A stretch of DNA of 62,925 nt, filler included, from Elsinoe ampelina (GCA_010093995.1; 7 parts of 5 records of this genome joined end to end with filler, not necessarily neighbours in it); one strand, 5' to 3'. Counted from the first letter of the whole stretch, positions 1 to 62,925 are shown. A program made the numbers and translations. The notes: a model not told the origin generated them from the sequence alone.

Positions 1-3000
1 TAGTTAAGTTTCTTACTTAGTTATTTCGTTTTAATGTTTTTACTAAGGAGGTAAACTTTCTCTCTCTCCTATAGAATTAGTCCTATAATTCTCTTCTAGT
101 TAGTAAACTCTACTATTCTTTGTAATATAAATGCTATATTATAGTATAGCTAGTTATATAGTTTCTTAATGTTAGCTACTAGTATATTAGTATCCTTAGA
201 TATTAGCTTAATTCTAAGTATGTCGTAGTATAGATCCGGGTGTATCCTATAGTTTACATAGAATAGTAAAATTCTATTTACTAACTTTCTATTATTAATA
301 GTAAGCTCTATAAGTAGTAATAGCGTTACCTATAAGTCTTGCTTATAGTTTAGGTAGTATTATAGGTACTACTCTAGTACTTAATTTGCCTGTTTAGTTT
401 GTCTGTCCGTTTATAGGTAAAAGGAGGTTAATAGCTTATATTTAACTCCTAGTAGGTCTATAAATAATTACTAGAATTGTAACGTAAATAGCTTATCTCT
501 ATTAGTTATAAAGTCTCGTAGTACTCTATGTTATAAAACAATTATTTAGAGGAAGGTAAAGGCTATATCCTCGGTAGTTACTATTGTCTTATATAGTATA
601 AAGTAGTAATACTTCGTAAACCTATCTACTAGAACTAGGATACTATTATACTTTACACCTATAAGAGGTTCTTCTAATAGTAGTAAAGGTCCTATAAAGT
701 CTATCGTAACTAATTGCTATAGTTTATCTAGTAGTAGTAAGAGTTATAATAGACTATATAGCTTATATTATAAGTGCTTAGACTTATAGCATATATCGTA
801 GGTAGTAATATATGTCTTAATATTGTTTCGGAGTTCTTTCTAGAGGTAGTTTTATGTAATAAGTTTAATAGTCTTATTAATCCTACTATATCCCGCTATT
901 AGGTTATTATACTATATTTAAATAACTTCTTTCTTCTGTTCTTACGTAAGCTCCTAGGTAAGGCTATATAACTGCTTTACCTTCGGGTACTTATAGACTA
1001 GAGCGTTATTCTACTACTTTAGTATAGAGGCCTCTATTATTATTATATTTTTTAAGTAATCTAGCTAGCGGCTAAGAGCGTCTACTCCGCTATTCTCTAA
1101 TCCCTTAATATAGTAGATCTAGAAGTTATAGCTTATAAGTGTTTCTAACTATCGAACCTATTATCTATTAAGAACCTTAGTTATTATCTAATATAGAAGG
1201 TTCTTATAGTTAGTATAGACTTATATAGGTAAGGTTATCCCTTCTAGGTATACTCTCTATTCGTAGAATGCCTCTATAATTGTAAGTAATTCCTTATTAT
1301 ATATGTTATAGTTAAGTTTAGGTCTAGTTATTTTTCGTAAGTAGTATATAATTAGGTAGTATTATTCTTCTACGTCCTTCTATACTAGATACGCTTCTAT
1401 TACAAAGTCTAAGGTATTTGTTTCTAGTAGTACTTATTAGTCTAGGTTAAAGAGTACTAGGATAGGTACTATTATAAGTCTAAGCTTTAGCTCCTTAAAG
1501 GCCTACCTATATCTCTTATTAAAGATAAAGCTAGTTTCCTTTTTCGTAAGGTTAGATATTAGCGTAGCTACCTTAGAGAATTCTTTAATAAACTTATAGT
1601 AGTAGTTAAAGAACTCTAGTAGCGCTTAAACCTTTTTAACTGTTGTAGATTCCGGCTAGTTATTTACTAACTTAATCTTCTTTAGATTAGGTCCGATACT
1701 ATTAGTAGATATAATATAGCTTAGAAATTATATCTTATACTTATAAAACTTACACTTAGAGAGTTTTACTAGTAGGTCTTTCTCTTTTAGTTTCTATAGC
1801 ACTTTATAAATATATCTTATATGTTTATTATACATCTTTAAGAAGATAATAATATTGTCTAAATATGCTAAGACAAAGTTGTTAAAGTATTCTTATAGAG
1901 TGTTATTAATTAACTCTTAGAAGGTTATAGAAGCGTTAGTTAACCTAAAGGGCATAATAAGGTACTTATATAGACTCTATTACATTCTAAAAGCTATCTT
2001 CTACTCCTTACTCTCCTTTATTTATACTTAATAATAGGCGTCTCTAATATTAATTAGGGTAAACTATTTAGCTCTAAGTAGTTAGTCTTAAAGTTTGTCG
2101 ATCCGTAGTAAGGGATAGTAATTCTTCCTAGTAAGTGTATTAAGTTTCTAGTAATTAATGTATATTTATAACGTTCTATCCTTTTTAGGTATAAAAAGCA
2201 CTTCGTGTATAATAGGTAATTTTAATAGTCATATAAATCCTTTAAGTAAGTACTTATCGATATAGTTCTTAAGGACGTTCTTCTCTTATTTTAATAGTAG
2301 TATAAGACCTTAATAGTATATTAGGGATTTACTCTCTTTAAAGAGTATTTTATAATTCTATAGTTTATATTAGAGTAAGGCTATAATGCTTTCTCTTTCT
2401 TTAAATAAGTTCTTAAAGTCTTTATATTCTAGCGGAAGTGCTTAATTACTTACGCTAGTAATAGCTCTAACTATTAGTCGTACCTATACTATCCTTATAG
2501 TTAGTATCTATAGAGCTAATTATACTTTCTATATCCTATAATTACACTTAGGAAATTTAAGTGTTTCTTTAATCTAGTCTACGTCTAGATTATGTTATTA
2601 AAGCTAGTCTATACTAAGTACTATATTATACTATATGTTAACTATATTAATTAATTGTTTTTCCATGTGTGTTCTAATTTAGATTATAATGTTTAATAGT
2701 TCCTAAGTAACTTTCCTATTCTTCCTTATAGGGGTTCTATCCGCTATAGTAAGTAGGTAAGGTAACTCCTTCTAATGTTAATAAGGTTTAAGCTAATTAG
2801 TAATTGTTATAGAGACGTAGCTATAGTTAGCTCCCGAATCTATTATTACTCTTACCTTATTTTCTTATATCTAGACTTCTAGTATAAAGTAATTTAATAT
2901 ATAGATCTTTATTATATTAAGGCTTTAGCTAGTATTATTATCTTACCTCCTTAGGCGATAACTAGCTAGTTTTTTATTATTATAGCGCCTTAGATAAGTA

Positions 3001-4831
3001 GTTAATCTCTTCCCGTATATATCTATTATTAGTACTATATCTACTAGGTAAGTTATGTTTTATTACTGTTTAATATAGCAAGGTAAACTTCTAGCGCCTA
3101 AGTCCCTTAGTAGCTATAAAGTCTAATAATTCTCTACTAGTTATACTAAGTAGTAGTATATACCTATATAGGTATAACTATTCCTTCCGGGTGTAGCTAG
3201 GTATTTACGTTAAAGACAAACGTAAGTTAAGTAGATTTATCTTATCGTGTTCTATTCTAGTAGTAGGTGTATATTATTATATAGTTTCTCTATATCTCTA
3301 TAAGGTATGCCTTAAGTTATCTACCTAGTAGTAGTATATTATTGTTGTTATTATTAGATAAGTCTTTATCTATATTATTATATTATAGTCTTTTAGTGTA
3401 TTCTTCGTTGTATTTCTCTTCGTCGCTACTACCCCTAGTATAGTTATAGTTAGTAAGGCTACACCGAGTATATTCTTGTACTTAGCTATAGGGAATAGTA
3501 CTATCTATTTCAATTACCGAGAAGTCTATAGTATATTTAAGACTAATAGCCTTTTCTTAAAGTACATTATATAAGTAGATAGTATAGTACTATTTATAAT
3601 CTAGATTTGTATATTTCTAGAGTAATATATAATATGCCTTTCCTTATAGTACGCTATAAGAGCTAAAGGTAAGGCTACTATGTTGTTATATAGTACTTAC
3701 GTCCTAATACTTTATCTTAATAATTGTATATTAGTAATTGTTACTAACTACCTTCTAAGGTTAGTTACTATTACTACTAATTATAGAGAGCTCTTCTAGG
3801 TCGAGTTCCTAGTCTAGCTATTTCGTTAGTTACCTACGCTTAGATAGCTTATATAGGAACTAACTAGATCTTTACTTGTCTAATAAGTAAATATAATAAG
3901 AGTTATTATAATATACTATCTATAATAGTGTTACGTATTAGCTTTATTATTTACTATTAGTCGTAGAGATATTAAGTATAACATCTAGAGAGGATTCTAC
4001 TACCTCTCGAGTTATTATAGACTTCTTCTATATTTCCTTGCCTATACTAAAGGTCGTTAGGTCTTTTATAGTAGTGTCGGCCTTTTTTTCTACTAGCCCG
4101 GTAACTATTATATATAATCTATCGGCTAGCGCCTCTTATTAGTAGTCCCTAGCCTAATACTTAGGTCTTTTATACTTAAAACATAGGTTATCTTGTCTAT
4201 ACTTCTCTCTTTCTTTTCTACTAAGGAACTTTCCTCTACGGCTATAGCCTTATACCTATAAGGGGCAGCCCTCGCGTATAGTATTAAGTTCTATAGGGTC
4301 TCTATAGTTTCGGGAGGAACATATATATCTAGTGTTTGCCTTATATCCTCTATAACGTTCTATATATCGTTTATAAAGTCTATTATTAATAGCAATTATA
4401 GTGTCTACTAGTTCCTAAAGACTATCGGGCGGCTTAGGTATTATTTAGTCTTTAACCGAGTCGCTTAGCCCTTAATAGAATACTAAGTGTTTAGTACTAT
4501 CGTCCTAGTCTAGGTACATTACGAGTTATTAGAACTAAGAATAGTACTAGGCTATAGACCTACGTTGTTGTAATTGTTAAATCTTCGTCGCGGCAATATA
4601 TTTCTTGTTAGATACGTTAAAGACTTACTTAATCTTTACCTAGAAGATGCTAAAGCTCTTAAAGATAGCCTTTATATCTAGGCCTAGTTATCTATCTAAG
4701 TAGCTACTTATATAAGGCTTAAACCACCCGAAGGTAGCGCCTTTAAGGTATATCCTAGTATAGAGGACCTTTACTATGTCGTTAGTGTACTTATCTCTCT
4801 CTAGGGCGAAGAAGGCTTTAAGTTAAATAAG

Positions 4832-5410
4832 TAATAGCCTCTATCTATCCCCTAGAGCATGTTAGTATTTAGTGTAATAACTAGTAAACCATTGGCCTTG
4901 TTACTAGTCCAATTAAGAAGCTTAACACACGCCTTCGCTATATTGATATCTATTATCACTGGCTAAGACAAGAGATTAATCTATCTAGCCCTATCTTAGT
5001 GACATAGACTCCCTTAGTAGATACCTTAGCTAATGGACTAATAAAGTCACTATCTCCTAGTAGATATAAGGCCTTCTTGCAACAGCTATCCCTCGAGTTA
5101 GTAGTCTACTAACTAGCTATAATAGACTTATAGCTATTTAGTGAAGGGGTGTGTCAACCTCGGCAAGAGCTATAGTGCTAAGAAGGACTCTGATTTAGTG
5201 CACCTAAGGTTAAACTAAGCACTTATCAACGGTTATACCAATTCATGAACAATTTAGACAGTTATTGTCTTATTCTGTTAAAGCTTAGAAGTTCTGTCAA
5301 TTTAGTTATCTCTTAGGTTATCAGGTTGAGTATTTATATAGTGAGAATCTACCTAATTTTGGTGGATTAGGCAGTAATAAATCTTCTCTTTCCCTATACA
5401 TAAGTTAATA
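4832..5410 (+). mobile_element. 5'-truncated Ty1/Copia fragment (RNase H end + PPT + 3' LTR) inside gag of Gypsy A3
   Basis: Absent from the homologous position in copies A1 and A2. Reads KLNTRLR(Y/H)IDI..HWLRQE...LANGL.KSL (Copia RNase H). PPT gaaggggtg at 5143-5151. LTR 5152-5410 with termini tgtcaac...gttaata (RIPed gttgaca). Left boundary approximate. Confidence 0.8.
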
Positions 5411-5644
5411 GTCGCCTTAAGTAGGCGTAGTCCCCGTAGAAGAGTTCTACTTCTAACTTAGGCTTACTTTGTCCTTTTATACTAAAAGACCTTCTATGTT
5501 TACCCGAGGTTAAACTAGTAGTAGATATGTCGTTAATAGTAAGCTTTCCTAGCTTACTAGCGATTAAAGATCCTAATAGTAACTTAGAGCGAGAGTTACT
5601 TATTAACCTTATAGCGTGCTATACTATAGCAAGGGTAGTTAAAA

Positions 5645-6107
5645 TGTTATAAACTGTCTAAACATAGCCTACGCTAGTAGTCTAAGCTAAGCTAAGAATA
5701 AGGGAGTTCTACTTCTATAGTAGTATAGTACTAAGGTAAGAGTCGGAGAAGGTATATCTTATAGATAATAAAGTACAATTAGATAGTATTATAAAGGCTA
5801 GCCTTAGTAATACTAGTGTTCGCTATCTAGACAAGGTTAACTATAGTACTTATATAAGGTAAGGACTACTCCTATATATATATATTCTTTACTATATACT
5901 CTATATACTCTATGTGCTTCGTAGCGAGAGTTAAGAGTAATATAGAGTATACGTTCGCTAGTAACCTACGTGCTCTATAGTCCTTAGGGTAGAGCCGCTA
6001 GAGAAGATAGAGAACTAAGTAAATATCGAGCTAGGTTACGTAATAACCTTAGTAGTTTAATTAGTCCTAACATCCCTGCGCTTTAGCTATCCTACTAGTT
6101 CGTAACA
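5645..6107 (-). repeat. 5' LTR of Gypsy A3 (463 bp)
   Basis: Same length and near identity to 10941-11403 and to the reverse complement of 14624-15086 and 21182-21644. Confidence 0.93.
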
Positions 6108-9100
6108 TAGGTATATTCTATAATTTATATAAAATAGTAAGATTCTATTTGCTAATTTTCTATTATTAATAGCAAGTTCCGCGAGCGATAGTAGTATTAC
6201 CTATAAGTCTTACTTATAGTTTAGGTAGTATCGTAGGTACTATTCTAGTACTTAATTTACTTATTTAGTTTATCTATCCGTTTACGAATAAAAGGAGATT
6301 AATAGCTTATATTTAACTCCTAGTAGATCTATAAATAATTACTAGAATTATAACGTAAATAGCTTATCTCTATTAGTTATTAGGTCTTATAGTACTCTAT
6401 ATTATAAAACAATTATTTAGAGAAAGACAAAGGCTATATCCTTAGCTATTACTATTATCTTATATAGTATAAAGTAGTAATACTTCGTAAATCTATCTAC
6501 TAGAACTAGAATGTATTATACTTTATACCTATAAGAGGCTCTTCTAATAGCGGTAAGAGTCCTATAAAGTCTATCGTAACTAATTACTATAGTTTATTAG
6601 GTAGTAGTAAGAGTTATAGTAGGCTATATAGCTTATATCGTAAGTGCTTAGACTTGTAGCATATATTATATGTAGTAATATATATCTTAATATCGTTTCG
6701 AAGTTCTTTCTAGAGGTAGTTTTATATAATAAGTTTAATAGTTTTATTAATCCTGCTATGTCCTACTATTAGGTTATTATAGTATATTTAAATAACTTCT
6801 TATTTCTATTCTTACGTAAGCTCCTAGGTAAGGCTATATAACTACTCTACCTTTAGGTGCTTATAGACTAGAGCGCTATTCTACTACTTTAGTATAGAGG
6901 CCTCTATTATCGTTATATTTTTTAAGTAATCTAGTTATTAGCTAAGAGTATCTACTCTACTATTCTCTAATCCCTTAACGTAGTAGATCTAGAAGTTATA
7001 ACTTATAAGTGTTTTTAACTATTAAACTTATTATCTATAAAGAACCTTAGTTATTATCTAATATAGAAGGTTCTTATAGTCGGTATAGACTTATATAGGT
7101 AAGGTTATTCCTTCTAGGTATACTCTCTATTTGCGGAATGCCTCTATAATTATAAGTAATTCCTTATTATATATATTATAGTTAAGTTTAGGTCTAGTTA
7201 TTTTTTGTAAGTAGTATATAATTAGGTAGTATTATTCTTCTATGTCCTTCTACGCTAGACACGCTTCTATTACAAAGTCTAAGGTATCTATTTCTAGTAG
7301 TGCTTATCGTTCTAGGTTAAAGAGTGCTAGAATAGGTACTATTATAAGCCTAAGCTTTAGCTTCTTAAAGGCCTACCTATATCTCTTATTAAAGACAAAA
7401 CTAGTCTCTTTCTTTATAAGGTTAGATATTAGCGTAGCTACTTTAGAGAATCTCTTAATAAACTTATAGTAGTAGTTAAAGAATTCTAGTAGTACTTAGA
7501 CCTTCTTAACTATAGTAGGTTCTAGCTAGTCGTTTACTAACTCGATCTTCTTTAAATTAGGTCTAATACTATTAGTAGATATAATATAGCTTAGAAATTA
7601 TATCTTATACTTATAGAACTTATACTTAGAGAGTTTTACTAGTAGGTCTTTCTCTTTTAGTTTCTATAGCACTTTACAAATATGTCCTATATATTTATTA
7701 TATATCTTTAAAAAGATAATAATATTATCTAAGTATACTAAGATAAAGTTATTAAGGTATTCTTATAGAGTATTATTTATTAACTCTTAGAAGGTTATAG
7801 AAGCGTTAGTTAATCTAAAGGGTATAACGAGGTACTTATATAAACTCTATTATATTCTAAAAGCTGTTTTTTACTCCTTACTCTCCTTTATTTATACTTA
7901 ATAATAGGTATCCCTAATATTAATTATAGTAAACTATTTAGCTCTAAGTAGTTAGTCTTAAAGTTTGTTAATTCTTAGTAGGGAATAGTAATTCTTTCTA
8001 GTAAGTATATTAAGTTTCTAGTAATTAATATATATTTATAACATTCTATTCTTTTTAGGTGTAAAAAGTACTCTATATATAATAGGTAATTTTAATAGTT
8101 ATATAAATCCTTTAAGTAAGTACTTATCGATATAGTTCTTAAGAATATTCTTTTTCTATTTTAATAGTAGTATAAGACCTTAATAGTGTATTAGGGATTT
8201 ACTCTCTTTAAAAGGTATTTTATAATTCTATAGTTTATATTAGAGTAAGGCTATAATATCTTTTCTTTCTTTAAATAAGTCCTTAAAGTCTTTATATTCT
8301 AGCGGAAGTACTTAATTACTTACGCTAGTAATAGCTCTAACTATTAGTCGTACCTATACTATCCTTATAGTTAGTATCTATAGAGCTAATTATACTCTCT
8401 ATATCCTATAATTACACTTAGGAAATTCGAGTGTTTCTTTAATCTAGTCTATGTCTAGATTATGTTATTAAAGCTAGTCTATACTAAGTACTATGTTATA
8501 CTATATATTAACTATATTAATTAATTGTTTTTCCGTGTGTGTTCTAATTTAGATTATAACGTTTAATAGTTCCTAAGTAACTTTCCTATTCTTCCTTATA
8601 AAGGTTCTATCCGCTATAGTAAGTAGGTAAGGTAACTTCTTCTAATATTAAGAAGGTTTAAGCTAATTAGTAACTATAGTAGAGACGTAGCTATAGTTAG
8701 CTCCCGAATCTATTATTACTCTTACCTTATTTCCTTATATCTAGACTTCTAGTATAAAGTAATTTAATATATAGATCTTTATTATATTAAGGCTTTAGCT
8801 AGTATTATTGTCTTACCTTATTAGGTAATAACTAGCTAGTTTTTTATTATTATAGCCCCTTAGATAAGTAGCTAATCCCTTCCTATATATATCTACTATT
8901 AGTACTATATCTATTAGGCAAGTCGTGTCTCGTTATTGTTTAATATAGTAAGGTATACTTCTAGTACTTACGTTCCTTAATAACTATAAAGTCTAATAAT
9001 TCTCTACTAGTTATACTAAGTAGTGTCGTATACCTATATTAGTATAACTATTCCTTCTAGGTATAGCTAGGTATTAGTATTAAAGACAAAAGCAAGTTAT

Positions 9101-11403
9101 ATAGATTTATCTTGTTATATCCTATTCTAGTAGTAGGTATATATTATTATATAATTCCTCTATATCCCTATAAGGTATACTTTAAGTTATCTACCTAGTA
9201 GTAGTATATTATTGTTGTTGTTATTAAATAAGTTCTTATCTATGTTATTATATTATAGTTATTTAGTGTATCTTTTACTATATTTCTCTTCGTCGCTACT
9301 ACTTCTAGCATAGTTATAGTTAGTAAAGCTATACTAAGTATACTCTTATACTTAGCTATAGAGAATAGTACTACCTATCTCGATTACTAAGAAGTCTATA
9401 GTGTATTTAAGACTAATAGTATCTTCTCTAAGTACATTATATAAGTAGATAGTATAGTACTATTTATAATCTAGACTTATATATTTCTAGAGCGACATAT
9501 AATATGCCTTTTCTTATAGTTCGCTATAAAGGCTAAAAGTAAGACTACTATATTGTTATATAGTACTTACGTCCTAATACTTTGTCTTAATAATTGTATA
9601 TTAGTAATTGTCGCTAACTACCCTCTAAAGTTAGTTACTATTACTACTAATTATAGGGAGCTCTTCTAGGTTAGGTTTCTAGTCTAGCTATTTCGTTAGT
9701 TACCTATACTTAGATAGCTTATATAGGAACTAACTAGATCTCTACTTATCTAATAAGTAAATATAACAAGAGTTATTATAATATACTATCTATAATAGTA
9801 TTATATATTAGCTTTATTGTTTACTATTGGTTATAGAGATATTAAGTATAATATCTAGAGAGAATTCTCTTACCTCTTAAGTTGTTATAGACTCCTTCTA
9901 TGTTTCCTTACCTACGCTAAAGGTCGTTAGGTCTTCTATAGTAGTATTAGCCTTTTTCTCTACTAGCCTAGTAACTATTATATATAATCTATTAGCTAGT
10001 ATCCCTTATTAGTAGTCTCTAGCCTAATACCTAGGTCTTTTATACTTAAAATATAAGTTGTCTTATCTATACTTCTCTCTTTCTTTTCTACTAAGGAACT
10101 TTCCTCTATAGCTTTAGTCTTATACCTATAAGAGGCAACCTTTGTATATAGCGTTAAGTTCTATAGGGTCTCTATAGTTTCAAGAGGAATATATATATCT
10201 AGTGTTTACCTTATATCCTCTATAACGTTCTATATGTCGTTTATAAAGTCTATTATTAATAGTAATTATAGTGTCTACTAATTCCTAAAGGCTATTAGGT
10301 AGCTTAAGTATTATCTAGTCTTTAACTAAGTTACTTAGCCCTTAGTAGAACACTAAGTATTTAGCGCTATTATTCTAGTCTAGGTATATTATAAGTTATT
10401 AGAACTAGAAATAGTACTAGGCTATAGACCTACGTTGTTATAGTTATTAGATCTTCGTTGTAGCGACGCGCTTCTTATTAGATACGTTAAAGACTTGCTT
10501 AATCTTTGCCTAAAAGATATTAAAGCTCTTAAAGATAGCCTTTATATCTAGGCTTAGTAATCTATCTAGGTAGCTACTTATATAAGGCTCGAACTACCCG
10601 AAGGTAGCGCCTTTAAGGTATATCCCGGTATAGAGGACCTTTACTATATTATTAGCGTACTTATCTCCTTCTAGAGTAAAGAAGGCTTTAAGTTAAATAA
10701 GAAAGCGCCTTAAGTAAGCGTAGTTCCCGTAGAAGAGTTCTACTTCTAACTTAGGCTTGCTCTATTCTTTCTCTATACTAAGAGACCTTCTATATTTACC
10801 TAAGGTTAAACTAGTAGTAGATATATTATTAATAGTAAGCTTTCCTAGTTTACTAGCGATTAAAGATGCTAATAGTAACTTAGAGTAAGAGTTACTTATT
10901 AACCTTATAGCGTGCTATACTATAGTAAAGGTAGTTAAAATATTATAAACTATCTAAATATAGCCTACGCTAGTAGTCTAAGCTAAGCTAAGAATAAGGT
11001 AGTTTTACTTCTATAGTAGTATAGTACTAAGGTAAGAGTTAGAGAAGGTATATCTTATAGATAATAAAGTATAATTAGATAGTATTATAAAGGCTAGCCT
11101 TAGTAATACTAGTGTTTACTATCTAGATAAGGTTAACTATAGTACTTATATAAGGTAAGGACTATCCCTATATATATATATTCTTTATTATAGTCTCTAT
11201 ATACTCTATATACTCTATAGCGAGAGTCGAGGGCAATATAGAGTATACATCCGCTAGTAACCTATACGCTCTATAGTTTTAGAGGTAGAGCCGCTAGAGA
11301 AGATAGAGAACCGGGTAAATATCGAGCTAGGTTACGTAATAATCTCGGCAGCTTAATTGGTCCTAACGTCCCTACGTTCTAGCTGTCCTACTAGTTCGTA
11401 ATA
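6108..11403 (-). mobile_element. Gypsy family A, copy A2 (gag to integrase), interrupted in integrase by same-family copy A3
   Basis: 6108-10940 repeats ~237-5644 apart from the Copia insert. 5' LTR at 10941-11403 abuts Copia family C sequence. Confidence 0.92.
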
Positions 11404-11654
11404 GTCGCCTAATCTTTATAGACTATATTCTTATTAAATGTTATATAGGGTAATATAATAATCTTTCCCTTCTAGGCTTACTAAGTATAATACTAATAGA
11501 GTATCTAGATAAGGTAATTAGTTATTAAGTTATTCTATATACTAATATACTAACTAAGTAGTACTCTAGCTTAGAATTTATATAATTTAGAAATATATTA
11601 GTTATAGATATAAACTCTATAGCTAAAGCGTCTAATATAAGTTAATAAGACTAG
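11404..11654 (-). mobile_element. Copia family C internal fragment (post-integrase region), host of Gypsy A2 and Gypsy B insertions
   Basis: Matches uninterrupted Copia C sequence at ~26434-26684 and ~54999-55249; continues at 25364. Confidence 0.88.
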
Positions 11655-12255
11655 TATTAAAGCCTTATATTAAAGCTACATATGTCGTAATATAGAGAAC
11701 GCCTATCTAACCGAATAGTCCGTTAGTAGTAGAACTAATTACTATTAAGTTTAAGGCATAAGTACTACGTAAGATAAGTAGGTACGTTACGTAAGTAAGA
11801 CTAGCCGCTACTAAGTGCCGCTCTAATACTAGGCCCTTATAATTGTCTTCTCCTCTAAGAGAGCTATCCTTAGCTCTCGACTAGAAGTGTATAACGTATA
11901 GCGCCTTCTAGAGGTAATATAGGCTTAAGGTAGTTAAGGCATTTATACAAAAACCTAGTATATATCTCGTATACTATTTAGTAATAGTAATCCTAGGGAT
12001 CTAGTTCCTATAGAGGCGTTTATCTAGTTGCTATAGCGCTAAAGCTAATTAGTAGCGACAATATTACTTTTCTTAGAATTTCTAGTAGTATTATAGGAGA
12101 TATACGCCTTACGCTAGTAGCTATAACAAAGATATAGTACACTAGAGGTTAGTCTATATAACTTTATTATTCCTTCTTATATTCTTCTTTTCTACCTAAA
12201 ATATATCTATATTTTATTAACTCTTTACTATATAAGCGTACTACCTATAACTATT

Positions 12256-13051
12256 ATATTATTTAACTCTAGCTCTCCTATAGCTAATACTTATAGCGTA
12301 AGGTCTACTAGCGCCTAGGGAGCTATTACTACTAGCGCTAACTCTACGACTCTCTTACTTCCTGAAGAGAAGGCTAATACCTATACTAGGTACGCTAATA
12401 GCGTTGCCGAGGGTAAGCTAATAGTGCTCTTATAAGGGACATAACTAATTTATAGTAGGTCGTATCTATACTAGAGGTAACTTTAGTATCTTCTTCTATC
12501 GTAAGTATAAACACTACGCCTATAGTAAGTATATATATAAGCTACTTCTATCTATCCTACGTAATATATATATTAACGCCTTTAATGTAGTTACTAAGCT
12601 TAAGGCCTCTAACTAGGCTAGTATTACTATAGCTAAGAAGTATATATACGCTATAGCCTATAAGAATATTCCTAAGGTTAAGAAGTTTAAGACTATACTT
12701 AAGGTATACTATACTAATAAGAATAAGATCGTTAGCGAGGTCTCGACTCCTTATATAGGGCCCGTAGGTAGCTCGCTTAGTAGTGTTACGCTTAAGTATA
12801 AGAAGGTTAAGAAGCTATAGAAGATTAGGCGTAGCCTTTATAGCTTAATTACTATTAGTAAGGAGGTAAGTTAGACTATACTCTATATACGTTATAAACA
12901 TAGCTAATAGGTTTAGATAGTATATAACTCTAGTAGTTCTACTACTAAAATCAATTATATTATAGCTACTAGATAGCTTATAGCCCCTATAGTACTTATA
13001 GGGGAGAATCTTAGTATAGAGGTAAACGAGGAGAATAGTAAGAATAAGTAG
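12256..13051 (+). pseudogene. RIP-mutated two-intron gene antisense to Gypsy B; inferred six-Cys zinc-cluster-like protein with helical middle and acidic tail
   Basis: Introns 12413-12455 (GTAAGC..CTAAT..TAG) and 12866-12916 (GTAAGT..GCTAAT..TAG) join one frame. TAT/TAC codons spaced C-x2-C-x10-C-x12-C-x2-C-x6-C if read as RIPed TGT/TGC. Ends ~GEDLGVEADEEDGEDE* (de-RIPed). Start approximate. Confidence 0.6.
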
Positions 13052-14623
13052 GCGTATATAAGCTAGGTGTATATCTCTAGCGCTATACCTATAATAAGGC
13101 CTTACGTAGAGTATAATAGAGTATAGAGTTTAGGTTAATACCTATAATAGTAGCGTAAGTATAGTGCTTTATTAAAATGTATTTCCCTAGGTAAGGAGTC
13201 TACTCTTTGCCCTATTTATATGTTTATATAATCTGTCTACTTATATGCTCTATAATCTATATCTTTAGCAACCTTTCTTAGCTACTCTTAGCTATAACTC
13301 GTATATAGCGATTAGCTCTCTCGTATTTATATAATTCTCTTTAGGTTCCTAGCTATTAAACTTAATAGGCTAGTCCTTCTACTTTACTAAGTAGAATACC
13401 TTACTCTTTATAGTTCTCCTATCTAGGATTTTCTCTACTATCTACTTATCTACTTTATTAGTAAGAGATATACTCTCTTCTAGCTCCTTACTAGCTCTAT
13501 CTATCTATAGTTTAAGAAGAGATATATAAAAGACATTATAGATACAATACTAACTCGGTAAAGCTAGGTAATACACCTATAATCTAATTGTGTTAAGTAT
13601 ATAAAATAGGCTAAGGAATTATAGTTCTATCTTCTTCTTTAGTATAGGTAGCTATAAGTTCTTAGCCGAGAGTAGTACTAAGTTACCTATACTATATACT
13701 CTTAGTATATACTTCCTATTATAGTACTTAGCCTAGTAGGTAGAAGTCTCTTTCTATTGCTCTACTAGCTTTATATATGTATCTCGTAAGTGTTATACTA
13801 ACTCTACTACTACTAGTACTCTTCTCTCTAAAGTCTTGTCCTAAGACTTAATAGCTATTACCTCTAACTCTAGATAGTAGCTATATATTATTTAGAAGAG
13901 GCTTATACGTAGCGTAGTATAAATGCTATTATTGCTTATAAATTCTACTTATAATAGATATTCGGCCTAGTTGTTCTATAGCTCTATATAGTAGCACCTT
14001 AGGTACTATTCTAACGTCTAGTTTTGCTACTTAGTTTAACTATCTATCTATAGGTAAAAGGCTATACTAAGTCTACGCTTTATATACGTTTCGTAACAGA
14101 ATTTACTCTAGAACTAGCTAGTAAAGACCGATTCTTAATTACTTACTATCCCCCTTAGGACACTATAATAGCAAATAATATAGTTACGTAGGATCTCTAC
14201 TAGCTCTATAGACGTATACTTCTTAGTAGTAGAGACATATAGTAATATCTTAGTATAATAGTCTATAATTACTAGTACTATATTATAGACGCTACTACCT
14301 TACTTACTTAGTAGTAGGTTAGTAATAAAATCTATTATAATTTCTTACTATAGGTAGTCTAGTATTAGTAGTACACGTAGCTCGCTATAGAGGCAATAGT
14401 AGCGCGCCTTATATTTCTAGTATACTTAGTATAACTATACGTAGTTATTAATGTCTTTCCTTATAGTTATCTAGAAGTACTTCTACGAGAGAAGTTTAAG
14501 TGTCTTATTCTTACTAAAGTAACTAGCCTATTTACTATTATAGTATATACGACGCCTTAAGTGTACTATTATTCGGAATAACTAGTAATTCTTTATAGAA
14601 GAGAAGATTATCTTATATATTCT

Positions 14624-17600
14624 TATTATAAACTAGTAGGATAGCTAAAGTGTAGAGACGTTAGAACTAATTAAACTACTAAGGTTATTACGTAACTCGG
14701 TCTAACGTTTACCTAGTTCTCTATTTTCTCTAGTAGCTCTACCTCTAAAACTATAAAGCGTATAGGTTACTAGTAGATATATACTCTATACTACTCCCGA
14801 CTCTCGCTATAGAGTATATAGAGTATATAGAGAATGTAATAAAGAATATATATATATAGGAATAGTCTTTACCTTATATAAGTACTATAGTTAACCTCGT
14901 CTAGATAATAAATACTAGTATTACTAAGGCTAGCCTTTATAATACTATCTAATTATACTTTATTATCTATAAGATATACCTTCTCTAACTCTTACCTTAG
15001 TACTATACTACTATAGAAGTAGAACTACCTCGTTCTTAGCTTAGCTTAGACTACTAGTATAAGCTATATTTAGATAGTTCGTAACATTTTAACTACCCTT
15101 ACTATAGTATAGTACGCTATAAGGTTAATAAGTAACTCTTGCTCTAAGTTACTATTAGTATCTTTAATTACTAGTAAGCTAGAAAAGCTTACTATTAATA
15201 ATATATCTATTACTAGTTTAACCTCGGGTAAATATAGAAGGTCTCTTAGTATAGAAAAAGAATAGAGTAAGCCTAAGCTAGAAGTAGAACTCTTCTATAG
15301 GGACTACGCTTACTTAAGGCACTTCCTTATTTAACTTAAAGCCTTCTTTACCCTAGAAGGAGATAAGTACGCTAACGACGTAGTAAAGGTCCTCTATACT
15401 AGGATATACCTTAAAGGCGCTACCTTCGAGTAGTTTAAGCCTTATATAAGTAGCTACCTAGATAGATAACTAGGCCTAAATATAAAGGCTATCTTTATGA
15501 GCTTTAGCATCTTCTAGGCAAAGATTAAGTAAGTCTTTAATATATCTAATAAGGAATATATTACTACGATAAAGATCTAATAACTATAATAATATAGGTC
15601 TATAGCCTAGTACTATTCCTAGTTCTAATAACTTATAATATACCTAGACTAGAATAATAGTGCTAAACATTTAGTATTCTACTAAGGACTAAGCGACTTA
15701 GTTAAAGACTAAATAATACCTAAGCTACCTAATAGCCTCTAGAAGCTAGTAGATACTATAATTACTATTAATAATAGACTTTATAAACGACATATAGAGC
15801 GTCGTAGAGGATATAAGGTAAATACTAGATATATGTGTTCCTTCTAGAACTATAGAGACCCTATAGAACTTAACGCTATATACGAAGGTTACCTCTTATA
15901 GGTATAAGGCTAAGGCTATAGAGGAAAGTTCCTTAGTAGAAAAGTAAGAGAGAAGTATAGATAAGATAATCTATATTTTAAGTATAAAAGACCTAGGTAT
16001 TAAGCTAGGGACTACTAATAAGAGGCGCTAGCTAATAGATTATATATAATAGTTACTAGGCTAGTAGAGAAAAAGGCTAATACTACTATAGAAGACCTAA
16101 CAACCTTTAGTATAGGTAAGGAAATATAGAAGAAGTCTATAACAACTTAAGAGGTAAGAGAATCCTCTCTAGATATTATACTTAATATCTCTATAACTAA
16201 TAGTAAATAATAAAGCTAATACGCGACGCTATTATAGATAGTATATTATAATAACTCTTGTTATATTTACTTATTAGATAAGTAGAGATCTAGTTAGTTC
16301 CTACATAAGCTATCTAAGTATAGGTAACTAACGAAATAGCTAGACTAGGAACCTAACCTAGAAGAGCTCTCTATAATTAGTAGTAATAGTAACTAACTTT
16401 AGAGGGTAGTTAGCAACAATTACTAATATACAATTATTAAGACAAAGTATTAGGACGTAAGTACTATATAATAATATAGTAGTCTTACTTTTAGCCCTTA
16501 TAGCGAACTATAAGAAAAGGCATATTATATGTCGCTCTAGAAATATACAAGTCTAGATTATAAATAGTACTATACTATCTACTTATATAATGTACTTAGA
16601 GAAGATACTATTAGTCTTAAATACACTATAGACTTCTTAGTAATCGAAATAGGTAGTACTATCCCTTATAGCTAAGTAAGAGAATATACTTAGTATAGCC
16701 TTACTAATTATAACTATACTAGAGGTAGTAGCGATAAAGAGAAATATAACAAAGAATACACTAAACAACTATAATATAATAACATAGATAAAGACTTATT
16801 TAACAATAACAACAACAATATACTACTACTAGGTAGGCGACTTAAAGTATACCTTATAGAGATATAGAGGAATTATATAATAATATATACCTACTACTAG
16901 AATAGGACATAATAAGACAAATCTATATAACTTACTTTTATCTTTAATACTAATACCTAGCTATACCTAGAGGGAATAGTTATACTAATATAGGTATACG
17001 ACACTACTTAGTATAACTAGTAGAGAATTATTAGACTTTATAGTTACTAAGGAACTTAAGCGCTAGAAGTTTACCTTATTATATTAAATAGCGATAAAAC
17101 ACAACTTACCTAATAGATATAGTACTAATAATAGATACGTATAGAAAGGGATTAGCTACTTATCTAAGGAGCTATAATAACAAAAAACTAGCTAGTTATT
17201 ACCTAATAAGGTAAGACAATAATACTAGCTAAAGCCTTAATATAATAAAGATCTATATATTAAATTACTTTATACTAGAAGTCTAGATATAAGGAAATAA
17301 GGTAAGAGTAATAATAGATTTAGGAGCTAACTATAGCTACGTCTCTATAATAATTGCTAATTAGCTTAAACCTTATTAATATTAGAAGGAGTTACCTTAC
17401 CTACTTACTATAGTAGATAGAACTCTTATAGGGAAGAATAGGAAAGTTACTTAGGAACTATAAAATATTATAGTTTAAATTGAAACATATATAGAAAAAT
17501 AATTAATCGATATAGTTAATATATAGTATAATATAGTACTTAGTATAAACTAGCTTTAATAATATAATCTAGACATAGACTAGATTAAAGAAATATTTAA

Positions 17601-20600
17601 ATTCTCTAAGTATAATTATAGGACATAGGAAGTATAATTAGCTCTATAGATACTAACTATAAGAATAGTATAGGTACGACTAATAGTTAGGGCTATTACT
17701 AGCGTAAGTAATTAAGTACTTCCGCTAGAATATAAAGACTTTAAGGACTTATTTAAAGAAAGAGAAGATATTATAGCCTTACCCTAATATAGACTATAGA
17801 ATTACAAAATACCTTTTAAAGAGGGTAAATCCCTAATATACTATTAAGGTCTTATACTACTATTAAAATAAGAGGAGAATATTCTTAAGAACTATATTGA
17901 TAAGTACTTACTTAAAGGATTTATATAACTATTAAAATTACCTATTATATATAGAGTACTTTTTATACTTAGAAAGGATAGAATATTATAAATATATATT
18001 AATTACTAGAAACTTAATATACTTACTAGGAAGAATTACTATCCTCTACTAAGGATTAATAAACTTTAAGACTAACTACTTAGAGCTAAATAGTTTACTA
18101 TAATCGATATTAAGGACGCTTATTATTAAGTATAAATAAAGGAGAGTAAGAAGTAGAAAACGGCTTTTAGAATATAATAGAGTTTATATAAGTACCTCGT
18201 TATACTCTTTAGGTTAACTAACGCTCCTATAACCTTCTAAGAGTTAATTAATAATACTCTATAAGAATACCTTAATAACTTTATCTTAGTATATTTAGAT
18301 AATATTATTATCTTCTTAAAGATATATAACAAATATATAGGATATATTTATAAAGTACTATAGAAACTAAAAGAGAAAGACTTACTAGTAAAACTCTCTA
18401 AGTATAAGTTCTATAAGTATAAGATACAATTTCTAAGCTATATTATATCTACTAATAGTATTAGACTCGATCTAAAGAAGATTAAGTTAGTAAATAACTA
18501 GCTAGAACCTATAATAGTTAAGGAGGTTTAAGCGCTACTAAAGTTCTTTAACTACTACTATAAGTTTATTAAGAGATTCTCTAAGGTAGCTACGCTAATA
18601 TCTAACCTTACGAAAAAGGAAACTAGCTTTATCTTTAACAAAAAATATAGGTAGGCCTTTAAGGAGCTAAAGCTTAGGCTTATAATAGTACCTATCCTAG
18701 TACTCTTTAACCTAGACTAATAAGTACTACTAGAAATAGATGCCTTAGACTTTATAATAGAAGTATATCTAGTATAGAAGGACGTAGAAGAATAATACTA
18801 CCTAATTATATACTACTTACGAAAAATAACTAGACCTAAACTTAACTATAATATATATAATAAAGAATTACTTACAATTATAGAAGTATTCCGTAAGTAG
18901 AGAGTATACCTAGAAGAAATAACCTTACCTATATAAGTCTATACTAACTATAAGAACCTTCTATATTAGACAATAACTAAGGTTCTTAATAGATAATAGG
19001 TCTAATAGTTAGAAACACTTATAAGCTATAACTTCTAGATCTACTATATTAAGGAATTAGAAAACAAAGAAGTAGACGCTCTTAGCTACTAGCTAGATTA
19101 CTTAAAAAATATAACAATAATAGAGGCCTCTATACTAAAGTAGTAGAATAGCGCTCTAGTCTATAAGTACCCGAAGGTAAAGTAGTTATATAGCCTTACC
19201 TAGGAGCTTACGTAAGAATAGAAAAAAGAAGTTATTTAAATATACTATAATAACCTAATAGTAGAACATAGTAGGATCGATAAGACTATTAAACTTATTA
19301 TATAAAACTACCTCTAGAAAGAACTCTAAAATAATATTAAGACATATATTACTATAAATAATATATACTATAAGTCTAAATACTCTTAATATAAACTATA
19401 TAGTATACTATAACCCTTACTACTACTAGATAAACTATAGTAATTGGTTATAATAGACTTTATAGGACCTCTACTACTATTAGAAGAACCTCTTATAGGT
19501 ATAAAGTATAATAGTATTCTAGTTCTAGTAGATAGGTTTATAAAGTATTACTACTTTATACTATATAAGATAATAGTAACTACTAAGGATATAGCCTTTA
19601 CCTTTCTCTAAATAATTGTTTTATAATATAGAGTACTACGAGACCTAATAACTAATAGGGATAAGCTATTTACGTTACAATTCTAGTAATTATTTATAGA
19701 CCTACTAGGAGTTAAATATAAGCTATTAATCTTCTTTTATCTATAAACGGACAAATAGACTAAATAGGTAAATTAAGTACTAGAGTAGTACCTATAATAC
19801 TACCTAAACTATAAGTAAGACTTATAAGTAATACTATTACTACTCGTAGAGCTTGCTATTAATAATAAAAAATTAGTAAATAGAATTTTACTATTCTATG
19901 TAAACTATAGAATATACCTAGATCTATACTATAATATACTTAGAATTAAACTAATATCTAAGGATGCTAATATACTAGTAGCTAACATTAAGAAACTATA
20001 TAACTAGCTATACTACGATATAGCGTTTATATTATAGAGAATAGTAAGCTTTACTAACTAAAAGAGAATTATAGGACTAATTCTATAGGAGAAAGAGAAA
20101 GTTTACCTCCTTAGTAAAAATATTAAAACGAAATAACTAAGTAAGAAACTTAACTACACTAAACTAGGACCCTTTAAGATCCTAGAAAAGAAAAACAAAA
20201 ACGTATATAAACTAGAACTACCTAGATATATAAGAATCTACCTAGTCTTTTATATATTACTATTAGAGAAAGCACTATAGGACGTAGTACCTAGACCTAT
20301 TAAACTAGATAAAGAAACATAGGAGCTATAGTATAAGATTAAAAGGGTTTTATGTTATAAATCTATAAGGGAAAAGCGTTACTATCTTATCTACTAGAAA
20401 GAATATTAGTATAGTAAGGTAATATAGGAACTAGAGAAACACCTTACCTCGTAAGTAATTCTAGATTACTAAACTAAAAACCTATCCTAAGTAAACCGAC
20501 TAGGTAGGCTAGACGCTACTAATACTAAATAAAAACAAGAATGCCTAAGGAAGACTACTTAGCTAATAGAAGTACTCTAATCGTTACTAAATAGAGAACC

Positions 20601-21644
20601 CTAATCGGAGTTAGGCATAAATAATTACTAATTCTATAGTAGGACAGGATCTACTAATAATAGTATTTCCTCTTACTCTAGAACTTAAATATAGGTCTCC
20701 TCTAGAGAAATTACTTTCTCTACCTTATTCTCTAATTTCTATATCTCTTCGCATAGGTAAAGCTTATCGCCTATAACTCTTTAATAAGCCTCTTTTGCCT
20801 TTTTATAAGCTTCTTTAGCTTCCTTTCTAGTAGCCTTAGCTATAACTAATTCCTTTTATAAACAAATATACTTAGACTAGAGACGCTACTATTTCAATTT
20901 TATTACCTAAATATTATAACCTAAGTAGTTACTTACAACATACTAGCTATAAATACCCGACTAAATATAGACTTTATAGTCTAGCTCTTTTAACTTATAA
21001 CAAGAGTAAGCTTATAGTATACTAGTTCTAAATAGTTTAATAAACTCTAAGAGGTTCTTTCGTATAAATATACTAGATTTACTATGCCTTTAACGACTAG
21101 GAGGTATATTTAGTATATAGCGTAAGAAGATAAGGAAGAATACTTACTTATTAGAATAACTCGATTAAAGGAGAAAAGTAATGTTACGAACTAGTAGGAT
21201 AGCTAGAGTATAGAGATGTTAGGACTAATTAAACTACTAAGGTTATTATATAACCTAGCTCGACATTTACTTAGTTCTCTATCTTCTTTAGTAGCTCTAC
21301 CTCTAAAACTATAGAGTACGTAGGTTACTAGCGGATGTATACTCTATACTACTTCTAACTCTTGCTATGGAGTATATAGAGTATATAAAGAACGTAATAG
21401 AGAACACATATATATAGGAATAGTCCTTACCTTATATAAGTACTATAGTTAACCTCGTCTAGATAGTAAATACTAGTATTACTAAGGCTAGCCTTTATAA
21501 TACTATCTAATTATACTTTATTATCTATAAGATATACCTTCTCTAACTCTTACCTTAGTGCTATACTACTATAGAAGTAGAACTATCTCGTTCTTAGCTT
21601 AGTTTAGACTACTAGCGTAGGCTATGTTTAGATAGTTTATAATA
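14624..21644 (+). mobile_element. Gypsy/chromovirus LTR retrotransposon, family A, complete copy A1 (7021 bp), RIP-inactivated
   Basis: 463-bp LTRs at 14624-15086 and 21182-21644. TSD attct (14619-14623) / gttct (21645-21649). PPT aaaggagaaaag before the 3' LTR. Zn knuckle ~15973-16015, RT VYLD(N/D)II ~18290, RNase H LE.DA.DF ~18730, integrase ~19250-19950, chromodomain ~20330-20470. Confidence 0.95.
20559..21107 (-). pseudogene. RIP-mutated ORF antisense to Gypsy A1; inferred Zn2Cys6-like domain followed by a coiled coil
   Basis: De-RIPed reading MPPSRQ..RKNLLEFI..FG...QACSxCELKELDCKVHIRSGICGQCVxSNxSGCDIRVT..EWQRL...KEAEEAHEKAKEA.. gives C-x2-C-x6-C-x8-C-x2-C-x7-C. Boundaries approximate. 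Confidence 0.62.
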
Positions 21645-24600
21645 GTTCTATAGCGCTCTACTCTTGTCTCTACTACTCTCTACTTGTAAATATAGCTTTA
21701 TAATCTCGAGGTCTTATTCTTATAGTAGCTCTACTACTAATATTAGGTTAGTAGATAGATCTTTAAAGAGATCCTCTCTCGTAGTTACTATAAGTACAAC
21801 TCGCTAGGTCGTTATAAGCCCCTAGGAGTTCTTAGAAGAGAAGTCGCTACTATATAGCGTATAGGCAGCCTAGGCCTATTCTAGGGCAGCCTCGTATATA
21901 GTGTAGATATGTCTAATAAGCGAGGTAGCTTCCTTAACATCGGTAGTTTAGTCCTATATACGAAGCTTATTCTAAAGGGTAGAAAGGAGATATAATACCT
22001 CTTACTCTTCTACTACGTAGTTAGAGTGCCTCGAGGGTATATTAGCTAGGTTCCTTATACCTAGCTAATACTCTATTATAAAGTTAAAAGTAGTAAGGAA
22101 GGTAGCCTAGTAAGCTTATTAGCTATTTAGCTATTTTAGCTTTATAAATCCTTAAAGATTATTATAGTTAGTAAGTACTTAAATTATATACGAGGCACCT
22201 TCGAGATAGTATTACTATTACTTAAATATATATACGATCGCTAATAGCTCTTAGTTATATATCTTATAATTGTACTTAGCTAAGATAAACTTTCTTAACT
22301 AAAAGGTAATTAGGTACTAAGTACTATCGAATAGCTAGGATAGAATCGCCGCTACTATAAACTTTAATATATTACTCTTAATATATAGAGGTAGTATAGG
22401 ATCGTAGTAACGAAGGATAGAGACATACGTAAAGGTGTCTCTAATGTTCTTAAATGTCTACTATTTACTTATGCCCTATATAAAAGAGCTATACTTACGA
22501 CCTTTAACTAAGCCTTTAAGAAGGCTAGAGAGGAGAGTAATAATCTTAGAGTAGTGCTATACGAAGCAATAATAGAAGTTTATAAAGCTAGTAAACTACT
22601 AGACCTTATAATAACTCTTTAGCCTCGGCTAATTCTTAATTATAGTTACTCTACTAGGATCTATTAAGACGCCTACGGTAGAGATAATATAGCTAAGGAA
22701 TTTTACCTCCTTAGTAAAGAATTTACATTTCTTAAGGTTAGTATATAAAGTAAACTTCCATAGCCTCGCTAGAATCTTATAAATATAACATATATAGTTC
22801 TCCCTTAAATTGCTATAGATAAGAATATTATTAAGGTAGACAATATAGATAGTATTAACTAGCTTACCTAGCGCCTTATTAATATACGCTTAGAAGGTAG
22901 CTAGAGCGTTAGTTAATCTAAAAGGCATAACTAAGTACTTAAAATAGCTATAGTATATACGGAATATAGTCTTCTACTTGTTACTACGCTTAATAGGGAT
23001 CCTATAGTAGGCATCCTTTAGATTTAACTTCGAAAACTACTAGGCTTACCTAAGCTAATTAAGTGTCTTACTAATAAGTAGAAGCGAGTAGTAATTCTTA
23101 ATAGTTATCTTATTTAAGCCCCGATAATCTATATATAAGTATAGACTACTATCTTTCTTAGGCACGAATAGAATAGAAGTACCTACCTTACTTATAGAGT
23201 GCCTAATTTACCTATTTAATTAAGTAGTCTCGAGATAGTCCTTAAGTACTTTAAGCTCCTTAACTAAAAGATTATATAAGGGCTAGAATAGAGGCCTTCT
23301 ACCTAGCTCTAGCTTAATTATATACTTGGTGCCTAGTAGGCGTAGTAGATTTGTAATATTCTTATAGACAAAGATGTCGAAGAACTCTATAAACTCTAAT
23401 AGTAGAGCTAGGTCGCCTACGGTGTAAGTATAGTCCTTAGATAGAGTCTATACTATAGTATATACCCTCGGCTCGTTCTTAAGGTCCTTTATAAAGTCTT
23501 CTAGTTTATATAAGCGAACTATATATAAGAAGTAGCTATATAACTAGTTATCTATAGCGCTATCTATAATTATATACTATCTTCTCTACTATAGGTACTC
23601 TAAAATGACTAGAGAGCCTAGTTCTAAGTCTATAGCGTAGAAGAGGCCGATTGTCTCCCTAAGGTCGCTATAGAAGTCTACTAGACATATGCGAAGCTAG
23701 TACACGCCGTAGTAAAATCCGGCTTACTCTATAAAGGAGAAGATACTTAGATACTAAGTATACTTAACTCTTAGCAGATCGTAACGAAGGGTAAATGCCT
23801 AAGACATAAGATTAACTTCTATATAATTGTCTATAAGGAACATATAGTCTTTATGCCTTATAGGTGCTATAATAGCGCTATAATAGAGTAGCAATAGATA
23901 AGCGTTAATTAGAAGGGAAGAAGGGCTTAGTTATACTCTTTAGCTAAGCCCTTAGAGTTTCCTAACTTAGAGTTATTAGACTTATCTATAGTAGTAACCT
24001 TATATACTACCTAAGACTTACTATTCTTCTATAGGTACTTCGACCTATACTCCGGCTTAATATAACTAGTTTTGCTATAACTATAGTACTTAGCGTCTCT
24101 CTTCTACTTGTCGGAGGAACCTCTCTAACTACTAAACTATTTAATAGGTAGGTTAGTAGCTTTACGCTTATAGCAAGCTTAAGAGCTACTACTAGACTAG
24201 TAGTAGTATCCTTCTTAGGGGCTACTATAACTACTATACTTACGTAGGTAGTTACTTTTATCTTCTCGTATAGCGCGCTTACTACTAGTATAGTCTATAG
24301 ACTCGATATATAAGCCTAAAGAGACTAACTTCTAGCGCGTAGCTAGAATAGTATAGTATTTAATAATAGTAGTACGTAGTATAGGCTATAGCTTAGTAAG
24401 GAGATAGTATACCCTCTACTCTTTAGAGTAGAAAGCTAGTTACTCCTTAAGGGTAGTAAGTTCCGAGGTAAAGGCCTAGATAGATTAGCCCTTACGTTGT
24501 TAGGCTCTCTTATATACGAGAGTTACGCGTACCTTACAATTAATAGGGTCGTTAACTACGTCCTATATAAACTAGCGGAATTGCTTCTATATATAGTCTT

Positions 24601-25901
24601 CTAGGCTATCTATGTAGTAGTAGTAATACTATATCTTATCTAGCTTGCCTATAAGAAATATAACTCTATAGAGTACCTTCTACTAGTTAGTAGAATAAGC
24701 CTTAGAGGCTAGAGTAAAGATAACCTTAAGATTCTTTAGGAAGAATCTTATCTCTTTTAGAGTCTTACTCTAGTAGAGATAGAGTTCTCTTAGTCGAGGT
24801 TATCTAGAGAATAGCCTTACGAATAGTCCGCTACTACTATATATACTCTATATACTAGTATTACTTACTATAGGCTTAGTAGAAGTATACGAGCTATAAT
24901 CGAAGCTCCCTTAGTAGTATTCTATATCGCGTATATAGTATATTTACTTAATCTCTTCCTCGAGGCTCTAAGCCTTAAGCTCTAGCTCTAAGTACTTACG
25001 CTTAGTATATAGGTATAGTAGCTACTCCGCGAGAGTCTCTTCTTTCTCTAGGGGAGTCTACTTAATAGAGTCTATTTCTATAACATTAATAATATAAGGC
25101 GCTAGCGCCTTACTAATAGAGTTCTAGTTGTCTATAGAGTCTAATAGATTATAACTATAGGTAGAGTAATTAGAACTATTAAAGCCTTATATTAAAGCTA
25201 TATATGTCGTAATATAGAGAACACCTATCTAACTAAATAGTCCGTTAGTAGTAGAACTAATTACTATTAAGTTTAAGGCGTAAGCGCTATATAAGATAAG
25301 TAGGTATATTACGTAAGTAAGACTAGCCGCTACTAAGTGCCGCTCTAATACTAGGCCCTTACAACTAGCCTATTATTATTAAGAAGATTCTTTCTTAGCT
25401 CTTATATAGGAATCTTCTTAGTTTTAGTATAGGTAATCCTATTACTAATATAGATTATAAACTTTATAACTATATACTAGAGTTTAAGAGGTGCTCTATA
25501 ATTAATAAAGATATATCTTATTCTAAAAATAACTACTTTATTAGTAGCCTTAGATTTACTATTTTAGTATTAAATATTAGATATAGAGATATTCTATCTC
25601 TACCCTTTAAGATAAATAGCTATTACTAGTTTATAGTTCTTAAATTTACCTCCTCTATTAGAGATAAAGATAAATAAAAGCTTATTATAGGCTATTTTAT
25701 TCCTTATATAGATAAGTTTAATTACTACTAGTATATTACTCTTAAGAAAGAGAATAGTAATAAACTTATACTTACTTTTACTATATATTATAAAGAGAAA
25801 GTATTTATAGCTCTTACTTAACTATAGTTTAATAGGACTAATAAGGTCTAGATAGAGNNNNNNNNNNNNNNNNNNNNNNNNNNNNNNNNNNNNNNNNNNN
25901 N

Positions 25902-25913
25902 TTAATTAATTAA
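25902..25913. other. Artificial contig-join linker TTAATTAATTAA inside a 100-nt N spacer (also at 55880-55891, 57269-57280, 58630-58641, 60250-60261, 61867-61878)
   Basis: Identical 12-mer centred in six equal-length N blocks; gives stop codons in all six frames. Confidence 0.95.
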
Positions 25914-28900
25914 NNNNNNNNNNNNNNNNNNNNNNNNNNNNNNNNNNNNNNNNNNNNCTTTTACTAGTTAGAGGTTATATATTAAATAGTATAATAAGGA
26001 AGTTAATATCCTTATTTTATATATATATTAGTAGTTAATTAATATTAACTATAGGATTAAAGGTTAAATATAGTTTACTAATAACTTTAGGTAGTAGTAT
26101 TATAAGGTCTTTACCTTTATAATTAGTAATAATAAGTTACTTCCCTTGTTTATTAATAGGTTAAGGATCTAGTTTAGAATATTAGTATTACTTCTTCTAT
26201 TCTTTAATAGGAGTAGATAATTATTATTTATATCTAGGAATTAAAAGGTAGTTAGATGTTAGTTGTTTAGCTTAAGGTTATTTAGCCTAAGTAGTTTATA
26301 GATTCTTATAACTAAAGGGTAGTTAATTATAGCTATAGCCTTAATTATAATTACTACTAAATATCTACTCTCTCTAAAGCTATAAAGCCTTAGGTTATTA
26401 TACCTATAGGATATATAGCTATTTAATAACTTATATTACCTAGTCTTTATAGACTATGTTTTTATTAAATATTATATAGAGTAATATAATAATCTTTCCC
26501 TTCTAATCTTACTAAGTATAATACTAATAGAGTATCTAGATAAGGTAATTAGTCATTAAGTTATTCTATATACTAATATACTAACTAAGTAGTACTCTAG
26601 CTTAGAATTTATATAATTTAGAAATATATTAGTTATAGATATAGGCTCTATAGCTAAAGTATCTAATATAAGTTAATAAGACTAGCCTATTATTATTAAG
26701 AAGATTCTTTCTTAGCTCTTATATAGGGATCTTNNNNNNNNNNNNNNNNNNNNNNNNNNNNNNNNNNNNNNNNNNNNNNNNNNNNNNNNNNNNNNNNNNN
26801 NNNNNNNNNNNNNNNNNNNNNNNNNNNNNNNNNNNNNNNNNNNNNNNNNNNNNNNNNNNNNNNNNNNNNNNNNNNNNNNNNNNNNNNNNNNNNNNNNNNN
26901 NNNNNNNNNNNNNNNNNNNNNNNNNNNNNNNNNNNNNNNNNNNNNNNNNNNNNNNNNNNNNNNNNNNNNNNNNNNNNNNNNNNNNNNNNNNNNNNNNNNN
27001 NNNNNNNNNNNNNNNNNNNNNNNNNNNNNNNNNNNNNNNNNNNNNNNNNNNNNNNNNNNNNNNNNNNNNNNNNNNNNNNNNNNNNNNNNNNNNNNNNNNN
27101 NNNNNNNNNNNNNNNNNNNNNNNNNNNNNNNNNNNNNNNNNNNNNNNNNNNNNNNNNNNNNNNNNNNNNNNNNNNNNNNNNNNNNNNNNNNNNNNNNNNN
27201 NNNNNNNNNNNNNNNNNNNNNNNNNNNNNNNNNNNNNNNNNNNNNNNNNNNNNNNNNNNNNNNNNNNNNNNNNNNNNNNNNNNNNNNNNNNNNNNNNNNN
27301 NNNNNNNNNNNNNNNNNNNNNNNNNNNNNNNNNNNNNNNNNNNNNNNNNNNNNNNNNNNNNNNNNNNNNNNNNNNNNNNNNNNNNNNNNNNNNNNNNNNN
27401 NNNNNNNNNNNNNNNNNNNNNNNNNNNNNNNNNNNNNNNNNNNNGCTTATAGACTTTAAAGTTCTTAAGCTATTTAACTCTTTTAAAGTGTTTAATAAGG
27501 CTAACTTCCTTTCTATCCTTTATTAAGGATTTACTAACTATAGAGATACTAAGTTCCTCTTTATTCTAAAGATTAAATATAAGAGTATTTAGTAATAATA
27601 GTAAGTATATATAATTATAAAGCTTAATAATTAACTTCTTACCTTTACTATTAGTTAAGGTAAGCCTAACTATACTAACTTCTATATTAAGTAGCTTCTT
27701 TATACTAATAGCTTATTTAAATTTAAGAATACCTTTATATATCTTAATTATTAAGAACTATAACTTATCTTTAATAAAGTACCTTAATACACTAGAGTTA
27801 TAAATTACTCTATTCTTACTATAGGTTAAGAATAATAATATAGACACTACTACTGCCCTATAGACTAGTATAATAATATTAATATTAGTATTAGAGTGTT
27901 TATCTAATTTACTTACCTTAGTAAGTTCTCTAGATTCTTTATTAGCTACTTAACCTTTAACTTTTTTAGTCTTTAACTTGTTACTTTTACCTTTAGCCTT
28001 TATACCTTTATTATTTAACCTATCTTTATTATTTCTTTTACTTTAACTCTTTAGTACTTTCTTAGAGTACTACTTAAAGTAATCTATATTAGAGTAGATA
28101 TAATAAGTATACTAAGTATATTAATCCTTAATATAACTAGCTACTCTATAAATAGGGTTTAGATTAGTTTTTCTATTATATAGGGGCTTCTATATTCTAA
28201 GAGAGCCTATTATCTCTTTAAGACTCTTCTTATAGTTAAGGCTAGATCTTTAGCTCCTTAACTATTTAGTAGTCTCTATTTCTATAATAAACATAGTCTT
28301 AATATAGTATAGAGAGAGCTTAAACTTATCTAGTTTAGTACTAATAGTACTTACTCTTTGCTCTATAGTAATAGTATATTAATAATAGTACTTTATAAAA
28401 TCTTTATAGTACCTTTAGGTATTATAACTTATTATAATTACCTTGTTAAGGTTATAGATAGCTATATATAGCTTATATAAAATAATAAGTTTAAATATAG
28501 CTTTAATAGTGTCTAGAAGTTCCTTTAAAGTCTTCTAAGTTATACTATAGTAAGGTCTAATAGATTTATAAATCCTTATTATAATAATACTATAAGTAAT
28601 TCTATTATTCTTATACTAGGTCTTATTCCTAACCTTATAGACTACCTTAGTGCCTTTACTAGTATCTAGGGCTAGTTCTTTAGACTTTATAACTACTAGT
28701 ATCTAGTTAATGCTATAAATTATATATCTAAGTATATCCTTTTTAAGGAGAGCTATCTTAAGAGTTAATCTCTAAGTATTATAGTTACTTTCTCTCTTAA
28801 GAATCTAAGTCTTAAGTATTTTTGCTAATCTAGATATAATAATAGTAATTAGCTAAAGGCTTTTAATTAATGTAATTAGCTTATTTAAGCTATTTAAGCT

Positions 28901-29055
28901 GTTTAATTAAAGGGTTAATACGGGCTACTATAAGTGTTTATCTTAATATAGCTAGTTTAGAATTTAGTGTTACTAGCTTAGTAATCCTTTTAATAATAAC
29001 ACGCTTAATTTGCTATAGCTTTAAGTGCTTTTGTAGAAGTACTAGGCTTATAACC

Positions 29056-29197
29056 TGTTATAACTAGCAAATCGGATCGAGAGATGTGTATTTTATTTAG
29101 AGAGTTACAATAACCGATTTATCTACTGTGCGTGCGCTGACTCATCAGTACCAGTTCTTCAGTACCAGAGAAGCTGTACCAGCCTTCCATTACAACA
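29056..29197 (-). repeat. 5' LTR of Copia C (142 bp)
   Basis: tgttataac...ttacaaca termini; matches 50960-51101 and 62608-62758. Confidence 0.93.
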
Positions 29198-29499
29198 GGC
29201 ACTCGGTCCGACTTGGTACTTTGACATGCGTCGGCAGTGTTACATTGCCACCGTCCGGGTATAATACGTGTTCGACAACGGGCATAATCGATAAGAGACC
29301 CATCGTGGTCCCCGCAGAAACATCGCCAGCGGCGACGTACACGACTACGGAAGAACAGGTCCGAAACAGGTGTGCATTGATCGACACCAACACCTGCCTT
29401 GACCTACAATACATGGCTTGCTTTGGGTGCAATGCGGGGTGTGGCTATAGCTGCATCAGTCCAGACAGTGCACAGCAAATTCTGCAAAGATTGCGATAG
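29198..29499 (+). pseudogene. Possible 3' remnant of a small Cys-rich protein gene, 5' end cut off by the Copia LTR
   Basis: About 100 stop-free codons starting exactly at the LTR edge, with 8 Cys and a DKR dibasic site. No ATG or signal peptide ahead of it. Confidence 0.3.
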
Positions 29500-32400
29500 A
29501 TCAATCGCCCCGCAGTATCAACAACTTGCGCGGAGACGGCAGACGTCTTAATAAAGGCTTGGTTATTGTCCATGATTGACCGGCGTTACACGAGACGAAT
29601 GCTACCCCACTTTGCTGTCGAGCACCAATCACTGACAGCGAGATGACCTACTTTCAGTTACTTTCAGTATAAGCAATTGGCTTTCGGCAATACAGCATTG
29701 GCCATTTGAACGCGCCGTGACACCAGACTCTGATTCAGCAATCTTACAGAGCAAAAGTCTGCTCACTACTCTTGGACCTTTGTCTAGACGCCTAAGAGAA
29801 GAGAAAGCAGTAAGATTGCCTTGAGAGAATTACAGCCCTTCTTCCACCGCCTCCCGCGATACCTTCCATCGAACTACCGTTATCCATCACTTGCATGCTT
29901 TAGCGCTCTAACCTCGTGTCGTCAAGACACACAGCGTTGGGAGTCACTGGCCTTGCGCTTCTGCGTTTTTCGGTTCACCGTTTTCCAAAACTCGCTCACT
30001 GTCGTCACTAATACTTCATGTCAGGCACCTCACAGACGGCCTTACCGCAATGTCTAGACCACGAAGACCGTTCCCCTCTGTCAAGTTGAAAGCCCCTCGG
30101 CAGACCTTTCCTCGACTTTCCGGCTTTCTTCCCCAACACGGTGGGAATTCTACAAGCTTTCCACTAACCATTTCCCCATTCGGTCTCGAGGTCTTCCTCG
30201 AGTAAAAACTCTCATGCCACGCACGCAGCAGAATATAGATCCATCCATCATAGTGGGACCACGGAGTATTTTTCTCCGTGTTCAACGAGAGTTTGCCGAG
30301 CTAGCATTTCGCTGAACGAGTTAGAAAAGGCCGACGGCAATGTTGTTGACTCCAACTTGATGGTGTAAATTCATTCGGGCCATCTCTACGCCCTGCAGCA
30401 ACACGCATCCATGTCATTGCGGAGGCGGAACGATACCCGAACGTTTCCATACTGTGTCAGGCACCAAAGCTGCTCGCATGATGACAGCTCTGCCAGTTGT
30501 CTGACTTTCCTGGATCATCGAATTTTTGCCTTGACTATCACAGCGTACACCGCCGAAGTGAAGTCAGCGTCATCACCCTACTCCGTTGCTACCCGCCCAT
30601 TTCGCCAGCGCATGGATGAGCAGATATTCTCACCTCACCAACCGCAGACCACTAGAGCTTTGTCGTCGCCTAAAAGGAAATATGCGCGTCATAAGCTTCA
30701 GGTCTCCATGTGGTTGGAGATTCTGGTTGTCCACTCAAACTTTGATACCCGCGTCTCCAAAAACCTCAATCTCTCGGCCAAATTCTCCTGAATTGGACGG
30801 TACACCACCCGCAATTGTTGCAGTGGACGGACCGCGAACCTGTTTACTTATCAACATCGTCTTCTGAACATGTGGCCAGCCGTGTCTCGTGGTCGGGACC
30901 TTGCCCGCCTGAGCCTAGAACCGCCCAGCTACCAGATCCTCTCCCTTTGGACGACGGGACCGATCACGACGATCCTCAGGACCTCGACTGCGTTTTATAA
31001 CCGGAAACCACGGTAGTGTTGAAGCCGAGCATATGATGGTCCAATATCACAAACTTCTCGTACTCGCTATCAAACAGGATTGCATTTGCCAAGCATGCGA
31101 CAACAACGGAATTTACCACAGCGAAAGCCATTGAGTTTGGGCTCACGAATAGCACCCCCCTGGATCCCACCGGTGTGGAGGTGCCCGCTGTAAGCGATAT
31201 GCCATGTCCCTCGCGACCACGCGAACGTGCATCTGCAGATCACAAGTGGCTGTATGCATAAATAACTATGTGCATCCGGCTCTTGGCCGTGGGGACATAA
31301 CTCGGCCGGACACGAATTGACCTCCTGCAGAGCATTGATGTGGCGTTGTTCTGGTGGCTCATGCTTCGAACTCTCTCTCAGAAAGGCTACGCATATCGGC
31401 TGCGGCTGTATTTCAAGAGGCCGAGATTCGGACTTTGCTGAATGCTGGACGAACGTCATACATTCCCGGGCTGAATGTAAGTGCATGAAGACAGATACCA
31501 GCAGCGATGCTTGAATGGATAGAGGCTCATGCAGGCGAGCGGAGCTGCCAAGAACGTGGGAGAGAGATTCGAAGGGAGAATGCTCAAGCTCCTGGCATCG
31601 GACGCCTCAATTGCCCGTGGCCCGATGCTACTGAAGTGGGACCCGAACAGACATGGCACATTGTAGCGAGTGAGGCTACCTATTGGCGTGCATCACATCT
31701 GATGTCCACGATGTTACAACACCAGGGCACTCGAGCCGTTCGAGACCAGCCAGAACGAATTACATGTTGTTTCGTTCTTCGCAGCCATCATTACCTGACG
31801 ACAAGCGTCACATGTGTAGGGCTAGCTGGCCTTCTCAAGACTTGAGGGACAGATGAGTATTTTTGTGAATGTGCGAGGACCACTTGGAGTCGTTCACCAC
31901 AAGGGAGCTTTTGAATGATAGGCACTCCCTGCATGCTGAAGCATCGCCACCCGTGACTATCAAATGATTACACATGATTTACTCTCCTCGGGATATCGCC
32001 TACTTTCCAGGGGTCACAACATGCTAGTCAAGCATTTATGTATCCAGCATCATCTTTGAATGCTATTCCATTACGTGCATCTGAACCAGAAGCGTAACAG
32101 TCAACGAGCTCGTCCACGCGTCCAGCCACGAATAACCGCTCCGACATGGTCAATTCGTGTTTCAACCACGCGTTCGATAAGGGTCCGTTAGGATACCAAT
32201 GGTACTCGTGTCTATATGCCGGTATACAACAAGGCTGGTCCCGTTCAGGTACGGCGGGCTGGACCTTAATCTAGCGACTCTTCCGGACGAGACATGTAAA
32301 GTATCTGCTCAGTCACATGAACTCCTGTAGATAAGTGGAATCCGTCGGGAGAACGTCTGCTATCGTTGTTGCATCTACCTAGGGAATATGGCTACCTCTT

Positions 32401-35400
32401 TCGTAGCAAAGGACACCGCCGAGAAATGATTGACGCGACGATGAATGAACACGCCATCTTGGCGACGACGAATTTTCAAGAAAGAGTGATAAGGACTTGC
32501 TTGAGAGGAAAGAAAAGGGCTTGAAGGAAGTCAAACTCTACCATGGAGAACGACGTAGGGGAAAAGGAAAACACCACGCGAAGACGGCCTGTTCGCTCAC
32601 TTCCTACCGCGACGACAAAGGAACTCGCCTTACTACCATAGATACGCGTCTTGGGAACGACTGTCGCTGAACGGGAAGGGAAGGTAGATACCCTCCCTGT
32701 AAGACTCCTTGACTGACGTGACGCGAGTCCCAACTCAGGGGCTTGGACCTTCTCGTCTTCAGCTTATTTCAGCACCACCAACGTAGCACCACAGCTGTGC
32801 ATCACCAGTGCCTCGAGTGGAAGAAGATAGACATACAAACGGTCGAGTCACCATCTGTCGACTCCCACTATCCAATGAGCTCAGTACCAGATCTCTCTCC
32901 TTTCATGGGTTGAAACGAGCTCGAGCGACGCCCGCATTTTCCAGGAAACGAGAGGCCTATACCAGTCTGGCATTCGAAGATCAAGCCATCCATAAGCTCG
33001 CACGCTTGGCCTAAAGGTCTGTTGTCAGCTTGTCGCTAACATCGCCACCCTCGAATGAGGTCAATACGCCAAGATCCTTCCCCTTCGAGCTGCATCCAAC
33101 TACCGAAATGATCTCGCGCCGGCGGCCATGTCCACAAGAAGACCTCACAAGAGTCGGAATAATAACTCACACTCTTGACTATGGTGCATTACATCAGATC
33201 TACTGCAACGAAACCGCAGAATCAATTCGTTACGTCCCGACTTATCACAAGCGGACACCACGACAGCCATGCCCTGGCAAGGAGCCAAAAGCATAGGCGG
33301 CTGCTGCTCACCCAATACTCATGAGATGGCCCCGGGGACGTACGCGGAAATATCTGATGCATGCCCCTGACGACGTGTTCGTTTCGACGCGACGTTGCAC
33401 TCCATCCCGAACGGATCATATCTCGCCACGTTTGCAGACGCAACGGTCCATTCCAACAGACCCAACGGAGTACATCCCTCGACGCGACCGTCCCACCGCA
33501 TTGACAATGCAGCTAGAATCAGAGCAGGCGCAAAGTGCGACAGCATGGAAGGAAAGCAGGAAGGGAAAGCAGGAAAGGAAGAGCTCGGCCATACCACACG
33601 CGACGAGAAGAGGACATTGCCCCGACGAGGAGACAGTACCGTGGAGACCATAACCATGCGATAGAAGCTGCGAGCTCATCGCTGCTCAAGACACCCGAGA
33701 TGCATTGTGCTCCCACTCCCGACTGCATCGCCACTGCTCACCCCCCCTCAGCCCCAGCTGAACACCGGAAATCTCTCACAGCGACCCTGATCGTCTCACC
33801 AGCTATGCAAAGACTTCAGGTGTTCCACAGAACTGGTACGCTGCGAAAATTCGATTAGTGTCGTCCACGGTCACTTGTGCCAAATCGAGCATCTCCTTAC
33901 CTTCCCTTCCTTGCTCTCGCTTTCTTCGAAACACTCACACGGCTGCGCTGGTTTACATCACGTAGGACGAGGCGGGGAACAGAAACGTCACGGCACATGT
34001 CGTCGATTGATCCGAGACTTGTGGCACAGTCATGCGGCAACGTCCGGCGGCGCGGTTGGGCTTGGCAGAAGCTGGTGTTCTCTGGTTCGCCGGGCTGCCA
34101 TGGTTCTGTAATCGGTCCTGCCCAGTCGAATGTACGTGTACGCGATACACAGCGGCAAGCGAATTGCGCTCGGAACCTCGAGGTCAGTCATAGTTGCTGG
34201 CGTCAGGCGACAGCTGTACTACATTTCCGAATGGCGTCCTTGGGGCGGATGTAGCAGGGGTGGGGCGTCATTGGCATCGTAGAGGTGGAGGAACTCGTCT
34301 CGTACCCTTCGATCTCTGTCCCGTCCAGTAGCGTACGTGCGGACATCCCAGGAGATGTCCTCACTATTCCCGCCCCCGAGGCTGGATGCATGGTAGTGGC
34401 AAACGATACTCCGCGGAGACTGGGTAGTCTTGGTACGTCGTCACGGACAGTAAGTCTTGTGTGAGGTGTAGAGATACCGTCCGTCTCGAAAGCCAAGTAA
34501 GGAAGCTTAGCACGCCTTTGGATCGAGATGATGTTCGTCGGGAGAACATCGGGTGGACACTAAATGGTAGGTTTGTATCCACACTGCTATTCCCGCTAGG
34601 TCGACTCCGCGGAGATCGAGTCGCGGAAACCGCATTGGTTGGTGAAGTCGGATGTGGAGGTGGCGACGTTGCGAGGTCGCGAAGAGTCCCTGCAGGGTCA
34701 TTGCATGTCGACAGCATGTCTCGTCGGAGCTAGTGTGAGGCCGGTGCAGCGGATCAGACCCCTTCTGTAGGTCCATGTCATGTTGCTGCATGCTCAGCCC
34801 GATCGACACTGGCGCTATTGGCGCTGATGCTATGCAATGTCCTGTTATACCCTGGAGTACGATGGGTTCGGGTCTAGCTGCGGCGTGCGTGCGGAGATGG
34901 GGCCGCTGCACCATGGCGATGCAGGGTGTCTCGATCCTTCTAGCTGCAGCCTCGATACTGCAGCTGTATCACTGCTCGCTTGATCTGCAGCATCAAGGTA
35001 GACATGTCGCCTGACGACATTGACCTTTCTCCTGGAACCGAATGCGCCGAGTACGTATGCAGGGCTGTTAGGCGCTGGTGTCGTGGCGGTGTAGATCTAT
35101 GGACCAACAGAGATGAACTCGGACATAGTGTTCGAATTGAAGGGTAGGCTCCCATGAATCAGGAGGGGGGAGTCGTTGGGGATGGACAATACTCTTTTTC
35201 TTGTCGGTTTGACAGGGAGAGTAGTCACTCTTCCGTGCCGCGTTCTGTGGTTGGTTGATCATTATGGACTTTGACAGCCGCGCATTCTCACCAAGTAGCA
35301 TGAACGGGACGATTAGGGTCTGGTCCTCTGAGCTACAAATCACGTCCCTTATCTGCGAAGTCCTGTGTGGCGTTCACCAAATCATCCTGAGGAGGAGAGG

Positions 35401-37844
35401 TTTCGCCGCATGACGGCATCATGCATGAAGCTCTTCTCGCGGATATGAGCTGGACCTCATGGGCCTAAACCTTTGTCCCCTTCACTAACATGGCGCAACC
35501 TGGATCATGCCAACCCCCACGCCGGACCATGGAAACTCATGTCATCTATCCATCACGCAACCAAGATAGTGGAGAAGCTCGCCCAGCCTGCACAAGCTAG
35601 GCGCCCTGGCGACCCAGGCCACATAAACTTCAAGCCACCTCATCCTCATCTGCTTACCTGCATGTCACCTCACAGACCAGGAATGACAACGACGAGCGAC
35701 TAGCCTGTTCACCGGCGCCCACGGACCCGACATCCGCTCATGCACTAGGAGTCGATGCGGCATAAAGTCCGAACTGGATATGGCGCTGATCACCGCACAA
35801 GCACATGGCTGATGTGCGACAGCACGGGCCTAGCTCCGCTGTAAGGATACATCGGCACGGTACCTCGGATGCGGTGTAGGGGCAAAAGTGGTAAGTGGGC
35901 CTCGCAAAGTTTCAACTTCCACGTCAGGAACATGATCGAGGGACTGGACAAGGCCGACAGGTCGGCAGGGAACAACACAGCGATCGGAGGGTGTGTTGGT
36001 GGTGATTCCGCATGATGGGACGTATGATCACACGGATTATCCCGAGACGACTGGGTGAGGTACACAGCCTGCGACGGATCGTTCGACGAAGCTGTCTTCC
36101 AGAAGTATCGGATGCACCCTGGTGAGGTCAGGTAAGTTGGGGAGGTAGCCGGTGGGCTCAGGTACTGCTGGAAGGAGGCTGAACATCGGCTTACGTCCAT
36201 GACACGTTGCAAGCATACCAAGCCACCTGTTGTCGGACACAGTGGCAAGGGCAACACGTGACCCTAGCTTGGAGCAAGTAGATGAGCCATCCGGATCGTG
36301 ACAAGACATACATGATGTGCCTGTGAATATCGTGCCACAACAGTATGGGTTGGAGAGCGGTAGGTCCATTCTCCCGTTATACATCCACGTCTCCTTTTGA
36401 CTCAAGACCGAGCACTCGAACGTCTCCTCCTTCCCCTAACGATGCATTCGGTGTCCCTCTTCCATTCCCGTCTTTCTTCCTGTCGCGCCCCCCAATGGAA
36501 TAATCACGCACTCCATGGACCACCAAGTGAGCAGACCATCAAACCAATCCCATCCCTTGACCGCAAAAAGCACACCGGGCTGGGGACAGGGAAGCCACAC
36601 ACTCTCCTCCGCACCCAGCCAAGCCTAACCCGCCTCGCACCACGGATACCTAGAGCACCTGCCATCTGCCCGACGACCACTTCATGGAACATGCCCCGCC
36701 AGCAAGCCGATCCACCTCACAGTAGCCACGACCGCACAAACCACCACCTCCAGGATGAATACCACCCGACTACCAGATCAGTCACAGCCCCCGACCACCC
36801 CACGTGGCACCTCGATAGCCCCCTCGAGTACGCGTAGCGCCACATGCCCTCTCCCACCTCATCACGCCAGCGCTCGCGCCCTACTCAAACCTGTCAACGG
36901 GGCGGTGAGATGCAAAACGAGACACCGCTCAGCCATGTACAAGCAGCTCGAGGCGCACCCGCACGTCCTGGAGCGTCAAGATCGCGATGGGTAGACGAGG
37001 GTCCATCGATGGCGAAACGGGGGCCTCTGCATGTCCGTCCTCATTACTGGCTCGGAGCAGACTAGCTCGGGTTACGATGACGCTGGATTGATATCGTGAT
37101 TGGCGGGGAAGTGGGGAGTCGTGACGGTGTGATGGGCGCAGTATCATGGTTCGAGACAGGAGTCGGGGTCCGAGACGTGTCTGAGGATCTCGGACTGTTG
37201 AGGGATGGTTAGGGTAGGTGTACTGCAAAGGAAGTTGTGACGGGAGAGGGTACAATGCTGATGGTATTGTCTTGAACGTAGCAGGGGTGTGGAGTCATGA
37301 TCGGGGTCGTCGGACCTCTGGGAAGCATCGAGATTGTAGTGTACGGGGCCTGTGTTTTACTCGGAGCTACCCGGGTAAGGGTCAGGAGCTAGTAGTGGTC
37401 TAGCGTTGTGTGATGGGAGGATCGGGTCATGTTCTACATTCCCAGCATGCCAATGGAGATGGGGGAAGATATCAAGATCCGTGGAGGGACATGGACGTGT
37501 GCATCTTCTCGTTCATGACTGATAATCATACAGTGTACCAGCAGCTCGTCCTCCTTTCAGATGAGCTCGCTGATGTTGCCCTTGACATCCATACCCTATC
37601 ATCTCACGTTCATTCTCATCCAGTCATACATTCCATCCGTACCCATTGCCGACCCAGGTCTCGACAAAACAGTCCTTACCTCCTTCCTCAATCCCCTGAC
37701 CATTCTCCGCAGCCGAGTACATCCCCGTCCTCCCATACATATCCACCCGTCCGCCCATCCATCCGTACCCTCTCATCCACAAGCCCTGCCTCCTTTCCCC
37801 CTTCCCAACCCCCTCTCTCCCTCCCATCCCTCTTCGACACGACT

Positions 37845-39940
37845 CTAAACATCCTCCGCCTCCACCCTCGCCAAAACCTCCTCAAGCACCCCCTCCAAAA
37901 ACCCCTGCACCCCATCCCCCACCCCAACTTCCCCCCCAACCTTATCCCACTGATCAATCTCCCGGAACAACCTACACGTTTTCCCCACCAACTTCCTCAC
38001 CTGCTCATGAGCCTGCCTCTTCAGCGCCATGGACTCGTACGTGATTTCTTCGTCGGGGAGAGGTTTGCGTTCGGCTAGCAGACGTTGTTGGACTGCTTGC
38101 CGTTTGGTCAGGAGACTGAGCTGGTAGGAGCGGCGGTGGAGGGCGGCTTCGAGAGCGGGAATGACGACGCCGGAGAGGGCGGTGATTTCGGTTTCTTGTG
38201 CCTGGGTGGAGGTGGCGGGGGCAGGGGCGGTAGGGGGTTTGGTCGGGGAGACGGGGTTGGAGCTGGAGGTGGAAGAGGTGGTAGTGGGAGAGTTGAGAGC
38301 GTGGGTCGGGGTGGAGGTGGCAGGGTTGTGGGGCGGGAAAGCAGGGTCGTTAGGAAGGTCGCGTGTGAATGGTGGCGGTCGGGCGCCGCCTGTCCAGGTA
38401 CCGCTGATAGGGGAGGATTTGGGACCGTCGAAGCGTCCTTGTTTGATGGCTTCGCGATTGTCCATGCGGGGGTTGAAGTCGAGTTTGGTGGGCGTTGGTT
38501 TGTCTCTGAGGTCGAGAGAGGACATTTCGTGCACGACGTCTCGCTCGATACGGGCTTGCATTTCGGCATCTGTGAGAGATGACGATGCTGGAACAGGCCC
38601 AGGTCGTGCACTGGTGGCTGGAGTCGCAAAATTCTCTGGTGTGTCACTTTGTTGTCCAGGCGTGGCGGGAGGAGTCTCTGGTACGGGCTTTCTGACGGGA
38701 GAGATAGGAAGAGGTGTGTCTTTTGCGGCGTGGAGCTGCTTCACCTTCGTTGGCGAGAAAGGAGGCGGCATCGATTGTGAAGGCAATGGTGGCGGAGGCA
38801 TGCTTTCATTCTCCAAACCCAACCCCCCATTCTGTTGTCGATTCGACTTTGTCGGTGAAGGTGAACGGTCTGCATTCCTTGCATTCATGCCTGAAGGCGT
38901 CATAGCACTCAACCCATGACCCCTTTTCGACAAAGGTCGGACAGTGCCAAAGTCCCAGAGGTCTTCTTGGTGGGAATCTCGTAGTGGTGAGAAATCGTCA
39001 TCATCGTCTTCATCATGTTCACGGTTGGGGTGGCGAGCAGCCCATCGTTCATGTCGCTCGATGAGCTCTGTGAGATATGTGGTTCGCTTTGCGCGACGGA
39101 TCCAGGGATGCTTGAGCAAGTCCTTGGCCGAGGGACGTTCTCGTGGTTCTTTACGCAGGCAGAGCTGCACAAAGTCCTTGAATGAGGAGGAGAAGTTGCC
39201 TTCCAGGGTTGGCGGAGCATTCTTAGGGATCAGGAAGAGGACCTTCATAGGATGAATGTCTGCGTAAGGTGGCTCTCCTTTCGCCAGCTCCAGGGCTGTG
39301 ATACCAAGTGACCAGATATCGGCTTTGTGATCGTATCCAGACTGCTTGATGACTTCAGGCGCCATCCAGAAAGGCGTGCCAACAAACGTGTTCTTCTTGG
39401 TCATTGTGGCGGATAGCTGACCAGAAACGCCAAAATCAGCCAGCTTGACCTGTCCGTTCGCTCCTAACAAGATATTTGCAGCTATGATAGTCAGCAAGCT
39501 ATTGAGGGTCTCCATTCAACTTCCAACATACCCTTGATGTCTCGGTGCAGCTTGTTATCATTATGCAAGTAATCCAACCCCAACAACAGCTCCCTAATGA
39601 TTATGATGATATAATCCTCTGGTATCAACCCCGGTTTCAGCAAATCCCCACAGCTCCCACCGGAGCAAAATTCCATGATGATCCAGAGATCCGAACCTTT
39701 CAGGTACGAGCCATGGTATTTCGTCACGTAAGGTGAGTTGAGCCCTGACAGTATAGAGATTTCCTGGATGATGTCGTCGACCTCATCCTCTGCATTTTCC
39801 ACATCGATGACCTTGATGGCTACCGATTGTCCTGTCCTCTTCTCGACGCCTTTGTATACCTTGCCAAAACTCCCACTGCCGATGCATGTCTGTCTGGTGT
39901 ACAGGGTTTCGGGGTCGATCCCGCCGCCTTCAAAGGCCAT
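37845..39940 (-). CDS. mst-1: STE20-family GCK-III Ser/Thr kinase (MST3/STK24-like; Neurospora MST-1 type), 681 aa; exons 39532-39940 and 37845-39481
   Basis: GSGSFG, VAIK, HRDIK^AANIL across a 50-nt GT-AG intron (39482-39531, branch GCTGAC), [12 protein letters not shown]. Pro/Ser-rich linker and helical C-terminus. Spliced length 2046 nt is in frame. Confidence 0.95.
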
Positions 39941-40795
39941 ATCGTCTGGCTCTTGCTTGATTGTGTATGTCGTGACTGTGAGCACCTCTCTGTGCTTCTT
40001 TCCCTGTAGTCCCTGGCCAGCAGAGAAAGCTTTTATGGTTTCTGGTCACAGAAGCCCGCAGATTTCGTCGAAAGATCAAGGTAGAAGCAAGGGGTGCTCA
40101 GTCCATGGCCCAGATGCAGCGCTCTGAATGCAAGAAGGTGAAGTGATGAGACACCAGCTCCAGCTCCAGTACCTCCTCCAGCAAGTCCAGATCTAGTCCG
40201 TCCAGAACGGTCGTCCAAGAAGTCAAAAGTGCGTCCAGACAGCAGCTCGGTCATGCAGCGCGGGGCTCCACTTCTATCGATACTCTCCACCTACTCACCT
40301 TGTAAGTGACGTCGGTCCAATCTGCCGATGTTCTCGATCCTGCGTCGCAAGTCTGTCCTCAGACCTGTATTCTCGTCGTGCAATTGGGTGCGAAGACAGC
40401 TTTCCTGAATGTGAAATTGGAGAAACACACGGCGTCAACAAAAGATGCGGATCGGCTACTGCAGGGACGACGACACTTTGGACCAATCAAAGCCCGCACC
40501 AGAGATCCTATTTTACTTTGCACGATAGGGTGAGACAATCGAATTTCCCTTACGCGGCATGGAATGTTCCAAATTGCTTGATGATTCATTAGCCGCGAGG
40601 GGGGGAATATGTGATGCTATCTTGGGCATGTCTAGCTATGCATAAAACGCAATCCCCCTTTAAGGAAAAGTCTATATCGTTCTGTCGTTGCCCAGAATAC
40701 CACTGGACCATGCGCCAGGACCCTTGGACGGTACACTGGTCCTATGGATCGTCTGAACGCCAGTGATGCAGCATGTCTTCGTCTCAAAGTAGCAC

Positions 40796-42400
40796 CTAGC
40801 TCTCGAGGTGCTCGATCATGATCGTGCCGTTCTTGAGACCAGCTTGCTCAACTGTCTGATCCAGTGACTCGATGAGGTTCTTGCCCATGCTGATGAGCTC
40901 AAACTCGACCCCGTCCTTGCCTTCCAACGGTGAGGCCTTGAGCCACTCGTAGAGTCGTTGAACCGTATCAGAAAGCATGAAGCGACGTACCACCCGACCG
41001 CCGGACCAGCGGAACTGAATGCGAGTAGTCGATGCTGGATCCGTAGGCTCCTCATGAGGATGATCTGCAGGAATGCGCTCGAATGGCGTGAGCTCGGCCT
41101 CACTCTTGCCATTGATCTTGACATCTTCGTCGACTGATTCGACAGCATCCTTGCCTTTTGACCCCTTTGTAAGCTCGTCAGGATCGTCTTGTTTGTGGCT
41201 TGGTCCACCACCGTTCGAGAGACTCTGCTGCAAGGCCATTTCCAGCATTTCTTCCTCGGTCATTCTGTGAACGTCCTTGGGCTTATCTATGGGTCGACGG
41301 TTGGCGACAGGGTTCTTCGCAAAGGCGGCCAAGCTGTACCTGTCTAGAAATTCATGGAGATCCATCAAGAAGTCGGAGGCTTTCGGTACTGGCGATCCTG
41401 ACCATACCTTGACCTGCTCTCCAGTTCTTGGGTCAACGATGGCGATGTGTGGGTAAGCATCCTCGATGTCTTTTTGCTGAAAATAGTAGTTGATGTATTG
41501 TCCGCCTCTGGGGTCGTCCTTGCCATATTGCATGAAGATGAAGTTTTCCTTGATCGTCTCCTTCACGGAAGGATTCTTCCAGATGTCGCGATTCAAGACC
41601 TGACAGTCGAAGATGGAAGGATCTTGAATGTTTACGAGTATCCACTTTAGCTCATCCTTGCCTTCTTCCCGCGCATCGTCCCACGACAACGGCGAAAGCA
41701 GGTCTGTTGGTGGACGGAAGAGCTCCGCCAGAAGATTCGACTTTGACGAAGCTTCTGATGCACCTCCGGTGGCTCTTGCCAAGCTCCTACGCTGAGCATC
41801 GGGGTCTTCCTCATCCCACACTGATGCATGCTGTTGGTTGAAGATACCGGGACGACCAGGTGCTGTTCACGTTAGCGTTTGACCCACCTGTTGTGAAAGT
41901 ATAAATGTACCTCTTCGCTGACGGGCGGCCATCTGCTGCGCGATAGCGGCTTGCATGCCATCCGGTCCTCCCCAATCCGCATCCGGTCCAACAAGTGTCT
42001 CTGTGGTACGGGCCATGGGTGCTCTGACTTCGTCGAATGCACCACCTCCTCCTCCTGCTGACCCATACGCTTCCTCTTGTAATCTCCTCGCCATTGCTTC
42101 ATCATCTTCGTATGCAGTACTCTGCTGCACTGGCGCTGGGGCAGATCCGCCCATGTCCATCTCTTCATCATCCGAGTCTATCGTGATGGTGCCGTCTTGG
42201 TTCTCGCGGTATCCTTGACTTGGCTGAGCTGGACGTGGTGCTGGCTGCTCAGGCATCGAAGCACCCATATCGGCCCCTCCCGTGTCGAAATAGAGCTGTA
42301 TCGCGCCCTCGAGATTCTCGTCTGATAATGTGATGTATTGCTGGGCGCGTTCTGGCGTGGCGCCAGTAATGCTGGTGAATTGTGCAATGAGGTCGTCCAT
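40796..42400 (-). CDS. UBX5: UBX-domain Cdc48/p97 adaptor (UBA-UAS-UIM-UBX; Ubx5/UBXN7-like), 518 aa; exons 41911-42400 and 40796-41862
   Basis: N-terminal UBA-like (FTSITGA..LEGAIQLYF), UAS (LAELFRPP..WILVNIQDPSIFDCQVLNRDIW), UIM (TEEEMLEMALQQSL), UBX (TTRIQFR..RVVRRF..AGLKNG). 48-nt intron 41863-41910 with branch GCTAAC. Confidence 0.93.
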
Positions 42401-43123
42401 GGTGATTTACTTGAAGATGTGATAGAGAAGAAGAAGTCAAGGGTGGAATTTGAAGAGAACAGGCGTGGTGGTCGTTCCTCGGGCGCGACTCTGAATCAAT
42501 GTCGGCAAAGCAAAGGTGGATAATCCGACGAATGGTTATTCGTACATACTGAATCTGTGATTTCTGTGATTGATCGAAGCTGATGTGATGTTGAATTCGC
42601 CGTGACTGAAGAGAGCAGATAGCAGTAGCGAGCGAGCAAAGGCCTCCGAAGCGGATGGATTGTGAAGAGGTGAACTGTAGAGATGGACATGGATAGCGAA
42701 GGATAGAATATCACGCGCAAATCTGCCCCACGTCATTCTCAAGCCGCCTGAAGCTTCCGTCCCTGATCCTCCTGATTTCACCGATTCGCCGACTTGAATG
42801 CCAAGATAATCATTCACCTCGCCTCCTTTCAAATGCTCACGAAATCAAGATGTTCCACAGAAGGACAGGCGGCATGGTATGAATTCAGATGTACTGTATG
42901 TTCAGGTAAAGCAAGCTTCGAACTACGTGCTAATGACTACGCCCGCCTGTGCCTCCTCGAGAACCCTCTCTCCTTGGCGAAAGCGTTATCACAATGAAAA
43001 TGTGGCGATGCTTTTGGATGTGTTGTGCTTTTGATCGTGCTAGCAGGTAGTGAAACAAAAATTTCGTGCTGGCGAGTGGCGTAATGAAACGAGTGTATCG
43101 CCTGTGCAACCCTTGTGTCTTGT

Positions 43124-44553
43124 TCAGTAGCCCAACAAAGCAGACGCACCGGGCTCACTGGAGACATAGATGGTGTCGTGGCTGTCGGAAAAGCCGTTGA
43201 ACTTGGTTGCGCTGCACTTGGTGTAGGCACCCATCTCTTCGAAATAGAGCCAATCACCGACATCCAGGGTAAAGGAGCTGGACCAAGAAGCAGAGATGCA
43301 GTCGATGCCGTCACAAGTTGGACCCCAAACGCTGTACTCGACGCCTCGCTTCCCAGCATCATGAGCGCATGCGTTATTGTCGTTCTCTGCGCAGTCGAAA
43401 AAAGTCATCTCTCCAGCTTTGAGGACCTGAGGCACCGGATGCTGGTGGTCGAACATGATGGAGCTGAAATTGCCATAGACTCCGTCGTTGAGATACAACA
43501 TATAGCTCTTGATTCCGAGCTCTTTGTCCTCGACTGCTCGTCTTGCAATAACATTGCAGGCGATCGTGAATGCCTGCGAGACGTAGAAGCGACCAGGCTC
43601 ACCGATCACACGGATGGTCGGTGGAAAGTAGGTGTCGAGCGCTGCAGACAGGACGGCAGCCATGTCTTCAAAGGTCTCGCTGACGAAGCCCCCTCCGACA
43701 TCGAGTGTCTTCAAGTCATAGCCAAGAGCTGCGGCCTGATCGAACACGAAACGAGCATCACGAACAGCCTTGAGGAAGGCCTCCGGGTCGGAGGCTCCAG
43801 AGCCCACATGGAATGCCACACCAACCACGTCGAGGTCCAACTCTTTGGCAAGAGCAAGCAGTTCACCCGTGGTGTCGAGTGACGCCCCAAACTTCAAGCT
43901 CAAACGGCACAGGCTTGCCGAGTCATCTGTGAGGATGCGGAGGAAGAGCTTTGCGTTCGGGTAGATATCTTTGATCTTGTAGAGCTCGTCGGCGTTGTCG
44001 AAGGTCATCTGACGAACATTCTCCTTTGCAGCATAGCGGACGAAGGACTTCGTCTTGCATGGCTGGGCGTAAATGATGCGGTCAGGAGAGACGCCTAGAC
44101 GAAGAACTTGCTCGATTTCGGCCTTGGAGGCACAGTCGAATCCAGTGCCTAGTTCAGCAAGCAGGCGGAGGACCTGCGGATCAGGGTTGCACTTGACGGC
44201 TGTGGCAGAATTAGTCGCTGCGCTTAGAATGTAGCGAGCAGAAACATACCGTAATGAGGCTTGACGCGCTGCAGATTCTTCTTCCAGCGTAGATGTTGGC
44301 GGTAAACCTGTCCCATATCTGCAACGAAGAAAGCATCTTCATCGCCGGGTGCGCAGGTATCCTCGTCAATAGCCTCGACTCTTTTCTTGAGGGCTGAGCC
44401 GATCATCTCCCTGGAGCGGGAAATGCCATTGTTGGCTACACCTCGGATCTTGAGGTTGTCGATGCCACTTGTAGTGGTATCAAAAGGTTTAAGAGACAAT
44501 GTTCCATAGTCTTCGATGAGAGCAGTAGTGGTTGCGGAAGGTGCCATAACCAT
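43124..44553 (-). CDS. spe-1: Ornithine decarboxylase, 459 aa; exons 44250-44553 and 43124-44199
   Basis: PHY^AVKCN PLP-lysine motif across a 50-nt intron (44200-44249), FDCAS, FHVGSG, LDVGGGF, GEPGRF, WGPTCDGID, MGAYT. Confidence 0.97.
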
Positions 44554-44613
44554 GCAGAAGGTTGCACGTTATAGGTCGGATAGAGAGTAATAGCCTTGTT
44601 TTCGGGAGTCGTG

Positions 44614-44850
44614 TTAAGGAGGTTTGAAGGGCTCGAAGCCGCAGGTAATGGACTGGCGTGGCCTACCAGAGTCTTCCCCCAGGAGAGGAAGAACCCCAGA
44701 GATCGACCTATGCGGCAGCTGAGAGTCGGTAGGGATGAGGAGTGGTGTCTGTTGCAAATCGAACAGCACAAAGATCAACTCTTTATAGGAATCCAGCGAG
44801 AGGTGGTGGAATGTTGTTGCAGATGTCGCTGTGGGTTGCCCGGGATGCAA
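44614..44850 (-). CDS. Putative non-AUG (UUG)-initiated regulatory uORF (uCC) in the ODC leader, 78 codons, ending GFEPFKPP*
   Basis: TTG in ttcAacTTG context (-3 A). Stop lies 60 nt before the ODC ATG. Leader has no ATG. Consistent with the known non-AUG uCC of ODC/antizyme-inhibitor homologs. Confidence 0.7.
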   Translation of the reverse strand: MHPGQPTATSATTFHHLSLDSYKELIFVLFDLQQTPLLIPTDSQLPHRSISGVLPLLGEDSGRPRQSITCGFEPFKPP

Positions 44851-44941
44851 GTTGAAGGTCTGAAATGAGTATGGCCTGCGGGGCCGTATTGATGGAGGGT
44901 GCCTTTGATGAGACCAAAGGCAGTCCGTTCAGGAAGATGAT

Positions 44942-45064
44942 CTGAGGGAGAAACAATCAGTAAAAATCACTCAAGTAAATGTGACTCTGTGACTTCGCCC
45001 GGAATCGTCGAGATGGCGCAGCAAACGGACGGCCGAGGGGCAGCGTGAATTTTCTTCTACTTAC
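44942..45064 (-). promoter_or_regulatory. Probable 123-nt intron in the ODC 5' leader
   Basis: GTAAGT donor at 45064, branch TACTGAT, pyrimidine tract and CAG acceptor at 44942 (minus strand). Confidence 0.7.
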
Positions 45065-45739
45065 AAATCGCAGTGATCACCGAAAGCTACAGAATTGTAG
45101 CCTGGTGGAAATGATGGGTTGTCCGTGTAGACGTGTTGCTTGTGAACTCGTTCGTGTGTCGAGTGTGTGACAAGCAGGTGTGTGGGAGGACGGAGGGAAA
45201 GAGTTTGAATAATGATCGTCTTGGATCGAATTCTCGAGAGTGCGCCGACCAAATTCGGCCTTTTGCGCAGTGACGTTGTTCTTGCTGGCTGGCGCCCCAG
45301 CGAAAAAAGTCGCATCGGTAACTTAGTTTCCACCCAACGAGAGGTCGCAAATCGCGCATTGCTTGCATGATCAACACCACAAACAACCCCGCCTGAACGG
45401 TGGTTGGACGGGCATGTTTGGAGGCACAAAAGTCACGCAGGTACCGTGCGACCATAATATGAAATACTTGAATTCTCGAGTTCATGCTCGATTGAAATTG
45501 TGGCCACACGCTGTACAGGTATGTAGAGCCTCTAAAAAGTCTCTGTCTCCTCTGATAAGAAGCATGGTGATTCCCATTCCGTAGTTGATGCAGTTCGCTC
45601 CCTCCCGTGATAAAAATGCCCAGAAAGCTCCAGAACTGTAGTCGAAACTTTCTGTAGAGACTGATGTGCACTCCGCAGTTCAATCACCGATGCAAAAACG
45701 CCACCCTGTGTCAGGAATTCGTTACTGTCGTTCTTCAAA

Positions 45740-46953
45740 TCATTCAGATCCAGAGCTGACTTCGAAGGCCCTTTCCAGCTCTTCTATTGGGGTATATGAT
45801 GCTCTGTATCCGGCACCGACGAGGATGTGCAATCCTACATCTGTCGAAAAGTCGCCATATCCAATACCAGCTCGTCCTGGTAATGGTAACTGGGTCTTAC
45901 TTGCTGTGACCAAACCTGCCTCGGCGGCCAAGTTGAAGAACTCGAGCTCAGTCTCGTGTCTGAATTTTGTTGCAATTATGGCGATTGCCTTTGGTGATCT
46001 AGTGATCAAAGCTTTGATCGTCTTGACTAAGGGAGGTATGCTGTCGCTGTTGTAAATGCACTCAGCCGCAACAATGATGTCGAAGTTCTTGTTGGCAACG
46101 CGTGGCGGTAATTTCTTCTCCCAGTCCAGAGGTGCAAAGCCAACCCGAGAGCTGATGGCGAGATTGGCCTCGGCCATGTTCCGTTCGACAAGCTCTTCAA
46201 CTTCGGGAAAGTCGGTAAGAAGCACATCGCAATCCGGGATCGATTGAGCGAGAGCAATTCCGACAATGCCACATCCACATCCCAACTCTATCACGTTGAG
46301 CCGCTTAAACGTCGCAGAGATCAAAGCATGCTCCAAAGCCGGCATTGCGGTGGGAGCTTGTAGTGCGATGACACGGTCAATGTAAGCTGTGAGCGCCACA
46401 CTTCCGTCCCATAGATGGCGAGCGATACTGTCGCCAGTGTCCTCCCAAATGGTCAATGATCTGCCAGAGAGTGGCGAGAATTTTCGTTCGACTTGTCGTG
46501 GAGCCTCGAAAATGCCCTTGGTCGCATCCAGCGATTCGCTCCAGACAGTGACGATGGCCGCTGTCTCATGATTAGGCCGTGATGAGAAAAGCTCAAAGTC
46601 GTCTGCCAGATCGGCTTGACCGTTCTTCAAGCCCACATGTAGTCGCGCTGGCCATTCGATTTCTGATCTAGTTAAATCGAATGAAAGTGGCAGTGACCGT
46701 GACCCAGCAGTCCATTTGATCGTCCGTCGCAGGAAAATATCACCGTGTCTGTCCGGTGATCTGAGAGTGGTCGCAAGGTCGAGGTCATCTTCGTAGAAGG
46801 TTTCGCCCAAGTCAGTCGTGATGGTAATGTTAGCAGTCAAAGTGACTTTTCCGGCTGCTACGGTGACCTTTGGAGTCTTGAGAAAACGAACTGTCCAACA
46901 CGTCAGTTGCTGTAACTCGGAGACGTGGCGGTGGATGGCATACTGTAATGCAT
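45740..46953 (-). CDS. SAM-dependent protein methyltransferase, Methyltransf_16/METTL21-like family, 386 aa; exons 46944-46953 (10 nt) and 45740-46890
   Basis: MHY^IRFLKTP start across a 53-nt intron (46891-46943; GTATGC..ACTGAC..CAG). Motifs ARHLWDGS, VIELGCGCGIVG, VLLTD, LDW, DIIVAAECIY. Confidence 0.9.
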
Positions 46954-47690
46954 TCCAGACCACCTTCTTGCCGTGTTTTGACGGCACGGCTAAAAAAGGT
47001 GGAGTCAATACCATAAGAGATTTAGAAGAAGAGCGATTAGGAAAAATCAGGATATTGCTGGTCAAGTGTCATGTTGGAAACAAGGTGATGATGGGAATGT
47101 TAAACAGGTGATCTGGGAGTCGCCCAGCAAAAATGTGAATCGGAGGTCTGTTAAGCTCTAGCCCAGGTGATCGACAAATCCGGGTGAGTTCCCTTCGTAA
47201 GGCACCAAAACCGACATGAGACCCTTCCAAGGGCGGTGGCAGTAGTGTTGCTGCAAGACCTCAAGCCCATCGACGATGGTCCCGCAGCCATTGACGACGG
47301 TTGCAGAGTTTCTTCTCTGGTTGCCTGCCACGTTGTCACGGCTCGTGCCTCTGTCCGTTGGTTGTTGAAGTCTACCCTAAACACGCGGTCATTTGCCAGT
47401 CCAAGCTCATCGCGTATGGCCGAATTTCGAGCCTTCGGTTCTTGTGGTCGATCCGATTGCGAATAGCAAGTTGAGCCGCGATCTGGGGGATCTGAGAACG
47501 ACCCGCATTCTCGCCAAGGCTCATGACAGCACTTTCAGCTCTGACCATCTCCCGTTCGTCGGCTCCTGCGCATCAACATCATCTTATCACGACAAAGCTT
47601 CCAGATTTGTTCTCCCGTACGACCAAATTGCACGGTCCCGACCCAGCGACGGACGACCTCGTCCGTTGCGCGCAATAGCCTACACCTGCC

Positions 47691-49109
47691 ATGTATCGAC
47701 GAAATGATCCGCGCTTCCGGAGGACCCTCAACGAGATCTCACAGACGATCGAGAGCGCGAATGAGACGGCACAAGCTCGGGTCTACGTATTTGGGCAAGA
47801 ATACATCAATCCTTGTTTCTCGGGAGTGCTATCCTGCTTTCGACCATGTATCGAGAACTGTTGCGCTGGGCGAGATCAGCGGGGTAACAAGACTCGAGGG
47901 CGAGGGCGTGCTGAGCTCAACTTTGATTTCTACGACGACTGGGAGGAAGATGAGGCGGACGGACTGCTTGGGTGGGATGATGAGGAGTATGACGGCTTCT
48001 TCTCCGGACCAGGGTCATATGGCGCGACTCAACAGCAGCCTGCGCGACAACGAGCAATGAGTTATGGCACTCGTCGCGATGCGAGGGGTCGCAGAGGCAG
48101 CAATCCTGGTGCTGAAGAGAATCCATCATATTTTGGCTTCCTTGGAAAACTAACAGGTAAGCTTGGACAAGGTAAAGGACTACGATACAAACCTTCCGCG
48201 GCTGGACTTCAGGAACATCCAGGTGCAAGCAAGAAGCAGGCTGAGTCGGAGTCTGAGCCATTGATGACGGACGACAGCGATGTAGATGCAGTTGGCCGAC
48301 GAAAGAGACACGGAAGAAACCGGAGTGGCACGAATGCCAGTCAACAGACAACCAGCTCTTTCAGCTCCAGAGGAGATATCTTTCCCAGCGAAGACGAGGA
48401 TGACGCGGTCATGTTGGATGACGAATTTGCTATGGTGCTAGAAAGGAGAAATACAGGAACGGGAAGTGGTCCAGATGATGGCAGCAGCGGGATCATCAGC
48501 AGCAACAACAGTAAACGACCTCGCCTTGGGTCTAGGAAGTCGACGAGGTCAAGATCAAGTCGCAATACACCCAGGTCGAAGAGATCATCACGAGCTCCTA
48601 GCAGCGATTCACCCCCGCGAGCTGAAATGGTTGATCCGGAACCTGTTATAATACCAACCTTGAATGAATTAAAGCAAGAGGAGGAACAGGCACGCCTAGA
48701 GGAAGAAGCGGCGCTGCACAGGAGACGCTCGGCTGCCCAGAAATTGGCCGAAGAGCGTGGGCTCAGCGCTACCAATTCACCGACAGTCGGTCGACGATGT
48801 CTGTATTATGAAAGCATCACTAACGACTTGCAGTCGATCCGCACACCCACAGCTCGCTCGACACCAGAGAGACAGTCAAGTCACCACCAAGAAGACCTCC
48901 AACGGATGAGCCAGATTGAGAATGCCGTTTCTTCCATTGCCACGATCCGACCACCTACCACCCCTTCCAGAGTCAGCTCTGCCCATGACTTGCAGTCCAG
49001 CAAGGACGAATTTGGTGACTTTCAAGACTCACCTTCTATACGACGAGCACCAGCTGAACAGCCTGTGAGCTCCTCGTTTGAGGCTGCGCGACTACCACGA
49101 TTCTCATGA
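47691..49109 (+). CDS. Hypothetical fungal protein (Cys-rich N-terminal patch, FDFYDDW motif, disordered Ser/Arg-rich body); probable in-frame intron 48786-48833
   Basis: 472-codon ORF with protein-like composition. 48-nt GTCGGT..CACTAAC..CAG segment looks like an intron. Divergent from the methyltransferase gene. Confidence 0.85.
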   Translation: MYRRNDPRFRRTLNEISQTIESANETAQARVYVFGQEYINPCFSGVLSCFRPCIENCCAGRDQRGNKTRGRGRAELNFDFYDDWEEDEADGLLGWDDEEYDGFFSGPGSYGATQQQPARQRAMSYGTRRDARGRRGSNPGAEENPSYFGFLGKLTGKLGQGKGLRYKPSAAGLQEHPGASKKQAESESEPLMTDDSDVDAVGRRKRHGRNRSGTNASQQTTSSFSSRGDIFPSEDEDDAVMLDDEFAMVLERRNTGTGSGPDDGSSGIISSNNSKRPRLGSRKSTRSRSSRNTPRSKRSSRAPSSDSPPRAEMVDPEPVIIPTLNELKQEEEQARLEEEAALHRRRSAAQKLAEERGLSATNSPTVGRRCLYYESITNDLQSIRTPTARSTPERQSSHHQEDLQRMSQIENAVSSIATIRPPTTPSRVSSAHDLQSSKDEFGDFQDSPSIRRAPAEQPVSSSFEAARLPRFS

Positions 49110-49673
49110 TATTACTTGACATCTGAAAGAAAGATACCCAGTCGCATTATCAATTAGCATGGCGTTCAGGAGCACAGGACTGAGCGAATGCAAGACCCAG
49201 TGCGGGCAAGCATGATCAGGAGGAGTGCATGAAGCATCCATCTCTGTATTTATAGAACTTTGGGAAGACGAATGTACGACGTTGTTGAATCATTCAGTGT
49301 AACGATACCAAGAGCGAGGACGTTTCAAACTCATTGTAACTTCGGCGGTGCACGTGAAACTCCCATCTATCACTACATGGCCTACCAATTCTGTTCATAA
49401 CTAAAATACCCATCCCGTTGTGTACCCTTAATTAGCAGCCAACAGCGCGGTATCATATCACAGGTCTGTCGGAGTCATCCCGATCTTTTGATGGCGTGCT
49501 CCGCAACGGTACCGCTTCACAATCCAAGAATTTTTTTTCCTTTCTTCCACACAGTCCACAACCACACCTTGACACCGCCCGTGAGTAAATCGGTAAAATT
49601 TCCACCCTTCCCCAATTCCTTTTCCCCTCATAAATCCCCTTCCCAATTCCCCCTATCCTCGCACAAAACAACA

Positions 49674-50759
49674 ATGTCCCACCTAACCCCCACCTCCTCA
49701 GGCTACTCCACCCTCCTCTCCCCCCCTCTCCCATCCGCCTACACCCCCACCCAACTCCTCCTCTACCTCCAACACATCCACTTCCCCCTCCCGCTCACCT
49801 TCCCCCGCACCCCCTCCACCCTCCTCCTCCTCCACCGCCTCCAAATCACCACCATACCCTACGAAAACCTCTCCCTGCACTACTCCCCCACCCACACCAA
49901 CTCCATCTCCCCCCACGCCCTTTTCGAAAAGTTCATCTCGCCCCCCGCGGCCCCCGGGTCGGCAGAGCAGAGCGCGGGCAGAGGGGGGTACTGCTTCGAG
50001 ACGGCGGTGTTCTGGCTGAACATCCTGCGCGGCTTGGGGTTTCGGGCGTACTCGTCGCAGGCGCGGATTCGGTTGAGGGATGGGCCGGTGCCGAAGGGGG
50101 AGTTTGTGGGGCCGAGGCATGTGGTGACGATTGTGGTGTTTGAGGATGGGGAGCGGTGGAGTAGTGATGTTGGGTTTGGGGGGGATGGGCCGACGGGGGC
50201 GTTGAGGTTGGTGGGGAGGGGAGAGGAGGGGGCTGGGCAGGGGGTTGATGGGGAGGGGGATGAAGGGGCGGTGGTGAATCTGGGCAGACAGGAGGTGAGG
50301 ATTAGTAGGGGGGTGTTTCCGGGGACGGTGGATGGGGGGAGGAATGGGGTTTGGTTTTATGAGTATAGGAATGGGAAAGAGGGGACGTGGGAGAGGTATT
50401 ATGCTTTTGGGGATCAGGAGGCGAGTTTGTGGGAGCTGGAGTGTGCGAATTGGTGGGTGGGGACGCATCCGGATAGTTTTCAGAGGAAGCAGGTCTTGGT
50501 GGTCATGTTCTTGAGAGAGGAGAGGGAAGTGGATGGGGTGGGGGAGGGGAGGGAAGCAGAGTTGGTGCGGGTGGTGGGCAAGGTCATGCTTGTGGATGGG
50601 ATTGTCAAGAGGAATATGGGCGGGAAGACGGAGGTGATCAAGGTGTGCAAGACGGAGGCGGAGAGGGTAGATGCTCTGCGGGAGTATTTCGGAATCACGC
50701 TGACGGACGAAGAGAAGAAAGGCATCCAAGGTTTCAGGACGGAGCTGAAAGAGGCATGA
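49674..50759 (+). CDS. NAT: Arylamine N-acetyltransferase (NAT family), 361 aa, intronless
   Basis: IPYENL, GRGGYCFE (catalytic Cys), HVVTIV (His), DVGFGG (Asp). ATG in acaATG context at 49674. Confidence 0.93.
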   Translation: MSHLTPTSSGYSTLLSPPLPSAYTPTQLLLYLQHIHFPLPLTFPRTPSTLLLLHRLQITTIPYENLSLHYSPTHTNSISPHALFEKFISPPAAPGSAEQSAGRGGYCFETAVFWLNILRGLGFRAYSSQARIRLRDGPVPKGEFVGPRHVVTIVVFEDGERWSSDVGFGGDGPTGALRLVGRGEEGAGQGVDGEGDEGAVVNLGRQEVRISRGVFPGTVDGGRNGVWFYEYRNGKEGTWERYYAFGDQEASLWELECANWWVGTHPDSFQRKQVLVVMFLREEREVDGVGEGREAELVRVVGKVMLVDGIVKRNMGGKTEVIKVCKTEAERVDALREYFGITLTDEEKKGIQGFRTELKEA

Positions 50760-50959
50760 GACCTGTGATCCGGAGTTTGTACGCGTTGTGGTATAGACAT
50801 GCTATAGACGTGAAGCAGATGAGCTCACAGATGCGCATGATTGAGGAAGCAAAGGTACGACTTCCTGCTATATGGTGCAGACCGGAAACAGAAATGATGT
50901 ACGAACCATGATCAAGCATCAAGAACAAGCAGCTCGGTCCGCAGTGTGGTTCTGTCGGT

Positions 50960-53900
50960 TGTTGTAACTAGCAAATTGGATCGAGAGACGTGTGTTTCAT
51001 TCAGAGAGTTACAATAACCGATTTATCTACTGTACGTACGCTGACTTATCAGTACTAGTTCTTTAGTACTAGAGAAGCTATACCAGCCTTCTATTACAAC
51101 ACTCCCCCTCTAGTATAGATTGCTAAAGCTAGAGAACTGTCCTGTTACATGTAAGTAAAGTAATTAGCTTATTACTTTATCTCTTTATAATTACTTATAA
51201 TTGTTAGTGTCAGCTAATCATTAGTAAGAATTCACTATTAGTTTAGCTTATGATTGCTAGCAATAATAGTAACTATTAACAATAGCTAGGCAGCTATTGT
51301 TTATGTAAATAGACTAGCTTATAAGTCTTAATTAAAGAGATATAAGTATCTAACTAGCCTCTTTATAATTTCTCTTTCCTTTATTACACTTATAGTAGTA
51401 GCTTTTTCTTTTATATAACACTTTCACCTTCTTACTATACTACATTAATAATACTTATAACATAAGCGCTATAGTATAGCAACAGCTAGGCATTAGTAGT
51501 ATTACTACTAGTGCTAGTGCTCTAAGTAGTCTACTAGGTAGCGGAGGTAGTAGTAAGAAGAGAAATCCTCTATTAAGGTTACCTAGTACTTCTAATGTTA
51601 ATTATAATACTACTATAAGACTAATTACTCGTCTTAATACTCTTAGTAAGTAGCTATAAAGCATTAATAGCATAAGCTAATATTAATAGCCTAATTAACT
51701 TAGACTTTAACTTAATAGTTAGCCGACATAATCTAGAATACTCTCCTTAGGCTTAGAATAATTAGTTATTATAACTATGCTAACTTATATCCTATCTAAA
51801 GGTCTATAGTAGTCTAGGCCTTTAGTACCTATAGTGTATACCTAGTAGTTACTAATCCTATTCTAGTTAAGAATCTAACTAAGCAAGTTAACCTTACTAG
51901 ATCTACTAACTACTCTACTACTTTAATAGCTTCTAGTGCTACTAGTAGAGTAGTCTACTATAGAACTAATCGCTACACTAAGTGTTAGGGATCTAACCCT
52001 AGCAATAATTAGAGTAAGGGCAGGGGTAGTAAGTTTAGTAAGTGTATTACTTTGCCTAGTTAGCTTAATAAGGCCTACACTTGCTATGCTTATAGCAACT
52101 AATATACTAGATGTTCCTTAGCTAACTATACTCTAACTCTAAGGCCTATTAGCTCTCCTAAACCTATAAGGACCCCGAGTAGCTTAAGGGTCATTACCTA
52201 GCCTATTCTATATAGCCTAATATACCTACTAATAGAGCTTCTAAGGTCTGTCTCTTTTAGTAGTGCTTTGCCTTAGAGGTTCTTACTAAGGGCCTATATA
52301 CTAGGGGCATTATTAGGTGTAGTTAACACCTCGATAACTTATACTAACTCTCGCTACTTTATAGTAGTCCCTATAAACTTTGTAGATTCTACTAACCTAA
52401 CTACTACTAAGGTTCGTAACTTAGCTACTATAGTAATAAACTATATAGTAGAGCTTATAAGGATTATAGCTACTAGCTACCCTAGTTAGCTTTCTCCTAT
52501 TTATGCCTTTATACTAGGCCTAGCACTAATAAGGCATAGTAGGTCTAGATCTAACACTTCTATAAGGTCTACTAGTAGTAATAAGGGAAGGGGTTCTCCT
52601 TCTATAAAGAAGTAATTAGAGGTAGGGGATAGGTAGGAGTTATTAAAGGTAATAATAGTACTAAGTAGTAGATATAGCTTAGGTATAAGTAGCTAGTAAT
52701 AGAGTTATAATAGCTTTTCCTTTCTCTCTTCTTAATGATAAAATAATTTACTTTAAGCTTTAGACAAATAAGATAGCTTAATAAGTAGTAGTAGTATAAA
52801 TAATATACTTAAAATAATAATACATATAAAATCTAAATAAGTATATAGTACAGATATATACTAAGTAATTAGCCTTTGCTAATTAATTAAGGATCTTGTT
52901 AGGAGACTTAGGCTTTATAAGTGTATTAGCTAATTACTAAGTTGTATTAATGTACTTAAGCTTAATTACTCTAAGTTTATACTACTCTCTATAGTAATAA
53001 TTCCTTAAATTAATATACTTAAATCTCCTTAAATTAGTGTAATCTCTTATAAGTTTAATAGCTAACTTGTTATTAATAAAGACTATAGTTAGGCTAAGGT
53101 AAATATTAGTAAGTAGCCTAAGTTTAATAATAAGATTTCTTAACTAATTAATCTCTCTATAGGTCTTAGTAAGGGTAAGGTATTTAGCCTTAGTGCTTAA
53201 CAATATAATAATCTTCTATAGCCTTAACTTCTAAATAACTAGTGTACTAAGTATATAAATAATAGTACTAGATATAGATCTTGTAGTTAATCTATCTCTA
53301 GTAAAGTCTAAGTTAGAGTAGGCCTTAATTGTGTTAACTAATAGTCTATTAGTCTTCTTAAAGGTAAGGCCATTTATAATAGTCCTATTAATATACCTCT
53401 AGATCTGCTTAGCTATAACTATATAAGCTATAGTTAAATTCTAAAGGAACCTAGCTAGGTAATTAGTAGCATAGCTAATATTAGGCCTTATATTGTTAGC
53501 TAGATATTATAATTCACTAATAATCCTATTAAATGTCTTATAGTACTAAGTATTAACTTAGCTATTAGTTGGTTTATAGAGTTAATTAATAGAATGCTTT
53601 ATAGTTCTTACTTAGTGAAGATTATAACCTTTAAGCTTCTCCTTTAAGTAGTGTAATTACTTAATCTTAATTAAGTCCTTAGTTCTATAAAGTTAAATAC
53701 TAAGGAAGAGGTTTAAGTTTATAATCTTCATTAGAAACTTAAGATAAAGATCTTTAACTAGCTTGTCTATATACTTCTACCTAGTAGTAATAATCCTAAA
53801 GTTATTAATATATATAAGAACTATATAATACTTATTAATAAAAAGACAAGTATTACTATAGGATTTATTAGAACTAAGTAATAGAAGTGCCTTAACTATA

Positions 53901-55835
53901 GCGTTATACTAGAGAGTAGTAGCTTACTTAAGCCTATATAAGCCCTTTATAAGAATAATAAGCTTGTCCTGTTTACTAGGAATTAGTATGCCTTCTAGGC
54001 AGGAGATATAGTTCTTAATATTAATATCTAGTCTAAGGAATGTAGTAACTACATCTGCTATTATAATAACCTAGTTATAATAAAGAGCATATACAAGGAT
54101 TACTCTCCTAGTTTTAGCTCTTAGTATTAGTATAAAGGTTCTAACAAAGTTAATACCTACTCTTTAAGTAAAGCCCCTTATAGTCTAACGAGCCTTATAT
54201 CTTTTAACTTTGCTATTAGTAAGCCTCTTAGTCTTAAAGACCTATTTGCCTATTATTAGCCTAACACCTCTTAGTGCCTAAGATTTCTTAATAATTAAAA
54301 AGGTTTTAGAGTTAGTTAGAGCCTTCTACTCTATCTCTATTATAGCTTGCTAGTAATAACCTTTAGGAGAGGACAGTATATCTCTTACTATTTGTAGGTC
54401 TAGCTTAAAATTAACAGCTGTAGATCTAATAATCTTACTATTGTTAAGTTTCTTATAATTAATCTAGCGATATATTCTAAGGGACCTTCTAATAGTTTCT
54501 TATAGTAAGAGAGATCTCTTCCTTTTACTAGTTAGAGGTTATATATTAAATAGTATAATAAGGAAGTTAACATCCTTATTCTATATATATATTAGTAGTT
54601 AATTAACATTAACTATAGGATTAAAAGTTAAATATGGTTCACTAATAACTTTAGGTAGTAGTGTTATAAGGTCTTTACCTTTATAATTAGCAATATTAAG
54701 TTGCTCCCCCTGTTTATTAATAGGTTAAGGATCTAGTTTAAGATGTTAGTGTTACTCCTTCTATTCTTTAATAGGGGTAGATAATTGTTATTTATATCTA
54801 GGGATAGAAGAGTAGTTAGATGTTAGTTATTTAACTTAAAGTTATTTAGCCTAAGTAGTTTATAGATTCTTATAACTAAAGGGTAGTTAGTTATAGCTAT
54901 AGCCTTAATTATGATTACTACTAAATATCTACTCCCCCTAAAGCTATAAAGCCTTAGGTTGTTATACCTATAGGATATATAGCTATTTAATAACTTATAT
55001 TACCTAGTCTTTATAGACTATATTCTTATTAAATGTTATATAGGGTAATATAATAATCTTTCCCTTCTAGGCTTACTAAGTATAATACTAATAGGGTATC
55101 TAGATAAGGTAATTAGTTATTAAGTTATTCTATATACTAATATACTAACTAAGTAGTGCTCTAGCTTAGAATTTGTATAATTTAGAAATATGTTAGTTAT
55201 AGACATAGGCTCTATAGCTAAAGCGTCTAATGTAAGTTAATAAAACTAGTCTATTATTATTAAGAAGATTCTTTCTTAGCTCTTATATAGGGATCTTCTT
55301 AGTTTTAGTGTAGGTAATTCTATTACTAATATAGATTATAAACTCTATAACTATATACTAGAGTTTAAGAGGTACTCTATAATTAACAAAGATATACCTT
55401 GTTCTAAGAATAACTACTTTATTAGTAGCCTTAGATTTACTATTTTAGTATTAAGTATTAGGTGTAGAGATATTCTATCTCTACTCTTTAAGATAAATAG
55501 CTATTGCTAGTTTATAGTTCCTAAATTTACTCCCTCTATTAGAGATAAAGATAAATAAAAGCTTGTTATAGGCTATTTTATTCCTTATATAGATAAGTTT
55601 AATTACTACTAGTGTATTACTCTTAAGAAAGAGAATAGTAATAAACTTATACTTGCTCTTACTACATGTTATAAGGAGAAGGTATTTATAGCCCTTACTT
55701 AACTATAGTTTAATAGGACTAATAAGGTCTAGATAGAGCTTATCTAGTAAGTATTTTAGTATATCCCTTAGTTCCCTTAATACTACTCTCTATGCCTTTA
55801 ATATAGCATATAGTTTATAGTAGCTAAGATCTAAT
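50960..55835 (-). mobile_element. Copia family C, 3' part (3' LTR, PPT, extra antisense gene, RNase H, RT, integrase end), RIP-inactivated
   Basis: LTR 50960-51101. PPT (gagggggag on minus) at 51102-51110. RT motifs RYKAR.TIRGFT at ~54165-54203 and VLIYI(NN=DD)F at ~53797-53821. Confidence 0.92.
51462..52696 (+). pseudogene. RIP-mutated one-intron gene antisense to Copia C; inferred DUF3716-like Cys-rich protein
   Basis: A 44-nt intron at 51646-51689 (GTAAGT..GCTAAT..TAG) restores the frame. 51971-52120 reads R(C)TKC..GRG.KF..CI.LP....A(C).C(C)AY.N....CSL, with four Cys codons still intact. Second copy in reverse complement at 59531-60205. Ends approximate. Confidence 0.65.
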
Positions 55836-55935
55836 NNNNNNNNNNNNNNNNNNNNNNNNNNNNNNNNNNNNNNNNNNNNTTAATTAATTAANNNNNNNNN
55901 NNNNNNNNNNNNNNNNNNNNNNNNNNNNNNNNNNN

Positions 55936-57224
55936 AAGTTATAGGCTATCTAAGTATAGAGTCTATTAATCACCTCCTAACTACTATAGTTAGTAGTAAA
56001 CTAACTTTAACTAAGCCTAACTTAGATTAACTAATTCACCTTAGGTTACTATATTAGACTTGTAAGCTATTAAATACTTAGAAGCTTATCTTAAGGAGCC
56101 CTAACACTAAGATTATTATAACTAAGCCCTTTAAAAGGATCACCTTTAACATTATTATTAATAGGTTTACTAGCTATAATAAGGCAAGGTATATAAGCCA
56201 TTTTGCCTATAGGGCTACTAACTATCACCTTGTAAGCAGTTATACTTATAGATATAAGATTAATAAAATCTGTATTAAGATAATTACTTATATTAAAAGC
56301 AATTTTAGCTTTAAGGTTAGATTTGTCAGGAGTAACAATAAAGGAGCCTTTAGCTTTAGATTTACTATCTTCCTAGATAGTAAAGGTATCTAAAGAGAGC
56401 TATCTACTCTATATACTCTAGTATAGAATAGTTATAGTAAAAGGATAGGGTCTATGCTATTAAGGAGAGTAAGGGTAGTAGCTATCTTTGCTAATCTTCT
56501 AAGGGAACTACACTCTAAACTATATAGATTAGTAGCCTATCTAATAAATAGGACTCTACTTAAGAAGCTTAACTAGAAGACTCCCTTTAAGCTAGTTTAT
56601 AGATACCCTCTATCTATATCCTATCTTAGACTACTTAGATATAAGGCTTATACCTTAGATTATTATATTATAAGTAGTAATAAGCTTACACTAAGAGCAT
56701 ATATTAGTTATCTAGTTAGATATAACTTAACTAATATATTTAGGATCTTTATACTAGCCTTAAAGAAGGTTATTAGAACTAGGGATGTTAGATTTAATAA
56801 GACTTAGTTCTACAAGCTAGAGGAGTAGCCTTAGCCTTAGCCTATTAGACTACTTAATCTACTAAGACTACTATAGGAAGTTAAGGAGAATATACCTCAA
56901 ACTAAAGGGGTAACTAAAGGCCTATCTATACTATAGAATCTAGTTTAGCATCTAGTTTAGCATCTAGTTTAGAATCTAGTTTAGTAGATCTAACTAAGAA
57001 ACTAAATAATTATAGTTTATTATTATAGTTACAGGCTTAATAGGCTCTATTACCTCTACTAGATAATCACAGTCTACTATTACAGTTATAGACCCTAGAG
57101 CTAAACCCGGCTTAGATCTAGGAGGCTATATTACTAGAATAGTTCTATAATACTCTAGCCTCTCTACCCTTAACAGCTATATAGCCTTTACCTCTATCTA
57201 AAGCTAAAACTATAAGGAGTAAGG
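55936..57224 (+). mobile_element. Copia integrase fragment of a different family (contig between linkers), with a 12-bp x4 tandem repeat at ~56935-56983
   Basis: De-RIPed PYTP.QNG..ER, AYL.NRTP...L.WKTPFE, KL.PRA.IGYLVGYDSTNIFRI. Repeat unit ag(a/c)atctagttt. Confidence 0.85.
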
Positions 57225-57324
57225 NNNNNNNNNNNNNNNNNNNNNNNNNNNNNNNNNNNNNNNNNNNNTTAATTAATTAANNNNNNNNNNNNNNNNNNNN
57301 NNNNNNNNNNNNNNNNNNNNNNNN

Positions 57325-60205
57325 ATTAGATCTTAGCTACTATAAACTATATACTATATTAAAGGCATAGAGAGTAGTATTAAGAGAACTAAGAGATATA
57401 CTAAAGTACTTACTAGATAAACTCTATCTAGACCTTATTAGTCTTATTAAACTATAGTTAAGTAAGGGCTATAGATACCTTCTCTTTATAACATATAGTA
57501 AAAGCAAGTATAAGTTTATTACTATCCTCTTCCTTAAGAGTAATACACTAGTAGTAATTAAACTTATCTATATAAGGAATAAAATAGCCTATAATAAGCT
57601 TTTATTTATCTTTATCTCTAATAGAGGAGGTAAATTTAAGAACTATAAACTAGCAATAGCTATTTATCTTAAAGAGTAGAGATAGAACATCTCTACACCT
57701 AATACTTAATACTAAAATAGTAAATCTAAGGCTACTAACAAAGTAGTTATTCTTAGAACAAGGTACATCTTTATTAATTATAGAGCACCCCTTAAACTCT
57801 AGTATATAGTTATAGAGTTTATAATCTATATTAGTAATAGAATTACCTACACTAAAACTAAGAAGATCCTTATATAAGAGCTAAGAAAGAATCTTCTTAA
57901 TAATAATAGGCTAGTCTTATTAACTTACATTAGACACTTTAGCTATAGAGCTTATATCTATAACTAACATGTTTCTAAATTATACAAATTCTAAGCTAGA
58001 GCACTACTTAGTTAGTATGTTAGTATATAGAATAACTTAATAACTAATTACCTTATTTAGATACCTTATTAGCATTATGCTTAGTAAGCCTAGAAGGGAA
58101 AGATTATTATATTACCCTATATAACATTTAATAAGAATATAATCTATAAAGACTAGATAATATAAGTTATTAAATAGCTATATATCCTATAGGTATAACA
58201 ACCTAAGGCTTTATAGCTTTAGGGGGAGTAGACATTTAGTAGTAATTATAATTAAGGCTATAGCTATAACTAACTACCCTTTAGTTATAAGAATCTATAA
58301 ACTACTTAGGCTAAACAACCTTAAGTTAAACAACTAACATCTAACTACCCTTCTATCCCTAGATATAAACAACAATTATCTACCCCTATTAAAGAATAGA
58401 AGGAGCAACACTAATATCCTAAACTAGATCCTTAACCTATTAATAAATAGAGAGAGCAACTTAATATTACTAATTATAAAAGTAAAGACCTTATAATACT
58501 ACTACCTAAAGTTATTAGTAAACTATATTTAACCTTTAATCCTATAGTTAATATTAATTAACTACTAATATATATATAGAATAAGNNNNNNNNNNNNNNN
58601 NNNNNNNNNNNNNNNNNNNNNNNNNNNNNTTAATTAATTAANNNNNNNNNNNNNNNNNNNNNNNNNNNNNNNNNNNNNNNNNNNNATTATTAGTAAATTA
58701 TAATATCTAGCTAATAATATAAGGCCTAATATTAGCTATACTACTAATTACCTAGCTAGGTTCCTTTAGAATCTAACTATAGCTTATATAGCTATAGCTA
58801 AATAGATCTAGAGGTATATTAATAAGACTATTATAAAGGGCCTTACCTTTAAGAAGACTAATAGACTATTAGCTAACATAATTAAAGCCTACTCTAACTT
58901 AGACTTTACTAGAGATAGATTAACTATAAGATCTATATCTAGTACTATTATTTATATACTTAGTATATTAGTTATTTAGAAGTTAAAGCTATAAAAGATT
59001 ATTATATTATTAAGTACTAAGGCTAAATACCTTNNNNNNNNNNNNNNNNNNNNNNNNNNNNNNNNNNNNNNNNNNNNNNNNNNNNNNNNNNNNNNNNNNN
59101 NNNNNNNNNNNNNNNNNNNNNNNNNNNNNNNNNNNNNNNNNNNNNNNNNNNNNNNNNNNNNNNNNNNNNNNNNNNNNNNNNNNNNNNNNNNNNNNNNNNN
59201 NNNNNNNNNNNNNNNNNNNNNNNNNNNNNNNNNNNNNNNNNNNNNNNNNNNNNNNNNNNNNNNNNNNNNNNNNNNNNNNNNNNNNNNNNNNNNNNNNNNN
59301 NNNNNNNNNNNNNNNNNNNNNNNNNNNNNNNNNNNNNNNNNNNNNNNNNNNNNNNNNNNNNNNNNNNNNNNNNNNNNNNNNNNNNNNNNNNNNNNNNNNN
59401 NNNNNNNNNNNNNNNNNNNNNNNNNNNNNNNNNNNNNNNNNNNNNNNNNNNNNNNNNNNNNNNNNNNNNNNNNNNNNNNNNNNNNNNNNNNNNNNNNNNN
59501 NNNNNNNNNNNNNNNNNNNNNNNNNNNNNNAAAAGCTATTATAACTTTATTACTAGCTACTTATACTTAAGCTATATCTACTACTTAGTACTATTATTAC
59601 CTTTAATAACTCTTACCTATCCCCTACCTTAAATTACTTCTTTATAGAAGAAAAACTCCTTCCCCTATTACTACTAGTAGACCTTATAGAAGTATTAGAT
59701 CTAGACCTACTATACCTTATTAGTACTAGGCCTAGTATAAAGGTATAAATAGGAGAAAGCTAACTAAGGTAGCTAGTAGCTATAATTCTTATAAGCTCTA
59801 CTATATAGTTTATTACTATAGTAGCTAAGTTATAAACCTTAGTAGCAGTTAGGTTAGTAGGATCTATAAAGTTTATAGGGACTACTATAAAGTAGTAAGA
59901 GTTAGTATAAGTTATTAAGGTGTTAACTATACCTAATAATACCTCTAGTATATAGGCCTTTAGTAAGAACCTCTAAGGTAAAGTACTACTAAAAGAGATA
60001 GACCTTAGAAGCTTTATTAGTAGGTATATTAGGCTATATAGAATAGGCTAGGTAATAACCCTTAAGCTACTTAGGGTCCTTATAGGTTTAAGAGAGCTAA
60101 TAGGCCTTAGAGTTAGAGTATAGTTAGCTAAGGAATATCTAGTATATTAGTTACTATAAGTATAGTAAGTATAGGCCTTATTAAGCTAACTAGGTAAAGT
60201 AATAT
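57325..60205 (+). mobile_element. Copia family C fragments in plus orientation (integrase, RT/RNase H, antisense gene), separated by gaps
   Basis: 57325-58585, 58686-59033 and 59531-60205 are reverse complements of ~54575-55835, ~53176-53523 and ~52045-52720. Confidence 0.88.
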
Positions 60206-60305
60206 NNNNNNNNNNNNNNNNNNNNNNNNNNNNNNNNNNNNNNNNNNNNTTAATTAATTAANNNNNNNNNNNNNNNNNNNNNNNNNNNNNNNNNNNNNNN
60301 NNNNN

Positions 60306-60398
60306 CTTAGATTGATAGAGTAATTGACTATTCTTGTTCAAAAGTGCCTTTTTACGTGCGCGACTTGTGGGGGTGCGCGACTCGTGGGTAGGTCACGT
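60306..60398 (+). mobile_element. 3' end and right TIR of Fot1/pogo-like element, family P1
   Basis: ~44-bp TIR ending ...ggtcacgt|TA; reverse complement of the TIR at 61652-61695. Confidence 0.8.
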
Positions 60399-61456
60399 TA
60401 AGGCTAAGTACCTTACAACGCGGTAGATTCCTGACCCGTGGCCGGCTAGATGGCGATTTTCAACATCGAATAAAGGCTGGACAAGTGACGCACATGGTTA
60501 CGAGTAGCTTACAACGATATTTGAGCCTGAAACACGTAACGTCGATAGCCGTCGACGCCTCCTTGTTTTAGACGGCCATAGCTCACACGTTACGGCCCGG
60601 TTCGCCTTCTTCTGCTTCGAACACAATATTGACCTTGTTGTGTTTCCTCCTTATGCATCGTATATACTCCAGCCGCTTGACGTAGCCTGTTTTTCGCCGT
60701 TAAAGACAGCTCTTACAAGGGAGATCGACAATCTAATGCGTCTCGATTCCGGCCGTATACAACGCGTAGAGTGGGCCGAATCCTACGCGCGCGTACGAGA
60801 GTGTGCTCTAACCGCAAGAAACATCAAATCTGGCTTCGAACACTCTGGCATCTATCCGATAAGCCCTATTACGGTGCTTGCGAATTTGCCACACGAATCA
60901 CGTGATCGACCGGCTACACCGACAGAAACTGGCCAATCCGGCCAAAACGTCTTGCAGTTAGGGTCGCCACAATCCGGCGCAAGTTTACGTACGGCCAACC
61001 GTAGTCTCAACGCGCGTATAGCCGTCATCGACGTTAAAACACCAGTCAAGCGATATATCTCAAAAATAACGTTACAGATAGAATCGTCGATAGCAGCCTT
61101 AGCGCTATTACAACGTGAGGTTAAATAACAACGTTAAGCTCTCGAGACACGTAAGCGTAAGAAAAGTGGTAAGCGCGTTACTATCGAAGGCCGGTTTGTC
61201 TTTAGTAAGCAAGAGACGATTAATATTCTTCGTAAGGCCGAAGAAGAGACAAAGAAGAAGAAGAGCAAAAAGCGGAAGAAAGTACCTACGCCGACACCTA
61301 CACTAGAGGAATCAGAAGAGGAAGAGCTAATGCCTATAGAGTCTAATTCTGGAGACGAATTAGCCTAGATTAACAGAGCAATTGAACAATTTACGTTATT
61401 GACACCTTTTTACGTGGCCGGATTGAGGCTGTGACCGGATTGTGGCTTCCCCACGT
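60399..61456 (+). mobile_element. Fot1/pogo (Tc1/mariner) DNA transposon, family P2: 3' half of DDE transposase pseudogene and right TIR
   Basis: SNKGWTS..RLLVLDGHSSH..FPP(Y)AS(Y)ILQPLDVACFSPLK..NIKSGF..SGIYP. RIP-type in-frame stops; natural stop ~61366-61368. TIR ending ...cttccccacgt|TA at 61456. Confidence 0.9.
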
Positions 61457-61651
61457 TACCGGAGTGTTCGAAGCCAGATTTAATATTCCTTATAGTTAGA
61501 GTATACTCTCGTGTACGTGCGTAGGATTCGGCCTACTATACGCGGTATATTTAGCCTAGATCGAGACGTATTAGATTGTCAATCTCCTTTGTAAGAGCTG
61601 TCTTTAACGGTAAAAAACAAGCTACGTCGAGTAGCGAAAGGATATACGATA
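61457..61651 (-). mobile_element. Inverted, more heavily RIPed P2 transposase fragment
   Basis: Reverse complement of 60656-60850. Confidence 0.88.
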
Positions 61652-61822
61652 ACGTGACCCACCCACGAGTCGCGCACCCCCACAATTCGCGCACGCCCCT
61701 ATATATATAACGCGTAATCTTCGTGACTATTCCTTCTTCCTACGTGACAAACATCATTCTTCGAGCTGTTTTATATGTATTCTGAAGCAGATATTGAAGC
61801 TGCTCTCCGAGGCTATCGGAAC
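61652..61822 (+). mobile_element. Left TIR and transposase start of Fot1/pogo-like family P1
   Basis: TA|acgtgacccacccacgagtcgcgcacc TIR. ATG at 61775 reads MYSEADIEAAL, typical of the pogo HTH start. Runs into a gap. Confidence 0.8.
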
Positions 61823-61922
61823 NNNNNNNNNNNNNNNNNNNNNNNNNNNNNNNNNNNNNNNNNNNNTTAATTAATTAANNNNNNNNNNNNNNNNNNNNNN
61901 NNNNNNNNNNNNNNNNNNNNNN

Positions 61923-62758
61923 TATTAATAATAGTACTTTATAAAATCTTTATAGTACCTTTAGGTGTTATAACTTGTTATAATTACCTTATTAAGGTTA
62001 TAGATAGCTATATATAGCTTATATAAAACAACAGGTTTAAATATAGCTTTAATAGTGTCTAGAAGTTCCTTTAAAGTCTTCTAAGTTATACTATAGTAAG
62101 GTCTAATAGATTTATAAATCCTTATTATAATAATACTATAAGTAATTCTATTATTCTTATACTAGGTCTTGTTCCTAACCTTATAGACTACCTTAGTGCC
62201 TTTACTAGTATCTAGAGCTAGTTCTTTAGGCTTTATAACTGCTAGTATCTAGTCGATGTTATAAATTACATATCTAAGTATATCCTTTTTAAGGAGGGCT
62301 ACCTTAAGGGTTAATCTCTAAGTATTATAGTTACTTCCTCTCTTAAGAATCTAAGTCTTAAGCATTTTTGCTAATCTAGACATAATAATAGTAATTAGCT
62401 AAAGGCCTATTAATTTAATTAATGTAATTAGCTTATTTAAGCTATTTAAGCTATTTAATTAAAGGGTTAATACGGGCTACTATAAGTGTTTATCTTAATA
62501 TAGCTAGTTTAGAATTTAGTATAGGCGGCTTAGTAATCCTTTTAATAATAACATGCTTAATTTGCTATAGCTTTAAGTACTTTTATAGAAGCGCCGGGCT
62601 TATAACCTATTATAACTAGTAAATTAGATCGAGAGATATATATTTTAATAATTTTATTTAGAGAGTTATAATAACCGATTTATCTACTATACGTGCGCTA
62701 ATTTATTAGTACTAGTTCTTTAGTACTAGAGAAGCTATACTAGCCTTCTATTATAACA
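61923..62758 (-). mobile_element. Copia family C 5' end (gag, PBS, 5' LTR 62608-62758)
   Basis: Homologous to ~28376-29197. PBS at 62591-62607. LTR heavily RIPed, with a 9-nt insertion. Confidence 0.9.
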
Positions 62759-62925
62759 TATCTTACTATTTTACTAATCTATAATTAAATTAGATAATTA
62801 TTGTCTTAATCTACTACTATTAAGGAGTTCTTTTAATTTAGCTATCTTTTAGTACACTAGGTTAAGTATTTATATAGTTATAATCTACCTTATTTTAGTA
62901 GTTTAGGTAGTAATTAATCCTTTTT

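Follow-up and report, generated by a model that had tools for sequence, protein, structure and literature searches.

A probable RIP-degraded member of a conserved antisense six-Cys ORF family downstream of pol in a fungal chromovirus

Layout of the three elements and RIP in the window

The window, a stretch of 62,925 nucleotides (filler included) from Elsinoe ampelina (GCA_010093995.1), consists of seven fungal contigs, in which a GC-rich gene island lies amid nested, RIP-mutated LTR retrotransposons. Gypsy A (copy 3) is oriented along the + strand, Gypsy B and Copia C along the - strand (Table 1). As the first-pass annotation had reported, all three carry extra sequence downstream of pol, amounting to about 0.6 kb in Gypsy A, 1.4 kb in Gypsy B and about 1.7 kb in Copia C.

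The pol of Gypsy A is traceable through an un-mutated relative of 1054 aa (P0001), residues 1-1030 of which align to 17410-20499 with 54% identity (tblastn). The precomputed Pfam families on P0001 are RVT_1, rve and Chromo. The pol stop probably lies near 20578, and the roughly 0.6 kb that follow lead to the 3' LTR, which contains at 21246-21254 the motif TTATATAAC, the RIPed version of the relatives' TCACGTGAC. Gypsy A is present in this genome in very many RIP-mutated copies. In Gypsy B, RT, integrase and chromodomain are legible and pol ends near 13265; the 200-bp LTRs (11643-11842 and 25167-25364) are 92% alike, and a purine tract adjoins 11842. The pol of Copia C ends between 52870 and 52778, and a PPT-like run, AGAGGGGGAG, at 51111-51102 adjoins an LTR-like start at 51101, which gives the length of about 1.7 kb; another purine run, at 52733-52714, would allow a different LTR boundary.

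Table 1. Coordinates of the features of Gypsy A, Gypsy B and Copia C in the window.
Feature	Position	Strand	Basis or remark
Gypsy B post-pol region, ~1.4 kb	11843..13264	.	contains claimed + strand gene 12256-13051
Gypsy A 5' LTR, copy 3	14631..15320	+	self-BLAST; contains TTACGTAAC at 14688-14696
Gypsy A pol (PR-RT-RNaseH-IN-chromodomain), RIP-mutated	17410..20578	+	tblastn of P0001
RIP-inactivated antisense accessory ORF, Gypsy A copy 3	20559..21107	-	183 codons; family HMM match
Lys/Glu-rich helical part, Gypsy A ORF	20649..20855	-	counterpart of relatives' long helix; HMM up to position 136
In-frame TAA, Gypsy A ORF	20856..20858	-	CGA (Arg) in most other copies
Six-Cys cluster region, Gypsy A	20916..21008	-	codon-level alignment to L028 and L008; HMM alignment
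Start codon, Gypsy A antisense ORF	21105..21107	-	ATA here, ATG in most other genomic copies
Gypsy A polypurine tract	21167..21178	+	60 nt from antisense start codon
Gypsy A 3' LTR, copy 3, truncated	21182..21642	+	begins TGTTACGAAC; self-BLAST and LTR start
Copia C post-pol region	51112..52777	.	contains claimed + strand gene 51462-52696

The RIP mutations bear directly on how coding capacity can be read. Among the 61,178 codons of the window, Tyr accounts for 9.6% and Cys for 0.9%, and the Tyr share is equal in every frame. In the RIPed DNA, CpG is mutated as strongly as CpA, so that restoring Cys from TAY is unsafe here. TAY codons trace to Arg and His codons as well as to Cys codons, and in a comparison of the two Copia C copies, Tyr stands opposite Cys twice, Arg twice and His once. 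The reversal of TAY to Cys, on which the six-Cys readings had been built, thus does not hold as a general rule. The canonical six-Cys spacing is present in the window only when Tyr is counted as Cys; in this relaxed six-[Cys/Tyr] form it has 17 start sites, and the six-Cys reading from the window alone is not above chance. Antisense stop-free runs of up to 79 codons occur even within the Gypsy B pol; open mirror frames are an expected property of RIPed DNA. Nor was the claim confirmed that the extra sequence reads coherently only on the strand opposite to pol, given that pol-strand frames in the same register are equally open in the window. Where DNA is saturated with RIP, an antisense frame that is open or a Cys that has been 'restored' does not by itself count as evidence; un-mutated relatives found in metagenomes can decide such cases.

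An antisense six-Cys ORF family and its probable remnant in Gypsy A

We defined an antisense six-Cys/coiled-coil ORF family of ascomycete chromoviruses from 26 metagenome ORFs, using the Zn2Cys6 spacing C-x2-C-x6-C-x5-12-C-x2-C-x6-8-C. Of the 42 chromovirus loci from metagenomes that extend far enough beyond pol, half (21) have an open antisense ORF, picked by pattern search, with six true Cys residues in this spacing. In all 21 loci the strand is constant and the six-Cys ORF sits 212-653 nt beyond pol; antisense strands carry the canonical pattern 29 times and pol strands 0 times. The gene is a single uninterrupted ORF of about 110-240 codons that ends at or within the pol 3' end. A PPT-like run was detected in 15 of 17 cases, and in these the distance between the ATG and the PPT/LTR is 30-136 nt. 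In the L007 and L039 loci, an LTR-like start comes after the PPT. The encoded protein opens with a basic N-terminal helix, continues through the six-Cys cluster into a long helix, and finishes in a tail that is both acidic and aromatic. In the selection check that had been proposed for un-mutated relatives, pN was lower than pS in 15 of 15 pairs of the relatives' ORFs, a sequence comparison that clearly points to purifying selection. The antisense gene exists at a fixed place in the element, is open on the antisense strand only and evolves under purifying selection.

None of 20 intact relatives reached the cut-off of Pfam Zn_clus (PF00172, 21 bits), eight of them having sub-threshold scores of 13.5-18.5 bits, and none reached that of DUF3716 (PF12511, 22 bits), for which one relative scored 11.6 bits and the rest had no match. 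The cut-offs of these two families, against which the first-pass annotation proposed a check, are thus missed even by intact proteins, and the window readings matched 0 Pfam families. Querying the ESM Atlas with the intact L008 ORF returned matches only in Ascomycota clusters without names. For eight clusters, the source name read 'hypothetical protein' or was missing, apart from two automatic names that are spurious, transglutaminase-like cysteine proteinase and YdcH/DUF465. A scan of viral contigs with the L028 ORF found no relative.

The Gypsy A ORF conforms to this family in place, length and sequence. It comprises 183 codons, as compared to 188-192 in the nearest relatives, opens with MP as the relatives' consensus does, and at its 3' end shares roughly 20 nt with pol, up to the likely stop of the latter. 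The six-Cys cluster lies 418 nt past the end of the pol match, and the relatives' range for this distance is 212-653 nt. The codons starting at 21008, 20999, 20978, 20951, 20942 and 20918 (- strand) are TAY where the relatives have TGY Cys codons, so that all six cluster columns are a single G>A step from TGY. When TAY was read as Cys across all 1521 windows searched with the family HMM, Gypsy A scored 26.7 bits (E = 3.9e-7) over positions 5-136, spanning the N-terminal helix, the cluster and the long helix, whereas the best unrelated window reached 7.1 bits. The raw reading scored 8.5 bits (E = 0.16), and Gypsy A ranked first of the 1521 windows in both searches. With the raw reading, hhalign and BLASTP were negative and the three - frames matched 0 Pfam families; a word-based search with the - strand reading found no homologue.

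The copy in the window is dead, as it contains 19 in-frame TAA/TAG codons, with zero TGA. Contigs from other copies, whose variants were drawn from the 40 of 197 variant places listed, show ATG at the start codon and CGA at the in-frame TAA. The change 21105 T>C (ATA>ATG) is found in 37 X1 contigs (0.82 of summed depth) and 32 X2 contigs, while 20857 T>C together with 20858 A>G is found in 27 X1 contigs (0.84 of depth) and 15 X2 contigs. The span 20559-21107 given by the first-pass annotation fits the ATG at 21107-21105 in other copies and a length like that of the nearest relatives. In the Lys/Glu-rich helical part, the codon log-likelihood favours the - strand over its mirror by +17.0, and the purine skew reverses. 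Two sequencing runs presumed to be RNA gave 0 contigs on Gypsy A; the run type was guessed, and the result is uninformative on expression.

Alternatively, the six-Cys ORFs might belong to the host or have arisen by chance next to retrotransposons, with an accidental match in Gypsy A. In favour of this, the relatives' ORFs were chosen through a pattern search and the unaltered Gypsy A reading is not significant. We consider this alternative very improbable. The ORF is placed downstream of pol and ahead of the PPT/LTR, and in L011 both copies of a BLAST-confirmed LTR pair flank it; strand and distance are constant in the 21 loci, with 0 matches on the opposite strand, and purifying selection appears in every pair. 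Furthermore, the other-copy contigs in this genome span the antisense region in all bins, just like pol, and none of the remaining 16 Cys/Tyr pattern sites of the window exceeds 7.1 bits against the family HMM. The Gypsy A locus is a RIP-degraded member of the family, and the best explanation, which we hold to be probable, is that this chromovirus harbours, between the pol stop and the PPT, the dead version of an antisense gene that is conserved.

The post-pol regions of Gypsy B and Copia C

The first-pass annotation had extended the antisense six-Cys gene to Gypsy B and Copia C, as sequence-unrelated genes that arose convergently in two superfamilies. Both regions are long, and their claimed frames have few stops (4 in the 232 codons of the proposed exons of Gypsy B and 9 in 281 codons of Copia C). 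The codon log-likelihood leans antisense in both, by +13.9 over 232 codons and +20.2 over 281 codons, respectively, where known sense blocks give 10.7 ± 5.9 per 70 codons. At two sites, Copia C copy 1 has Cys codons opposite Tyr in copy 2, and an antisense six-Cys gene is common, being present in about half of the chromovirus relatives. Three intron-like motifs fall on the + strand of Gypsy B, the first of them restoring the frame; Copia C has three as well, and Gypsy A none. Stop density, codon log-likelihood, purine skew and intron-like motifs all lean towards antisense coding, and significance is reached for neither Gypsy B nor Copia C. The argument that retained introns mark real antisense genes loses its force, since the window holds 46 intron-like motifs in 61,186 nt against 36.7 ± 5.8 expected from Markov simulations, the relatives' ORFs are uninterrupted and Gypsy A needs no intron.

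On the other hand, the canonical Cys/Tyr spacing is absent from the claimed frames of both regions even with Tyr counted as Cys, and the family HMM matched neither element in any frame or either reading; given the RIP damage, these HMM and spacing negatives are weak. Pfam gave 0 families for the three + frames of Gypsy B 12256-13060 and for all six frames of Copia C, and a word-based search with the Gypsy B + reading found no homologue. An exhaustive HMMER search with a profile of the two-copy Copia C + frame returned 0 matches in 1.84 billion representatives. Among the 79 metagenome loci, none was Copia-like, and Gypsy B had only 24-36% identity to any; a viral contig scan with the Copia C pol found no relative. 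In this DNA, TAY and even TGY can come from CGY, and the Gypsy B mirror frame on the pol strand is more open than the claimed one. Antisense six-Cys genes in these two elements are therefore improbable. The convergence across two superfamilies is unsupported, because Gypsy B and Copia C match neither the family profile nor the libraries. Thus, the proposed antisense six-Cys gene stands for Gypsy A, on the evidence of un-mutated relatives and the HMM, but not for the other two.

The openness of the mirror frame raises the question of whether the Gypsy B post-pol region codes on the pol strand instead, either extending pol at its C-terminus or forming a third sense ORF, with the + reading as its mirror. 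The two frames share codon triplets. The one on the pol strand keeps the phase of pol and contains stop-free runs of 94 and 85 codons, the second and fourth longest of the RIPed part, as compared to 67, 63 and 55 codons in the + frame. However, nine stops in about 55 codons separate the chromodomain from the open stretch, the purine skew switches to the + strand at 12600-13200, the codon log-likelihood slightly opposes pol-strand coding, and open mirror frames are to be expected in RIPed DNA. We regard pol-strand coding as unlikely, to the same degree as the antisense genes. Nothing shows a six-Cys protein, or coding on either strand, in the post-pol regions of Gypsy B and Copia C.

Possible role of the family protein and comparison with known systems

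The predicted fold of the family protein superposes on the core of Gal4-type clusters, the long helix is predicted to pair with itself, and the predicted dimer appears antiparallel. By these predictions, the protein would work as a dimer, and its six-Cys cluster would bind two zinc ions and DNA as Gal4-type domains do. Since little room is left ahead of the LTR, the promoter of the antisense gene would lie in or beside the U3 of the 3' LTR, reading inwards. A conserved palindrome, TCACGTGA, is found within the first 250 nt in 10 of 14 LTRs of ORF-bearing elements and in 2 of 9 LTRs of elements without a canonical ORF; the LTRs showed no enrichment of CGG/CCG pairs. Speculatively, the antisense protein may regulate transcription of the very element that encodes it through the LTR, with this palindrome as a possible site of action. 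More broadly, we tentatively entertain the possibility, which at present seems rather doubtful, that a broad clade of ascomycete chromoviruses encodes a miniature Gal4-like factor, made up of a basic cluster of Zn2Cys6-like type, a helix for dimerisation and an acidic tail, that is driven inwards from U3 of the 3' LTR, as HBZ is in HTLV-1, and binds its own LTR, perhaps at TCACGTGA. Such a factor might turn element transcription on or limit copy number. If this were true, a retrotransposon would possess a private sequence-specific regulator, and solo LTRs could let this regulator rewire host genes.

The closest precedent for the Gypsy A antisense gene is brtn of the Boty-like Ty3/gypsy retrotransposons of Botrytis cinerea (Zhao et al. 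2011, Virology 417:248, as cited in PMC7264820, PMC8365987, PMC4227169 and PMC5987419). There too, an extra antisense gene follows pol and precedes the 3' LTR in a fungal Gypsy element with a chromodomain (PMC7264820), a likeness of placement; the passages describing it in these four articles mention no zinc-cluster nature. Antisense additional ORFs of the plant elements Grande, RIRE2, Retand and PvRetro13 share the place between pol and the 3' LTR and the orientation, are conserved within families and have no assigned function (PMC7264820). Compared by description, they differ in belonging to non-chromovirus lineages, and zinc-cluster architecture is unmentioned in that account (PMC7264820). 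In the portions of the literature on antisense and additional ORFs that were available, we found no description of a zinc-cluster antisense ORF in fungal retrotransposons.

With Gal4-type Zn2Cys6 factors (PF00172; PDB 1d66, 6o19, 2er8 and 1cld), the family shares the six-Cys spacing, a predicted pairing helix after the cluster and an acidic tail, and possibly the core fold, which superposes in prediction. Unlike them, its proteins are far smaller (110-240 aa), lack the fungal middle homology region, fall below the Pfam cut-off in 20 of 20 cases, form a predicted antiparallel dimer, are encoded by retrotransposons and come without CGG-pair enrichment in the LTR. HBZ of HTLV-1, a bZIP factor, is encoded on the antisense strand, with transcription from the 3' LTR. 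By analogy, the family protein would likewise be a small dimerising regulator of DNA-binding type, encoded opposite gag-pol and starting at the 3' LTR; HBZ has another DNA-binding fold, belongs to an animal retrovirus and shows no homology; the analogy is one of mechanism only.

In LTR retrotransposons, additional antisense ORFs were described decades ago for plants and in 2011 for Botrytis, without an assigned function. One such family now has a recognisable architecture, in which a head resembling a DNA-binding zinc cluster is followed by a helix for pairing and a tail of acidic character, which together with purifying selection, the fixed LTR-side place and the candidate palindrome makes an element-encoded transcription regulator a testable hypothesis.

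The antisense ORF of Gypsy A and its un-mutated relatives

The integrase region of Gypsy A, one of the three RIP-mutated LTR-retrotransposon families in the window, matches a 1054-aa polyprotein (E 4e-125; source name Elsinoe fawcettii). With this polyprotein as the query, we retrieved 79 un-mutated metagenome loci. Most of those with space downstream of pol carry an opposite-strand ORF that runs from ATG to stop. The exact six-Cys pattern was found 29 times on the antisense strand as against zero times on the pol strand (529,789 nt), and a six-Cys ORF lies 212-653 nt past the pol match in 21 of the 42 eligible loci. The 26 ORFs of this family, which combine six Cys with a long helix, were selected by the pattern, and the invariance of the cysteines in their alignment is thus by construction; their strand, place and openness are independent of the selection. 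The mirror frame is free of stops in only 2 of the 26, and its median stop count is 2.5. In all 15 ORF pairs pN is lower than pS. For the three pairs of lowest divergence, dN/dS is 0.05, 0.09 and 0.21, and another three pairs with finite dS give 0.18-0.38. In 15 of 17 cases the ATG lies 30-136 nt from a PPT that TGT(T/G)A... follows. The ORF end and the pol stop overlap by 4-140 nt in most cases.

The 26-ORF profile was scanned against 1521 windows, in all six frames, spanning the whole window. The Gypsy A locus ranked first even when read raw (8.5 bits, E 0.16), and it reached 26.7 bits (E 3.9e-7) when TAY was read as Cys everywhere, as compared to 7.1 bits for the best unrelated window under the same reading. 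All six Cys codons of the related chromovirus loci L028 and L008 lie opposite TAY codons in the Gypsy A locus. The first-pass annotation had placed an antisense six-Cys, zinc-cluster-like gene between pol and the 3' LTR of all three elements; for Gypsy A, the profile match, with TAY codons at the six Cys columns, supports this. In the codon alignment to these two relatives (n=142), 32 codons are identical and 23 more differ by C>T/G>A only. Neither hhalign nor BLASTP returned a match for the raw Gypsy A antisense reading. Other copies were sampled as contigs of two DNA runs from one sample, which may be the source of the window. The runs gave 2578 and 1899 pieces that fall within 20100-21180, with every bin covered. 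The ATA of the window copy at 21107-21105 is ATG in most contigs, and its TAA at 20858-20856 is CGA in most. The antisense ORF of Gypsy A copy 3 is a fossil.

Some related chromoviruses carry, at the same antisense place, a coiled-coil-only ORF without the six-Cys cluster, which may be a reduced or split form of the antisense gene. In the model of the L008 ORF, residue i is predicted to lie opposite about 187-i in the homodimer over residues 65-125, an antiparallel arrangement.

Mutation regime and controls in Gypsy B and Copia C

The window is composed of seven contigs rather than a single molecule, separated by N44-TTAATTAATTAA-N44 spacers, and the first-pass finding extends over two of them. 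A GC-rich island at 29-51 kb holds ordinary genes (kinase, ornithine decarboxylase, UBX protein, lysine methyltransferase and N-acetyltransferase). The AT-rich blocks on either side (GC 0.13-0.36) are RIP-saturated, with 0.014-0.036 CpA+TpG per nt versus 0.145 in the island. When three copies of Gypsy A are aligned, C/T polymorphisms number 211 in the CpG and 147 in the CpA context, and only 13 CpA and 46 CpG cytosines are invariant (copies 1-4840, 6108-10710 and 15317-20156). The mutation pressure on CpG is about equal to that on CpA in these copies, and therefore Arg CGY becomes Tyr and CGA becomes a stop. The standard CpA-only de-RIP rules are misleading in the Elsinoe ampelina genome.

These effects bear on the reversal of TAY to Cys. 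Tyr accounts for 9.6% of all codons, and the Zn2Cys6 spacing, with Cys or Tyr allowed, matches at 17 places in the window. Across the two copies of Copia C, Tyr is partnered by Cys at two sites, by Arg at two and by His at one. In Gypsy A pol, one TGT codon of the window copy reads CGT in most other copies, and one TAA reads CGA. The simple reversal is not safe; TGY too may derive from Arg codons.

The antisense strand of Gypsy B had been taken as the only coherent reading. One pol-strand frame is built on the same triplets as the claimed + frame and is more open, with stop-free runs of 94 and 85 codons versus 67, 63 and 55. Since antisense stop-free runs of up to 79 codons also occur inside pol, an open antisense frame in RIPed DNA says little. 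Intron-like motifs, cited in favor of real genes, are common (46 versus 36.7 +/- 5.8 expected). Raw readings of the claimed genes had no match in Pfam or protein searches. The purine skew flips in Gypsy A and part of Gypsy B, and codon log-likelihoods are positive for the antisense reading; both are weak pointers to antisense coding. The family profile found no match in Gypsy B or Copia C among the 1521 six-frame windows. The first-pass finding is correct for Gypsy A but lacks proof in the case of Gypsy B and Copia C, and the proposed convergence across two superfamilies is left without support.

Element anatomy and the LTR palindrome

All three elements do have extra sequence 3' of pol, as first described: about 0.6 kb in Gypsy A, 1.4 kb in Gypsy B and about 1.7 kb in Copia C, the last if the PPT of Copia C is indeed the PPT-like run at 51111-51102. 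Because it starts directly after this run, a repeat that begins with TGTTGTAATAG and spans 836 bp or more may be the Copia C LTR. Two other copies of this repeat adjoin the GC island and a small contig. Copia C has a second, partial copy on a separate contig. Gypsy B is nested in another repeat and is in turn split by Gypsy A copy 3.

The Gypsy A LTR is 690 bp long. In copy 2, the LTR is joined straight to mid-integrase (5413-6108); the counterpart of 19920-21181, comprising the pol 3' end and the entire antisense gene region, is missing through a clean 1.26-kb deletion adjoining the LTR. On a small contig with RIPed repeats alongside, 60306-60700 (+) gives an unmutated reading (GC about 0.42) that, judged by eye only, resembles a pogo/Tc1-kind DDE transposase (LLVLDGHSSH..LQPLDV); Pfam gave no match for the overlapping ORF 60640-61125.

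Features of the window and of related loci
Feature	Location	Strand	Remark
Spacers between contigs	25858-25957, 55836-55935, 57225-57324, 58586-58685, 60206-60305, 61823-61922
True gaps (two)	26734-27444, 59034-59530
Gypsy A copy 1	1-4840	-
Gypsy A copy 2	6108-10710	-
Gypsy A copy 3	15320-21181	+
Antisense ORF, Gypsy A copy 3	21107-20559		183 codons, 19 TAA/TAG
RIPed palindrome TTACGTAAC, Gypsy A LTRs	14688-14696, 21246-21254
Gypsy B	11643-25364	-	200-bp LTRs
Copia C pol	54520-52778	-
Repeat starting with TGTTGTAATAG	50960-51111, 28377-29197, 61923-62758
Coiled-coil-only antisense ORFs	L005 3436-3035, L033 3883-3491, L034 7860-7468, L061 6878-6651
ORF-bearing loci with LTR CACGTG	L002, L006, L008, L009, L010, L012, L019, L032, L039, L045

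The palindrome CACGTG, usually in the form TCACGTGA, occurs 39-111 nt into the LTR of 10 of 14 ORF-bearing elements. Among elements that lack a canonical ORF, 2 of 9 LTRs, taken whole, contain it. These counts ignore kinship among the loci; the background is 86 in 529,789 nt. In the window, the RIPed form of the palindrome is retained in three of the four LTRs of Gypsy A. The apparent palindrome-ORF association is only a lead, and the site could be bound by a host bHLH protein or by the protein that the element itself encodes.

Comparison with known antisense genes

In the literature searched, the original brtn paper excepted, we found no description of the zinc-cluster-like, putatively dimerising, acid-tailed architecture and no report of the breadth of the antisense ORF family in ascomycete chromoviruses. 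The Gal4 coiled coil is parallel, whereas the modelled L008 dimer is predicted to be antiparallel. According to PMC7264820 and PMC8365987, antisense genes between pol and the 3' LTR are already known from Boty (brtn), a Ty3/gypsy retrotransposon of Botrytis, and from plants, and they occupy the same position as the Gypsy A antisense gene.

Follow-up and report, generated by a model that had tools for sequence, protein, structure and literature searches.

Positions 12256–13051 on the plus strand of a retrotransposon-rich stretch of the Elsinoe ampelina genome probably hold the relic of an intron-bearing antisense accessory open reading frame, carried by a chromovirus, killed by RIP, and arranged like the brtn gene of the Boty element. 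The window, which is the whole stretch of DNA that was analysed, comprises 62,925 nucleotides (seven parts of five records joined end to end with filler). The stretch of interest displays a coding-type periodicity whose boundaries coincide with those of the proposed exons, carries two sets of splice signals, occupies a defined position within a complete element, and is present in high copy number. That one of its two strands once coded for protein is highly likely. The copy itself is dead: it starts with ATA, is interrupted by four in-frame TAG codons, and has nearly reached saturation in C-to-T and G-to-A changes. It has no likely effect on the host.

An earlier note on this DNA had proposed a two-intron gene of the zinc-cluster type, embedded antisense in a Gypsy element. 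Much of that interpretation stands, namely the ancestral coding stretch of about 800 nucleotides, the exon and intron boundaries, the location inside a Gypsy element, and, probably, the antisense orientation. The zinc-cluster identity is not supported.

The carrier element and its setting

The window contains AT-rich blocks at 1–30 kb and 51–63 kb with a GC content of 0.15–0.40, and a block between them at about 0.52–0.57. The AT-rich DNA bears the signature of RIP, with TpA/ApT of 1.8–2.9 and (CpA+TpG)/(ApC+GpT) of 0.06–0.18. Runs of N, 1736 in total, are found at 25858–25901, 25914–25957, 26734–27444, 55836–55879, and 55892–55935; the very low GC of the profile at 26–28 kb is largely an effect of the run of 711 N.

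The carrier, termed family B, is a minus-strand chromovirus spanning 11655–25363. Its own length is 6685 bp once the nested guest is subtracted, a second Gypsy element that splits it in two. Its features are the following.

11650–11654, no strand: left copy of the target-site duplication (TSD) ACTAG; the same five bases stand at 25364–25368
11655–11841, minus strand: 3′ LTR of family B, 187 bp, with TA(TG)...CA ends, aligning with 25177–25363
11846–11856, minus strand: polypurine tract AGAGGAGAAGA, read from the sequence
13230–14623, minus strand: 3′ part of family B pol, with integrase, SH3-like domain, and chromodomain (Pfam)
14624–21647 (approximate ends), plus strand: family A Gypsy nested within family B (self-comparison)
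21648–25176, minus strand: 5′ part of family B, with gag region, protease, reverse transcriptase, and RNase H (Pfam, and 54% identity to P0001, described below)
25177–25363, minus strand: 5′ LTR of family B, aligning with the 3′ LTR
25364–25368, no strand: right copy of the TSD ACTAG, matching the left copy

The two 187-bp LTRs were paired by self-comparison of the window, and each is bordered by the 5-bp ACTAG. Three other copies of the surrounding host repeat have the site empty and uninterrupted, reading ...AAGACTAG/CCTATT.... The LTR pair, the duplication, and the empty-site copies together identify 11655–25363 as one chromovirus insertion. The polypurine tract lies 4 nt inward of the 3′ LTR.

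Pfam domains are distributed on both sides of the nested guest. In the minus-strand stretch 14650–13297, Chromo passes its cut-off (E = 7.7e-6), and SH3_Tf2-1 (8.1e-6) and Integrase_H2C2 (0.0011) are both under Pfam's cut-offs. Past the guest, in the minus-strand stretch 23162–22000, RVT_1 (1.8e-16) and RT_RNaseH_2 (4.3e-12) pass theirs. Reverse transcriptase, RNase H, integrase, and a C-terminal chromodomain are thus found on one strand between LTRs with a TSD, as in a chromovirus. The reverse transcriptase–RNase H portion is 54% identical, despite RIP, to P0001, a 1198-residue polyprotein of Elsinoe fawcettii with all these domains; the other named matches to family B pol come from Venturia and a Dothideomycete. 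The end of pol lies between 13294, where the first stop occurs, and about 13230, as estimated from the length of P0001. Given this end and the bounds set by LTR, TSD, and polypurine tract, 12256–13051 falls within a tail of 1.4 kb that separates pol from the polypurine tract. The location in a Gypsy element described by the earlier note is thereby borne out, and the proposed gene probably reads from the strand opposite to pol.

The guest belongs to a second family, A, of which self-comparison finds three copies, at 1–11403 on the minus strand and at about 14624–21647 on the plus strand, with 11404–14623 in between. The portion at 1–11403 is a head-to-tail array composed of an internal part, an LTR at 5413–6105, a further internal part, and an LTR at 10706–11401. 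The middle LTR is common to both units, as expected from unequal recombination between elements.

The pol gene of family B also offers a calibration of what RIP does to codons, by alignment of its RIP-altered parts (13297–14650 and 21651–23279) with the intact relative. The 101 tyrosine positions of RIP type correspond to Tyr (32), His (29), Arg (16), Cys (10), and Phe (7) in the relative, and the 75 stops to Gln (30), Trp (20), and Arg (12). Eleven isoleucine positions align with Met, and a single Met is left over 1027 aligned positions. The empirical translation that results reads Ile as derived from Ile, Val, Ala, Thr, or Met; Lys from Lys or Glu; Asn from Asp or Asn; Leu from Leu or Pro; Ser from Ser, Gly, or Pro; Tyr from Tyr, His, Arg, or Cys; and stops from Gln, Trp, or Arg.

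Exon structure in the phase of TpA

The gene model consists of three exons and two short introns, preceded by a region of the element tail.

11842–12255, plus strand: upstream region of the antisense gene, where its promoter would lie (TpA counts by phase 25, 32, and 24, no bias; segmentation state N)
12256–12412, plus strand: exon 1, with an ATA start that may be an ATG altered by RIP, rich in Ser and Thr, one TAG, ending ...TYTRYANSVAE (TpA 4, 5, and 20, p = 0.00025)
12413–12458, plus strand: intron 1, 43 or 46 nt, GTAAGC...CTAAT...TAG (phase switch at 12431–12433)
12459–12865, plus strand: exon 2, with a start dense in Tyr codons, a middle rich in Lys, Ile, and Ser, and two TAG (TpA 18, 15, and 56, p = 2e-8)
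12866–12916, plus strand: intron 2, 51 nt, GTAAGT...GCTAAT...TTTAG (four in-frame stops; TpA flat at 6, 3, and 4)
12917–13051, plus strand: exon 3, a tail that was probably acidic before RIP, with the final TAG at 13049–13051 (TpA 4, 9, and 18; periodicity stops at 13045)

The dinucleotide TpA is the end product of RIP, and its distribution over the three codon phases is strongly uneven here. Taken together in the proposed frame, the three exons have 26, 29, and 94 TpA in the three phases (chi-square p = 1e-13), so that 63% of them have T at codon position 3 and A at position 1 of the next codon. The counts are even in the introns (3, 4, and 3; 6, 3, and 4) and in the flanks (25, 32, and 24; 17, 16, and 16). 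In a scan of 7 kb, 12246–13051 on the plus strand is the sole strongly periodic part.

A four-state Viterbi segmentation of 9000–16000, blind to the gene model, returned just two periodic segments, 12246–12431 and 12433–13045, the first in phase with exon 1 and the second with exons 2 and 3. The start of the gene, a frame switch within intron 1, and an end at the TAG of 13049–13051 are thus regained without knowledge of the model. The pol gene of family B is aperiodic by the same segmentation, and the periodicity of the antisense stretch is far stronger. As a positive control, the signal marks the Copia reverse transcriptase at 52667–54721 on the minus strand (RVT_2, 1.8e-20). A bias equal to that of the gene is reached in about the top 1% of windows of 405 nt, at least one other of which, around 53000, lies in this Pfam-confirmed Copia reverse transcriptase. 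Tandem repeats were considered as a source of the periodicity and ruled out, as a search of the exons found none.

Other parts of the window are periodic as well. The control belongs to a RIP-altered Ty1/Copia element at 51494–54721 on the minus strand, in which 51494–52666 contains several phase switches that may be frameshifts or introns. Further strongly periodic stretches, probably once coding, are found at 25371–26157, 55252–56387, 56934–57907, and 58712–59711. They belong to a repeat, family C, that is the insertion target of family B.

The splice signals fit the periodicity. Intron 1 begins at the donor G|GTAAGC at 12413, and TAG acceptors end at 12455 or 12458. Both resulting lengths leave a remainder of one on division by three, which matches the needed change of frame, and intron 2 is a multiple of three, so the phase is kept. 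Motifs of the form GTAAGY...CTAAY...YAG number 20 in 82.85 kb of strand; two of them lie inside these 0.8 kb (Poisson p about 0.016) and are the sole such motifs in 11000–14700. The introns described by the earlier note, each with donor, CTAAT branch, and TAG acceptor, are therefore present where it had placed them, and its three exons can be joined in one frame, with boundaries backed by the TpA phase.

Joined, the exons make up a frame of 233 or 234 codons, interrupted by four stops and closed by a fifth. All five stops are TAG, compared with a TAG share of 0.50 among the stop triplets of the block. In exon 2, two of 139 codons are stops, whereas the median for all frames of the AT-rich block is 15 per 140, in keeping with the remark in the earlier note that few stops remain despite heavy RIP. 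The true pol frames, also altered by RIP, have 10.1–11.9 stops per 140 codons, four to five times more than the gene frame. This scarcity is odd, being unusual for an ordinary protein.

Strand, copies, and rival explanations

The periodicity establishes where a reading frame lay more readily than on which strand. Periodicity of the RNY type is self-complementary, so it does not tell the strand. On the minus strand, the mirror frame is no less open: it has four stops in 243 codons and continues across both putative introns. The assignment to the plus strand therefore depends mainly on the splice signals. A model of sense versus mirror codons, trained on RIP-altered Gypsy pol, favours the plus strand in each exon, with a sum of +20.5 nats. 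The same model trained on Copia yields just +0.5 nats in total. Test accuracy in windows of 137 codons was 0.39–0.97, and the codon-model call is weak. AT and GC skew over 12650–13100 leans weakly to the plus strand. A gene with introns can persist in a retroelement only when it runs antisense to the genomic RNA, which makes the model of an intron-bearing antisense gene coherent. The strand of the gene is inferred, as are its expression and function, which are taken up below.

Copies elsewhere bear on the history of the stretch. Within the window, neither blastn nor purine/pyrimidine diagonals found a second copy. Two runs of one organism contain a fraction of 0.53–0.54 of the sampled words, and a run of a second organism contains 0.05. 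Contigs were aligned at 80% likeness, 1604 from the source organism (X1) and 237 from the second organism (X3), and cover all 30 bins. Two presumed RNA runs, X4 and X7, contributed no contig, which says nothing about expression. Summed contig depth, which is no copy count, is of a similar order over the two regions compared, 13,500–25,400 over 12004–13263 and 12,400–36,000 over pol. The gene stretch is present in many copies in the source organism and also occurs in X3, with pieces at 12294–12402. For the contigs of the two organisms, no indel is listed from 11527 to 13214, so the frame switch belongs to the family and is no private frameshift. In the source organism, two single contigs join across 12935–13074 (138 nt) and 12944–13061 (116 nt), which indicates that some copies are without most of exon 3.

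Nearly all differences between copies are transitions (X1, 191 of 199 places; X3, 135 of 147). Mutation is lighter in the X3 copies, with 43 A>G and 62 T>C against 15 C>T and 15 G>A. Copies in X3 have CGCG where the window has TATA or TACG. The loose ends of X3 contigs at 12100, 12799, and 12873 likewise contain CGCGCGC and CTCGAG at places that read TATA or CTTAAG in the window. The CG-rich words in X3 suggest that many TpA here arose from CpG mutated on both strands and not from CpA or TpG alone.

Homology searches returned no relative of the product. Pfam found no family at E ≤ 0.1 in six frames of 11900–13300, a weak negative for a RIP-altered query. A word-indexed search of proteins of 76–244 residues with exon 2 of the plus strand yielded 44 candidates, none at E ≤ 10, and one of proteins of 134–427 residues with the minus-strand frame yielded 756 candidates, again none at E ≤ 10. 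Peptide patterns run against metagenomes hit 385 stretches, none of which was confirmed, and a RIP-tolerant, purine/pyrimidine-coded pattern of 12734–12780 had no match there. A scan of IMG/VR with the pol alignment recovered 23 loci, most of them not close. The best, L001, is 46% identical to P0001 and has no clear antisense open reading frame downstream of pol; it is too distant from family B to weigh against the finding. L001 (1–7117, filed as viral) is a GC-rich, intact-looking chromovirus with gag at 1185–2462 and pol at 2342–6190, assembled as a unit of 6994 nt with a terminal overlap of 123 nt.

Three other accounts of the stretch can be weighed against an antisense accessory gene. It would be quite unlikely, on these data, for the coding strand to be the minus strand, with a third sense open reading frame or a C-terminal extension of pol after the chromodomain and the plus frame as its mirror. 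The TpA periodicity suits that frame equally well, its openness has been noted above, and the only two stop-to-stop frames of at least 80 residues within 5000–22000 are both on the minus strand, at 12557–12814 and 12845–13129. This open frame is moreover the frame of pol (13129 = 14650 − 3 × 507). However, nine minus-strand stops occur in the 56 codons from the chromodomain to 13130, and 21 aligned relatives stop about 20–30 residues past the chromodomain without an extension. The phase switch at 12431–12433 and the aperiodic 12866–12916 have no canonical pair of minus-strand splice sites of the needed lengths. The minus-strand translation is rich in Leu, Ile, and Tyr and resembles the shadow of a gene rich in Lys and Glu, a reading of exon 1 on that strand would put G in second position in 40% of codons (the complement of C at 0.40 of plus-strand second positions), and the translated frame found no homolog among its 756 candidates.

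A real and spliced gene on the plus strand might also be part of a host gene that some copies of family B have picked up, a passenger with no role in the element. A periodicity far above that of the element's aperiodic pol suggests a different, host-like codon usage, the depth over the gene stretch is somewhat below that of pol, and two single contigs have deletions in exon 3. Such a capture is nonetheless unlikely: exon 2 found no host protein match in the word-indexed search, the Copia pol of the window is equally periodic, which means that the trait is not peculiar to host genes, the stretch also occurs in a second organism, and a complete unit from start to stop fits neatly into the interval that separates the polypurine tract from pol. 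Very unlikely, finally, is the absence of any gene, in which a non-coding tail would yield open mirror frames and intron-like words by chance of composition. GTAAGT, CTAAT, and TAG are easy words in RIP-altered DNA, the searches found no homolog for either strand, and the frame is oddly stop-poor. Against this stand the size of the phase bias, its sharp ends at the start and stop of the model with a switch at intron 1, the flat flanks within the same element tail, the rarity of an equal bias among windows of 405 nt, at least one other of which is truly coding Copia reverse transcriptase, and exons without tandem repeats.

The predicted product and comparable genes

The stretch is best described as what RIP has left of a gene of about 230 codons, with three exons and two introns. 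It would lie tail-to-tail with pol and on the opposite strand, inside the 1.4 kb that follow pol and precede the polypurine tract and 3′ LTR. Transcription may have started from a promoter of its own in 11842–12255 or from antisense activity of the LTR. Being antisense to the genomic RNA of the element, the introns would not be spliced from that RNA and would survive each round of retrotransposition. The product is predicted to have been a small protein that starts with a Ser/Thr-rich part, continues with a short segment once dense in codons for Cys, His, Arg, or Tyr and with a charged middle, and ends in an acidic tail. The analogy with brtn and the plant antisense open reading frames weakly suggests that it assisted or regulated the element, probably in the nucleus.

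The earlier note had assigned the segment dense in Tyr codons to a zinc cluster, with six Cys codons converted by RIP and placed by their spacing. Six Tyr codons do stand at those places, two at 12382–12384 and 12391–12393 and four within 12467–12541 in exon 2, but they are picked from nine Tyr in 39 residues. None of these sites is among the 40 of 266 differences between copies that are listed. The zinc-cluster profile PF00172 requires six Cys, and all six positions here are Tyr codons. The consensus of Zn2Cys6 proteins is C-x2-C-x6-C-x5-12-C-x2-C-x6-8-C; the spacing here, if Tyr is read as Cys, is C-x2-C-x9/10-C...C-x2-C-x6-C. The paired x2 spacings of possible former Cys and a possibly acidic tail make a loose likeness to the fungal family, whereas the stretch has no Cys, no profile match, and a first half that is spaced differently.

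A Zn2Cys6-type transcription factor with an acidic activation tail is therefore a most improbable product. The density of Tyr codons, nine in 39 residues compared with about ten in the following 100, suggests that the segment was once rich in Cys, His, Arg, or Tyr, and the tail appears acidic before RIP in that Asn and Lys positions of pol align mostly with Asp/Asn and Lys/Glu. On the other hand, neither PF00172 nor any other Pfam family matches, and the first half has x9–10 in place of x6. Cys is the least likely of the four main origins of a RIP-type Tyr in the pol calibration (10 of 101, against Tyr 32, His 29, and Arg 16). The occurrence of CGCG in X3 where the window has TATA or TACG makes CGY, an Arg codon, a real alternative source, and Tyr codons derived from Arg or His would amount to a basic patch and not a metal site. 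The segment was probably rich in a mixture of Cys, His, Arg, and Tyr, and it could have formed a metal site or equally a basic patch.

Antisense genes in this position are known from other elements. The brtn gene was reportedly first described by Zhao in 2011 (Virology 417:248). Boty-like chromoviruses of Botrytis and Sclerotinia carry brtn, an antisense gene between pol and the 3′ LTR (PMC7264820, PMC8365987, PMC4227169). The likeness of the present stretch to brtn is one of position and, probably, orientation: both have a fungal host, a Ty3/Gypsy carrier with a chromodomain, a site between pol and 3′ LTR, and no known domain, and the present stretch is probably antisense as brtn is. The two differ in that the closest pol relative here comes from Elsinoe, a Dothideomycete, and Botrytis is a Leotiomycete, and that the evidence here is all drawn from a RIP-dead copy.

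In plants, Ty3/Gypsy elements carry antisense open reading frames of the class aORF-3R, which the review PMC7264820 exemplifies by GENE23 of Grande, RIRE2, ORF4 of Retand, and ORF2 of PvRetro13. They are described there as antisense, located in the interval between pol and 3′ LTR, with a promoter of their own proposed, some products nuclear, and no function assigned. The frame at 12256–13051 has the same position, between the end of pol (about 13230–13294) and the 3′ LTR, and probably the same orientation. The plant elements belong to another kingdom and, according to the same review, are mostly not chromoviruses and have long 3′ internal regions. The likeness is one of arrangement. In the literature searched, no fungal antisense accessory gene was found beyond Boty of Botrytis and Sclerotinia.

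A broader generalization goes further than the relic itself. A family of Dothideomycete-type chromoviruses may carry an antisense gene with introns whose product is a small nuclear regulator, metal-binding or basic and acidic in its tail. The gene would be kept in at least two species, with a codon structure unlike that of pol, and either homologous to brtn or convergent with it. This is improbable as it stands. Were the regulator reading true, the element would exemplify a retrotransposon-borne accessory gene resembling a transcription factor, and antisense accessory genes would be recurrent in fungal Gypsy elements.

The approach has a use of its own, as the phase of TpA regains exon and intron structure where RIP is too heavy for any homology search. 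If the antisense gene is real, it would be a second independent fungal case, with introns, and such genes would not be an oddity of Botrytis. It would also provide a comparative handle on the function of antisense accessory genes and alert annotators to the possibility of a gene in the supposedly “non-coding” tail of a Gypsy element.
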